This document shows positions 1-64,000 of a DNA stretch of 64,000 nt, piece by piece; within the stretch, counting starts at the first letter, position 1; each line of letters opens with the position of its first letter. The DNA is from Bilabrum cf. latius (lineage: Eukaryota). Made by a program: the position numbers and the translations under genes. The notes below the pieces were generated by a model. It had not been told where the DNA came from. It made no database searches and saw only the letters and a list, made by a program, of their open reading frames with translations. The stretch spans positions 62,001 to 126,000 of the forward strand of contig OZ237776.1 of NCBI GenBank assembly GCA_965178125.1, written 5' to 3'.

Positions 1-8
1 AGCAAACC

Positions 9-5837
<5,829 letters not shown>

Positions 5838-6119
5838 GGATCCGGGGTGCCGTGCACCGGATCCAGCGGCTGCAGCAATCCTCTGATCCGGGATACGGGG
5901 TGTACGTCACACTGTCGTTTAGGTCTTATGCAGGTCAACTTCTGAATCTCGTAATCACTAGCAAAGCAAAGCAAACTTGGATCCAGAGAGCAGGCCACAC
6001 CGAGGCCTGGCAATGCCCCACACTCCCCGATCCATCTCAACCAAGTCACAAAACACATCGCAATCAAAATCATGTCCAGCACGTCGTATCCGTCCCCATC
6101 CCTAAACAAATGACCTCCA

Positions 6120-9100
6120 TCACGCCTCTTCCCCCTACGTAGCCTGCTACCCTCCCCTCGCGCTACTGCTGCCCGAGCACTTCCCAGCACGACTTGACTT
6201 CGTCTTGAGGCTCTTCTTCTGCTCCCAGTCGGACAGCACCTGCACCGTGCCTGCACCTGCACCTGCACATGCACCTGCACCAGCGGGTCCTCCCCCGGCA
6301 GCCTTCGCGCCCGCACCCATCCCCTTGGAGCCCCCCGCCGTGCCAGCCTCTACACCACCCGGCTCGCCCCCCACCACAAGCGAGCCAGCGAACGAGCACA
6401 CCTCCTGCGCCTTGCCCAGGATCTCCCACCGGAGCACCCACAGGCACCACAGCAGCACGCTCAGGTTGGCAAGGAACACAACCATCGTGGCAGCTGTCTT
6501 CACCGCGTCGCTCGAGTTCTCGTCGTGCAGGAACAGACCCGCCTCGAACGTCAGGAAAGCACCCACCAGCGCCACCAGCTCCAGCGTGTTGAGCGCCGTG
6601 GCTTCATACGGCTGGTTCAGCGAGTGCAGCACAGCAGCGGCGAAAATCACGGCGATGGCGGAGTACGTCTGCACGCGCACGCCCATGGGCTCCACCAGCA
6701 CCGTGATGGCCACCACGGCCAGCTTCCTCAGCATGATCACCACTTCCCAGTAGTACGCGTGCTCGTTGAATCCCGCCGTCAGGAAGCCCATCGTGGCGAT
6801 CACGTCGGGCGCACGCAGCCTGTCGCTGACCCACCACAGCCTCAGGCCAGCCAGCAGCGGGATGCCCACGGCAAACACCAGGATGGCCGGTACGCCCACG
6901 CCGTACATAATCTGCAGCGCGCTGGGATTGTAGCAGCACACGTCCAGGTCCAGCACCAGCCGCCTGTTCTCTTCGCCCTCGGGGCACTCGTCATGCCTCG
7001 CCGGACTCACTGCCAGCGAGCTCATCTCATCGTCGTCCTCGGCCAGGTCAACGTCCGGCTCCAGGGTGGTGCATGACAGCAGCCCGAAGGATGCCTCGGT
7101 CAGGGTCAGGTGCACCAGGAAGGCAATCACAGTCAGACCCGAGAGTATCCGCATCCCCAGCGGGAGCTTCACAGCGGCCAGTGGCACGCCCACACAGCCC
7201 AGCACCGTCCCCGTGCGCTGGCTGGACGCGAGCCAGAAGTACTCGGCCGCGGGCGGCAGCTCAGCGGCAGGGGAGGGGCCCATGGTCACGGAATCGCCAT
7301 GGGTCGCAGGCACTGCACCGGTGCTTTGCGGGCCAGACGCCCCCACGGTGCTTTGGCTCGAGGCCCCGCTGGATCCAGACAACAAGCTGCGGAAGCGGCT
7401 GGTGCGCTTTTGCACGATCCCAGAGCCACGACCGCTCCTGCTCCTGCTCCTGCCCATGGTGCTATTTGCTGGACTGCCGGGATCAGTGCCAGACTCTGTT
7501 CCTATCCCTCTGCTGCTGGTAGTGGTGGACACAGCGGCCGAGTGCCTGGGGGCGGATGCGCTCCTACTCGGGCTCGATCCCCGGACCGCTCCCTTGGAAT
7601 CAGAGGTACTGGGCTCCGCGAGCACCGATTGACCCGCCCGCCTGACTCTCGCGAGCGGGTTGAATGCCATCCTCTGCTTGGCCGTCCGCCCGGGGGCAGG
7701 CTTCCCCCCTCTGCCCCCAGCCGGCCTCGCGCTCTAGATGCCACCTGCAAACGGCGCCGGGCCCGCTTCCTCCGGCCCCCCTTCCTCCTCTGGCTCCTCA
7801 ATGACGATCCCGTCTGGCTCGTGCAGGCACCCGTCGATGGCGTCCACGATCACCCAGAACAGGGCCAGACCAAGCGCTAGCAGCAGCGGACTCAGCAGCA
7901 CCACGATGGTCCGCAAAAAGTACGCAGACCCGTGCGGCATGCTGGCGGCAAGGCCGCTCTGCTGCCGCTGCAGGTCCACCCCCAGCACGTTCTCTTCGTG
8001 CATGGCCAGCGCCTGTGCCAGCAGCCTCTCGTCCTGCAGCTGCGTGCCCGGCCATGCGTCGTGCGTTTCTACCATTGTGGCATTTGCACCGCTCAATCCA
8101 CTGCTCATGGCGTGCTGCTGCTGCTGCTGCTGCTGCAGGATGGCTGTCCATGCCTCCAGCGCGGCTGCTTGTCCGTCCACCGCCCCAGCCTCAGGCAGCT
8201 CCCCAGCGCTCTGCTGCAGCATGCAGTCCAGGCTCAGCACCTCCGAGCTGACCGAGGACATGGAGCCCATAGTGTTGAACAGGGCAATGACATCGTCGGG
8301 CCATGCGAGCTTGAAGGACGCAGCGATGGCCACCACCTGCACGTGCGAGAACAGGATCTTGATGGTGGCCATACCCACGTTCTGGTCCACGGCCCGCTGC
8401 CCGTGTCCTCGCTGCCTGGTGGACTTGCCCTGTTCTGTGACACCTGCATCTGGCTTGCCTTTGGATGCGATTCCATTGCGTGTGCTGGCAGGCGGACGGG
8501 CGAGTTGGTGCCCCGCTTCATTCTCGTCGGATGAGCTGTCGTCACCCAGCAGATCCATCAGCCGCTGCTGCTCCGACTGCACGGGCTGTCTGGTCGCGAG
8601 AGTGGCGGCCGATGGATTGCCGTGCAGCACCAGTGCCAGGGGATTGGTATGCCCGCGCGGCCCCGTGACTCCCTTGGGATTGACCGCTGGCTTGTCGGAC
8701 GGTGCTGGACTGGGCTTGGGCATGTTCAAGCCCGCGCCAGCTGGATCCGGCATCACTGCCAGGGCAGTTGACCCGTCCATGCCAGCCGCCAGCTGGCCCC
8801 CACCGAGGACATCTCGCCCCTCTCGATCCACCCGCATCGCAGCCAGCGCCCCCTTCCGCAGGGCATTCAGCACCAGTCCGATAGCCAGCAACAACACCGC
8901 CATCGACACCAGGATTGCCACCACCACAACCACAAACCCGCCCTGACACTTGCGGCACTCCGATGGACCCCACGACGTGTACCCTGGCTGGCACCTCGCG
9001 CACAGCAGCCCACCGTACCCGTCCGCACACGTCTCACCCACCCACACGGGGGCGCCGGCGTCCACCAGCGAGGGCACGTCTGCAGTGCCATGCACTAGCG

Positions 9101-12100
9101 TCATGTTCGCCAGCGACTGCAGCACGTGTCGCGCCCGCACCAGCGAGGCAGACTCCACGGCGGGTTCCTGCAGGTACAGCGAGGACAGGCTGGGCCTCTG
9201 GGACTCCTCTTGGAGGAGCCGGCCCTGCTGCATCGGTGCACTCGTCACACCATCCAGTCTCCGAGCCTGGCTCGCACCAGCTGTCTCAGCTGCCAACGTG
9301 CGTTTATCCGACAGCGACAGGCACGATTCCGGCCTGGGGCACTCAATGAAGGCCGTCCTGCCTCGTACCCAGGGCACCCGCTGGTACCCCGAAGCTGCAG
9401 CCAGGGTGAAGGCAGACCCGCCCCTGCATCGAGTGGCCTCCTGGTGGCATGGCCTGCAGCCCCACTCGTGGGGAGGAAGGTGCGTGGTGAGGAACTCGCC
9501 GGCGGCGCACGTGGACGGCACGCCGGGGGTCCACGGTGAGAATGGGCCCGGGCCCGCCTCGCTGATGGACCGGATCCGGAGGGCCATGGGGCGGGGATCG
9601 ATGGCCGTGAAGGACGCGCGCATGGCGGCCAATCCACCGGTGGAGCTGGGCCTCACGCTGATGTCGGCCAGGTCGATCCGGAACGCCGCAGCCTCGTCCT
9701 CGTCTTGCCCCGACACGGCGCTGTCCTGCCCAGCGGATGCAGCAGGGATCGCACTCGTCACATTGGCCCCGCTCGCATCCAGCAGCCTGGACTGTATCTC
9801 GAATCCATTCAGACCCGCCAGCCCCTCCTCCACGATCGACACCCTACCCGGGTCGCGGAAGGCCCACCGCACCTCGAAGCGGTCGTTCCGCACCCTCCAC
9901 CCCTGGATCGAGCTGGCCACATCAGGCCATGGATCCCCGATCACACCGTACGTGAACACAGGGGCAGACTCCGGGTCGCTGCTGAGGCCCCCTCTCTGCT
10001 GCACCACCACCTGCAGCCCGTCGATCTGGTCCTGCTGCAGGTCAGGCACCGTGCACTCGATCGAGGTCTCGCCCAGCACCGCCACGTTCAGGCAATCGTA
10101 CGGCCCCAGCAGCACCCGAGCCACGTCATCGTCCTTCCTGCCCAGGCTGCTGCCCGCAATCACCAGGCGCTCCCCCGCCGTGGCCCCATTCGGAGCCACT
10201 GACGTCACTGCGGGCCGCCCCAGCGCGGTGAAGAACCGGTTGCGGGGACTCGTCTGCTGAGCCACCTGCACCTCCACCACGGCCCCGCCGGGCCAGCTGG
10301 TCCCATTCACGCCGGTGCACAGGAGCTCCGTGCTGGACACAAGGTGCACTGCACTGCAGGGCCGCCCGCCCACTGCCACACCCTCCACGTCGGACTGCTT
10401 GAATCCGAAGTGCACCCCGCGCACCGTGAAATCAGCCGACACCTGGGGACCAGTGAGGCTGTACGGCGGCAGGATCTCTTCCACCAGCGGCCGCTCGTAG
10501 CTGACGGTGGATTGCGTGGACAGCTGCGTGAAGCCGTCCGTCTGCTGCTGCTGCGGCTGCTGCTGTGCATCATCGCCTTGGTCCTGTTCTGAGCTCCCGC
10601 CCAGCGTGTGCACCTCCACCAGCACATCCACGCCCACCCCAGGCTCGCAGTAGGCCAGCAGCTCAGTGTCAGACACCCACATCACCACCCGAGATGGCAC
10701 ACCGCCCACCTCCACACGATCCACGGCCCACGGAGCCACTCCCAGCCCCTCCCCACGGATCTGAAGCAGCCCGGCAGACGAAGGCGCGCCCACCAGCGTG
10801 CGAGCGATCTAGCCCACATCGGCCGCATCCAGCACCACAGACGCACGACCGCTGGACGCCGCTGCTGCGCCCACCCCTGCCCGCTCCAGCAGAGCATCCA
10901 GCTCCTGCTTGGCAGTAGTGGCCGACCCAAGCGCCACCTGGGCCCGCCTCGCCGCCCCTGCCAGCACCGCATCCGCGCTGCCGTTAGACGGAAACAGACG
11001 AGGGCTCAGCACCTGCACCACCGGCCGACCCACCAGCAGCACCGTCCCGCCCGGGCTAGACTCGGCCTGCAGCAGACTCGACTCCTGCACCTCGTCCTCC
11101 AGCTGCCCCGTGGCGCTCTGGCCCCCGACGCTGAAGTGAACGGACACCAGCTGGAGCGCATCCTCGGGCAACTGGGCCGATGCAGCCGCTGTGGCTGCTT
11201 GCCAGTCCACCACCGTGCACTGCACCCTGGCAATCACGCTCTCCTGCGGGGAAGTCTCGCTGGCCCGGGTGCCGCGCACGGTGGCGTTGGTGCACGAGGC
11301 GTTCCACGCCTGCCCGTCCAACCGTATCACGCCGGCACCGTCACCCGTCACACCGTCCCACTGAGTCAGGGATGCACCCGCGTGGGTCACGTCCAGCAGC
11401 AGCTCCAGGCCGCTCTCTAGCAGGTAGGCAGCTGCACGGGGATACGTGCTGCTGCTGCTGCTGATCCCGCTGCTGCTGCTGTTGCTGGAGCCGGCTGCAT
11501 CGCTCCCGTTGGTGCTCGCGACAGGGCCCATGCCTGCCATGCCCGGGTCTGGGCCTCCCGCGAATGTGGCTCGGGTGATCACAGGGGCGGCATAGTCCAC
11601 GGCAGGCGCGGTGTCGATCGAGTTTTCGCCGTTCCGCACCGACACCACCTGCACCCGGTGGCCCGTACCCACCCCCGGAGGCAACAGGCACCTGAGCCGA
11701 GTGGCAGGCGCCAGCATCTCGAGCTGAGTGCAGGTGTACGGCCCCACTTGCACCCTCTCGATCGTGTCCACGCTGTTGCCCAGCCCGTTGCCCTCGATCA
11801 CGATCCACCCGCCATCGCCAGACAACCGCCCCTCAGGCACGCCATCCGCTGACTCGGGTGACGCGGCCTGCACCTGCACGGGGGGCTGGAACTGAAACGC
11901 GGTCGGGGCAACTGCTTCCCGCCCCGACAGCAGCACCCGCACGCTGAAGTCGCCGGGCGTCCACTCCGGCCCGATGTCCTCGCACTCCATCTCAGAGTCG
12001 CTCAGCACGCGCACCACGGGACACTCCTTGCCCGAGATCACCATCCGCGGGGAGGTGCCGTTGCCGCCTGTCCGAGCAGACCCGAAGTGCTGCCCCCGCA

Positions 12101-15100
12101 CGGTCACTCTGTAGGAAGACCCCAGGTCGTTGAAGATCGTGTCAGGGTCAACCACCACCGACTCGATCTCGGGAGACAGGAACCGCACCACGCCGGCTGA
12201 GCTGGGGTACACTTTGCCCCAGGGAGTGTGCACGGACACAACCCCCTCTACCCCTGGACTGGCCGTCAGCGTGCACTGCACCACGAAGTCGGACTCAACG
12301 GACATATTCGCGCACGGCGCCCCGTCCACGTCAATGCGGTCGATCAGCCCGCCCCCCAACGCGCCCAGCTGGATCCCCACCAGCTGCACGACCTGTCCCC
12401 CCCTGGGACTGACGAGTGACGGGTTGGAGCCGAGCACCCTGGGATTCACACGGGCCATCAGCTGGTTGGACGTCCATTCCACCACATGGGGCGGATCCAC
12501 GTTGCTGTCCCACACGCCCGCCTCGAGGCCTTCCCTCGGGTCAGACGACAGCTGCCTCCACTCCCGGGCGTGTCTCTGCGCCCTTGCTGCACCGTCTGCT
12601 TCCACCGCCGCATTCACCGCCCCCAGGGACCGCGACACCACGCGCACCTCGTCCGACTGCATCAGGTGAGGCAGCACGGAGCACCGCAGCTCAGTGGCAG
12701 ATTGCACCACCAGCGGGTCGCACCGCTGCCCGCCCAGATACACCGCCCCCACGTGCACCTTCATGTCAGATGTAACGAGTGAAGTCCCACGCAGGGTGAG
12801 GTTGAACTTGGTGCCGCTTACCTCGCTCTCGATCAGCGCGGTCGCATCCACGCTGGGAGGCTCCACGGCCTGCACCACGGGAGGCGGCAGATCCACCCAC
12901 GCGGGCTGCAGCTGGGACGCGTTGCCGGCTGGCTCAGACCCGCTGTCCTCCACCACGATCGAGGCGGTGTCCAGCCAGGACAGCCCGGGCAGGTGCACCG
13001 ACAAGGACGCAGGGCCACCCACCATGCCGGCAGGTGCAATGCACTGCAGCTAGGACCCCATCGATCCAGCCGTCAGATTGCCATCGCATCGATACGGGCC
13101 CAGCGAGCCGGTGACTTGTTGTCGCAGAGGAGTCACATTTGCTGCCTCCAGCTGCGTCCATCGGCCGATCAATCCACCCGTGGATCCATGCCGGTCCACA
13201 GGCGCAAGTACACCCGCATACCACCCGCCTCCAGAGCCCCAGCCCGCCCCCCGCACGTCCATGACCAGAGTCCCGCCGGCCCCCACACTCGCCGGCCAGC
13301 TGCTCCCGCTCTGCAGCCTCAGTGCCCCCTGCATGCCCACCGCCACGCACAGCACCATGCCAGGATCCGAGGGCGCACCCGCGATGGCTTGCCCGCTGGC
13401 CAGCTCACGAAGCACCAGCTCGCATGCCGCCGGGTCATCGCTCGACACCGTCAGTGCCCCGCCGCTCCCGCCTCCACTGCCACCACCAGACCCAGGCAGG
13501 TGCATCTGCACCTCGGCCAGACCCGGCAGCAGGGGCTATTCCGGGGTACACACCAGCACGGTCCGCGCCCCTGCATCGATGGCATGCGCGCTGGCCGTGG
13601 GACACCTGAGTCCACCTGCCCACACGTGCCCCAGCTCCTGCACCCTGCCCAGCTCCGATGGACGGGGCAGGTGCATTGCACGACTGGTCACCACGACCAG
13701 TCCATCGCTTGCACCACCGGGATAGACAGGCAAACAGCCGCTGGCCGAGCCTGCCCAATCCACACCGCCCACACCACCCGACACAGCTCCACCAGACGCC
13801 ACCACGCCCAGCCGGCCCCGGGACAGCAAGCACCCGGCCTGCGCCACATGCCACATCAACGCGCCCCCACCCCACCCCGATGCCGCATCAGCCGCGGCAG
13901 CCTCATCCAAGGCAGCCCCAAGAGCAGCGGCATCCGCGAGAGACAAGGCAGCTGCACCCATACCATCGCCCATTACGCTCTCGTTCAGCCCCTTGCACAG
14001 CGCTTGCTCGCTGCTGCAGTCCAGCGAGGCCCACTGCGCCTGTGACACGGGCAGCATCCAAAGAGGCCTCGAGTGCAGGCCCGTGGTGTTGGCCCTGTAC
14101 GCCACCAGCCCGCGCCCCCCACACCCCGGCGATGCCACCAGCAGGTGCACCTCCTGCTCGCCGATGGACGCGTTGGTCGCAACCAGTGTGACGAGTGCAG
14201 TACCCATCTCGCAGCCGGGGCCCACGCCCGCGGGGACAGGAGCCTCTACCCGCTCCGAGCTCAGGACGGCAACTGCCTCCGATGACGAGTTCTGGGTCGG
14301 GCCCAGCCGGCCATTGAGATCCACCCGCAGCTGCATCACGGCCCCTGCAGAGTCGTTGAAGCCAGGGGCACCCACGAACACGTCCATCGTGCGGTCTGCT
14401 CCGAAGCCAAGCAGCTCGATCGAGGCTCCGAAGCGGGATCGCTCGAACTGCCCCGGCCAGTGCCCGGCCAGCCGCAGCGGCATCAGGGCAGGAGATAGCA
14501 GCAGGTGGTCAGACACGGACATGGTCATTGCCCCGGCCTCCATCTCGCCCACAACCAGGTGCAGCATCACCACAGCCCCGAACCGCCTGTCCTCCCCCGA
14601 CAGCGACAGGTCCCTCCAGTCAGGCGCGCCCACCAGCATCGACACCTCGCTCGTGGCCTGCCCCTGCCCCTGCTCCCGCACCGGGCCCAGGTACTCGAGC
14701 GATGCCCCGAAGCTGTCGCCAGCTGCACCCGTGACAGACGATATCACGGCGATCCTGGTCCCATTCCAGGCAGTTATCGGGTTAGAAGTGCTGCTGCTGT
14801 TGGTGTTGGCTGTCACTAGATGCAGTGCATGCAGGTGCAGCTCGCCCTGCTGAGGAGCCCCCGCCGCCACCACAGGGGCATGCAGCCGCATGTTGCCGAG
14901 CATCGACCGGCCCAGGTATGCCACTGCTGCACCCAGCGAGACGGGCCCGCGGGCAATCGTCGCATTGGATACAATCACAGTCGGCAGAATCGAATCACCT
15001 ACATCCCCTGCCCCATCGTCATCCGCTCCTTCTCCCGCTGTGCCCGTCCCCAGCCGACTCACCCACAGCTGCCCCCTCGATGCATTCCCCACCAGCACTG

Positions 15101-18100
15101 ACACAGACCCATCCCCCGCGCCCAGAGACCCCAGCGAGCACACGGCACTCCCGTCCAGGACCAGCTCCATACCGGCGGCGCGTCGATCCACAGCAGGTGC
15201 ATCCGATCCATTCAATGCCCCGACCCTGACGTGCAGCCGTCCCCTGCTGACCCAGCTGTGATGCCCCGTCCCTGGGCCCGTGCCCGCCTGTCTGTCCACT
15301 TGCAGGGATTCGCCTTCCATGAGAACGAACGTTCCTTGGCTGGCCTGCAGGATTCCGATGGAGGAATCCAACGAGGCAGGGGATGTCGAGGATGGCCTGG
15401 ATACAGTGCCATGGACGGGGAGGAGTCGATGGGCAGGTGGGGTGATGGGAGGGTCTGACGCGGGGGCGAGTGACAGGACCCACACCGCACCACGCTTGCT
15501 ATCAATTAATCCACCGTCATCATCTCCTTCTGCTCCCACAGCCATGTCCGGTACCCCGTTGCCGTCCAAGTCACCAAGAGATGCAACAGATATGCCAAAC
15601 CCATCACTGTTGTCCAACTGCCCCGTGAAGCCCCCTTGTGTGCTTGAGATCTTCTGGTGCCGCTTCACCGTGCCATCAGATCGCAGAAACAGTACCCACA
15701 CCGCACCTCTGTTAAACCCACTGTCATCATCCTCATCTGCTCCCACAGCCAGGTCCGGTACCCCGTTGCCGTCCAGGTCACCAAGAGATGCAACAGATGT
15801 GCCAAGCCCATCATTATCGTCAAGCTGCCCCGTGAAGCCCCCTTGCGTGTCGGAGATCTTTTGGTGCCGCTTCACCGTGCCATTCGATCGCAGGAACAAG
15901 ATCCACACCGCACCTCTGTCATGCCCACCGTCAGCATCCTCATGTGCTCCCACAGCCATGTCCGGTACCCCGTCGCCGTCCAGGTCACCAAGAGATGCAA
16001 CAGATATGCCAAAATAATCACGATCGTCAAGCTGCCCCGTGAAGCCCCCTTGCGTGTCGGAGATCTTTTGGTGGCGCATCACCGTGCCATCGGATCGCAG
16101 AAACAGGATCCACACCGCACCTCTCCTGAATCCACCGTCATCATCCCTACGTGCTCCCACAGCCAGGTCCGGTACCCCGTTGCCGTCCAGGTCACCAAGA
16201 GATGCAACAGATCTGCCAAACCCATCACTGTTGTCCAACTGCCCCGTGAAGCCCTCTTGCGTGTCGGAGATCTTTTGGTGCCGCTTCACCGTGCCATCAG
16301 ATCGCAGAAACAGTACCCACACCGCACCTCTCGTAAACCCACCGTCATCATCCCCATGTGCTCCCACAGCCATGTCCGGTACCCCGTTGCCGTCCAAGTC
16401 ACCAAGAGATGCAACAGATATGCCAAACCCATCACTGTCGTCAAGCTGCCCCGTGAAGCCCCCTTGCGTGTCGGAGATCTTTTGGTGCCGCTTCACCGTG
16501 CCATCAGATCGCAGAAACAGTACCCACACCGCACCTCTCGTAAACCCACCGTCATCATCCCCACGTGCTCCCACAGCCAGGTCCGGTACCCCGTTGCCGT
16601 CCAGGTCACCAAGAGATGCAACAGATGTGCCAAACCAATAATCACGATCGTCAAGCTGCCCCGTGAAGCCCCCTTGCGTGTCGGAGATCTTTTGGTGGCG
16701 CATCACCGTGCCATTACTTTGCACCCAAGTCCGCAGCTCCACATGCGGCCCCGTCCCCCGCTGCAGATACACGCTGCCACCCTCTACTGATCCTACTAGC
16801 TGCAGCTTGCCATCGCCAGTTAAATCAATCACGCAGTTTGCCCTGCCACCCGGCAGTGCAGCAACACGATCACACGACCCACCCCATGCACGACCACCAA
16901 CAAGGCAGCCATCCAGGCCGACACATGGTACGTTGCCGAACTCAAACACCACCTGATCGTCGCTTACATCCACCAGTGACATATTCACAAAGCCCTGCGG
17001 CGCCACTGCCCACCCCTGGATAGAGTCCTCCTCCAGGCGCACCTCGATCGAGTTGGTCCCACTCGTCACCATGGCACACCTCGACTGCACCACTGGGCCC
17101 CCACAGGACGTCGCAGGGAAGGGGGGGTCAGCCAGCAGGTGGGGGGCCCTGCCATCGCACCCGTACACGTTCGCGTTCCTGGGCCAGAACCGCAGCAGCA
17201 GGTCCACATGCATAGTACCGTTGAGTCCATCTGCGTATAGGTCAGCCCACGCCACTCGCTTGACGGGGAATACGCCCCGATGGGAGTCCAGCAATCGACC
17301 GCCAGCCACCAACATGAAGTGGAACTCCTCCGCCTCTGTCCCACTCATGCTCGAGCTGTACGGCAGCTGCACCCGCACGCTGCCCTGCAGGTATCCGAGG
17401 CGCAGCGTGGCGCTGGAGGAAGCACATCCCGTCTGGGTGAGGATGACTCTCCTAATGTCATGGGAGACAGTCACTGATGCGGCAGAGTACATAGATCCGT
17501 TGACCTGGTGTGCCTCTGTGCCTGTGCTCCACGGGTCCTGCAGCAGGGCAGGATCGATGGTGTAGGTGCCGTTGAGGACAGGCACGGGGAGGACGCTGCG
17601 GGCTGAGCTGTGGAGCTGCAGCATCCACACCGCGCCTCGATTGGTGCCGCCATCATCGTCATAGGTTGACCCTACTGCTAGGCCCAACGTTCCATCGCCG
17701 TTCAGATCTAACACAGATGCCACGGACGATCCAAATTGATCATCGTTTCGCAGCTGCCCCGTGAAGCCCCCTTCCGCGCCCGATATCTTTTGGTGCTGCT
17801 TTACCGTGCCATCCGATCGCAGGAATACGATCCACATTGCGCCACAATTGTTACACCCATCGTCATCCCGAAATGCCCCCACGGCCATGTCTACCGCACC
17901 ATCGCCGTCCAAATCGCCCAGAGATGCGACGGATGTTCCAAACCAATCATAATCTTCGAGCTGTCCTGAGAAGCCCCCTTCCGTATCTGATATTTTCTGA
18001 TGCCGCTTCACCGTACCGTTTGGGTACAGAAACAGCACCCAAACTGCACCTCGGCTGATCCCTCCATCGGCATCATTCCAAGCTCCAACTGCAAGCTCCA

Positions 18101-18974
18101 CCACCCCATCCCCGTTCAGGTCGCCAAGAGATACGATGCAAACACCAAAGAAGTCTGCAAAGTCCAGCTGGCCCGTGAAGCCCCCTTCAGTGTCGGAGAT
18201 CTTCTGGTGCCGCTTCACCGTACCATCTGATCGCAGGAACAAGATCCACACTGCACCACGGTTGTTGTCGCCAGATCCACCATCATCATCGTGCCAAGCT
18301 CCAACGGCCATGTCCAACACCCCGTCACCGTCCAGGTCGCCCAAAGATGCTACAGACTTGCCAAAGTAGTCTGCATTGTCCAACTGCCCCGAGAAGCCCC
18401 CTTCCGTATCTGATATCTTCTGGTGACGCTTTACCGTGCCATTGAAGTTCAGAAACAGGATCCACACTGCCCCGCGATCGCTGTCACCTGTTGTACCATC
18501 ATCATCATAGAGCGCACCTACGGCAATGTCCAACACTTCATCATCGTCCAGGTTCCCCAGCGATGCAACCGATGTGCCGAATCGGTCGTTGTTATCCAGG
18601 TGGCCCGTGAAACCCCCTTGCGTTTGGGAGATCTTCTAGTGATCTCTAATAGTCCCGTTGGACTGCAGGAACAGCACCCATACTGCCCCACGATCTGGAC
18701 CGCCATCGTTGTCTCTTTGGGCCCCGACCACCATGTCGCCCACCCCATCCCCATCCAGGTCGCCCAGCGCCGCGATGCAACTTCCGAATTCGTCTTGATC
18801 TTGGAGGCTGCCCCCGAAAGTACCCTACGTAATAGATATCTTAGTCCAATCGTGGACTTCTCCGTCATTACGCTAGGCCTACGCGGCCTCAAGCTTGCGC
18901 GGTTTGGTTTGCGATTGAGCTCCTGCAGGACGTCTGCGAAGCAAAACTAACGACGGTATGAATGTCATAACCAT
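6120..18974 (-). CDS. Giant surface/membrane protein (~4280 aa): two FG-GAP repeat clusters, IPT/TIG Ig-like repeats, Cys-rich region and C-terminal multi-pass TM region; start approximate
   Basis: ORFs 13536-18536, 13050-13511, 10809-13025, 7734-10793 and 6147-7670 are co-frame. They are joined by TAGs at 18879, 18873, 18825, 18636, 13536, 13050, 10809, 7734, 6147 and 6135, ending at TGA 6120-6122. Motifs: FGxSVASLGDLDGDGVxDxAVGA repeats, IxGxxFG...V.VGG.PC (TIG), CADGYGGLLCARC, YYWEVVIMLRKL...QPY. First in-frame ATG after an upstream TGA is at 18974; additional upstream exons are not excluded. Confidence 0.85.
15480..16720 (-). repeat. Six near-identical tandem ~207-nt (69-aa) FG-GAP coding repeats; a more diverged cluster lies at ~17620-18850
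   Basis: The unit KISDTQGGFTGQLDxxDxFGxSVASLGDLDGNGVPDxAVGAxxDDDGGxxRGAVWVLFLRSDGTVKRHQ recurs every 207-210 nt with near DNA identity. Confidence 0.95.
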
Positions 18975-20209
18975 GCGCCAAGATATTCACTCCAAGATAA
19001 TCTGGTATCCATACTGTTGCTTGTACGGAACTGGAAATATTGCAAGCAGCGGTCTGACTTACTGTGTGACTGCAGCTTGCATGGGTTCAGTTTGCGAACA
19101 GCTAATGGAGATAAGAATGATAACTTTCAATAGCAGATTCTGCATTCTGTAACCTTGGCAAGGTCCTCGCGTGCATGGCGTTTTACTCCATTGGTGGACT
19201 CGTTTATTTGTCGTTGCGAATCTGTGACTTGCAGCACTCGTACCATGGTTCGATGGTAACGAGATCCATTGCGAGACTCTGCGATGCAGTATGTGTAAGA
19301 CCTGAAGGGTCGTGTAGCTGTTTTAAGATTGAGCGGTGTCGTTGCTGTCAACACCAAAGCGATGCGAGTATGGCACGACGGATACAAGCAGTCAGGGTCC
19401 AATGGGAATCTACCGTCGATAACACTTACCGTGGGTCTGGATCCGTCATGCTTTCAATTTGACCACGGCCAGCGATTCGATAGAGGGTATTCCCAACAAG
19501 AGACTTCCTGTGCCCGCCACTTCGCCTGTAGAGGGTTAGCACTTTTTAGTTTGTTTTCGCAACGAATGCGCACGGCCTCAATGCAACTAACCCACAATTA
19601 AACCAACGAGTATGACCTACTCCGCTGCGGCGCAAACGTTCCTGCGGATCAGCCCAAAACGCGTGAATCGTGGTCACTAGCCTGGCCAATCAACACGCAA
19701 CAATCGGTTTACCCCGTTTGCTGCTTTTGCGAGCTGGTCGAGGCAGACAATTACCCCCTTAGAAAAAGGCTGCACGGAGATACTTGGCGCGAACACTTCA
19801 GTGTTGATGGGCTGGACTAACATTAACAGATGAGCGGTTGAACCAATAGAAGCCACGACTGCCAACGGCCATGATGCAAGTCGTCCAAAATGGCAGTATA
19901 TCCACCACCCTCTTCTGCTGCTGTCTTTTTCGTCGTTGCATTTGCTCTGAAATCGCACAACAGACACAGCCCAAATCGGACCCCGAAGCCCCCCTCATCC
20001 AGATGTGGCGGCCCTGTAGCTGCCGCAATGACACGGTGCACTAGACTACTATACTATACTAGTATCTAGATCTATGCATCATCCGCACCAGTCAGAAATC
20101 CGCGTCCCCGCCCCCACGCAGGCCACCCATCGACACCTCAAGTAGCCCTTGCATCTGCATCTGCTCCCCAGCAGGGGCCCATGCAGTGCTGGTAGTGGCC
20201 TGCTCAACA

Positions 20210-22090
20210 TCACGCGCGACCCCCCCCGCCACCTGGGTCCGCCTGTGGACCCTCCTGCATCCGCTCCACCGGTGGACCCTCCTGCTCCACCGGTGGACCC
20301 AACGGCTCTATCTCCCTGCCAGCCCCTCCCGCAGCGAGCCCCCAGCCCCATGACAGCACCAGCATCACCACCGCGAGAACGATGCAGGCCAGGCACAGGC
20401 GCAGGCGAAGCGGCAGACGGCCACATCGGCCCGACACGCGCACCGTCTCACGCAAGCAGCACGAACCGCACGACGCAAGGACACCGCACCACGATCCCGG
20501 CCCTGCTCCAGCACCCGCGCGATCTGGCGAGCCCGACCGACTCTCGCCGCTCGTCACACCAGCATCACTCGTCACACCGCCGAAGCACCCGGCGAACGAA
20601 TCACGCGCCGCCTCTGCCAGGGGTGCCGCCGCCCACCGAATCTCGGCGAGCAGCCCCTGCCCCTCGGGGTAGGACCCGTCCGCGGGCAGCTCACTCGTCA
20701 CACCAGCAAGGGGTCCTCCCGCCGGGGCTGCGACCAACGACCCGCCGGGCCCCGCGCTCGCTCCACTCATCACACCGCTGCCGCTGGACTCGGGCAGCTC
20801 CAGCACAGAGGCCCCCCCGGCCAGCCGTGCGGCCAGCGCACGGCTCTGAGGCGATGCCTGCCCCGATCGTGAAGATGAAGACAAGTCGCCGTCGCCACCT
20901 CCAGCGCCCCTTCCCCCCATAGGCAGAGGGGGCGGGGGTGGGGCCAGGAGTCCCGCCTGCGCCAGCCACCCATGCCCCGCAGAAGCAGCCCCTGCGGCCC
21001 AGCCCCACATCTGTGCGCCCACGTCTGCACCACCGTGCGATGCACCCTGTGTGGACCCGGCCTCTGCACCCCCCACGGTCCCATCCTCCCTTCTGGCACC
21101 TGCATGGTGCGCACTCGTCACACCGTTGTTCCCCATGACCTCCGCGATGCTCACGGTGCGAGGGGGTGCCTGCGTGGGCGTCTCCTCCTCGACCGCACGG
21201 ATCGCACTCGTCACACCCGATGCGCCGGGCCGGCGCGGCGCTGCGGTGGGTGTCCGAAGAGCGCCCCCCCCGGCTCGTGCGTGCTCCCAGGGGGGCGGCC
21301 GCACCGGCGACACTCCTGCACCAGCACCTGCATGCAGTGCACCTGCTTCGCTGGATTCCTGCTGCTGCTCACCCACCTGCACCTCTTCGCGAGAGAGCGT
21401 TCCGGCGCCGCGCACTATGTTCCGCACCCCAGCCGATGCCATGTCCCGCTCCAGGAGGGACAGCACATCTTCATCTTCAGTGTTTGCGCCGCCCCGCCGG
21501 TGGCTGCCAGGTGAGCCAATCGTGGGGCCGGCTGGGCTTACTCCACTCGTGGCGCGTGGGGACAGCAGGCTGAGAGCGTGTCTGTCGCCATTGCTCGCTC
21601 CTAGTAGAGATGCGCCTTGGGTGATGCTCGGTGCACTGCCGCTGTCGCTGACGGCGATGCCTTCTCCAGTGCCAGTGCGCGAGTGAGCCTGGGAGGCAGC
21701 GACAGGCTCACTTCCATGCTGCTCGGAGTGAATGGAAGGCAGCCTCGGCGGAAATTGCGGAGACCTCTGATACCCTGGATTCACTTCTACCGAATGGTCC
21801 CGCTCGGGAAGCCTAGACGGCGGGACTGACGGCGCAGGTGCTTGGCTGGACAGTCCGACGCCAGCTGGCAGAGCACTTTCCAGCTTTCGTTTGTCGTTGC
21901 GCTATCGAATTGCATCTCTCCTATCATCTTGATCTTTCTTTGCGCTCTCTTCTGCCTGCTATCGAAGCTTGTCCATGTCTGGAAGCAGCGACACACTCGA
22001 GAAATCCATGCCTTGCGTGAGCGATGAAAACCCAGAAAACCCAAATAGGGAGCCCCCGGCTTGGCCACCTGAATTTGGTTGGCCACTCAT
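20210..22090 (-). CDS. Uncharacterised low-complexity protein (~626 aa) with a short charged N-terminal helix and a C-terminal TM segment
   Basis: ORF 20210-21784 extends upstream in frame through TAGs at 21902 and 21959 to ATG 22090 (MSGQPNSGGQ...DKLR[TAG]QAEESAKKDQDDRRDAIR[TAG]RNDKRK). It ends at TGA and has the hydrophobic stretch LCLACIVLAVVMLVLSWGWGL. Confidence 0.7.
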
Positions 22091-22218
22091 GATCAGAAGA
22101 AGAAAATCACTCCAAATACGACCCGTAAGGCATACTTAGATGTGATCCGCTCGAAATCAAGTTGCGTGCAGATTCGATCGTGTAAATCCGTTCGGGTCTT
22201 TGTCAACATTTTACCAGC

Positions 22219-22960
22219 ATGGCAGCATCAAACGCGTCTCCAGCCGGTAGAGGACTAGCCAGTGCAGATGGTACTGGCCTTGGCATGTCGCTTGGTGCGA
22301 GCGGGGCGTTTGGAGCTTCGGGACCGGCTGGAAGCCCCCGCGCTGGTATCAAGCGAGAGTTGCAGCACCTTAGGGAAGAGGTAGGGCGCCAGGCAGACGT
22401 GATAGCACGCCATGAGAAAGAAATGGAATCTAGCGGATCGGATAGTGCAAAGTTGACAAGGGACGTGGACACAGCCTTGAAGGCAATGATTCGGTGAGGT
22501 GCAACTGCCGCGTATCTCTGCGATTCTACGGCTGTAATCGGATGATTGGACTCAGACTGCAGCATATCCGCCATCGGAAACATGCAACGCATGCAGGGTC
22601 GTTTGCCGTGTTGCTAGTATTTGATGGCATGGAGAGATGGGTTGGGTTAGGGTATGGCCAAGGCTGCGATGCCATGCCACCCACGGTTTCAAACCAGGCT
22701 CGAACTTGGCTTTTCTCGACGACACTATCGTATCAATCTTTACTCTCTCTGACAATGCTCTTCGCAGGGACTTGCGGGCAGAGTTTACCCAGAAAATCGC
22801 GATGCTCGCTTCGGAGGTCTCCACTCTGTAGAAACAAATCAACGTGATGAAGGGGGAATCGAACGTCCTCTCGCAGCAACAGAAAGACGTTAGTAAGCGA
22901 GTGACAGAGGTGGGGGATCAGCTCAGGGACCTCGCTGTGGAGGTGCTCGGAGACGACTGA
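22219..22960 (+). CDS. Small coiled-coil protein (~155 aa); exons 22219-22493 and 22768-22960
   Basis: GTGAG donor at 22494 and TTCGCAG acceptor ending at 22767 restore the frame (MIR-DLRAEFTQK). One in-frame TAG lies at 22829 within a heptad region (STL[TAG]KQINV); TGA at 22958. Confidence 0.7.
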
Positions 22961-23492
22961 CTGAGCACGGGTCTCTGGAGCCCGGCGCAGAGTCGGGTCT
23001 GTCGGGGCGTGGCCGGCGCGTGCAAACTGAATTGAATCCTTCCATTATGAATCGATCGGACTGAATGCACCCAGTAAACAATGCACCTGATCGGCATTTT
23101 GATGCACACTGCCCGGCGGGAAAGCGAGTGTGCAGCGCTGGATATGTGCAGAACGTGCCACGATGGTTTTGTCTGAAGAAAAACCAAACCCAACTCACCG
23201 ATTCAATTACTCACTGCATCCACAGCCAACCGTCCTTTAATCCCCCGCGAAAGCCTCATCATGCCACATGCTCGCCCAATTCCAGCGCTACACGCGCCTT
23301 GCCTGCCCTGCAACATCCACCATCCACCTCGCATGCTGGTACAACAGCACCATGCCGCATCGCTACCAGCGAAAACGAGACAAATTGCGAATAACGGATA
23401 TCCCACCTCGCCGCCCAGCGGCAGCCTCTGCGCTCCCCCCTAAAACGCCGGACGAAAATACTCAGCTCTCGCTGCTCGACTCGAGTCGCTCT

Positions 23493-24065
23493 TCAAGCGT
23501 CAACTCCGTACTCCTTGCGGTACTTCTCAACGGCAATTCGGCGCAAACGCTCATCAATCTTTCCTGTCGTCGGGTCTGTGCCGAGCGGTCTTCGGAAAAG
23601 CAAGATGTGAGGCTCGGGCCGATGGTAGGAGTAGTGCTCCCAGCCTCGGCTCTGTTGCACGCCAAGCGAGCGCCACTGGTCCTCAGTGAGCACTGCAGAT
23701 CGATCCGTGATAGACTTAGACAATTCCTTAGGGAGAATTACATGCCTGCAAAAGGCCAATAGTCGACAGAACGAGATTGGAAGGTTGGCTTGGTTCGAAC
23801 CGCACATTGCTCTCGATGCCTATCGGTCCGTTCCGCTTGCATCAACGGGACAATAACATGAGCAATTATGTGCATGCATTTGATCTGAACAGCATTTGGC
23901 GTTTGCCGTGTCGGCACAGAGCAAGCGATGGGACAATCACGATCCGCCCATCTGGCGCGAGCATCCTCCCTGCTCGCAGTCGATATCTTACCTGTACTCG
24001 TACTCATGGTCCATGTATTTCTCAGAGTATTCAATTCGGGATGCAATGTCATCATGAGCTGCCAT
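23493..24065 (-). CDS. CKS1: Cyclin-dependent kinase regulatory subunit (108 aa); exons 23992-24065 and 23493-23745
   Basis: IEYSEKYMDHEYEYR-HVILPK...LTEDQWRSLGVQQSRGWEHYSYHRPEPHILLFRRP; intron GTAAG...TTTTGCAG at 23746-23991; TGA stop. Confidence 0.96.
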
Positions 24066-24590
24066 GATCCGAATTTGCTCCTGATGTAGGCGTGCTTGTT
24101 GGTGGAGCTCCCCAACGGACGACGCATATGCAATGTAACGTGATATTCCAAAATATACCAGATCTGAAATGCAGATCTGCAAAGCATCACCAGCAACATA
24201 GTTTTTCGAGGTTTTCGAGATATAGAAGGCTCACTCAGCGATAATTTCTCGTGAGTATCATGCGAAGTTTGTATTACCTACTTTGACATAGTTATATACT
24301 AATTCAAATCTACATATAGAGGCTGAGAACGCATCTAGGTGGCCAATACCAGCTGTCCATTTTTTCTTGCGCTATTTTGATGCCTTTATTTGCATACATG
24401 GGGACCAATCTCGATCAAAACCACGCAGTACTGTTCGTTCTATCAGTCAGCTAGGTAGACTGCATCCACTAATCTCACAACACACTTTGTCTGTGGAATC
24501 GACCTCGAGAAGAACGATTCTCGAGAGGAATAGCCTTGCGAGCAGGATAGCGACTGGAGCTCGCGGCATCTGCACTAATTTAGATCAAAC

Positions 24591-26309
24591 ATGGCTGGAG
24601 CAGCTGCCATGGAAGCATATGGGTTGAGTGCGCCTGCACCAGCAGCCCCAGGAAGTAGCAGCACTGGCGGCGCCGCTGCACGCGGCAACCCTTCGACCGC
24701 GCCTGCCCTGCGGCCAAGCGCCGCTGCAGGCGGCACATCTGCAAGTGGTGGTACAACAGGCGGCTACAGGGCCGCCGTGGCCCGCGCTTCGGCACCGGCA
24801 CCCGCGCCAGCGGCGACGGGCGGTGCGGCTGCACGACGAGCGGCCCCGTCCGGGGCCACTGGCGGCAGCAGTGGAGGCAGCAGTGGCACTGGGCGGGGAG
24901 GATACGCCGGTGCTGCGGCTAGGGGCAGCGCAGCCGCCAGCAGGGGCAGCGCACCGGCTTCCGCGCCCGCACCGGCACCGGCACCCGCCTCGTCGGCGAG
25001 CGGCGCGGGAGCTGGATCCGGATCGGGTGCATCGCACGGTGGCGACTGGAAGGAGGGCCTGCGGCGCCCCGAGGCCGACGACCGGTTCCGCACGGCGGAC
25101 ATGACCGCCACCCGCGGCACCGATTTCGAGGACATGGGCTTGAAGGTGCCCCTCCTCAAGGGAATCTACGAGGCTGGGTACGACAAGCCCTCCCCCGTGC
25201 AGGAGGCAGTGGTGCCCAGCGCAATTACCGGGCGGAGCATCCTGGCCAGGGCCAAGAACGGCACGGGAAAGACCGGCTCCTACTCCATCCCGGTGCTGGA
25301 GATGGTGGACCCATCCCTCCCACACATCCAGGCGATCGTCATCGTCCCGGCTAGGGAGCTGGCACTGCAGACCTCGGCCGTGATCCGCCAGCTCGGCAAG
25401 CACATTGAAGGCCTATCTGTCATGGTGAGCACGGGGGGAACAGCGGTGCGAGAGGACCTAGCGCGGCTGTACAGGCCCGTGCACGTGCTGGTGGGCACCC
25501 CAGGGAGGATGCTGGACCTGGTAGAGAGGGGCAACGCGAAGCTGAACAAGGTCAAGATGGTGGTCCTCGACGAGGCGGACAAGCTCCTGGCTTCCGACAT
25601 GCTGGACGGCGTGGAGGAAATCATCAGGCACACTCCGGCGAGCCGTCAGATGCTCCTAGTCAGCGCCACCTTTCCCATGGAGGTCAAGACGTTCAAGGAC
25701 AAGTGGCTCATGCCAAAGGACAAGGCGGCCGGAGCTGGTGCGGGGGCCAAGGGTGCCAAGGGGCCCCGGGAGCCCCCTCTTGAGGTGAACCTGATGGAGG
25801 AGCTAACCCTGAGGGGAGTGTCGCAGTTCTACGCCTACGTGGAGGAGAGCTAGAAGGTGCTGTGCCTGCACACGCTCTTCCAGAAACTCGACGTGAACCA
25901 GAGCATCATCTTCTGCTCCACGGCCAAGAGGGTGGAGCTGCTGGCCCGGGCCATCATCCAGCGGGGGTACAGCTGCCTGTACATCCACTCTAGGATGGAG
26001 CAGACGGACAGGAACAAGGTCTTCCACGAGTTCAGGAGGGGAGCGACCAGGCACCTCGTGTGCTCGGACCTGTTCGGGCGCGGGATCGACATCCAGTCCG
26101 TGAACGTGGTCATCAACTTCGACTTCCCCTCCACCTCGGAGACCTACCTGCACCGCATCGGGCGATCGGGCAGGGGCGGGCACCTGGGTGTCGCCATCAA
26201 CCTCATCACCTGGGACGACCGCAAGGAGCTCTTCAAGACGGAGCAGGAGCTGGGCACGAGGATCGACCCCATCCCGGCGGAGATCGACAAGAAGCTCTAC
26301 TGCGCGTGA
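24591..26309 (+). CDS. DDX6: DEAD-box RNA helicase DDX6/Dhh1 (572 aa), one in-frame TAG at 25851
   Basis: [51 protein letters not shown][TAG][49 protein letters not shown]; ends TGA. Confidence 0.96.
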
Positions 26310-26863
26310 GGTGTGACGAGTGCGTTGGCGGGTGTATGTGTGACGAGTGTGTATGTGAGGGGATTCGTGTGCTGTAGTATCCCGGGTCGGGTGTTCTTCC
26401 ACCCGATCGCAGTGGATGTGTCTTGCGTGTGTATTTCGAGATGTAGAGTGGTGGGGAGGTACGGTGTGATGAGTGGAGTGGTGGGGAGGCGAGGCGTTTC
26501 TTTGTCCCGAGCTAGACTCTCCTTGATGTGCCCTGTGTTTGGGGCGAAAGGGAGAAGGAGAGGGGGGGGGGTGTGGAAGAGCTCGTGGCCGGGCGTGGGA
26601 GCTTGGGAGCGGTGTGGCGTGTCTGGAGCGGCGAGGTTTGACCGGTGCGGTGCGGTGTGACGAGTGAGGCGCGGTGTGCTTGGGAGCAGTGCGGTGAGGA
26701 GGAGCGGCGCGGTGAGGTGGGGAGGTGCGGTGTGGCGAGTGGCGTGGTGTGATGAGTGCGGCGTGGTGCGGGGGTGTGTCGGGGTGCGGAGGTGCGGTGC
26801 GGGTGGTGGCGTGGCGTGAAAGGGAAACAAAACACAAAAAACAAGCAAACAAACAAACAAACA
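26310..26863 (+). repeat. G/T-rich low-complexity region downstream of DDX6 (GCGGT/GTG-rich, carrying GTGTGACGAGTG copies) ending in an (AAAC)n tract
   Basis: Strong strand asymmetry and short imperfect repeats are visible directly; the overlapping ORFs are compositionally biased and show no recognisable motif. Confidence 0.7.
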
Positions 26864-27374
26864 TACCTTTAAACTCATCAGACAGACAGGATCCTAGACC
26901 TGCAAGTGGGCATTGGTCAGGCTTCAGCACGCATGTTCTATCTCCTCATGACTGCAATGCAGAGGGCTCCGGCTCCCGAAGGTGTGGGCTGCACCTGCAC
27001 CTGGCCAATGCCCGGTTGGAGGTCTAGATCCGGGATCAAATTCATCGTTGAGTTCTTGTATACGGACCTTTTGGGAAGACGCGTTAAGATGTCGAGCAGT
27101 GGTTGAGGGTGGATTCGTCGAATTCACTCGCGTGATGCACGGTATCGTTCGTCCGAAGAGGCAACCGACTGGGTGACACGGCAAGCACACCATCCATCCA
27201 TCCATCCAACCGCCCATTGATAGTCAAACGGGCACACCATGCAGCCGCTGATTGCCACGCTGCCGATCCCAAGGATGCCTCAAGTTTGGCCAACCCGAGG
27301 CCCAGTGTGGCACCAAACCACCAGTGCCATCTGTTCTGATCAGACCTGACCTGACCTGTTCGGATCGACTAGAC

Positions 27375-29065
27375 TCATCGTCCCCGCCCCCGCCCGCGCC
27401 CCCGGCCCCGTCCTCGCCCCGACCGGCCCCGCGACGACCCCGCCCCGCCGCTCGCCTTCTTCTCCTTCTTCTCGGGCTTGGGGGCCTCCATGGCCGGGCG
27501 CTTGGCGCGACCCACCGAACGTTCCATGACGGTTCCGTACTCCTCCAGCAGCTTGGAGGCGCTCGAGGGAACAAGATCCGGGTGGGACTCGGCCGTGGCT
27601 TTTGCGCCCGGGGTCTTGCGTTTCGATTCCGGGTACTCGGTGGTGGCGGCAGCGGCAGCCGGCGTCTTGCCGAGGCCCGCCCCCCGGGGGCCAGAGAACA
27701 ACCGAGCCCCCAGAACCCACGCGCACTGGGCGTCCTTGTTCCCTCCCGGAGGAATGGCGGGCTGCACCACGTCAGCGTGCGTCAGTAGGACCGGCACCGG
27801 TCGCACGGTATCGGTCTCTGCGTTGTACACCACGAATACCACGTCCGTGTCCCCCCCCGGCGCTCTCTGCCCCCTCGGCCCCGTGATGCATTCCCAGGTG
27901 TGCAGCACCACGTCAGCCACCTGTGTGAATGAGGTGGCATCTGTCCCCAGCAGAAAGTCCTCCCCCGCTCGCAGGCCGATCTGGTCCGCCACGGAGCCCT
28001 TCTGGACCGACTGCGGGTGTGACGAGTGGGCCGGAGCGTGTGACGAGTGAGTTGGAGTGTGCGACTATCGCTCCGTGCTTGGAAGGAGCGCGATGGCGGT
28101 ATACACGAGGAGGGGGGCAGGAGAGCAGGACCAGCGCCAGCGCCATCGCCATCGCCGGGTCGGGAGATTCTGACGCTGACACAAACTTGGATTTGCCAGG
28201 CTGTGCACGCAGTACAGTCTGCTTCACCATTTTCTTCAGGACATGTTCAGCCTGCCACCGCCATTCAGGCATGCGAGCGACAGAGTCTTGTCTCGTCTCA
28301 CCTCTACCTGCACGCAGCGGTCGAATGCCGGGTCACCACCCTTCCCGTTCGCAAAATAGAAATCGTACCGTGCTACCACACCTAAGAGTCCGTTGCCGCC
28401 CCACCCTCTCCTTGGGCGCACCGTGACAGCTGCGCCGCGAGGGCTTGAAGAGCTGGCAAGTAGTGCATGACTGAAATGTGCTCCAGTTGGAGGCACGCTC
28501 ATGCTCGATGAGCACCACGTGCATTAAACGACTCGAGAAATACAATGTTATAATAGTCTCTGGCTCCCGCATATAACTTGAGTCGCGCCCAGGTCGCAGC
28601 ATGAGGATACAAGCGATGGCGATACAGAGTCAACCGATCACCCTTCTCACTTCTTGTTTCACGCGTCTTCGCATTATATAGCTCAACCTTTGCATCCTTG
28701 CCCTCAAACTCTCTCATTACCGCTGCCAGTGTTCTCTTTTCTCCATCGAGTGTCTCCGAGCCAATGACAATACAGTAATCGAGGAATGGCACCATGCCGG
28801 CCTCCGCCGCAGGGGAGCCCTTGGCCACGTCAAGGACGCGATGGCCCCATTTTAGGTGTTTATTGTCGTCGTAAGTTGTGATAAGCTTATCCACCAGGTC
28901 TTCCATCCCGCAACAATTGATGATTGAAGCTGCTTGCTGGGAACCTGCGGAACCTGCATCATCATGGCCGCCATCTGATTGCGCGGCGTCGCATCCGACT
29001 TGAGCACTTCGCCGTCCGCGTATTCCATCGTCAACAGCGGTGATCTTGCTAGCGACTACACTCAT
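27375..29065 (-). CDS. GRASP55/65-like Golgi reassembly-stacking protein (tandem PDZ-like domains); exons 28651-29065, 28302-28429, 27375-28010; start may be ATG 28906
   Basis: WGHRVLDVAKGSPAAEAGMVPFLDYCI...VELYNAKTRETR-TVTVRPRRGWGGNGLLG...VQVE-SVQKGSVADQIGLRAGEDFLLG...VVYNAETDTVRPV. Two GTGAG...CAG introns keep the frame; TGA stop. Confidence 0.85.
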
Positions 29066-29104
29066 TATAGGAATCTCATAGGCCCATTAATCAATTGCAT
29101 TCGA

Positions 29105-32100
29105 ATGAGAGGTATTCCGATCCTGTGGCAGGCGGCGGCAGCATGCTTCATTTGCTCCCTTTTTTCTGGGCATGCATACGACTTAGGAGAAGGTAAGATC
29201 CGATTTAATGTATATTAGAGGTTTTCCATTGACTAAAATTGTCAAATTAGTCTCGTATGGCTTTTCCGTACTTGAATCAGGCGAAAAGGACGTCCCGCGA
29301 GCCAGTTCTGTTTCAACCTCACACAGATGTTCCCATCTGTTGGAAAACATCCAGACTCGACGACGGACGGACAGTAACTGAAAAACTAGCAACGTGTCCA
29401 TCAGGTAAGACCAGTACGTGCAATCCCTTCCCCTGTGCACCTCATCCGACTGCAAGTAGATGGGGCAGCTTCACATGATTCGTTTTGTTGCAAGCGAGCA
29501 ATCGAGGCGAAAAGTTGCGCTTGGATCTATGCATAACAAGTCAATTGTCTTAGTATGCTGCGTTAATATGAATTTGATCGAGCGTACGCTTAGTTTAACC
29601 GATGGCATCAGCAGGCAGTCACGGTCTGAGTGGAAGCACTTGTGTAACCCAAGCACATACACCCATAACTTAACTTCTACATGGAACATCACCATCGCAG
29701 GGCTGGACATGGAGTACACCAAGCCGCTGCCACCATCCTTCCAGGCACTGACCGAGCAATTCGCCGTGTACACGATGACGGTTGGACTGGATAACGTGAC
29801 CTCACAAACTACGAGCAGTGGGACCGTGGAAATTCCCCACGGGAACCTACACGCTTGCGTCAGCCGCATCGGCTTTTGCACCCCGTTTGTCGCCAACACG
29901 CCGGAGCTGTCCACACACAGCCCGGCGCTGATTGGCAACTTGAGCTCAGTCCCCGGGGCAACGCACGAAGTCATCCAGTTCAATTCGTCCGTGGCGTACG
30001 ATGAGGGCACATACACGGTCATCGCCCACGGAATAGTCTTTACGAACCAGAACAAATACAAGTACGACATCGCACGGGCCATCACGGTCACCGTGACGCC
30101 CGCCCTCGCCCTCGACTGCCGCCCTGCCCCGGGCCAGTACAAGACACCTGTAGATGGGGGAACACGGATGCAGTGCGTTGATTGCCCGAGGGACACTTTC
30201 AACCTGAACGCGGACGGGGTCTGCAGGCCATGCCCCGAGGGAGCGACTTGCGATGGCGGCACCGATCTAAAGGCCATCCGGGGCTACTGGCAGGATAGGA
30301 GCTTCGGGCCAGGGGGCGACTTTGCTATTTTCAGGAGGTGCTTTCCTGAGGATATGTGCTGGTGAGTCTGACGTGCACTGCATTGCACTGCACTGCGAGC
30401 ACCGATCGATCGGATTGCGATGGCAGCACCTCCCGGTGCCTCGAGCGACCGCCGCACGCATGGCGGGCAGGCATCCTTTGCTTGCCCCGTGCACTCGCCA
30501 CACATGCGAATCACCGTACCTCTCTCTCGTCACACACCCGCAGCCCCTCCGGTGGGTGTTCCCTACCCCTGACCACCGCGGGCCCCGCTGATCTGGAGCA
30601 GGCCCAGGCGGCGGGGAGGTACGATCCCGTGCCTTTAGTCGTCACACTAAACGCAACCGAGGCTGAGTTCCCGGGGGTCGTCGAAGCGTTCGACCGCGCT
30701 GCGGATGCGTACGACGCATTGTCAGATGACGTGGTGGTAGACTCCACCGTCGCGACCTACTCCAACTACTCACTGTCTGGATGGGTCTCCAGTGACGTGT
30801 GCAGGGAAGGGCACAGAGGACCACTCTGCGCCGAGTGCGAGGCCGGTTTGGCCATGTGGGGTGACGAGTGCCAGGAGTGTGGGGGAGGGGGCAACGCATG
30901 GCTGGCAGCTGCTGTGGTGCTTGCGATTGCGCTCCTCCTCATCCTCTTTGCTTTCCAGATCCCCGGGCACTCGTCACGATTCAAGACGATCGTGGATCTG
31001 ACCCAGCTGACCTTCTTCGTCCTGAATCCATGGAGCAGCCTGCGGAATACGCTGGAGCTGACCGTCGTGTCTGTCTCATCGATCTCGACCGTGTCGCCCT
31101 GCCCAGGGCAGGTGGACTCTCTGTACAACGCAATGGGCAGCTACATGGTCACTGCAGGGCTGCTGGGGGCGGTGGTGGCCGTGTGGGCCGTGTGGTTTGG
31201 AGTCACCGGCGCGTTATGCATGGCGGGCGCCAGTCAATCCAGCAGCAGCAGCAGCAGCAGCACGGGCAAAGTGGTCCCGGCGAGCCAATCCTCCGAGGGC
31301 AAAGGGGGCAATCAGCCGAGCATGGGATCGGATCAAGGATCGGATCAGAAGCAGGCCGAGCCTATGCAGCGCATTGCAGTGCAAGCATGGGCCTCCTTGC
31401 AATCCAACGAGAGCCCAAGCGCAGGTGCAGCGCACGATGGCGCATCGAACATCCACTCTCCGGAAGACGGCAAGGCAGCCCATGCCCAGCAACTGTGGCC
31501 CAATGGAAGCTCCGGGAGCGAGCGTGCGACGATCGCCGATGCGGCAGGCCGCCTTTCCGTGTGCGAGGCGCTGTCGGGGGAGCCGATGGAACGGCTCATC
31601 TCCGCTCTCATCCGTGTTACTCTGCTGATGTTCCCAGTGGTGTTCCGGGTTGGGCTGACCCTATCCGCATGCCAGCCGCTGGGTAACACGATGGTGCTGG
31701 TGGAGGAGCCCACGGTGCGCTGCGACACGGCCCAGCACAAGGCGCTGCAGGCCGGCACGGTGGCTTTCTCGCTGGTCCTGGCCATCACACTCGTCACACT
31801 CATGGCGTGGTACCTGCACGCGCGTTTGGCCACCCTGGACGCCGTGGTGGACCACGATTTCAACACTGGCAAGGCCGCGACAGAGGACATCTCGCAAGCA
31901 GACGCGATGTCAGTGACGTCGTTCTCCGCTCCTGGGGGAATAGGGGAAGGAGGGGACGCTGCCGCTGGGTCATCATCAAACACGCAGGACGTGATCAAGG
32001 AATCGGCCCGATTCGTGCGGGTCATGCAGCTGAATTCAGAGCTGTCGATTGTCCCAGTTCTCCTGCAAAAGATGCGTCTGGTCCAGAGCAGGAGCACAGT

Positions 32101-32935
32101 GTCTCTCACTTCTTTCGAGAGAGCGTTCGGGCACCTGTTTTTGTGCTATAGGGAGGGTCTGGACTGGTACTACGAAGCTGTCACGGTGTTTCGCAGGGTG
32201 CTTGTGGGTGCCATCGCGGTGATTTTGGCCGCGCATCCCTTCCAAAGGCGGGCTGCGCTGTTCGCCTGCACAGTGGGATTCGTGCTGCTGCAGGCCACCG
32301 CGAGGCCTTATTTTCGGAAGGCGGACAACGTGGCTGGGCTTGTGGCCGTGGTCACCGTATGCTGCGTTGCAGGGCTTGAGCTCTCCGGAGGCGACTCCGC
32401 GTCTGCGGATTCTGAGGGAGCGCATCCCTACTTGGCCGCTGCCGGTGTTGCGCAGCTGACCCTGGTGATCCTTGCGGGGGTATGGGTGCTCGTTGGGCCG
32501 TGGGTTGCGCGGTGCATGTAGGAGGCGGCGGCGTGGGGCCTGGGGCATCCTGGCCGATCCAAGGCAGGTAGATCTAGTGGAGGAGGGGGTGCTGCTGCTG
32601 CAGGGTAGGGCACAGGTGACAGGATCGGTGCCACGGGTGATTATGCCGCGGCAGGCAGCACTCAGCCAGTGAATGGCGGCGGCAGCACCGGGGCGGCAGA
32701 TGCCGCCGGCGCATCGCTCTCAGGCGCCGAGGCCATCGTGCGAGCGGCGAGCGGCGGGCTTCAAATCAAGCGGGCCATCTCGAGGTTCAGGTCACGGGCC
32801 TCTGAGACTGCGCAATCGCTGCGGAACATCCAGGCGGTACCAGTAAACGCAGCTCAGATGGCATTTGCGTCAGCTGCGGGGCAGGGGTTGCAGCAGGCAG
32901 GTGGCAGTGGCAGCCCGGGTCCCGATTTATAGTAA
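29105..32935 (+). CDS. Signal-peptide, Cys-rich ectodomain, multi-pass membrane protein (~1070 aa); exons 29105-29192, 29327-29404, 29701-30361, 30544-32935
   Basis: Signal-like MRGIPILWQAAAACFICSLFSGHA. Three GT-AG introns are phase-compatible. Motifs CVDCPRDTF, CRPCPEGATCDGG...GYW, CREGHRGPLCAEC, YYEAVTVFRRV...RPY (same family style as the C-terminus of 6120-18974). In-frame TAGs at 32519, 32606 and 32930, followed by TAA at 32933. Confidence 0.8.
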
Positions 32936-34073
32936 TGCGAAGGCATAATCAGTCGGGCCTGATCCCAAGTCTTACCGACCTTGGACTCCTTCGTGCCTGC
33001 CAGCAATGGCAGTCCAGACGCGATGCCTGACAGCGGGGGCTAGGCTGAGGACGGCATAATCTGTTATAAGTGCGAGGCATAGACGACACGGGGGGGCGGG
33101 GGGGGGGGGGGGTGGCTGCGGCGGTTCAGGAAATATGATGTCTACTTTGCGCGTGGAGGTTTGGTGCAGCGTCGCCATTTGTTGCAGGCGAACTGGGCAC
33201 CCGAAATGTCGAGGCGCTGCAGCCTGCAGCTCCGCTGGCGAGGCCAATTATTTCTCTGCTGTTGCTGTCGAGGTCGCGCTTTAGGCACAATACCCTCTCG
33301 ATGTGCAGGAACGGGTACGACGCAGCGAAGCCGAGGAGAGAACGGTCGAGGGGCCAGCCAAGTGATGTGCGAGCAGGAGCGGCGGGCAAGAAGGTCTAGG
33401 GGAGAGGAGGAAGGGGGGCTAGGGTACACCATGGGTCGGAGGATCATTGGAGGATATGATTGGTGGGGCCGTCTGGTCGACACGGTAGACTAAAGACACA
33501 GACCGGGCACTGCGTGGCACTTGTGTGGGGCATCATGTAGGTGACGAGTGATCACCCGATCACCACAAGCTGATGGGAAGATTACGTAAGTCGGTCACAA
33601 TTGGACTTGAGCGGCAGTCAAGCTGCGAAGTAGCCTACTCGGGTGCTTAGGGGAACCGCTCGCCAGCTCATTCTGTTTGGCAATCTGAGATCACACGTTG
33701 TACACAGCACCCTAATCTCGCAGACAGTCACACATGGTTGCAGTTGGTTTCCTCCGAGAGCCCATCCTCAAAGTCTTGCTGGCCTCACCAACTATGCGAG
33801 GTGACAGCGATAAGCAAATCCAGGATGCCAGGGGCTGCGACCAAGATGAAATCCGATTTGAAACTGTCCTAGCACACTGATTTAATAACGGTTATAACTT
33901 CAAGTTGTACCACACTGATCCTGGATGAGGCCCAAGCCACTTGATGGAAATAAATCCATAACGTGGCCGAGCATTCCGTGGAGACATGCGAACGAAATGG
34001 TGACACGCCTTGCCTAAAACAACCCAAGGCTGTCTCTGGGACCCCATCGAGCGCTCTTGAAATCGTATGATGC

Positions 34074-37000
34074 TCAGTTGGTCTTCTTTTCCCCGCCCGC
34101 CTTGGCCTTGGCCTGCTGGCCCTCCCCCAGCCCAAGCTCCAGCACCTGCCGCATCTCGAGCAGTGCCCCGCGGAGCACCCGAACGAACCTTCGCGAATCC
34201 GTCGTGGGCGCCGACCGATTGGAAGAGATGTGGAAGAACATCTCGCCTTCCAGCTGCACCATGTAAGACACCCCGTACCCGTCAGGGGCCACGGGCCCGA
34301 AGCCGCCGCCAGGAGAGGCCATCCTGGCATCCAGGGCCGATTTCAAGTTCCACATGTTGGTCTGCTGCTGCGGCTGCTGCGACGTGCTGAGTTTCCAGGC
34401 GGTTCCTAGGGCCTGCGCCAGGAAGGGGCTCTCCACCTCCTGTCCCTTGCTCACCACGTACAGAGCAAACAGGTGCCGGTCCACGCCCTGGCCCGCCCGG
34501 GACCTTGCCGTGATGAGGCCGTGCCTCTTGGCACTCGATCGGAGCAGCTCGAGGCGCCTGAGGCCCTCCTCCGCGCTGACCCGTGAGGCATCAGATCGCA
34601 TGATCGGAGCGCCGTCCACCTCGCCCACCGCGTCCTGCCACGCGACCTGCCCCGAGCCAGAGGTGGTTCCGCTGCCGCCGGTGCCCGCCCCAACCGCGGC
34701 GCTCGCACTCGTCACACCCGCAGACTCGTCATCCGCTCCCTCCAATTTTCCATCCTCCAGCAGCCCCATGGACTCGACGAACCTTCGTGAATCCTCCGAC
34801 ACGCTCCGGATCGTCTCCGTGCGACCCTCCTTGAACACCCTCGTCACACTGGCTTCGTAGGTGTCGTCGAGCCTGCCTTGCTGGTCCCTGTAGTATGCCA
34901 GCTGAAGGGCGGCCTGCACGTAGGCATCGGGACTCACCCGGCACTTCTTCACGAAGCTCTTCCCGTAGTCGCTGAAGGAGACGACCTGCAGGTCCACGCT
35001 GTCGGATAGGCCCTTGAGGTGGCGCATCGCACTGCGGATGTCGCGCTCGGCGCCGCGCGGAAGGTGCCACTGCATCCTGCGGAACATAGGGCTGCCGTCG
35101 GAGCGGAGGCAGGAGGTCCTGGTTCCGCAATCATCCGCGGCGGCGCCGCCGGAACCACGCGAACCCGCGGCGCCGCCGGTCCCGGCGTCGAGCTCGTCGG
35201 TTCCGCTGGTGCCCTCTCTCGTCACACCCCCGTCAGATTGCGCGGCGCCGGCGGAACCACCCTTCGCCGCGTGTTCCCCGCCGCGGCCGGTCTTGATGGT
35301 GATCATCTGGTCCTTCTCCAGCATCTCGGCCTCTTGTTCCTTGGGCAGCTTGGGCCGCTTCCAAGTTGCGTTGAAGACCTGCTCCCCCTCGGCGGACCAG
35401 AGCCTCGTCTTCTCCGCTTCCCTGCAGATCGTGCCGTCCGGGTTGTACATCCCAAACCGGAACTCGGCGGTCATGCTGCCCACCTCGATGATGTGCGCCA
35501 CGGCCAGCGCATCGGCCCAGGAGTGCTCCGCGCAGTAGCCCAGGTGCCCGTCCCCGTACGCGACGATCTGGATGGACTTGTCGAACCATCGATCGGCCCC
35601 GTTCCCGTGCATCGCACTGCGGCCGCGCATGGTCCAGCTCTTCTGGTACTCGGAATCGGAAATCCCCTTCTTCTTGCTCGTCTCCCCCTCGGCCCCGTAC
35701 GTCTCCTCCGACAGCACGAGGAACAAGGAGGCGCTCTCAACCTGCTCCAGGGACCTGCGGTTGACTCCCTCCGAGAACCACTGTTCCCTGGCAGCGGCCC
35801 AGCTGGTCCTGTCCCAGCCTGTGAGCGCGGGGACGAGTCTCTCATACGCGTGGGTTCGGCGTAGGAGCCTCCCGGCAGAGGTGTTGGTCCGGCGGAGAGC
35901 GGGGGGCGCGCGTGCTGCTGGTGTCACCACCTCGCGCATGGCCTGTTCGCCTTCCTCCTCCTCGTCATCGTCATCGGCGTCGCTGTCATCATCGCTGCCT
36001 CCCGTGCTGCTGCTGCTCTTGCCCTTATCCTTGCCTCCGCGGTGCTTCTTGTGCTTGGAGTGGCCGCTCGGGGCGCCGCTGGCAGAGACCTCCGCTTCCC
36101 TGGCACCCTTGTCCTGATGCTCGTCCCGAGATCGAGACCCGGTGGCGGTGCCCACCACGGGAGTCCTTGCGTCTTCTTTTTCGGCCTTGGCTTCCGCCTC
36201 TGCGTCGGCTAGCTCGGTGGCTGCCGCGTCCTTCGCCACTGCCTCGAAGGCTGCCGCGAGCTTCGAGGGGTTTAGTAGCCTGCCAGTGCGGGCGTCCACC
36301 GTCTCGACCCTGTAGATGTAGCCCCTGCACAGCACGGCCACGTGCATGGAGTCCTCGTAGGGGTATGTGACGAGTGAGTCGGCGTCCCGGCCGGGCACGC
36401 GCGTGGTGCCGAAGGCTCTCCGGTACTGGTCCATGCACCAGGGAACAAGCCCGCCCACGCGCACGGGGCCCAGCGTTTCGTTCTCAATGGCCCTGCGGAA
36501 CCGGAGCAATCCGTGGATGGCCACAGCGGCCCTTGCCTCCCTGTTGGTGGATGGCAGCCTCCTTGCCTGGTCAAGAACGTAGTAACTCGAGTTGATGGGG
36601 AGTGCCTTGCGGTAGTGGAGGTACACGTAGGTGGTCCACCAGTCCGTGCAGTAGTTTGAAGAGGTCCACCACTTGAGCCTGAGATACCTCTGCAGCTTTG
36701 GACCCTCCTGAGTCAGGAATGCGTCGGCCTTGGCTTGCAGAGCCTCCCTGTCCTTGGGGCTTGTGATCACGGCTCGCGCGCTCTCCAGGTACCGTGATAC
36801 GGTATCTTCCAAGGGGGGCAACGGTAGCGGGGGCAGCACGCTCTGGTAAGAAAAGGTCAGGGGGCGGCCGAACCCCGAGAGAAGCTTCACCAGCACGGCC
36901 CACGTCTTGGACCAGAGAGTGGCCTGTCCGTGGCCGAGGAACATGTACCCCGTCCATGACAAAAGTGCACGCAACAATAGCCGCTGCACGGAGGCGACGA

Positions 37001-37394
37001 GGATGGCACCCAGGACCGCGGCCCACGCCGCCAGCACGCCCACTTTCACGGCAAGGGGCACGCCGGGCACCCAGGGGAACTGCTCGCCGATCCACCAGAT
37101 GGCGTGTGCCAGCCACCCGTTCCGCCACCATGACCCGCTTTCGGCCCTGACCACGACCGTGATGACGAGTGCGACCACGATCAAAAAGACGGCCCAGCCC
37201 CATGGGAACACGGCGTTGTAGATCCACCGGCGCCAGCTGTCTGCGTACCGCACGGTCGCTCGCAGGGCTTTGCGCGGGGGCGGGACGGTGACCGTGCAGG
37301 CAAGGTGCAGTCCACCGTCGTCGAGTTGAAGGCGCATGGCACGTTTGCCATGGCCGATGCGCGGCAGGTCCTGGATGTTGTGTGCTTCCGCCAT
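34074..37394 (-). CDS. Carnitine O-palmitoyltransferase 1-like (1106 aa) with low-complexity insertions
   Basis: N-terminal MAEAH, two TM segments, SYQSVLPPLPLPPLEDTVSRYLES, RWFDKS, catalytic EHSWADA, SPDAYVQAALQLAYY, TYEAS..R.F..GRTETIR, GVDRHLFAL, LSTSQ, GGGFGPVAPDGYGVSY; TGA stop; no internal TAG. Confidence 0.95.
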   Translation of the reverse strand: MAEAHNIQDLPRIGHGKRAMRLQLDDGGLHLACTVTVPPPRKALRATVRYADSWRRWIYNAVFPWGWAVFLIVVALVITVVVRAESGSWWRNGWLAHAIWWIGEQFPWVPGVPLAVKVGVLAAWAAVLGAILVASVQRLLLRALLSWTGYMFLGHGQATLWSKTWAVLVKLLSGFGRPLTFSYQSVLPPLPLPPLEDTVSRYLESARAVITSPKDREALQAKADAFLTQEGPKLQRYLRLKWWTSSNYCTDWWTTYVYLHYRKALPINSSYYVLDQARRLPSTNREARAAVAIHGLLRFRRAIENETLGPVRVGGLVPWCMDQYRRAFGTTRVPGRDADSLVTYPYEDSMHVAVLCRGYIYRVETVDARTGRLLNPSKLAAAFEAVAKDAAATELADAEAEAKAEKEDARTPVVGTATGSRSRDEHQDKGAREAEVSASGAPSGHSKHKKHRGGKDKGKSSSSTGGSDDDSDADDDDEEEEGEQAMREVVTPAARAPPALRRTNTSAGRLLRRTHAYERLVPALTGWDRTSWAAAREQWFSEGVNRRSLEQVESASLFLVLSEETYGAEGETSKKKGISDSEYQKSWTMRGRSAMHGNGADRWFDKSIQIVAYGDGHLGYCAEHSWADALAVAHIIEVGSMTAEFRFGMYNPDGTICREAEKTRLWSAEGEQVFNATWKRPKLPKEQEAEMLEKDQMITIKTGRGGEHAAKGGSAGAAQSDGGVTREGTSGTDELDAGTGGAAGSRGSGGAAADDCGTRTSCLRSDGSPMFRRMQWHLPRGAERDIRSAMRHLKGLSDSVDLQVVSFSDYGKSFVKKCRVSPDAYVQAALQLAYYRDQQGRLDDTYEASVTRVFKEGRTETIRSVSEDSRRFVESMGLLEDGKLEGADDESAGVTSASAAVGAGTGGSGTTSGSGQVAWQDAVGEVDGAPIMRSDASRVSAEEGLRRLELLRSSAKRHGLITARSRAGQGVDRHLFALYVVSKGQEVESPFLAQALGTAWKLSTSQQPQQQTNMWNLKSALDARMASPGGGFGPVAPDGYGVSYMVQLEGEMFFHISSNRSAPTTDSRRFVRVLRGALLEMRQVLELGLGEGQQAKAKAGGEKKTN

Positions 37395-38235
37395 GGTGCT
37401 TGTGCTTGGGTTGGAGTTGCTTTAAAAAAACGCTCGTTTTCGTGAGCAGCGCTGGATTCGGGCTTGCGCTGTGCAAGATGCAGTGCCTGCAATGTTTTCA
37501 AAAGGCAAGAATGAGCGGTCCAAATATCATCAGCAGCAATTCACTCGGTTCAAGCCAGAGCCAAACGTTCTGAGACAGAAGACGAACTGATGCGAATGCA
37601 GTCAAAGGTCATTACAGCAATAAAATCGTGACTGAAGCGGCGGATTCCCAGAACATGACTAGCCATACATACCATTGGATCATGATGTTGTGCATTAATC
37701 GCCTCTGGCTCGACACAAAGCGGCCAAAACGTAGCATCGATGACTCGGCGAAAAGATACGTTCCATCACTCAAGCAGCAAATACTCTTCCAAAAGCGACT
37801 AATACAGAGCACCAACACGACAAATGCACGTTAAATATATTGAGTACTATAATGACACGAATTGAGACGGACCACCAGCATAGACTATGCCTGGCACAGG
37901 CCCACTGCAACTGAATGCGCACCACTGCAACTCTCAACTCCGATCTTGCAAGTTTACCAGCAGCCTTCATTCGGGTGCAAACAACCCACCCACCACTACA
38001 TAACTATACAATTAACTGGCTTACCTAGTATTAGAATTCTATATGAATGGTGCAACTGTACAGGGCAAGAAGTGTGACGGGACCGATTGGGCTTTGGAAT
38101 CACACTGTACAAATGCACGGAAATCTGCATTCCGGATTGGTGGCCGGCAAACAAACATCAAGGACCAACAGAAACGACACCAAGTGTTTCCAACTTTAGA
38201 TAAGTTAAGCATTGTTTGAATTATTCATATAAAAT
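37395..38235. promoter_or_regulatory. Divergent (bidirectional) promoter region between the CPT1-like gene and GrpE
   Basis: AT-richer interval between head-to-head starts; two GATTGG (reverse CCAAT) elements at 38085-38090 and 38135-38140. Function is inferred from position only. Confidence 0.4.
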
Positions 38236-39147
38236 ATGGCATCTGCACGAAGAGCAATGCAGAGGACTATGACGGCCTGCAGCCGAGGTGTTCTGGGACT
38301 GCAGCGCATGCGTATCGCTCAGACCGGCCTGATGGCAGCAAGCCAGCCCGTGCTGCGGCTTGTGAGCCCCATAAGAATGCCAAGCCAGAGCGAGTTGCAC
38401 GCGAGTGCCGTGGCACTGCAGTCGCAGCAGGCAGGAGGAGCTGCATCCGCGGCTGGCGGGGCGCAGGGTTCCGGCGAAGCCGCCGCTTCGCAAGACGGGT
38501 CGTCCACCGTCGCCGCAGAAGGCGAGGACGCAGATACAATTAGTTCTTCAACAGAGGGATCTGATACCGCATCGGCAGCACCAGCATCTACCTCTTCCGA
38601 AGAAACGAGCAAGGCCGAGGATGCGGACGACAGCAATGACGTGGACGTGCTTCACGCCCGCATCCAAGAGCTGGAGGGCGAGCTGGAAGAGGCCAAGAAC
38701 GGGCGATTAAGGGCGCTTGCAGACGCGGAGACGACCCGCCGGATCGCCCAGAAGGACGTGGAGATGGCCAAGAATTTTTCCATTCAGAAGTTCGCCAAGC
38801 AGCTGCTCGACGTGTCCGACAACCTCCAGAGGGCACTGGACCACGTCCCGGAGGAACACGTGGAGCCAGAGGATGCCGAGCCTGGGCCCGCGAGGAGCCT
38901 GGGACTGCTCCGCAGTGGCGTGTCGGCGACGCGGTCCGAGCTGCACCGCGTGTTCAAGGGTCAGGGGATCGAGGAGTTCGGCGAGGTGGGGGAGGCTTTC
39001 GACCCCAACAGGCACGAGGCGATGTTCATGGAGGCTGTGGAGGAGGGGAAGGAGCCGGGGTCCGTGACCCAGCTGCTGCAGACGGGCTTCACGTTCAAAG
39101 AAAGGGTGCTTCGACCGGCCAAGGTGGCTGCCACCCCGGATGAATGA
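38236..39147 (+). CDS. GrpE: Mitochondrial GrpE nucleotide-exchange factor (303 aa)
   Basis: Arg-rich, acid-free N-terminal presequence; RLRALADAE, SIQKFAKQLLDVSDNLQRAL, GEAFDPNRHEAMF, GFTFKERVLRPAKV; TGA stop. Confidence 0.95.
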   Translation: MASARRAMQRTMTACSRGVLGLQRMRIAQTGLMAASQPVLRLVSPIRMPSQSELHASAVALQSQQAGGAASAAGGAQGSGEAAASQDGSSTVAAEGEDADTISSSTEGSDTASAAPASTSSEETSKAEDADDSNDVDVLHARIQELEGELEEAKNGRLRALADAETTRRIAQKDVEMAKNFSIQKFAKQLLDVSDNLQRALDHVPEEHVEPEDAEPGPARSLGLLRSGVSATRSELHRVFKGQGIEEFGEVGEAFDPNRHEAMFMEAVEEGKEPGSVTQLLQTGFTFKERVLRPAKVAATPDE

Positions 39148-39443
39148 GACGGGCGAGAAGGAGAAGAGCAGCAGATCGACAGGAAGGAGCAAGGAACGGC
39201 CGTGGGGGAGGGCTCCTGGCGCCGGCATCTTGTCTTTTCGCATGGGAAGCCCTAGAAATGTTAAGGGTTCGGGGCAAATTGCCCCCTTGTTTGGTGAATG
39301 AGAGCAAATAATCTTGTACAGTTCGTCGTTCAGCGAACCAGGCGAACGTTCATATACGCGTGCTAACGGATCGAACTTTTTCGCCGCGGTTTCAGGTCAA
39401 ATAGTTGCTTGTGCTCTGAACTTGTATATATTCTGGAATACAC

Positions 39444-41227
39444 ATGCGAAGCTCGGGCCTCTCGAGAGCCGGGTCGTCCTTGGTTGGCACCAGAGGGAGA
39501 GGGCGAGAATCCAGCGGGGCCGCGAAGAATCCATTTGCGCTTCCATCCGAGGAAGAGTTCGGGCAGTTGCGGGAGAAGGAACGCGAAGAGAAAATACGAG
39601 TGAGATCAGTGAAAGATGTGCACCATTTGCTGACATAGCCGATCGGATTGTCAACAGCACTTCTACAAGTACGATTCAATGTCGAGTGCCATCGCCCACC
39701 TTTTCTCTGCAGGCCCGAGAGGAGTTGAGCCGAAAGAAAGTATGGGAGAAGCTGCCATCGACGCACCGTACAGGGAGAATCAAGCGGTTGACCGAAGCTG
39801 ACGTCCCGGTGAGGGACGAGACTGCCCGGGAGCAGATTGCTCGCACGCAGCGCCTCGTGGCTTCCGCCACCCAGGCCATGGGCGTGGGAGGCCGCCGGCC
39901 TGGGGACCGAGAAAGCATAGGAGCATTTCTTTCCAAGAAGCGCGAGATGTTTCTCGTTCAGATGTCCCTGGACACCAAGAGGGAAGAGATTCAGAAACTG
40001 GAGCGCAAGGCCCAGCTCAAGGAAGAAGCGCTCAAGAAATCCGAGGTCATGCTGGAGGAAGACGCGATCAGGTTCGACGCGTTTCTAAAGGAAAACGACA
40101 AGGAAGCATTCCAGGCCCTGAAGCAGGCCGAGGCAGAAACGAAGAAGAAGCAGGAAGCGCTCCAGCGCATCAAACGCCTTCGTCACACCATCAACGCGCT
40201 CTCCACGGAGACAGCCAAGATCCGGGACAGCCTCAAAGCATGCAAGCGATACAAGTCCTTCCTGGACTCGTTGACAGACGAGTCATGGCTGCAGGAGCGG
40301 CGGCAGGAGAAGCGGCAGAGGCAGGAGGAAAGAAGGAGGGCGCGGCTGGTGGAGCGGCAGTCCGCCTGGGAGCAGGTGCGACAGAGGAAAGAGACGGAGG
40401 TTAGGAAATACGCCAGGCAAGAGAGACAAAAGGCGCTCAGGGACGGGGAACAGCCCCCCAACTTCGACATCCCTGCCATGGTGCTATCGGAGGTACCCCC
40501 CAGGCCCACGGACGCCGACGAGCCGCTCACTTCCAGCGGGGAAGACCTGCCCATGTACTTCGTGAGGCCGGGTCAGCTCCTGGAAAAATTCGCTAGGAAA
40601 GAAGCGGAGAACCTCAGCCTGATCCAGCAGGCCCAGGGAACAGAGCAGCAGCTGGAGGAGCTGCGGGCGCAGCACCGCGAGATCAGGGCCGTGGCAGAGG
40701 CGCAGCAAACGGCCCAGCAATCGAGCCTGAAATCGCTCAAGGGATAGATCGTCTCAGAGGCGCGAAGGGGGGACGCGTTGGCTCGGCGGGCCGCGGTGAC
40801 CGGCGGGTCTGCGGCTCAGGCCCGTCTGCTCAGCAAGCTCGGCCGCAAGATCGAGACCGTGCACGACGCGTGCGTGGGGGCTCAGGCCAGCAAGCCCACC
40901 AGGATCGGTATGCTCACTCGCCTTGAGGGCGAGCTGGAGCACCTGCTCGAGGACATCTCCAAGATTCCGAAGGAGTACGTTGAGAGGCAGGAGGACGCCC
41001 TGGAGAAGACTAGGAGGGAGCACAGGGTCAAGGAGAGGAAGGCGGAGCAGGCCAGATTGCAGCAGGAGAGGCTGGCGCGGTCGGTGGCGAGGTCCGATGC
41101 ACCGGTGCAGAAACGCGCCACCAAACCGGTCATGTGGAGGAGCCGGCCGCCCGTGAAGAAGGTCAAGGAGGAGGCGCCCGACCCTGCGAGGCTGCAGGAA
41201 CTGGAAGACCTCAAGTTCTTGACGTGA
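39444..41227 (+). CDS. CFAP100: Cilia- and flagella-associated protein 100 (CCDC37)-like (~556 aa); exons 39444-39599 and 39713-41227; in-frame TAG at 40745
   Basis: NPFALPSEEEF; FLSKKREMFLVQMSLDTKREEIQKLE...LEEDAIRFDAFLKEND; LPMYFVRPGQLLEKF...ENLSLIQ; MLTRLEGELEHLL; KPVMWRSRPP. Intron GTGAG...CTGCAG at 39600-39712. Confidence 0.88.
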
Positions 41228-41839
41228 TGATGATAAGAACAGTATGCTGTTTTCTTTCCTGGCAGCTCTTAATGCGCTCGTGCCGTTCAGGTGCCCGATT
41301 CAGGGACTGGATCACTCGCCGGAGGTTCCGCTGCCAGCGAAAATTGCGCGGCGGCAGGCGTGCTCAGCCTCGTAGCATTTGCAGATCGTGGGCTGTGTGA
41401 TGTGCGTTTCGCGGCGATATGTTAAGTTACTAACACATTTGCCGTTGCAGATTGATTCGTTCCAGGAGGGTTATGGTGAATCTGAAATGTCGTATCGTCA
41501 GAATCAGTCGGGATTGCTCGAGAGCCTCGAGCCTCCAGGCCCCTTCCAACAGACGAGCGCGCGACACACTCCAGGTCTCAGTGCAACGGCTTGCACATCT
41601 CGCAACAGTGCATTTCTGAGGACACAACCACCCCCCCCCCCCCCCCCCCCACCACCAGCTGCATCCTCGCACAACCCCTCACGTGACGCCTACCCTTCCC
41701 ACGCCACGCATCGTGCCTCCCACGCTCTCATCTCACGGCCTGCCCCAACCGTGGTGGTCCAACGCGCACCACCCCCCATGACTGTCTCACCACCCCCCAT
41801 GACTCTATCACGTAAAAAACGCGAGCAAAAGCCCCACAC

Positions 41840-44800
41840 TTACCACCTCATCGGAGGCTGGGCGAAGACCTCTGCGTCGAAAGCGTCACTGTACCCGGAG
41901 AAGAACATGGTGCCATCGGCCGTGCTTGCGATGCCGGTCTTCTTGGTAGGATCACCACCTGGCATGCACTCCACTGATTCGATCAGCCGCAAGGTGCCCG
42001 TCGGTAGGTGAACCATGTGAACCTTTGTGACTGAGTCCGATCTCGATTGCTTGGCGCAGAATGAGAGCACCTGGGTGGCAGCCGAGTAGTGCAGCGGGCC
42101 GTACCACCCGCCAGATAAGATCTTGGAGTACTCGATCGGCGGGGTTGTTTCAAGCACCTCCGGCGTAGTCATGTTGCGGTTCCAGAAGAGGATCTTGTGG
42201 TTGTTTGCGCCATAGGGCTGCATCCGGAAAAAGACGCCGAAGTCGGTGGCGACCATGTAGTACAGGTCATTGTACTAGCTGTTCGTCCATGAGAACGGGA
42301 TGAAGTCGACCTCACCTGTAGAGGGGCTGTAGGTCATGAGACCGCGGTTCGTGGTCGACTGAACGTTGTTGGTCCGGTTCATCGAGGGGTCGGTCACGTT
42401 CTCCCCGGGCATGACCACGAGCCCGTCGTAGAGTGCGATCGAGTGCTGCAGGGCCCCGTACTACGCGGCGAGCTCGGGGATTAGCTTCGATTCGCCCGTC
42501 ACTGTATCGACCCTGTAGAGTCTGTTGTACGACGTGGTACCGCCGGGGGTACCGTCAGTGTTGTACTTCTCTGCATTAGCTCGCACGATGATGTCGCCGC
42601 TGCCATCACCGGCAGGAACGGCCCCGGTAAAAAATCGATTGGAGAAGTCGGGCGAGCCGATCATGCTGACCGATCCATTCTTGGTGACGATGAAGGGCTG
42701 GTTACTTTTGCTCGGGTACTGCCCCTGAGCCACGAATGCCCCACCGACAATCTACCCTGCGTACGGGGACACGTTCTCCTTGAATCCCGCTGGGGTCGCG
42801 TCGATAGTCTCAGATGATCCGTCGGCCCAGTTGATCTTGACCAGGGTATTAGAGCCCGAATTCAACCACACGCTGCCATCGCCCTCGCCCGTGGCAGTCG
42901 AGAAATTGCACGTGACGGGCAGAATGGATGTCGACTGTGGGTAGTTGGACAGTTTGGTCCAGTGTCCAGTGGAGTTGAACCTCCCGATCACGTTGCCCTC
43001 GTTCGAAGAGAAGTAGGCGGCGATGATGCTATCATCCGGGCCGTTGCACAGCGTCCTTGGGCTAGAGTCACCGGTCCTGACAGGCTCGCCCTGTGCCTCG
43101 AGCTCAACCGTGGTGAAGGTCCCACCGTCCTCGAACGCGTTTACCACGGTGCCCACGGACTCTGTCGTGTCGGTGATGAAGTAGAACGAGTCCGTCGCGC
43201 CGTCGAAGCTGTTGCTGCCCACACCCGCGGCCTCTGAAAAGAAGTACGTCAGTGGCGTCGTTGAACTTGCGGCGCTTTGGAGCTTGGTAGCCGCAGTAGT
43301 GGTTCCATCCATCGTGGCTCTCGCTAACGTGTGTGCCCCATCTGCCTCCTTTAAAGAGAAGTAGACGCGCGTGCCAAGGCAGGCCATGTTGTTCGCTGGG
43401 TCGTCCTTGAATCCGCTGAACGCGTTTGTCGGCCCGTGCACGGACTCGCCTGCGCCCATGGTGACGTCTGCCCAGCTGGTGTGAGTGGAATCCAGCGAGA
43501 GGATGTAGTTTACCTTGTTGAATCTGTGCATGACCACAAGGTAGTCGTTGCATACAAGCCCCGGTGCTATGGACTGGATATTAGCCGGCTAACCAGCGAC
43601 CACCGCGGTGAAGGTGCCGTCCGACGGCTTGTAGCTTGCCAGCTTGGGCAAGTATGGGTTGTCGGCACTCGAATGCAGGTAGAAACGGTCCTGGAACCAC
43701 ATGAGGCCGCTCGCATATTTGCCAAGGTCTGTTTCCGCTTGAAGGTCGTAGCTGCCGGATGACGGCACGACGCTCACCAGTTCCAGGTCCGGAACGTTCG
43801 GGAGGGGTGCATTGCCTTCGCCGACGGCATTCTTCCTGCGCATCGCGTACAGCTCGTCACTTCCAGAGACAGCCATGCTGCGGAATTCGTTGTTAAACCC
43901 GTACGTGCCATTGATTCGCGCCTCTACGCTCAGCGTGTCGTCCTGGGGATCGAGCTTCATCGTGTACAGGCCCTGCATTGAGTTGGGGTTCGGCACCATG
44001 AGGCCGATGGCAGCCACCTGCAGGCCAGCCTGGTCATTTCCTTGGAACGCAGCCAGGCTTGATGGCTCCACCTTGAACGTGTCCGATTCGTCGTTCATCT
44101 TGATGAAGGTCGACGGCAGGTCTCCGTCGTTCTCTGGCTCGCCCCACCGCAGCTCCGAGGTGTCAGCGGCAGAAACTGTGAACACCGCCAGGTGGTAGTT
44201 GGCAGTCACCACCGTGACCTCCCTCCCGGATGGCGTGTCCGTGCCCACAATGCGAAGAGCAAGATCCCCGCGGTGGTCCCTGGGACCCGCGTTGGGCGCG
44301 TAGGTCCCCGTGATGAACGACTCGTTGTACGGGAGAATCCCGTCGTTCTTGTCAATGCGCCTGAATTCCGGGAGATTGTCTGGTGAATCGGGGTGGACGT
44401 ACCTGAAGTAGGTTGAGTCGTGGTGCGTGAACAGGGTCTTCATGCGGCCGTAGACGCCCAGGCTGTTCATATCCTTGGTGAGGAAGGGCGTCGCCAAGGC
44501 CGACGGCGAAGCCGACGGTGAAACCGACGCGCTCGGGGTGGCCGATGGAGTGATGCTGGGGCTCGGGCTGTTGCTGGGCGTGCTGCTGCTGCTCGGAGTC
44601 GGGCTGTTGGATGGCGATGCACTGATACTCGGGCTGTTGGATGGCGAGGCAGTGATGCTGGGGCTCGGGCTGTTGCTGGGCGTGATGCTGCTGCTCGGGG
44701 TCGGGCTGTTGGACGGCGAGGCAGTGATGCTGGGGCTCGGGCTGTTGCTTGGCGTGCTGCTGCTGCTTGGAGTCGGGCTGTTCGATGGCGAGGCTGTGAT

Positions 44801-45760
44801 GCTTGGCGTGGGGGTTGAGCTGGCAGTGCTCGTCGTGGAGGGGGACGCTGACGGGCTGCTGCTAGGGGTCTGCGGTGCGCGGGATTTGAAGACGGAACTG
44901 TATTGGGCAGTCAAGACCAATGGCGTGTGCGCACTGTCCAAGATCCTTTGGAATCGTGGCTAAGAGTGTGCAAGCAGGCAAGGCAGCACACACAACAGCG
45001 AGGTTGGAACCGACGAGGGGAGGGCACTCACCGTGTCACCACCGTCAGAAGTCGATTCGTCAGTGATTGGACCCATCTCGATGGCTTCATCGGGATCCTC
45101 CGACACAGTGATTTGCGCATTTGGCGCTGCCTGCTCCATGCTGGACTCTAGGGAGCCGTCGTCGACGGCAGTGGTCACGCGCTCAGCAACCTCGCTCGCT
45201 TCGTCGGCGCTTGATGTCAGCAGGACCTGCACTACGCGGCCACGCCTGCGCAGCTGGCGAAGATACTGAGTACTGCGAACATTTGCCGCGTCAAGGCGGC
45301 GGGAAGTCATCTCCTCTTCGATCGTGATCACCATGTTAGCCGCATCGTGGCCCGTCGCGGTCGCGGTGGCGGCGTTCATGGCATCTGCAACAGAGCAGTT
45401 GGGCGCCGTTCCGGCAAACTCGTAAACAACTTCCACGTAATGCGTGAATTGCCCTGATTGGACCGCGTTTGTTCCTGCCGTCTAGCATGCGCCCTCGAGG
45501 ATGTCAGCTTGAGCCAAGCCAACAACCGAGGCGTCGTCCTCGCCGCCATCATCCGCTCCTGTGAGCAACACGACAGCCACAATGATTGCAACAATAGCAA
45601 GTATCGCGCCTGTCCCTCCCATAAGAACGCATGTCGAGCACATGGGACGTTGCTTGGCTTGTTCCTTCTTGTGGCGGCTCTCTGGCGAAACGCGGTCTGC
45701 AGAGGCATTTTTCGGCTCATGCATGGGGTTGGCACCCCGAAGTTCAGGAGTGTCGTTCAT
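41840..45760 (-). CDS. Type II-like membrane/surface protein (~1280 aa): N-terminal TM, Ser/Pro/Thr stalk, beta-rich ectodomain; probable intron 44960-45031; 3' end uncertain
   Basis: ORFs 45482-45805, 44960-45436, 43589-44941, 42752-43537, 42461-42733 and 41840-42256 are co-frame, joined by TAGs at 45482, 43589, 42752, 42461 and 42275. TM segment AILAIVAIIVAVVLL. The terminal TAA at 41840 lies inside GTAAGT, so it may be a splice donor rather than a stop. Confidence 0.72.
44495..44870 (-). repeat. Coding mucin-like (S/T)PS repeat (SPSNSPTPSSSSTPSNSPSPSITA units)
   Basis: Imperfect tandem repeats visible in both DNA and translation. Confidence 0.9.
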
Positions 45761-46732
45761 ACTGCGAACATTAAAACGATTCTTTCGGGCGATTCTACAT
45801 ATCATTGAGTGGTTCGAGTATACAGCTTTGATGGAGCAGCGACTCGACGCAGCGCAGCTGATTCACTTCAACTCGCCCAAATACGACATCGCACCAACGC
45901 AGCGTAGAACATGTGCTGTGAATTAGGCATGATAACGTACTCACGCTACCGATTCTGAGGTGGTACGTCGTGTACTTCTGTGAAGGTACGCAACTGTGTC
46001 GATTCCCTGTCTCTTGGTTGGATGACCCCACTGGCACCGTGAGTCACTGGGGGGAACCCCGGCGGGCCCCGGGGCAAGATTTTCTTGGGGGAGGGGGGCG
46101 GCGGGTAGAAAGCAGATCCACACTCCCTTGTTTCCCTCACCTACAAAAACTTCGCGAATATTTTGGGATAATCGTTGAGATCACATTTCCAGTTGTACGG
46201 ATATGGTTACGTAATGCCGGTCGGCCCGGCCGGCGGGCAGTTAGAACGGTGGCCGCAGAGCCAGTAGCCAAGTTGCCAGCTGCCAGTTTCGCAATAAATG
46301 ATGCCCGCGAGTGCATCGTACTCAAGTTTACATGATTCTTATTTTGGGAAGGTGCTTTGCCGGATTATTCGGAGGAGGGAAGACGCTTAAGTTAATGCCC
46401 GAGCTGAATCCAGTCGACATTACGAATGCCGCACACAATGCTCAGAAGTAGACTTCCGTACATGCCAATCCATTGTGTTGGCAAAACTCCAGGAATAGCT
46501 GGAATGCGGCTGCTTTCCATGCGTATGAATCGCTGCTTTGATAAGATCTCATGATTGTCTCTCATTTCCAGCCACCTGAAGAGAGAACACTGGTTGCTAT
46601 GGGTGCTTTGCATGACATTGAGTTCATGCGAATACATGTGAACATCAATGCTCAACTGACCAAACAGGAAAATGCCTTATCGTTTCGTTTGGATGGCGTC
46701 GCAGCCTCCTGCGTCGCTACGGCACCTGGACA

Positions 46733-49700
46733 TCAGACGGGGCTCAGCCCCACCATGCAGTGCATCCTCTCCACCCAGCTCCCCCCGAACCCCATAGCAA
46801 TCAGGCTCTCGTGGGCCGCGCGCCCCACCGCGGCCTGTCCCAAGGGCACACCGTACAGGGCGCAACCCCCCCCCGTCTGCGCCAGGCAAACCCCCGCCGC
46901 CTCCACCGCAGTGCCCTGCACCAGCGCATCACCCGCACTCGTCACACCCTCCACAATAAGCTCCGCCCCTGCCCTGGCCCCCTCCAGCCTGGACCGGACC
47001 TCCACCTCGGCACGAATCGCCTCGATCGATGCCGCCATGGCCCCTGCCCGTTGTGCCCTCGCGCACGCACTCGCGCACTGGTCCTCAGAGGTAAAGGAGC
47101 CGAGAGCTTGCAGCCTCATCGCCTCTGCCTTGACCGCCAGCAGAACGGCCGTCCCGTTGGAAAGCCAGGCTTCCACCGGGCCGCGCCTCAGGCCAGTGGA
47201 CAGGTGAACGGATAGCTCGCGGCCAGCCAGCAGGTTCCCGTCGATGTCCACCACCTCGTGCGCCAAACCGGAAATGCCCTCGATCGCCCGAGCAAGAGCG
47301 TGACCCACGGATCGGAGCGCCCAATCCACCGATGGATGCGCGGGCGCCGGCCCGTCGGCCACCACCTCCCCACCGTCCCCGTGGTACCCCAGCCCGGCGA
47401 TGGCGTGGGCCATGATCTCGTTCTCCTCCGAGAGCTCCTCTCCGCTGAGATCCAGCGCAGCCAGCTCGTCGAGACACGTGCACGCCAGGCCATCAAGCTC
47501 GGCGCCTTCCGTCTGCTCCGGCAGCTCTGCGGGGATCGACGGCAGGGAGCCGTTGCCCCAAAGGGGCATCGATTCGCCCATCCTGAGCTCAACGGCTAGT
47601 TTTGAGACCCTCCAGTCGTCGCCTGGTGCGATCCTCGGCCTCAGCACTGTGTCTTGTTCCCTGTCGCACTGCAGCGCCACCTAGATCGGAGTCGATGATG
47701 CCTCACCGGGCACCTCCTCGCCCTCGTCGTCGGCTCCAGGGAACACAAGGGCGTGACCCTGCGACTGGGGCACCCGTCGGGCCGTGCTCTCCAGCAGCTG
47801 CATCGCATTGCGGGCGTCCTCAACGGCACCCGCCGCCGCGTCGCCCAGCAGATCGACCTGCCCCTGAAGCGCGTCAGCAACCGCCTGTGCCCTACCCAGG
47901 CTCGTCTCCCCGCCCGCCCAAGGCTCCGCCAGCAACACCCCAGGGGTGCCTCCGACGGCGATTGATGCCGCCCGCATCATGGCCTGCTGCCTCGACCCGC
48001 TGCCCAGAGTGCCCACTGGCCTCAGCGAGAAACGGTCCGCGCTCGCTGCGGAACTGGCGCCGCGCATCCAGAGGAAGGTGCCCTGTCCGCCGCTAGGTGC
48101 AGCACCGACGTGCAGTGCACCCTGCTCCGCCAGCGCCTGCTCCGTGATCGCCTCTTCCGTCGCAAGCTGGCCCTGCCCGCTGCCCGCCCCGGCTGCGTGC
48201 TCGATCAGGCGGGCGAGGGCAAGCGCGGTGGCATTCGCGTCTGGAAGGTGCGCGCAAGCCGTGCGGTTGGCGGACCTGCCCTGCCCGAGCAATCCACGCC
48301 CGCACGCGTGCTTGAGCCCAAGCACCTCGAGCACCTCGTCGTGGTCGTGCGCTCCGATGGCTGCAGTCCCCGACTCGGTGCTCGCGTTGGGTGCACCGCC
48401 TTGCAGCGCGCCGCTCTCCAGACCGGCCTGCAGCAGCACGCTCGCCCATCTAGATCGGACCGACGCGATCGCCCGGGAGTGGGCCGCTGCCGTGCTTGGC
48501 GCGGTTGCAACCAGCACGCCGAGCGACGACGATGATGATGACGAATGCGATGAGTGTGGGACGGCCAACGGAGCGATGGGCACCGCCGACTGCGATCCAC
48601 CGGTGGATTCCCTCGCAGCCGTCCTCCTCCTGGACTCGAGCTCCTGCGGGGACATGCCATTCAGCTGAGAGACCAGATGTCCCGGTGGGCTGGCTTGGTC
48701 TGTCAGCAGGACGGTGGCTCTGTACTGTTCCCTGTGGGCGGTGGCATTGGGCTGGTTGGGCGGGAGGGGCAGCACGGCAGGCGCTGGCAGGCACGCGGGT
48801 ACGAACCGTTCCGCGTAAAAACCTTGCGTCATACGGTCAATGACGCGGAAGCGGCCCAGCGGCACATGCGGCACCCTGAAGTTCCTCTGCTCCGCCCCCG
48901 GCTCTACCCATCCCACCGATGTGAAGCTGGTCACTAGCGAACCCATCACGCTGCGAGCGGGCACGACTGCCATCGCACCAGCGGGTACGTTGTTCGGGCG
49001 AGATATGCCGGCGTCACGGACGGTAGAAGCCACGAGGAGCTTGCTGCTGGCTGGTGTCCTGGCGCTCCCCGGCTGTGCCACCACGCTGGCGTTCCAGCCA
49101 CCCCCGTCGCTCGGATCGAATCCACCGGTGGACTGGCTGCTGGGCAAACCCTTGCAGGGCGCGCTTCCGGTATCGCACCCGGGACCCTCACCGAACCCGG
49201 TCGGCTTGGGCACCGCCAGCCCGGCGTGGCCTCCGTCTGCCAGCGGCACGGGAACTCGTCGCGTGCACGCGATCCACCCATCGGAGGCCCTGTCGTTGGT
49301 GCCGCCGCGCAGGTAGAAATCAGGCACCTTGGATGCCGCCGGATCGCCCTGCACTGCGCACCCCGCGTCCTGCATGTGGGTCTCCATGCACGTGGTCTCG
49401 TCCCCCGAACTAGCCGTTGAGCTTGCGCACGTGCCCGCCGATGGTAGCTGCCCCAGAGCCTCGAGCTCTGGCAGCCCGCTATCCCGCACCGAGGGCATGG
49501 GTTGCGGCCTGCCGTCGCACAGCCCGCACGCGGCTACCTCCGGCATCCAGTTCTGTGACGGCCCAGGGGAAGGTCCTGCTGCTAGGCTCCATGCCGGACC
49601 GCGCCTGTCCTCCCCAGCGGCGGGAATCTCCACTGTCTGCGGCCCGATCATGGATGCGTTGGACAGCCCGGGCCCGCCGGCCGTGGCTCCCACAAGCAAA

Positions 49701-52700
49701 GACCAGCGGTAGGCCGATTCGTTGAACTGGGGCTGGTGGGCCTGATCGCCCTCACCCGTCCAATCGACGGGACTCACGGCGAGGGCCCGGCCCAACTCGC
49801 TGGTCGTCAGACTTCCACCGGTTGCAACCGGTGGTGTGGGCAGCTGCGCGCCGCCCATGGCGTGCATCATCGGCTGCCAGCTCAGCGCACTCGTCACGAT
49901 GCGCCCGTCGGATGGGTCCACATGCATCGAGACGGTCGCGGCCGCCACCGTTCCGTTGTTCCCCGCCGGTCCTCTGTTCCCCGGAGCGGTTGCAACCAGT
50001 CCCAGGGTCAGCCGGCCGTCGGGCAGCCGGGCGGAGCCCAGCCCGGCGAGGGCAGTGCCAATGCGGGAGGACCCCGAGAGCGGCACGCGCTGCGGCAAAT
50101 CGCCCCGAACCTCCACGAGGTTCGCGCCAAAGGTTCGCTAGGACTGGCGCACCGTGACGAGTGCCACGGTTCCGTTGTTGGAATCCATTCCAGGGGCGCC
50201 GATCGCCAGCACGGGGAGGTGGCCGGTCCCGGGATTGAGACCCGCCACTGCGAGCGACGCGCCGAATTGCGCCCCGGCGGCATCGAACGCGCTGCCGGAC
50301 ACCGGTTGCAACCGTTTGCTGCCAAGGTACATGACCCAGTCGTTCCGGGCCCGCAGCGTCATCAGATACACGTACCCGGGCCCTGTGTCACCAGAAGATC
50401 CCGCGCCCACTGCGAGCAAGGACACACCCTCCTCTGCATTGTTGGGTCCAGCAGGCACCGATGCCAGTGATACCCCGAGCAGCCCGTCGGTCGGCAAGCC
50501 CTGAAGCTCGGCAGGCGCTGTTCCCTCGTCCAATGCGTCAGTGCTTTGGAAGAACCTGGGGCTTGCATCGGATGACATGGCCGCGAGTGGATGCCCGCCC
50601 TCGTCGGTTGTAAGGTGCAGCTTCACAAATACCAGATTGCCCTGGCCCGCGGCGAGTGGAGAACCGATTGCCACCCACACGCCGCTGCCCGACGGGCGGC
50701 CGTTGCTATCGACCGGCCGGCCAAGGCTGGCGATGGCAGCCCCGAAGCGAAATCCCGCGGCTACCGCGCTGTCCCATAGGGTCGCCGAGGCAGGCGCCAG
50801 GTCGTGCAGACCCTCGCCGAAAACGCGAGCCGTTTGGAACGGTGCCGTTGGAGTGGTCCGATGCAGTACTGCGATCCTTGACGTCGTGGGGCTGCCGGTG
50901 ACAAGCCACTGCCCCGCCGGGATCGATCGAACGAGATTGTCCACCCTGGTCGACCTGGCCAAACCCGTGGTAGGATCCACCTGCTCTCCGATGAACGCCA
51001 TGGCCGCACCAAAATCGTCCTCGGTGGCTAGCTGCGTCCCATTGGGATGGCCACCCACTGCAGGCATTCTCTAGACGGGGCGCATGAACCCAGCGAGACT
51101 CCTGACCTCGGGTGACAGCCTCTATGATGGGTCGATGGGACCAAGCTCGCCCAGCCTCTGGCCAGAAGTGATGGGTCTGGCTGCGCCCATCCTGCTGCCT
51201 AGCGGCGCGAGGTCGCCGGTTTGGCCACCGAAGTACTGCAGCTAGGTCGCATCGGGGGCCAGGGCATACGCAAACGCTCCGTCCCTGGCTGCAATGTCCT
51301 CGTAGACCACCGCCCCTACAGCACCAGGAGCCGAGACAACCATGCCCGGGTTGGCCGCAATCAGTGGCATCGCATTGCCGGGAACGCCACAGGCGGTAGG
51401 GTGTCCAAAGTCGTACAGCATAGACAGATCCCTGGGCAGAGTGCCCCTGTGCACCTTGGATCCGAGCCGACGGTTGTACAGAGCCAGCACCTGTGTCGGC
51501 GATGGGCCCGGTCCTGACCAGCCCCTTAGTTCTCCGATCTCGCCCATAAAAGATCCAACGGACGGCGCCGCGCGGCGAGGAACGTTCCCTGCGGGTTCGG
51601 CGTCTAGCTCGGTCCCGGCGGAGGGGTTCACGTCACATTCGCGTGCGTCCACGCCAGCGGGCCGGGCGCCGATGATCGGCACCAGGGTGATGTTCCTTGC
51701 TTCCGGATGCCTGGCGCTCGCGTCGGGCAGCTTGAGGGAGCCAAGAGGACTGCCCGCCGGTATGGCCACCCTAGTGGATCCACTCGTCACACCGGGGGAC
51801 TGTCCCAGCCAGGACGCCTCCGGCCACCCGTCCACGTACAGCCTGACCAGCTGCTGATCGGCCCGTTGTTCCCTGGGGAACACGAAAGCCAAGTGATGCC
51901 AGTGCCCATCGGCCACGGACCGATCCCCAACGAACCTCCAGCGAAGGTTCGCTGACATGGCCCCGGAGCCGTTGGTGGCCGCCAGCTCCAGCTCGGGCTT
52001 GCCCTCGTCGTCCAGCCCGAAGTGGATGAAGCCCATGCGGGAGGGAAGTGCAGCGCACGACGGCACGTGCCCGTCCACAGGAAGATTCGAGTAGATGCTG
52101 CCGCCTGCACTCGCCTCACCCGTCGAGCCAGCGCGCGAGCTGCTCCAGTCCACCGCCCGGGAATCCACCCGGACATGCGCCTCGATCGCGGACAGAGGGC
52201 CCCGGCCCTGAGGCAGCCCACTCGTCACCAGCACAGGGGCCTCTAGACCGTCCCTCCCCATGGGCGCCCAGCTGCCCTCGCCCTCCCTTTGCAGGCGGTT
52301 CTCCACGCGCCCCTGCTACCTCTTCCGGTTTCCACGCTGGGGAACTGCGCCGTGGCGCTGGGTCTCCTGCGTGACGAGTGCGCCGGACATGTTCTGCCTG
52401 GGCGAAGCGAGCTGGCCGGGCAAGGGTGGGCTTTGGGGCGCAAAGGCCTTGGAAATGAGGGGAGGTGGGAGCTGTCTCGCCGGTCCCTGCATCTGCTGCA
52501 GCACGGACGTGTCCAGTCCCGGGATCGATTCCCGGAGGCGGTCTACCGCCGTGGACCCGCAGACCTCGGCCGGCCCTTCGATGCCACCTAGGGGGCTGCA
52601 CTGTAGCTTAGCGGGCGAACCGACTGATACCAGACTAGCGGAACCACGCGTGCCGTCGCATTCAAACTGCGCGGCGCCGGGGCTGGACGGAACCACCTTT

Positions 52701-55700
52701 GTGACGTACAGCAGGCTCTCGTTCCGAAGGGACTCGTCGCACGCGGGCAGGTGAAGGATGGACGCGAATCCATCGGTGGATCCACCGGTGGGTACACCGA
52801 ATGATCCGATGTCGACATGCTCGAACATGGTGACGGCCCCTTTCGCAGACACGCCGGGTGACACGCCGTCGTTCCGCGGCAGGGCGAGGAGTGAGGGCAG
52901 CACCTTCAGGCCAGGCCTCTCGCCCACAGACTGCAGGACCGCGCCGATGAACTCGAAGGAACGTTCGCTGGGATTGTACGCCGCCACGTCGTTGAGCGCC
53001 GCGCCGTTGCCGTCTGTGCCCCCGAATATGATGACCCGCCCGGCCGCCACAACCGCCGCGTGATCCTTCCGCGGCGCAGGCAGCGCGCCCAGGTCAACGT
53101 GCGGAGCCCACGCCCACACGTTCACGTCACACAGTGACAGCTTCCTGTCGGTGTCGGAGAGCACGTCAGCAGCGGTCTTGACGACGAACAAGAACCTCCC
53201 CATCTGCCTGCAGGGGATTCGTTCCCGGTAGAATATGCCGCCGGGCGCCCCTTCGCACTCAAAATTATTAAACCAATGCGTACCGTTGTCTCCTACAAAC
53301 ACGCGGATGTGTGCGCTCAGGACGTGCTGAGAGTCCCACTGCGCCACCAGATCCACCACCTCCACGAACTCTGCCTGCTACAGGTCCACCCGCCAGTACA
53401 CGTCCACGCCTGCCGGTGTGCCCGAAACGGCGCACCCTCCCGCGGCGGAGTCTCCGCTCGCGTCACTGTCGAGGGCCTTGTCCGCGCCCGCGGAACCGTC
53501 GGAGAAAATCGCAGCCTTGCCTTTAGCCACCTCCACCAAGCCGTCCTCCGATTCGGTCCTGGTCCAGATGACGGGTTTGGCCGACTCATACGTGGTGGGT
53601 ATCCTGGGAAATGCCTCGATCTCGATGGACACGAGCTCGGTTGATAGCCCCAGCCGGTACAGCGTCACGTACCGGCCGATTATGCCCGGCTGACAGGTAA
53701 ACGTGATGGTGTTATCTGTCGGAGCGGTCCCAGCCGCCACATTGGACGTGCAAAGATCCACGTGAGTCACTCCGTCCCAGCTCGGATCCAACGCGCTGAC
53801 GTTCGACATGCCGCCGTACACGTCGGTGATCTGTTCCGAGCAGCAACTGCCCCTCCCGTACATCTTGATGGTCTAGATCTCGATTGCAGCTCCAAGGTCC
53901 ACCTGAGTACGGTCATTCTCCGACCCTAAGGTCCCGTGACCCAACTGCAGATACATAAGGCTGGACGCGGTGTCTTTCCAGCCGTCCGTGGAGAACGCAC
54001 CTTGCATGTCGCCGTTGCGGTAGGGCTCCTCCCTTGTGATGACCGGCATGTGCAGCGCCACGTTTATGCCACTCGTCAGGGCCATCGGTCGCAACCTGCG
54101 GACGCACCTCGAGACCCATGGGGAGCGGGTCCTGGTCGCTGCAGCCACCCACATGTTCGTGTTCGGCTGCACCTCGCCGCCGAACTGGAGGGCATCTCGT
54201 CCGTTGGGTGAGGCCACGAGGGGCGACCCCTTCAGCACGTCCACGGGGTAATCGCCGCCCAATCCAGAGCTCGGAAGGATCGCTCCTCTGACCAGGTGGT
54301 CAAACCCGTCATTGATCCCGGCCAGGATCATGCCTCTCTCGCTCGTCTCGTTCCAGAAGTGGTTCTCGCTGGTCTCGATCACCCAGCAACCCTCCCACTG
54401 TGACGATGGGGAGGATCCGCCGGAACCGGACTGTCTGCAATACGGCACATACGCTGCTTCGGCCCCACGCATGGGGTATCTGGCGCTGGCACCCGTGAAG
54501 GACCGAGGCAGTGCCCTCCACTCCCCGCTGCGGGAGTCCACCAGCACGATATCCTCTGAGGGTGGCGCCTCGGACCCCGAAGGAGGAGACGGACCGGAAG
54601 ATAGAGCGTCTCCACCCACGAGCAGGATCTGGCCGTTGGACCCGCTGCCTGCAATGGCAGTTCCCTGCAAGGTACCGAGGCCGGTTGCAACCGCTGGATC
54701 CTGGTGCTGGTGCATGGTAAGGTTGGGGCCACGGGTCCAGTTGGCTTCTGCGGTGGGGATGGAAAAGCATGAAAGGGGAGGGAGGGAAAAGGGTGAAAAG
54801 GGAGTGTGGAGTAGAGAGACACCAAGCTGATCCTACATGGCAAATCGGACAAGCATCATATGGCGGAGTATGACCCCCCCCCTCCCCCCTCCCCCCTCCC
54901 CCGCCAGCAGAGGACACGGGGGGCCAGCAGAGGACACGGGGGGCTAGCAGAGGACACGGGGGGCTAGCAGAGGACACGGGGGGCCAGCAGAGGACACGGG
55001 GGGCTAGCAGAGGACACGGGGGGCTAGCAGAGAAGGGAGGGGAATGCCCTGTAATGGCTACAACACACATATTCTCACCAGCGGACACGATTGCGAGCTG
55101 ATACGCATGAGACGATGCGTTCTTTAACAGACCAACACCGGTACCATCCGCACCTGCTACAACACGCTTGCTACCCGCAAGGAGGCCCATCCCGCCAGCC
55201 TCGAGCTGTCCATTGTCTGAAGCGGGCGGCCTCCACACGAGCTGGGATACAGTACCCTGGGCAGGGATGGGGGTGGGCGTGGTACTTGGCGTCGGAGACG
55301 TGCTTGGGGTAACGGACGGCGTGGGTGACGTCGAAGGGGTCGGTGATGGGGACGTTGAAGGGCAGGCAGACGGCGTGGGACCAGGCAGAGGGCCGCCCAT
55401 CGAGGCCACAAACACCGCACCGGCATCCGTACCGCCTGTGCTGTCGAGGCTAGCCCCGAAGATCAGCTCCGCGCGACCGTCGCCCCCCAGGTCCTCGAAG
55501 GCACCCGTCACTGCCCACATTGTGTTTGCATCAACCACGCCGCTAATGCCCTGCGTGCTGGTGTTGAGTACTGTGACGTTCTGGACCATGTCGACGGTGT
55601 CAGAGGTGGTGCAGCCGAGGTACAAGATGAAGCTCTTGCCCGAGTTAGACCCGCCAGTATCATCCTCCCACGCTCCCACGGCGATGTCCGTGATACCATC

Positions 55701-58700
55701 GCCGTTCATGTCGCCGGCACTCGTCACACTAGCACCGAACTTTGACGCCGACTGGATCGTGCCGCCTGGGACGCCCTCCTGCCCGTCCCTGATCACGCGC
55801 ACGGATCCGTTCACCACTGCACCGCTGGAACTAAGCCCAAAGTAGATAACCGCGTCACTATCGAGTGCACCGACAACCAGATCCACAGCGTGTTGGGGGG
55901 ACCGAGCCGGTATGGCAGCGAGCGAAAATCCAAGGTAGTTTACCATTGGGCTGATGGTGCTTAGCCCAGTGCTCTGCGAAATCATTGTGGTCGACGCGAC
56001 GGTGTCGTTGCCGTTCATGAGGTGGACAAACACGACGCCACCGTTTCCGAAGCCACTCGTAGCCGCAAACGCTGTCACTGCGATGTCGCCGAGCCCGTCA
56101 CCGTCGATATCCCCCAGACTGCTCGACGCCTGCCCGTACCTGCCGTTCTCCGGGAACGTTCCGGTGGGAATGCCGTTGAGCCCGTCCTGAAGCACCACTG
56201 TGTTGGTCACAGTGCCGTTGGCGTCCACGCGCAGCACGAAGGCTCTGCCGACCTTGACCACGCCTCCCAGATCGATGAACACCTGCCCTGCGATCAGCCT
56301 TGGCGTGTCCCCGTCCTCGCCACTCGGCTGGTCAAACCGAGACAAACCGGTGCCAAACCCAGATCCCGTCGTTGGCGTGATTCCAGACGCGTCGATATTC
56401 CCACCAGTGCCCAGATGGTACTCGGTGTAGCTATCCACGGTCCTGTCGGGGTTCATGGCTAAGACTGCAAACGAGCCAGCGCTGGAGCCGCCCCCGCTGG
56501 CCTGATCGAGAAGTACGCCCATGTCCTCGACGGAGTCACCGTTCATGTCTCCGAGGGAAACGGCATGGCGGCCCATGCGGTCGCCTGCCCGCGGGAAATT
56601 CAAAGGCAAGCCAGACTGCCCGTTGGCGATCTTGACCATGGAGACCACAGCACCAACCGGGGCAGGGGATGGGGAAGCACTCGGGGTCACGCTCGGAGTG
56701 GGCGAGGCGCTGGGTGACGGTGTGACAGACGGTGTCGCCGATGGACTCGGAGCCACACCGCCCGCAAACACAACAAACACAGCACCCCTATTCGACCCCC
56801 CGGTGCTGTCTCGCCTGGCGGTCAAAAGAAGGTCCGTGCGGCCATCGCCGTCCAGATCGCCTAGGGCACACCCCGCACTCAGCATAGAGCCACTCGTCAC
56901 CTGTCCCGAGATACCTGGCGTCGATGTGCTGAGTTTGGTGAAGCTCTTCACGGCATTGGTCGCGGTCCCGGGGTTGAGTCGGAGCAAAAACACGACTCCG
57001 CTGTTCGTTCCGGCTGCGCCGTCAGTTCTGGCGCCGACCAGCAGATCCTCGATTCCATCGCCATCCATGTCACCAACGTTCGCCACGGGGAATCCGAAGT
57101 ACGAACCGCTAGAGATTGTGCTTAGGGGCAGCCCTTCATGCCCGTCTTTAATGGTCACCACATCGCCTATCACGCCGGACGCGTTCAGCCTGGCGATATA
57201 GAACGTATCGGAGGCAGGTGTCGCGTACACGAGATCCACGGGGTTGCCGGGCAGCCTGGGCGCCAGAGCTGCGAGCGAGTACCCTGCGTTGCTCCCTGAG
57301 GATGGCAGCCCTTCCCCGACGGTTTCGGATAGCCGGATATAGTCTCGGACTGTGTCGTTGGTATCCATGAAGAGCACAAAAATGGCACCGCTGTCCGCCG
57401 ATCCAGCATCGGCCAGCGGAGCTCCGATTGCGATGTCGTTGAGACCGTCTTCGTCGAGATCACCGAGATCTCCGGTGATGGCCCTCCCGAAAATGTCCCC
57501 AGCGCCGATCGTACCGGTCGGCAAGCCGCCTACGCCATTGCCAATCAGGACTGTGTTATTGACAGTACCGTTGGGTCGAAGACGAAGTACAAACGCGATT
57601 CCGCCATCGGTTACCCCGCCCACATCGCCGTTGAAGGCGCCCACAACGAGCCTCGGCTGGTGACCATCATCCCCCAACGGCTGGTCAAGACGGGATGGCT
57701 CGGCACCAAAGTACTCTAATGTATTGAAAGGGGTATAGTCGAGGCCGCCATCTGCGGCGCTTATCTTCTAGAAGTGCCTTACGGTGCCGTTTCGGCGCAT
57801 GAACATGATCAGAACGGATCCGCTGCTGCTTAGAACGTCATCGTCGTCGATGATATGCACTGCAACGTCCACGATTCCATCACCATCGATATCCCCGATG
57901 TTCCCTGCGCCTTCCCCAAATCCATCATCGTTGGCAAGCAGGTCGGAAGGCAAGCCACCGGTCCCACTCGCGATCTTCGACACGTGCAGGGGCATCCCCG
58001 GGGCGGCGGGAGTCGGGCTTGGGCTGGGGCTGGGACTCGGCGTAGGACTCGGTACCGCCCCGCCCATGAATCCGATCACTACCGAGCCCTGTTCTGCGCC
58101 GCTCTCACTGTCCTTGTAGAACCCAACGGCTACTTCAGGCCTGCCGTCACCGTTCATATCGGAGAGGACCGCTATTCCACGCAGAAATGAGCTAATGGGA
58201 GCCACGCCGGAGAAGGCACCCTACTCCACGGTGACGATCTGCACGGATTTGAGGGGGACAGCGTGTCCTCCTGGGTTGAGATAGAGGATGTACATGGCAC
58301 CCGAGTTGGCGCCGCCCGCGGGATCTGTGGTACCAGCTGCGATCAGATCCGCGACGCCATCGCCATCCAGATCACCTGCAAGGGTGGTTGGATACCCGAA
58401 CCCAGATCCGCTGGTAATCACGCCTGTCCCGAGGCCGCCCTGCCCGTCAGCTATCACCTCCACGGACCCGTTGATGGTGCCGTTGTGGGTCAGCCTGGCC
58501 AGGAGGATGGCATCTTCGATCTCAGCGGAAATCACCAGGTCCACGGGATTTCCGGCAAACCTGGGCGGCATGGAAGTCGCTTCCCACCCCAGCTAGGTGA
58601 TCGTAATCGGCAGCGAGTCGAAACCCTCCCCCGAAGCCTGTGACAGCCGCTTCGCGCTACGCACCGTGTCGTCACCGTCGAGGTACAGCACGAATATGGC

Positions 58701-61700
58701 ACCCAGATCAGTCCCGCCCGCGTCGTTCCGCGGCGCTCCCACGGCGATGTCGTTAAGGCCATCTTCGTCCACGTCACCCAGAAAGGCCACGCCCGCACCG
58801 AATCGATCCCCAGCAGTGTACGTGCCAGATGGCAAACCGCCCTACCCGTTGGCGATGAAGGTCTGTTTCGCGACTGAGCCGTCTGGCTGCAGCCTAAAGA
58901 TAGCTGCCTGCCCTGTGCTACTGTCCGCGTTGTTGTGGCCCACAGCCAGGCGGGTTAGGTGGCCCTGATCCCCGTTCGGCTGCAGCAGCTAAGTTGGGCT
59001 GGAGCCGAACCGAGCTGTCGCAGGTGTCGTGAACGACGCGTTGCCGTTCCCGGAAGTCGCGCTGATCTTTGTATGGGATTTCACCGTCGCGTTCCGGTAC
59101 ATGAGCAAGATGTGGATCGCTCCAGCATTGGAGGCACCGTCATCATCCGCCTGTGCCTGCACCGCAAGGTCATCTGCCCCGTTCCCGTCAATGTCGCCAA
59201 TGTTCTCGATGCCATACCCGAAATGATCGCTGTTCTCGACAACGCCAGAGGGCAGGCCCCTCGTCCCACTCCGGATTTTGAACGCTTCCGTGATAGTGCC
59301 GGGGGCGGCCGGGGGCGGAGTCGGCGATGGGGATGGCGTCGCGCTCGGGCTCGGGCTAGGAGCAGGCACCGTAGCTCCACGGACAGTGATGGCAAACACT
59401 GACCCGGAAAAAGACGCCCTTGTTCTAGCTCCCACGAACAGCTGTCGCTGACCCGATGCAGACACAGGAGACGTGACAGCAGCAACCGATGACCCAAACC
59501 CATCCGAGATAGTGAAGGTTCCTGGCGGTAGCCCGCTCTAGCTGTTCTTGACCTCAATATGCGACACTACCTGCCGCGTGGTACCCGACAGCACGCACAG
59601 AAACATCTTGTCCGACGCTGTGCTGAGATCGCTGGCAGTGATTGCCAGGTCAAGAGGCGCCTGTCCATCCAGATCGATCCCAGCCACGCCCGTGCCAAAG
59701 CCCAAGCCCGTGATCGATAGGGGCGGCATGCCGCCGATCCCGCTTCCGATCTGCCGGTGCCAGTCCAAAGTACCGTTCGGCGCGAAACCCATCAACGTGA
59801 CCCTGGCACCTGGCTGCGACACTGCACCACCGACAGCAAGGCAGTTGGTTCCATCGCCCCACGGGCCCAGCCATGCCATGGAAAACCCAAATCCGAAGTT
59901 AGTCGGGAAGTAGCTAGCCCCAGGGAGCCCGCCCAGGTCCTTGCCGTAGGTAACAGCGTGCGAGAAATTGAAGCGATCGGTATAGTTTGCGTACAGAACG
60001 GCAATTCCCCCGTGACCCGTGTGCCCGTCGCCTCCGATGATGGCGTCAGGCACACCGTCACCATTCACGTCAGCACTCTCCACCGCGATGCTCATCCTGC
60101 TGCCAGCCAAGGTGAGATCGTTCCCGGGGATCGATTCCAGGTAGGAGCCGGTGTAACGAATGGAACGGTTGAAGGAGCCATCCGGCGCCAACAATAGGTC
60201 GTATACGTGTCCTCCGCCGAAGGGCTGGGATACTAGCAGCCTCACTCCAGTCCTACCATCTGGTACGGGCAGGTCATCCCATCCGATGAGGGGTTCTTGC
60301 CCCACAAAAGCAAGGCCGTGCCCCCAGTATACGGCGGGGCTAGTTGTAGGAACAGAGTGCCCAAAGCCAACCGAGTTTGGGCTAAACTCGACGTATTCCT
60401 TCACCGTGCCATTCGCGTGCATGAGGAACACAAATCCCTCGTTCTACGTGCCCGCCATGGCAGCGACGTCACCCACGCCGTTGCCGTCCCAGTCGCCGAT
60501 CGAGGTCATTGCAATTCCGAGTTCTCCACCGGCAGGAGTCAGCCCGGGAGGCAGCCCACCGTTACCGTTGGAGATCTCCTGCACCGCCTGCACATAGCCG
60601 AGGGGGTTCGGGGAGGGCGATGGGGACGGGGTCGGGCTGGGGGTTGGAGTGGGGCTGGAAGCAGGCGCTGAGGCCCCTTTCACCGTCAGTGCGTACACAG
60701 CACCGAGCGCGGAATGCTTAGATCGAGCTCCCACAAACAGCTGTCGCTGGCCAGAATCGGACACAGGGTACGTGATTGCGGCCATGGATGATCCAAACGC
60801 ATCCGAGATAGTGTAGGTTCCTGGCGGCAAGCCATTCTTGCCATTATTTACCTCAATATGCGACACCACTTGCCGCGTGGTACCCGACAGCACGCACAAA
60901 AACATCGTGTCTGCCGCTGTGCTCCCATCAGTGGCGCTGATTGCCAGGTCAAGTGGCGCCTGTCCATCCAGATCGATCCCTGCCACGCCCGCGCCAAAGC
61001 CCAGGCCCGTGATCGATAGGGTCGGCATGCCGCCAATCCCGCTTCCGATCTGCCGGTGCCAGTCCAAAGTTCCGTTCGGCGCGAAACCCATCAGCGTGAC
61101 CCTGGCACCTGGCTGTGACAGTCCACTGCCGACAGCAAGGCAGTTGGTTCCATCGCCCCACGGGCCCAGCCATGCCATGGAAAACCCAAATCCGAAGTTA
61201 GTCGGGAAGTAGCTAGCCCCAGGGAGCCCGTTCAAGTCCTTGCCGTAGGTAACAGCGTGCGAGAAATTGAACGGATCTGAAGCATTCGCGTAGAGTACGG
61301 CGATGCCGCCCGCGCCAGCATGCCAGTCCGCACCCACGATGGCGTCAGGCACCCCGTCACCATTCACGTCCGCGCTCTCCACCGACATGCACATCCTTGC
61401 TGCACCAGTGAGATCGTTCCCGGGGATCGATTCCAGGTAGGAACCGGTGTGACGAATGGATCGATTGAAGGAACCATTCCGGTTCAGCAGCAGATCGTAC
61501 AAGTCGCTCCCCACCAGCTGACCCACAAGCAGCCTCACCCGAGCCTCACTTGTCGAGCCAGCAACCGGTTCCTGACTCACAAAAGCAAGGCCATGACCCC
61601 AGTACTGGTTGGCAGCGGGAGACACGTGTCCGAAGCCAGCCGAGTCTGGGCTGAACTCAACGTATTCCTTCACCGTGCCGTTCGCGTGCATGAGGAACAC

Positions 61701-64000
61701 AAATCCCTCCTTCCGGGCCCCAGACATGGCTGCGACATCACCCACGCCGTTGCCATCCCAGTCGCCAACCGAGGCCATTGCGATTCCGAGTTCTCCACCG
61801 GCAGGAGTCAGCCCGGCGGGCAGCCCACCGTTACCGTTGGAGATCTCCTGCACCGCCTGCACAAAGCCGAAGGGACGCAGGGCCGGATCGGGGCTTGGGC
61901 TAGGGGTGGGAGCAGGCGCGGTTCCGCCCATAAAAGCCACAAAGACCGCTCCCCTGTCCGTGCCGCCCGTGTCATCGCCGGTCGCTGTGAGCAGCACGTC
62001 TGTCCGGCCGTCTCCGTTCATGTCGCCCAGGGGAGATCCAGCGGAGAACAGCGTGTTGGAGCCGACGATGCCGGCCAGTGCGCCGGTCGATGGGCGAAGT
62101 CTGATGAGGCTCTTCACAGCGTCCGTGGCCCCACCGCCGTTCAAGTAGAGAAAGTACGCGGCTCCATCGTTGGAGCTGTCAGTCCGAGCTCCGACGAAGA
62201 GATCTTCGATTCCATCCCCATCCATGTCGCCTGCGTTGCGGACCGGTGCACCGAAGTTGCCTCCCGCGGGTATCGAGCTCGTCGCCAGCCCCTGCTGCCC
62301 GTCGGCGATCGTAACCGCGCTATCAATCACTCCGAATTCGTTTAAGCGCACGATGTGAATCTTCTGCGCCCAGCTCTCCCCGATCACCAGATCCACGGGG
62401 TTCCCTGCAGACCGCGGTGACAGGGCAGCGATGCTAAACCCGATGCGAGTCCCACCCGTGGGCATGCCCTCCCCTGACGCCTCGGAAACACGAAGCATAT
62501 CACGCACCGTGTCGTTGCCGTTCATGAAAAGTAGCCACACGGCTCCCCGGGCGGCTCCCAGGATCTCTGTAGCGGGTGCGCCGGCAGCCACGTCGTTCTG
62601 CCCGTCAAAATCCAAGTCACCCACGGTCGTGACAGAGTGGCCAAACTGGTCCCCGGCCGCGACGGTCGCGTTGGGCATGCCCCCAGCCCCGTTCCCAATG
62701 ACAACAGTGTGGTTCACTGTGCCGTTGGGCAGCAGCCGCATCACAACGATCGATCCGGTCTCTGCACCGCCGAGGTTGTCTCCGAACATTCCTGCCAGGA
62801 GACGAGGAAGGTGCCCGTCATCACCGTTGGGCTGGTCCATTCGCGTGGGCTCCCCGCCGAAACGCTCGTTATCGACATCGGGCGTGTGATTGAGGCCGCC
62901 CTCGAGTGCGCTGATCTTCTGGTGGGCCTTCACCGTGCCGTCGGTGTTCAAGAACAGGATGGTGATTGAGCCACTAGCAGTCCTGACGTCGTCGTCTTGA
63001 ATGGAGTACACCGCCACGTCTGGCACCCCGTCACCGTCCAGATCACCGATGCTGCCCGCCCCCTCGCCGAACGAATCACCGTCAGCGATCATTCCGGATG
63101 GAAGCCCTCCCAGCCCGCTTGCGATCTTTTGCACATGGGTCACCACACCAGCAGGAGCGGGGAGGGGAGTGGGGCTGGGGCTCGCCACTGGACCGCCCAT
63201 GGTCACCACGTAGATCGCACCCGCATTGCTCCCTCCAGTGTCGTCGTGAATCGACCCGAACACGAGGTCTGGCCTCCCGTCCCCGTTCAGGTCTTCAAAT
63301 GCCCCGGCAAGGGCGAACAGGCTGCCGGTTGCAACCACCCCGGAAAGCCCGGAAGTAGCCGTTGACAGCTCCACAATGCTGCCTACAGCATCCGTCGCAG
63401 ACGCGTTGTTGAGGTGCAGGATGTACCCCTTGCCGGAGGCAGCTCCACCGGTGGAGTCCTTCCAAGCCGCCACTCCCAGATCATCCACGCCGTCGCCGTT
63501 CATGTCGCCCACGTGCACGATATAGACCCCGAACTCGGAGCCGGTCTCGATCGTCCCAGTTGGAATGCCGTTCTGGCCATCGGAAATCTCCTCGATCGAC
63601 CCGGGAATCACGCCACCGGTGGAGTTGATCCGGCAGAGAACAACCACATGATCTGCTTGCGAAGCGATGGCTACATCCACGGGATTCTCGCCGGCCGCCC
63701 GCGGTGGAATCGCTGCGATCGCGTATCCTAGCTGGTCCATGGTGGAGCTCAGTCCGGCGAATGCAGACCCCAACGCCTGGGAATGCTGGACGGCCTGCTT
63801 GACCATGTCTGTCTCTGCCATGAAAAAGATGTGAAGAGCGCCGTCGGTGCCGGCGGTAGGGGCTCCCACGGCGATGTCGTTCAGCCCGTCGCCGTCCAGA
63901 TCACCCAGATTGCCCGCAATATCGATCCCGAACCGCGATGAAGCAGGCAGGTAGGCAGCGGGCAAGCCACCTTCCCCGCTCGACAAAGCGGTGACATTCG
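46733..64000 (-). CDS. Giant extracellular protein (>5600 aa, 5'-truncated): serial FG-GAP propeller modules separated by P/S/T linkers, then Kelch-like, F5/8-fucolectin-like and LamG-like regions and further FG-GAP; intron 54748-55078
   Basis: Fourteen ORF-track fragments join through 15 TAGs (60444, 59538, 58989, 58842, 58593, 58221, 57768, 53873, 53378, 52316, 51242, 51122, 51071, 50138, 47681) and one GTGAG...CCGCAG intron; ends at TGA 46733. Motifs: GDLDGDGxxDxAVGA, QVDLG...IKMYGRGSCC...GRYVTL, WRVDL, PAPRKDHAAVV...IIFGG, VADGHWHHLAFV...LYVDG...FMGEIGELR. Confidence 0.85.
54903..55032. repeat. Intronic minisatellite, ~6.5 copies of the 20-bp unit AGCAGAGGACACGGGGGGC(C/T)
   Basis: Direct tandem copies with 20-nt period, differing only at one C/T position, inside intron 54748-55078. 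Confidence 0.95.
59428..61862 (-). repeat. Tandem intragenic duplication of a ~1.15-kb FG-GAP module (copies ~59428-60593 and ~60727-61862)
   Basis: Long identical DNA stretches encode GASYFPTNFGFGFSMAWLGPWGDGTNCLAVG and VQAVQEISNGNGGLP in both copies. Confidence 0.92.

What the first reader, a model, noticed from the sequence alone, without database searches (positions are those of the whole stretch)
9239..56900. A 12-bp word (GTGTGACGAGTG) saturates the region irrespective of gene, strand or frame
Seen: at least 16 exact 12-mers and 27 exact 10-mer cores in 64 kb. A rough base-composition estimate (~63% GC assumed) gives about 0.01 and 0.15 expected. The word occurs in unrelated genes (CPT1-like, both giants, 20210 gene, 29105 gene), downstream of the DDX6 stop, in introns and in intergenic DNA (33541). 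It appears in sense and antisense orientation and is translated in at least four ways (GVTS, LVT, GDEC at 30861, HSSR at 30968), so it is not driven by amino-acid composition. Flanks differ, so it is not a transposon remnant. Inference: a DNA-level signal analogous to bacterial uptake sequences, HIP1 or Chi, or to a ciliate breakage signal. Candidates are a chromatin-organising protein site, a recombination or replication signal, or a product of biased gene conversion. I know of no description of this word.
Basis: partly seen in the sequence, partly recalled or inferred. Interest (0 to 1): 0.82.

Follow-up and report, generated by a model that had tools for sequence, protein, structure and literature searches.

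The report
Exact DNA word saturating a protist genome
A 12-14 base DNA word is written hundreds of times more often than chance into genes, untranslated regions and introns of this TAG-recoding eukaryote and of relatives found in metagenomes; it looks like the abundant uptake, Chi or HIP1 words of bacteria, which I have not found described for a eukaryotic nucleus.

Summary
The full consensus is RGTGTGACGAGTGC, with no similarity beyond it.

The signal is in the nucleotides. In coding DNA there are 21 cores against 0.7 after synonymous-codon shuffling, and 14 of 21 Val-Thr-Ser tripeptides use the same nine bases. The bias towards the sense strand (15:6) matches what codon tolerance predicts (2.7:1). 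Antisense copies are about 260-fold enriched too, so the force acts on double-stranded DNA, not on mRNA or protein.

It is not a splice site, transposon end, adapter or breakage site. At least two copies lie in ungapped conserved protein sequence, so they arose in place by substitution.

The word is not confined to this window. Nineteen metagenome contigs from a relative with different codon usage and the same in-frame TAG carry it with unrelated flanks. In two orthologues, 0 of 4 copies are kept in place.

Three further words behave alike.

Best reading: a lineage-conserved genomic DNA word kept up by density selection or conversion drive. The mechanism is not shown.

The parts
9239..9250 (-). 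exact 12-mer, sense in giant ORF 6120-18986(-), read GVTS
9752..9761 (-). 10-mer core, sense in the same ORF, read (N)VTS
14186..14197 (+). exact 12-mer, antisense to the giant ORF, read ALVT
17060..17069 (-). 10-mer core, sense, read (M)VTS
20566..20577 (-). exact 12-mer, sense in ORF 20210-22135(-), read GVTS; a one-mismatch copy lies 18 nt away at 20548
   Evidence: covered by a contig of run X5
20692..20703 (-). exact 12-mer, sense, GVTS
21112..21123 (-). exact 12-mer, sense, GVTS
21205..21216 (-). exact 12-mer, sense, GVTS
26311..26322 (+). exact 12-mer starting 2 nt after the DDX6 stop TGA; 3' UTR, sense
   Evidence: covered by contigs of X5, X6 and X7
26338..26349 (+). exact 12-mer, DDX6 3' UTR, sense
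26655..26666 (+). exact 12-mer, DDX6 3' UTR, sense; one-mismatch copies at 26464, 26730 and 26747
   Evidence: covered by the X7 contig 24429-26762
28017..28028 (+). exact 12-mer inside intron 28011-28301 of a minus-strand gene; its reverse complement ends 6 nt before the 3' splice site
28038..28049 (+). exact 12-mer, same intron, 21 nt from the previous copy
30861..30870 (+). 10-mer core, sense in ORF 30350-32935(+), read (G)DEC
30968..30977 (-). 10-mer core, antisense, read HSS(R)
31788..31799 (-). exact 12-mer, antisense, read LVT
33541..33550 (+). 10-mer core between two convergent transcripts
34706..34717 (-). exact 12-mer, sense in CPT1-like ORF 34074-37421(-), GVTS, inside a 57-residue insert that 10 of 10 homologues lack
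   Evidence: not kept in orthologue P0121
36367..36376 (+). 10-mer core, antisense in CPT1-like ORF, read SLVT, in an ungapped aligned stretch
46936..46947 (-). exact 12-mer, sense in ORF 46733-55123(-), GVTS
49888..49897 (-). 10-mer core, sense, (I)VTS
50154..50163 (+). 10-mer core, antisense, ALVT
51781..51792 (-). exact 12-mer, sense, GVTS
52219..52228 (-). 10-mer core, sense, (L)VTS
52371..52380 (+). 10-mer core, antisense, ALVT
55718..55729 (-). exact 12-mer, sense in ORF 54309-63998(-), read SVTS inside FGASVTSAGDMNGDG; this resembles the FG.SVASLGDLDGDG units of the first giant ORF
56891..56900 (-). 10-mer core, sense, (Q)VTS

Best explanation
RGTGTGACGAGTGC is a lineage-specific genomic DNA word. 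It is a roughly 14-bp sequence kept at very high density in the nuclear genome of this TAG-recoding eukaryote and of at least one related species.

How copies arise. They form in place, by point substitution and by local slippage into short tandem arrays, wherever the local sequence tolerates the word. Those places are loosely constrained coding segments, in the frames that avoid the word's own TGA and rare residues, and UTRs and introns.

How copies persist. A force acting on double-stranded DNA keeps them exact. Individual copies turn over while the word itself stays the same between species.

Most likely mechanism. The word is the recognition sequence of a conserved sequence-specific DNA-binding or DNA-processing activity. 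Its abundance is held up either by selection on density rather than position, or by a conversion or repair bias favouring the exact word (molecular drive). This is how DUS/USS, Chi and HIP1 behave in bacteria.

Shown: the excess; its nucleotide-level nature; strand symmetry after allowing for coding tolerance; origin in place for at least two copies; presence in a second genome; lack of positional conservation in two orthologues.

Inferred: that a protein recognises the word, and that drive or density selection maintains it.
For: 1. Excess: 16 against 0.02 and 27 against 0.15. In coding DNA, 21 against 0.71 after synonymous shuffling.

2. Codon level: 14 of 21 VTS tripeptides are GTGACGAGT, where codon usage predicts 1.7%. 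AGT is only 7.3% of Ser codons.

3. Strand. A codon-independence null gives 0.040 (VTS frame), 0.021 (CDE frame) and 0.023 (three antisense frames together). That predicts sense:antisense of 2.7:1; 15:6 is observed. Antisense copies are therefore about 260-fold enriched and sense copies about 250-fold. In the relatives the ratio is 43:15. The TGA-containing frame is never used.

4. Graded excess with mismatch load: 1353x, 40x, 3x and 0.8x for 0, 1, 2 and 3 mismatches.

5. Origin in place:
- The antisense copy at 36367 (SLVTY) lies in ungapped alignment with 9 of the 10 CPT1 homologues; the tenth, P0017, has no residues there.
- The one-mismatch copy at 34838 (ASVTRVF) aligns without gaps to all 10. 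They read S/A-S-M-TR-L/I-F/Y, and that M is nearly invariant.
- The copy at 55718 sits in a repeat-like motif (FGASVTSAGDMNGDG) that resembles the FG.SVASLGDLDGDG units of the first giant ORF.

6. Second genome.
- 19 non-redundant metagenome contigs (101,033 nt) have long ORFs full of in-frame TAG, for example 30 in one 2708-codon ORF.
- They hold 37 separate loci of the core, against 1.1 expected; 19 of these are the arrays that brought the contigs in.
- Flanks are unrelated.
- GC3 is 0.57 against 0.75 in the window, and TAG is 7.8 against 2.7 per 1000 codons, so this is another species.

7. Turnover. 0 of 1 exact copy is kept at its position in CPT1 orthologue P0121 (66% identity over 577 columns). 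0 of 3 are kept in orthologue P0241 of the 20210 gene (33% over 520 columns).

8. Exact copies predominate: 16 exact to 15 one-mismatch in the window, and 64 to 8 in the relatives, of which at least 38 exact copies are ascertained.

9. Companion words also exceed synonymous shuffles in coding DNA: CAGGGAACA 10 against 0.81, GGTTGCAACC 6 against 0.14, CCACCGGTGG 8 against 0.46. They recur in the relatives, which were not selected for them.

10. The same set of properties is reported for bacterial uptake sequences (PMC1939737, passages read).
Against: - No recognising factor, methylation, recombination or polymorphism data were available, so drive and density selection cannot be told apart. Neither is shown.
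- Only 64 kb of this genome was seen. The 101 kb of relatives was picked because it holds a tandem pair of the word.
- It is unknown whether the organisms behind orthologues P0121 and P0241 carry the word at all. The turnover test is therefore weak.
- The VTS frame is used more than the null predicts against the CDE frame: 14:1 in the window and 41:2 in the relatives, against 1.9:1 predicted.
- Homotypic clusters fit a regulatory element as well. Six copies or near-copies lie within 450 nt of one 3' UTR.
- Four genes have no copy: the CHD-like ORF, the DDX6 coding part, the DUF4200 gene and ORF 41840-45862, together 13.4 kb. About 5.5 would be expected at the mean coding density. This could reflect gene-specific use rather than constraint.
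Confidence: 0.5

Rival explanations
1. An RNA-level cis element. The word, read as GUGUGACGAGUG in transcripts, is bound by an RNA-binding protein (for example a PUF-type reader of UGUGA...) or by a small guide RNA. It would control stability, export, localisation or translation of the mRNAs that carry it.
For: 18 of 27 cores are sense to the transcript they lie in. One 3' UTR holds three exact and three one-mismatch copies, all sense. Exact 12-mers are what base pairing with a guide would give. Copies are retained in contigs that show spliced joints.
Against: The sense bias in coding DNA (15:6) is what codon tolerance alone predicts (2.7:1). Antisense copies are about 260-fold over their own null. 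Intron copies are antisense: 2 exact and 2 near-copies. Two companion words are palindromes, which carry no strand information. Copies are not kept at orthologous positions.
Confidence: 0.15
2. Relics of a mobile or self-copying element. The word would be the conserved end or core of a tiny transposon, introner or minisatellite seed that was inserted many times, often in multiples of three in coding DNA.
For: Short tandem arrays with periods of 15-42 nt occur in the window and the relatives. The sense copy at 34706 and the near-copy at 35216 lie in lineage-specific inserts of CPT1. Two of 11 mapped introns end with two reverse-complement copies just before the 3' splice site, and one of them starts with GTGAGACGAG, a near inverted match. 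Three inverted pairs lie within 300 nt of each other.
Against: There is no similarity beyond 14 nt in 46 isolated copies. No target-site duplication exceeds shuffled flanks; the best case is 4-5 of 46, after 75 offset and length combinations. Copies at 36367, 34838 and 55718 sit in ungapped conserved protein sequence, which an insertion cannot give. Three of 8 antisense copies having a sense partner within 300 nt is not more than density predicts (my estimate, P about 0.16).
Confidence: 0.12
3. An ordinary gene-regulatory transcription-factor site (enhancer or silencer) that happens to lie in gene bodies of a compact genome.
For: Homotypic clusters occur, and several distinct words are present, two of them palindromic as for dimeric factors.
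Against: Density in coding DNA (21 in 51.3 kb) equals that outside it (6 in 12.7 kb). None of the 27 lies in the three 5' intergenic stretches 22136-24578, 37422-39301 and 45863-46732; only about 2 would be expected there, so this is weak. Exact matches predominate, unlike typical degenerate factor sites. Positions are not conserved in orthologues. Host genes are unrelated in function.
Confidence: 0.1
4. A protein-level motif (Gly-Val-Thr-Ser) under selection, or an artefact of assembly such as an adapter or polishing error.
For: In sense coding copies the frame is nearly always VTS: 14 of 15 in the window and 41 of 43 in the relatives.
Against: Codons are fixed far beyond usage (14 of 21 against 1.7%) and include a rare Ser codon. 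Copies also occur antisense, in a UTR, in an intron and between genes. The word stands without differences in contigs of four runs from three studies and in metagenome contigs assembled independently.
Confidence: 0.02

Closest known systems
DNA uptake sequences of Neisseriaceae (DUS) and Pasteurellaceae (USS)
   Same: An exact 9-12 base non-palindromic word at very high density, with many copies inside ORFs. Copies arise by point mutation in existing sequence rather than by insertion, and sit in unconstrained coding parts. The excess is graded with mismatch load and there is no chromosome-wide orientation bias. Related species share the word. (PMC1939737, passages read; compare.)
   Different: Those are bacterial and depend on biased uptake of DNA during natural transformation. 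Here the host is a eukaryote with spliceosomal introns, for which no uptake route is known. In the window, coding and non-coding densities are equal, whereas uptake sequences are reported to be denser outside genes.
HIP1 (GCGATCGC) of cyanobacteria
   Same: A hyper-abundant word found within genes and conserved across a phylum, with a function still debated (PMC4390886 and PMC13756078, abstracts seen). Two companion words here, CGGTTGCAACCG and TCCACCGGTGGA, are palindromes.
   Different: HIP1 is an 8-base palindrome tied to orphan methyltransferases. The main word here is 12-14 bases and not a palindrome. No methylation data were available.
Chi (GCTGGTGG in E. coli)
   Same: A short exact word over-represented in coding DNA that works through density rather than position (recalled, not from a call).
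   Different: Chi is polar with respect to replication and is read by RecBCD. Here the orientation follows only what coding tolerance predicts. No RecBCD-like gene was looked for.
Introner elements and MITE terminal repeats
   Same: Two of 11 introns carry two reverse-complement copies at their 3' end, and one begins with a near inverted match.
   Different: There is no shared internal sequence and no target-site duplication. Most copies lie in continuous ORFs that are retained in spliced contigs, and some copies lie in ungapped conserved protein sequence.
PUF-type or other sequence-specific mRNA elements
   Same: There is a cluster in a 3' UTR, and the word begins with UGUGA on the sense strand.
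   Different: Antisense copies are equally enriched relative to their null.

Membership tests
DUS/USS-type uptake words | Exact short word far above chance across the genome, also inside ORFs | tested here: met
   for 64 kb; for 101 kb of relatives. The whole genome was not available.
DUS/USS-type uptake words | Copies arise by substitution in existing sequence, in weakly constrained parts | tested here: met
   for three copies or near-copies. The preference for contexts rich in small residues is weak (0.50 against 0.446, P = 0.04).
DUS/USS-type uptake words | Biased uptake of word-bearing DNA by a competence machinery | not testable with these tools
   No experiment was possible, and the host is a eukaryote.
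HIP1-type iterated palindromes | The word is a palindrome | tested here: not met
   The reverse complement of the main word differs from it. Two companion words are palindromes.
HIP1-type iterated palindromes | A cognate orphan methyltransferase and methylated sites | not testable with these tools
   No methylation data and no whole genome were available.
Chi-type recombination words | Strand polarity relative to replication | tested here: inconclusive
   Orientation follows the coding strand to the extent that codon tolerance predicts. The replication direction is unknown, and the composition profile shows no clear switch.
Introner / MITE | Terminal inverted repeats, target-site duplication and shared internal sequence | tested here: not met
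   Inverted pairs are no more common than density predicts.
5' splice site or branch site | Sits at intron starts, or at a fixed distance before the 3' splice site, in most introns | tested here: not met
   11 introns were mapped from joints. All start GTRAG and none starts with the word. Only 2 of 11 carry the reverse complement near the 3' end.
Ciliate chromosome breakage sequence | DNA ends or telomere addition next to the word | tested here: not met
   One contig of DNA run X1 spans 19000-32976 with no difference, across 16 core copies (11 of them exact 12-mers).
mRNA cis element (RBP or guide RNA site) | Enrichment on the transcribed strand only | tested here: not met
   Antisense copies are about 260-fold over their null, and intron copies are antisense.

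The most novel reading that the evidence does not exclude
This eukaryotic lineage runs a DUS/HIP1-like system in its nucleus. Several exact DNA words would be continuously written into the genome, coding sequence included: the 14-mer, CCAGGGAACA and two 12-bp palindromes. The writer would be a sequence-biased conversion or repair process, or the words would be kept as marks of the genome's own DNA read by a DNA-processing machine. One concrete form is that sites bound tightly by a factor escape meiotic breaks and are therefore over-transmitted by gene conversion. That is the reverse of the hotspot paradox.
Probability: 0.25. Interest if true: 0.9.

Novelty: new variant of a known kind. Interest (0 to 1): 0.75.

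Why it matters
Hyper-abundant exact words are a classic and still partly unexplained feature of bacterial genomes (uptake sequences, Chi, HIP1). I found no description of one in a eukaryotic nucleus.

- Exact-string searches for this word and four companion strings returned only primer-like hits.
- Word searches linking HIP1, uptake sequences and eukaryotes listed only bacterial papers.

If the word is held up by drive, it would be a sequence-specific conversion bias strong enough to overwrite codons and even a nearly invariant residue. If it is held up by selection, it marks an unknown genome-wide DNA-reading machine. Either way it constrains codon choice and protein sequence in this lineage. 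It also gives a simple signature for recognising the lineage's DNA in metagenomes.

Tried and rejected
Readings tested and rejected:
- 5' splice site. Rejected: the 11 introns defined by joints all start GTRAG and end (C)GCAG.
- Known RNA or tRNA. None was found in the window.
- Transposon end. No target-site duplication and no extended consensus.
- A rare-codon argument for the companion word CAGGGAACA. Dropped, because AGG is the commonest Arg codon (33%).

Tests that gave nothing usable:
- Word against spacer divergence in tandem pairs. The unit boundaries are ambiguous, so it was not used.
- Context rich in small residues. Only a weak effect.
- Metagenome scan. About 100 of the 120 loci are unrelated simple minisatellites with units such as GTGACGAGT, at GC 0.36-0.73, and say nothing about this word. 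They were dropped before all counts on relatives, as were L064 and L113, which duplicate L108 and L013.
- blastn and tblastx of all loci against the window. No orthologous region was found, so no nucleotide-level orthologue comparison was possible.
- Viral scan. Two loci, both with one local GT-rich minisatellite; not informative.

Sequencing runs:
- No RNA holder is listed. The kinds of X5-X7 are guesses, and X5 is marked as probably DNA. I used only what their contigs cover or bridge.

Papers:
- PMC12005148 (passages) describes an AT-rich Amoebophrya with all three stops recoded. It is not this organism.
- Supplements of papers were not opened.

- No whole genome is held.
- One search was a malformed list. 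I corrected it and sent it.
- The organism's identity was not pursued.

Full report
**The observation.** Dinucleotide shuffles give 0.02 and 0.15. Apart from trinucleotide runs and poly-G, it is the most repeated 12-mer of the window. The excess falls off steeply with mismatches: 1353-fold, 40-fold, 3-fold and 0.8-fold for 0, 1, 2 and 3 mismatches against an order-3 Markov model. Forty-six isolated copies from the window and its relatives extend the consensus to R-G-T-GTGACGAGTG-C. Beyond that, only codon-phase composition is visible.

**The setting.** The window is a GC-rich eukaryotic locus (0.56-0.68).
- Long frames are interrupted only by TAG. With TAG read through they become ORFs of 4288, 2796, 3229 and 1944 codons.
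- The single TAG in the DDX6/Dhh1 homologue aligns with Gln of yeast Dhh1.
- TGA ends the ORFs, and the one frame of the word that would read TGA is never used.
- Pfam identifies a CHD-like remodeller, DDX6, a CPT1-like acyltransferase, an FG-GAP/TIG giant, an F5/8-C/Kelch giant and a DUF4200 protein.

Contigs of four public runs were laid on 19000-38500. The kinds of X5-X7 are guesses. X5-X7 show 11 usable joints with GT..AG or CT..AC ends that the DNA run X1 lacks. Five further joints were not listed. The introns start GTRAG and end (C)GCAG.

**What it is not.**
- Not a 5' splice site: none of the 11 introns starts with it.
- Not spliced out: the copies in the 20210 gene, in the CPT1 gene and in the DDX6 3' UTR are covered by those contigs without differences.
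- Not a breakage site: one X1 contig spans 19000-32976 unbroken.
- Not an adapter: it stands in four runs of three studies and in independent metagenome contigs.
- Not a transposon end: flanks are unrelated, no target-site duplication exceeds shuffled flanks, and inverted pairs are no more common than density predicts.
- No Rfam family or tRNA lies in the window.

**Nucleotide level, not protein level.** In 51,282 nt of coding DNA there are 21 cores. Synonymous-codon shuffles give 0.71 (max 5 of 1000) and codon-order shuffles 0.10. Of 21 Val-Thr-Ser tripeptides, 14 are spelled GTGACGAGT, where codon usage predicts 1.7%. AGT is a rare Ser codon (7.3%).

**DNA level, not RNA level.** Fifteen of the 21 coding copies are sense, which at first suggested a transcript signal. 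A null built from codon frequencies predicts nearly the same bias: 0.040 for the VTS frame, 0.021 for the CDE frame, 0 for the TGA frame and 0.023 for the three antisense frames together. That is 2.7:1 predicted against 2.5:1 observed. Antisense copies are thus about 260-fold over their own null, and sense copies about 250-fold. The relatives give 43:15. The spread over the three antisense frames also roughly follows the null. Only the VTS-over-CDE preference is stronger than predicted. In non-coding transcribed DNA both orientations occur: sense in the DDX6 3' UTR, antisense in two introns. Density is the same in coding DNA (21 in 51.3 kb) and outside it (6 in 12.7 kb).

**Origin in place.** The CPT1-like protein was aligned with 10 homologues.
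- The sense copy at 34706 lies in a 57-residue insert that all ten lack, so its origin cannot be read.
- The antisense copy at 36367 (SLVTY) lies in ungapped alignment with 9 of the 10 homologues; P0017 has no residues there.
- The one-mismatch copy at 34838 (ASVTRVF) aligns without gaps to all 10. There a nearly invariant Met is Val, which brings the DNA closer to the word.
- The copy at 55718 sits inside FGASVTSAGDMNGDG, which resembles the repeat units FG.SVASLGDLDGDG of the first giant ORF.

Insertion of a 12-15 nt unit cannot give these copies.

**Beyond the window.** About 100 are unrelated simple minisatellites and were dropped. Twenty-one contigs from three metagenome records show the same picture as the window, and two of these are duplicates.
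- The remaining 19 contigs (101,033 nt) have GC 0.53-0.62.
- They have long ORFs with many in-frame TAG, for example 30 in 2708 codons.
- They encode ordinary eukaryotic proteins: a HECT ligase, an SMC protein and a TPR protein.
- The word occurs with unrelated flanks, mostly read GVTS(A/D/G).
- They hold 37 separate loci of the core against 1.1 expected, 19 of which are the arrays that brought them in.
- Their codon usage differs clearly from the window: GC3 0.57 against 0.75, and TAG 7.8 against 2.7 per 1000 codons.

The same exact word is therefore kept in a second species. No orthologous DNA was among these contigs.

**Turnover.** Protein searches found a CPT1 orthologue, P0121 (66% identity over 577 columns), and an orthologue of the 20210 gene, P0241 (33% over 520 columns).
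- At the four aligned positions where the window has an exact copy read GVTS, neither orthologue has it.
- Neither orthologue contains VTS anywhere.
- The ASVTRVF stretch is kept in P0121.

Whether those organisms carry the word is unknown, so this is weak evidence that copies are not positionally conserved. The ratio of exact to one-mismatch copies is 16:15 in the window and 64:8 in the relatives, where at least 38 exact copies are ascertained. A single old burst shared by two species with such different codon usage would be expected to have decayed further. This is inference.

**Companion words.** An unbiased comparison of k-mers enriched in both the window and the relatives finds three more words: CCAGGGAACA (window 10, relatives 34), the palindrome CGGTTGCAACCG (6 and 9-10) and the palindrome TCCACCGGTGGA (6-8 and 2-4). 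All have unrelated flanks and lie mostly in coding DNA. In the window's coding DNA they exceed synonymous shuffles: 10 against 0.81, 6 against 0.14 and 8 against 0.46. GCGCGGCGCC is strong in the relatives (24 against 0.6) but marginal in the window. The relatives were not selected for these words, so this is independent evidence that the lineage carries a small repertoire of genomic words.

**Interpretation.** The properties are:
- exactness, and a graded excess with mismatch load;
- enrichment on both strands;
- equal density in and out of coding DNA;
- origin by substitution in tolerated places;
- conservation of the word but apparently not of its positions.

One paper reports the same set for bacterial uptake sequences and attributes it to molecular drive (PMC1939737, passages read). 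HIP1 is a further bacterial parallel (PMC4390886, PMC13756078, abstracts). I therefore read the word as a genomic DNA word recognised on double-stranded DNA and held up by density selection or conversion drive (0.5).

An RNA element (0.15), an insertion relic (0.12), an ordinary regulatory site (0.1) and a protein motif or artefact (0.02) are less likely, for the reasons given under each. The recognising factor and the force are not shown. The window alone cannot separate drive from selection.

**Novelty.** Exact-string searches for the word and four companion strings found only primer-like hits. Searches combining HIP1, uptake sequences and eukaryotes listed only bacterial work. One abstract (PMC1939737) mentions over-represented eukaryotic oligonucleotides in general terms. 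I found nothing describing an exact 12-14-mer saturating the coding DNA of a eukaryote.

Noticed in passing
window, whole; e.g. 25851-25853, 7734-7736, 10809-10811, 13050-13052: TAG is read as a sense codon, most likely Gln. About 50 in-frame TAG lie in 17,094 codons. The one in DDX6 aligns with Gln of yeast Dhh1. TGA ends the ORFs. The related metagenome contigs use TAG three times as often.
   Followed up: partly
window 4684, 5552, 35782, 36439, 40634, 47655, 47737, 48726, 51867, 57899: A second dispersed word, (C)CAGGGAACA. It occurs 10 times in the window (0.81 after synonymous shuffling) and 34-37 times in 101 kb of relatives, with unrelated flanks and in different frames (QGT, REQ).
   Followed up: partly
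window 48503, 49820, 49988, 50304, 54683, 63327: A dispersed palindrome, CGGTTGCAACCG (core GGTTGCAACC). Six copies, all in coding DNA of the two 3'-most giant ORFs; 9-10 copies in the relatives.
   Followed up: partly
window 9634, 20266, 20287, 48597, 49122, 52782, 63445, 63613: A dispersed palindrome, (A)TCCACCGGTGGA(T), in coding DNA. At 49813-49836 it is nested around the other palindrome (TCCACCGG-TTGCAA-CCGGTGG).
   Followed up: no
window 28011-28301 (-) and 30362-30543 (+): Two of 11 introns end with two reverse-complement copies or near-copies of the word, the last one 6-8 nt before the 3' splice site (..CTCGTCACAC(A)CCGCAG|). The first intron also begins GTGAGACGAG, a near inverted match. 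This could be a branch or pyrimidine region, or a hint of intron gain from inverted copies.
   Followed up: partly
window 33683-33774: A short stretch with about 300-fold word depth in DNA run X1, against about 18 elsewhere. It is a high-copy repeat in the gap between two convergent genes.
   Followed up: no
window 15511-16714 and 17881-18642: Tandem arrays of 207 and 216 nt units (5.8 and 3.6 copies) that encode the FG-GAP repeats of the giant ORF.
   Followed up: no
window 54906-55032: A 20-nt unit (AGCAGAGGACACGGGGGGCT) repeated 6.3 times at 97% identity, at the junction of the two overlapping giant ORFs. Runs of 12 or more G or C occur 13 times in the window.
   Followed up: no
window 26630-26820: The distal DDX6 3' UTR is a G/T-rich, C-poor tract of GGTGNG-like units in which the word copies are embedded. 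It is followed by an A/C-rich tract (26820-26870) that may separate two convergent 3' ends.
   Followed up: no
window 20565 and 20706 (loose ends of run X7): Contigs of run X7 switch to unrelated sequence within 3 nt of two copies of the word. This suggests that other loci share stretches of 31 nt or more, such as GGTGTGACGAGTGATGCTGGTGTGACGAG, which also occurs in locus L052.
   Followed up: partly

Follow-up and report, generated by a model that had tools for sequence, protein, structure and literature searches.

Codes that split UAG from UAA are rare. One example is the nuclear code of Iotanema spirale (Fornicata), in which, according to the available part of its description, UAG encodes glutamine (Gln), UAA and UGA are stops and a CUA-anticodon tRNA is predicted (PMC5304391). 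Similarly, UAG is Gln and UAA a stop under 'translation table 15' in the phyllopharyngean ciliates Hartmannula sinica and Trochilia petrani (accessible text of PMC11687900), and the same split is attributed to Protocruzia tuzeti (cited in the accessible text of PMC11687900; PMC10089648, in part). As far as these sources extend, the data behind the UAG-only Gln cases compared here are transcriptomes or incomplete assemblies, and no Gln suppressor tRNA was found in them. Code 15 of crAss-like phages also reads TAG as Gln and keeps TAA and TGA as stops, but in genes that, unlike those considered here, are subject to bacterial translation with RF1/RF2 (available text of PMC9523058). In table 6 codes (Tetrahymena, Paramecium, hexamitins and ulvophytes), UAG is Gln via tRNA-Gln(CUA), but UAA is Gln too, read by a UUA tRNA. 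UAG is likewise uncoupled from UAA in the rhizarian exLh and the TARA phyllopharyngean MAGs (table 16), where it is leucine and not Gln; CUA suppressor tRNAs occur in two of the MAGs, the exLh eRF1 is changed at Leu69, and each suppressor descends from a tRNA for the same amino acid with which it is charged.

Here, a window of DNA (the whole analysed stretch of 64,000 nucleotides) was followed up together with its GC-rich assembly (48.6 Mb, 111 contigs). The host is a bacteria-eating, Cafeteria-like flagellate, a bicosoecid stramenopile: its best dynein match is Cafeteria roenbergensis (66%), and its eRF1 falls in a 10-row clade with Bicosoecida sp. CB-2014 (SH-aLRT 99). Its mitochondrial DNA carries a UCA-anticodon tRNA and code 4 frames, as in Cafileria (PMC6723347, in its available part). 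No relative closer than 72% was found among 79 loci in metagenome contigs, but there are relatives with a nad7 88-99% identical. Its nuclear code very probably reads UAG as Gln, with UAA and UGA as the sole stops, an assignment drawn from nucleotide sequence. This is the known code 15 of Iotanema, Hartmannula and Trochilia, apparently of independent new origin. I. spirale shares both assignments but belongs to an unrelated supergroup and uses UAA as its main stop, whereas UGA prevails here (available part of PMC5304391); in the ciliate table 15 cases UAA is also dominant, in contrast to this GC-rich genome (accessible text of PMC11687900). Because the database protein of C. roenbergensis is uninterrupted, the change from UAG to Gln would be later than the split from that species. 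Literature searches on such a case and on mechanism, whose coverage left most subscription papers outside, found no UAG-only Gln code in a stramenopile or bicosoecid. The sequence-only reading of the window was silent on the uncoupled code already described in other eukaryotes.

In-frame TAG without in-frame TAA

Across conserved genes, TAG stands in frame and behaves as CAA, whereas TAA never does so and closes genes. Ten dynein genes (46,876 codons) contain 134 TAG, 194 CAA and 1,813 CAG in frame, with no TAA and no TGA; UAG, at about 6% of Gln codons, is a minor Gln codon. Blind calling of coding sequence over a 464-kb sample, with an equal penalty for all three stop triplets, retrieved 214 TAG, no TAA and one TGA among 77,570 inner codons. 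Sequence downstream of TAG remains coding (median score 4.1, n = 161), like that downstream of CAA (3.8, n = 301), whereas that downstream of TAA (-8.9, n = 5) or TGA (-7.9, n = 40) does not, which argues for UAG as Gln. Summed over 102 aligned dynein TAG codons, the column likelihood is 21.3 for Gln and -93.7 for the runner-up, Glu, a gap of 115 log units. At columns 90% conserved, TAG faces Gln in 11 of 20 cases and Glu in 5, the Glu-facing controls at highly conserved columns being 4/21 for CAA and 10/230 for CAG. These Glu cases count against Gln, as does one dynein whose N-terminal part has TAG facing a Cafeteria Gln in 0 of 10 cases (CAA control, 1 of 8); for its C-terminal part the figure is 4 of 7.

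These counts bear directly on the ordinary table 6 code, in which UAA and UAG would both be Gln and TAA would merely be too rare to be met in a GC-rich genome. A-ending codons are indeed rare (TTA, 35 of 46,876), a GTAA context, a possible splice donor, surrounds 12 of the 17 TAA frame ends, and the two local sites cited in the sequence-only reading are compatible with this code. However, table 6 predicts 11-14 TAA in the dyneins and 19-41 in the blind sample, the lower values resulting when the smallest A/G synonymous ratios in the comparison are used for scaling, and none was seen in either (probability of zero, <=1e-5 and <=6e-9, respectively). In-frame TAA at conserved Gln columns, which the sequence-only reading had named as its refutation, likewise numbers 0, against the 134 dynein and 214 blind TAG. 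Furthermore, TAA closes the genes for eRF1, histones H4 and H2A, an H3, an actin and an actin-related protein, as well as 3 of 16 dyneins, at recognisable C-termini, and in one actin and one H3 it occupies the very residue where paralogues carry TGA. A UUA-anticodon tRNA was not found either, in an incomplete tRNA search (see below). Table 6 is already refuted within the sample examined and is extremely improbable as the code of this organism. The proposal that UAA is uncoupled from UAG and still a stop is thus supported by genome-wide counts and by TAA ends at conserved C-termini, not by the two local sites, since only the genome-wide zero-TAA probabilities place the absence of TAA beyond chance.

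Genes of the window and their ends

Several long frames of the window carry in-frame TAG without TAA and end in TGA: a CHD/SNF2 helicase frame (3..5837, plus strand; 8 TAG), the 4,288-codon frame of an FG-GAP/TIG protein (6120..18986, minus strand; 10 TAG, 40 CAA) and a 2,796-codon frame (46733..55123, minus strand; 12 TAG, 17 CAA). TGA also ends a carnitine O-acyltransferase gene (34074..37394, minus strand; PF00755, E 2e-145) and a GrpE gene (38236..39147, plus strand; PF01025), both with no in-frame TAG, as well as a DUF4200 gene (39444..41227, plus strand; PF13863) with one TAG at 40745 and an intron at 39600-39712 predicted from genomic sequence; this last gene is CFAP100-like, a name taken from the sequence-only reading. 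As that reading had claimed, the called coding sequence of the window contains no TAA. Its count of eleven TGA-ended genes was not matched exactly, nine clear TGA ends (GrpE among them) and two TAA ends being found. The two TAA ends lie at 32933 (plus strand) and 41842 (minus strand), the latter in a splice-donor-like context, where a TAA at 41840..41842 closes a frame with 6 in-frame TAG (45862-41840, minus strand).

Both sites cited for UAA as a stop are present, and with TAG as sense each is the end of a long open frame. The first, TGA TGA TGA TAA (41225..41236, plus strand), stops the DUF4200 gene at its first TGA; the TAA at 41234 is never read and is uninformative on the code because three TGA precede it. 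Runs of at least three TGA/TAA triplets are common whatever the frame, with 38 matches, overlapping ones included, over 464 kb. The second, TTA TAG TAA (32927..32935, plus strand), would read Leu-Gln-stop with UAG as Gln. It ends the last exon of the '29105 gene', a predicted membrane protein (30544..32935, plus strand), which has TAG at 32519, 32606 and 32930 and TAA at 32933-32935. This TAA comes after a TAG, in a tail that is not conserved, where readthrough gains just 9 codons before a TGA; a trial chain of upstream exons gave no open frame, and the 5' structure is provisional. The two sites alone are weak evidence for the code, and as proof of it they were rejected as uninformative.

The end of the '29105 gene' could also be its TAG, if UAG were Gln inside genes and a stop at some gene ends in a context-dependent, Condylostoma-like manner. 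TAG lies immediately 5' of the stop at 3 of 104 gene ends (0.3-0.7 expected by arithmetic on the counts) and is somewhat enriched in the last 10 codons before stops (13/1,040 versus 0.28% internally), and the main third-base contacts are retained in eRF1. However, the recognisable C-termini of 33 genes comprise 24 TGA, 9 TAA and no TAG ends, UGA being the majority terminator both there and among the 104 gene ends (88). TAG is not depleted near ends and shows no excess 11-40 codons before stops (18/356, against 29/677 for CAA). Moreover, 4 of the 13 tail TAG trace to one duplicated gene, CAA is likewise raised in tails (8/1,040), and relic tandem stops would explain the excess of TAG. A dual role of UAG is therefore unlikely, and under UAG as Gln the TTA TAG TAA of the '29105 gene' is probably one such relic.

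A CUA-anticodon tRNA and a divergent eRF1

The CUA-anticodon tRNA anticipated by the sequence-only reading exists as one nuclear gene (G000:C23:907607-907679, minus strand; 69.8 bits), with a cloverleaf fold and a T run downstream, and its single copy fits the minor share of UAG among Gln codons. It would decode UAG only, because no pairing is possible between C34 and the last base of UAA. In contrast to table 6 codes, no UUA-anticodon tRNA was found among 48 Rfam matches or the pattern hits, a search that intron-bearing or odd-T-arm tRNAs would escape and that is incomplete because no His, Asp or Leu tRNA was recovered (63 of 780 candidates scored in the family scan). Three ARAGORN 'Stop(tta)' calls, sub-threshold at relaxed score (L106, L123 and L125), had no Rfam match at gathering score, and two pattern hits in the register of the CUA tRNA (C34:139373 and C35:364566) were not tRNAs by ARAGORN or Rfam (E 0.1); both groups were rejected.

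The CUA tRNA is nearest to tRNA-Tyr(GUA), with 6 of 7 acceptor and 4 of 5 anticodon-stem pairs identical (10/12 in total). Across 21 stem pairs it shares 14 with Tyr, against 10 with Glu(CUC), 9 with Lys and 8 with Trp(CCA), and an origin from any of the latter three was rejected. Its acceptor and anticodon stems are unlike those of tRNA-Gln, yet it has G73 and a Gln-type D stem. With such an acceptor stem, UAG might be thought to encode Tyr or a Gln/Tyr mixture, as C1-G72 is a eukaryotic Tyr determinant alongside A73 and G34 (PMC9976931, Table 1). However, only C1:G72 is present, with G at 73 and C at 34, none of the 20 TAG at the 90% conserved columns faces Tyr/Phe, and Tyr is outside the top five residues in the column likelihood, making this assignment very unlikely. 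Charging with Gln is instead suggested by the codon columns and by G73, G2:C71 and G10, which are bacterial Gln determinants, the eukaryotic Gln row being blank (PMC9976931, Table 1). G73, G2:C71 and the Gln-type D stem could steer the tRNA toward GlnRS and away from TyrRS.

Such a tRNA may have arisen when one G34-to-C change gave a duplicated tRNA-Tyr an amber anticodon, followed by changes of A73 to G and of U2:A71 to G2:C71 and by a Gln-type D stem, which would have moved it from TyrRS to GlnRS, perhaps through an intermediate in which UAG was Tyr. Such a route would account for UAA having been kept as a stop with no UUA step. In I. spirale the tRNA was not identified and an origin from tRNA-Gln(CUG) is predicted, whereas the tRNA found here is nearest tRNA-Tyr (available part of PMC5304391). 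That no stramenopile before this one had a known non-standard nuclear code, and that the UAG decoder came from a duplicated tRNA-Tyr instead of tRNA-Gln, is a tentative proposal with somewhat less than an even chance of being right.

The single eRF1 gene (G000:C35:455550-457423) has two in-frame TAG and a TAA end; no second paralogue was found, the other PF03463/PF03465 match being pelota-like. The protein is divergent (branch length 0.74), with five changes adjacent to motifs that none of 110 homologues shares, besides L69Q and N129S, seen in 3 and 11 of these homologues, respectively. It keeps T32, S33, E55, N61, K63, S70, Y125 and F131, three of which (T32, E55 and Y125) are the main third-base contacts, whereas the Iotanema eRF1 has T32G (available part of PMC5304391). 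Tests of human and yeast eRF1 showed no significant effect of N30A or of changes at S60 (PMC3632111; PMC4381064), and the S60V form was found in 0 of 72 motif matches in metagenome contigs. The expectation of an altered eRF1 is thus borne out in the divergence of the protein but not in its main contacts, which amounts to circumstantial support. The single eRF1 may have reduced activity on UAG not through one lost contact but through a set of changes near its GTS and YxCxxxF loops, and the two early UAG codons in its own gene could add feedback control.

An explanation of the TAG codons by errors of assembly, lesions in pseudogenes or RNA editing has a probability next to nil; no evidence supporting it was found. 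TAG occurs in 10 of 10 dynein genes and in the sole eRF1 without matching TAA or TGA, and where the eRF1 TAG are covered, no alternative letter appears in any of four runs, which come from three studies. Spliced contigs from two of these runs (X8 and X9) leave both eRF1 TAG unchanged and reach 44-54 nt beyond the TAA; such contigs cannot map poly(A) sites. They are treated as RNA because they join across all three introns, a status taken from splicing and not from run records. For the eRF1 TAG codons, errors, lesions and editing are already excluded.

Implications of a UAG-only code in a bicosoecid

Codon usage, a single CUA tRNA and a single eRF1 are available together in one assembly, with the standard-code Cafeteria as a close comparison; in neither H. 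sinica nor T. petrani was a suppressor tRNA detected, whereas both tRNA and eRF1 were recovered here (accessible text of PMC11687900). The source of a UAG-only Gln tRNA is now testable, as is the way in which an eRF1 can lose UAG, yet not UAA or UGA, when T32, E55 and Y125 are all unchanged. A natural eRF1 blind to amber only would serve genetic code expansion, and annotation of this genome requires table 15. With this finding, nuclear code change reaches the stramenopiles as well as a genome that is GC-rich and prefers UGA, and, if the Tyr-origin route is true, it would represent the capture of a stop codon via a change in tRNA identity.

UAG as sense codon, UAA and UGA as stops

When TAG is taken as sense, short frames in the window fuse into long ones, one of which runs for 4,288 codons (18986-6120, minus strand) and contains 10 TAG and 0 TAA. 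Very large surface-type proteins with FG-GAP, TIG and lectin domains and few introns are encoded on the minus strand at 6120-18986 and 46733-63998, and the two long frames within the latter interval are probably exons of one gene. The sequence-only reading held that UAA is uncoupled from UAG and remains a stop, and cited TTA TAG TAA (32927-32935) and TGA TGA TGA TAA (41225-41236). Both strings are present; its eleven TGA-ended genes became nine clear TGA ends and two TAA ends in the window. The TAA at 41234 is preceded by three TGA, the TAA at 32933 lies in an unconserved tail with the next TGA nine codons on, and neither site tests the claim, which was therefore tested outside the window, in the 48.6 Mb assembly (G000, 111 contigs, C1 onwards), in which the window occupies C42:62001-126000.

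Across ten dynein heavy-chain genes, taken as 20 frames with 46,876 codons in all, there are 134 TAG, 0 TAA, 0 TGA, 194 CAA and 1,813 CAG. In a profile of 104 homologues (of 120, after a length filter), the 20 TAG at 90%-conserved columns fall on Gln in 11 cases, Glu in 5 and other residues in 4, as compared with 15 Gln and 4 Glu for 21 CAA controls, and the score summed over 102 aligned TAG is 21.3 for Gln and -93.7 for the runner-up, Glu. Aligned to Cafeteria, one dynein shows Gln opposite 4 of 7 TAG in its conserved part, one of them at a Glu column, and opposite 0 of 10 in its divergent N-terminal part, where the CAA control gives 1 of 8. Additionally, one TAG in the eRF1 gene falls where 108 of 110 homologues have Gln. 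UAG is thus a sense codon of Gln-like meaning. It makes up about 6% of Gln codons in the dyneins and the blind sample described below, and neither the two main actins nor the histones use it, a rarity that fits a minor, single-copy decoder.

From the TAG count scaled with A/G synonymous ratios, the dyneins should contain 11-14 TAA, and none was found (P 1e-5 to 6e-7); in-frame TAA read as Gln, which would have pointed to table 6 (UAA and UAG both Gln), is missing there against 134 TAG. Since these frames extend to the conserved C-terminus, the absence does not stem merely from how they were cut. A 464 kb sample (the window plus one 50 kb block from each of eight contigs) was also segmented blindly by a Markov model with the same penalty for TAA, TAG and TGA, and its 77,570 inner codons include 214 TAG, 0 TAA and 1 TGA, with 19-41 TAA expected. 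The downstream coding score of TAG resembles that of CAA, and that of the only 5 TAA passing the filter resembles TGA.

Recognisable C-termini give 3 TAA and 13 TGA in 16 dyneins (17 loci, one not at an end), 5 TAA and 11 TGA in 16 distinct actin-family and histone genes, and TAA in eRF1, for a total of 9 TAA, 24 TGA and 0 TAG (n=33). One actin and one H3 carry TAA at the residue where paralogues carry TGA, and a histone H4 gene closes with TAA at the invariant H4 terminus. In the blind census TAA stands at 16 of 104 ends, an upper bound because many sit in a GTAA context. Contigs from sequencing runs X8 and X9 are spliced across each of the three introns of eRF1, show no other letter and extend 44-54 nt beyond the TAA; run X5 is unspliced. 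UAA and UGA close genes, and for UAA the genome samples uphold the sequence-only reading. Three lone TGA were observed, in a called coding segment (block C8:400001, position 10923, plus strand), an actin-family match (G000:C29:39955-41193) and a histone-fold match (G000:C3:224594-224722); these are probably introns or frame shifts, or possibly selenocysteine.

In the blind census, 3 of the 104 gene ends have TAG immediately before the stop (window 32930-32935; block C15:250001, positions 8062 and 32394), against 0.3-0.7 expected. Such sites could mean that UAG keeps residual termination; they are likely former tandem stops whose TAG now contributes a last Gln. At the same 104 ends, TGA occupies 15 of 312 in-frame triplets up to three codons past the stop (4.8%) versus 2.1% out of frame, possibly through selection for tandem UGA.

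The CUA tRNA

Each of the 48 Rfam tRNA matches, from 63 scored among 780 candidates, was typed; one carries the predicted CUA anticodon (C23:907607-907679, minus strand, 69.8 bits) and none carries UUA. The CUA tRNA is single-copy, folds as a cloverleaf and is followed by a T run. Because of the limited scoring, pattern scans were added, which would miss intron-bearing or odd-armed tRNAs. The first gave three matches, the CUA tRNA and two mitochondrial tRNAs. Of 54 matches in the second, 50 were examined, and those that passed were all Thr, Lys or Pro tRNAs, with no UUA tRNA among them; the other four were three repeats of strings already covered and one Lys tRNA from the mitochondrion. The third (43 matches, 7 of them examined) yielded no true UUA tRNA, its two rows with a UUA-like word being Lys and Pro tRNAs in shifted register.

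The closest match to the CUA tRNA is, unexpectedly, tRNA-Tyr(GUA) (G000:C1:272024-272096, plus strand), with 50 of 73 positions identical in global alignment versus 39-42 for Gln tRNAs. They share 6 of 7 acceptor pairs (C1:G72 among them), 4 of 5 anticodon-stem pairs and a 5-nt variable loop, both pair differences being compensatory. In a comparison of 31 tRNAs, which omitted Phe and Ser and for which no His, Asp or Leu tRNA had been found, these 10 of 12 pairs exceed the best of 438 different-amino-acid pairs (8 of 12). A Tyr origin is weakened by the 14 of 21 over all four stems, a score that 6 of those 438 pairs attain as well, by a D stem identical to that of Gln(UUG) (4/4), by the mere 9 of 21 stem pairs common to the two Gln tRNAs, and by the usual eukaryotic tRNA-Gln(CUG), whose D and anticodon arms are similar. 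On balance, derivation from tRNA-Tyr is slightly more likely than not. According to Table 1 of PMC9976931, the determinants of Tyr identity in eukaryotes include A73, C1-G72 and G34, and those of Gln identity in bacteria include G73, G2-C71 and G10. The CUA tRNA carries all three of these bacterial Gln determinants and has neither A73 nor G34, as would suit a Tyr scaffold that has been given a Gln identity.

Nuclear tRNA-Ile genes (G000:C32:91173-91245, C4:952092-952164) carry GAU, where eukaryotes usually have AAU, and A34 forms are present here for Ala, Thr and Pro. A tRNA-Trp(CCA) outside the listed Rfam matches (L274, G000:C40:415005-415049) has an A31:C39 mismatch and G37. Three identical Met-like genes (G000:C3:1133102, C9:698618, C25:323122) have U37 replacing A, and are near in sequence to Met tRNAs with a four-base variable loop and to Pro(UGG).

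The release factor eRF1

The single eRF1 gene (L052) has four exons and 438 codons, with TAG as 2 of its 16 Gln codons (codons 48 and 73; L052:901-903 and 1068-1070). Both lie within the first 73 codons, one at decoding-domain position 69, a placement that could possibly serve feedback control. Intron 3 has a minor alternative acceptor at L052:1532 (joint 1384 to 1532, depth 9.5 vs 489 in run X7).

Numbered on human chain 1dt9 and compared with 110 of 120 listed homologues, the protein keeps G31, T32, S33, E55, N61, I62, K63, S70, Y125, C127 and F131. G29A, N30D, I35V, S60V and K130H occur in 0 of 110 homologues; L69Q (3/110, and PDB chain 8ip8_bl), L126M (15/110) and N129S (11/110) occur in others. 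With L69A, the reported rise in readthrough was slightly larger at UAG, and N30A was without effect (PMC4381064); positions 55, 125 and 129 are important where the third base is G, and nothing significant came of altering position 60 (PMC3632111); yeast N126S, the counterpart of N129S, came up enriched when non-canonical amino acid incorporation was screened for (PMC12440015). None of the changes accounts for the code by itself, and the likeliest reading would be a joint shift in the GTS and YxCxxxF loops.

Source organism and standing of the code

Among 120 listed homologues of a dynein heavy chain, Cafeteria roenbergensis is the best match (66%), with one further protein at 66% and others at 60% or less. 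In a quick tree, eRF1 falls within a 10-row clade including Bicosoecida sp. CB-2014 (SH-aLRT 99), on a long branch of unsure exact position. The 38.4 kb mitochondrial contig G000:C111 combines a UCA-anticodon tRNA with code 4 frames, as do Cafileria and Cafeteria mitochondria (PMC6723347), and its nad7 has relatives at 88-100%, with Cafileria at 71%. By these affinities, the source is a bicosoecid stramenopile. The same contig also holds long AT-rich ribosomal-protein-like frames (808 and 419 aa). A second, different 18S rRNA gene (L103, G000:C95:6099-7900; 1,802 nt, the C12 array copy having 1,700 nt) on a 17.9 kb contig probably belongs to another eukaryote in the assembly.

The nuclear code is very probably table 15 (UAG Gln; UAA and UGA stops). 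Under established decoding rules, the CUA tRNA, having C34, leaves UAA untouched; a Tetrahymena CUA tRNA suppresses UAG alone (PMC11687900, PMC10553269). The CUA tRNA here may have arisen from tRNA-Tyr and would be charged with Gln, and eRF1 activity on UAG would be weakened. The code itself is already known, being described in Iotanema spirale (PMC5304391), in Hartmannula sinica as well as Trochilia petrani, and by citation in Protocruzia tuzeti, under the name table 15 (PMC11687900). Open-licence papers and bioRxiv, without supplements, yielded no stramenopile nuclear case. Unlike the known cases, the present one lies in another supergroup and a GC-rich genome, mainly uses UGA rather than UAA as stop, and retains T32 of eRF1. 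Additionally, the suppressor is identified here and has a Tyr-like frame, whereas section 9 of the Iotanema paper predicted an origin from tRNA-Gln(CUG) (PMC5304391). Tentatively, this may be the first case among stramenopiles, with a Gln suppressor derived from tRNA-Tyr.
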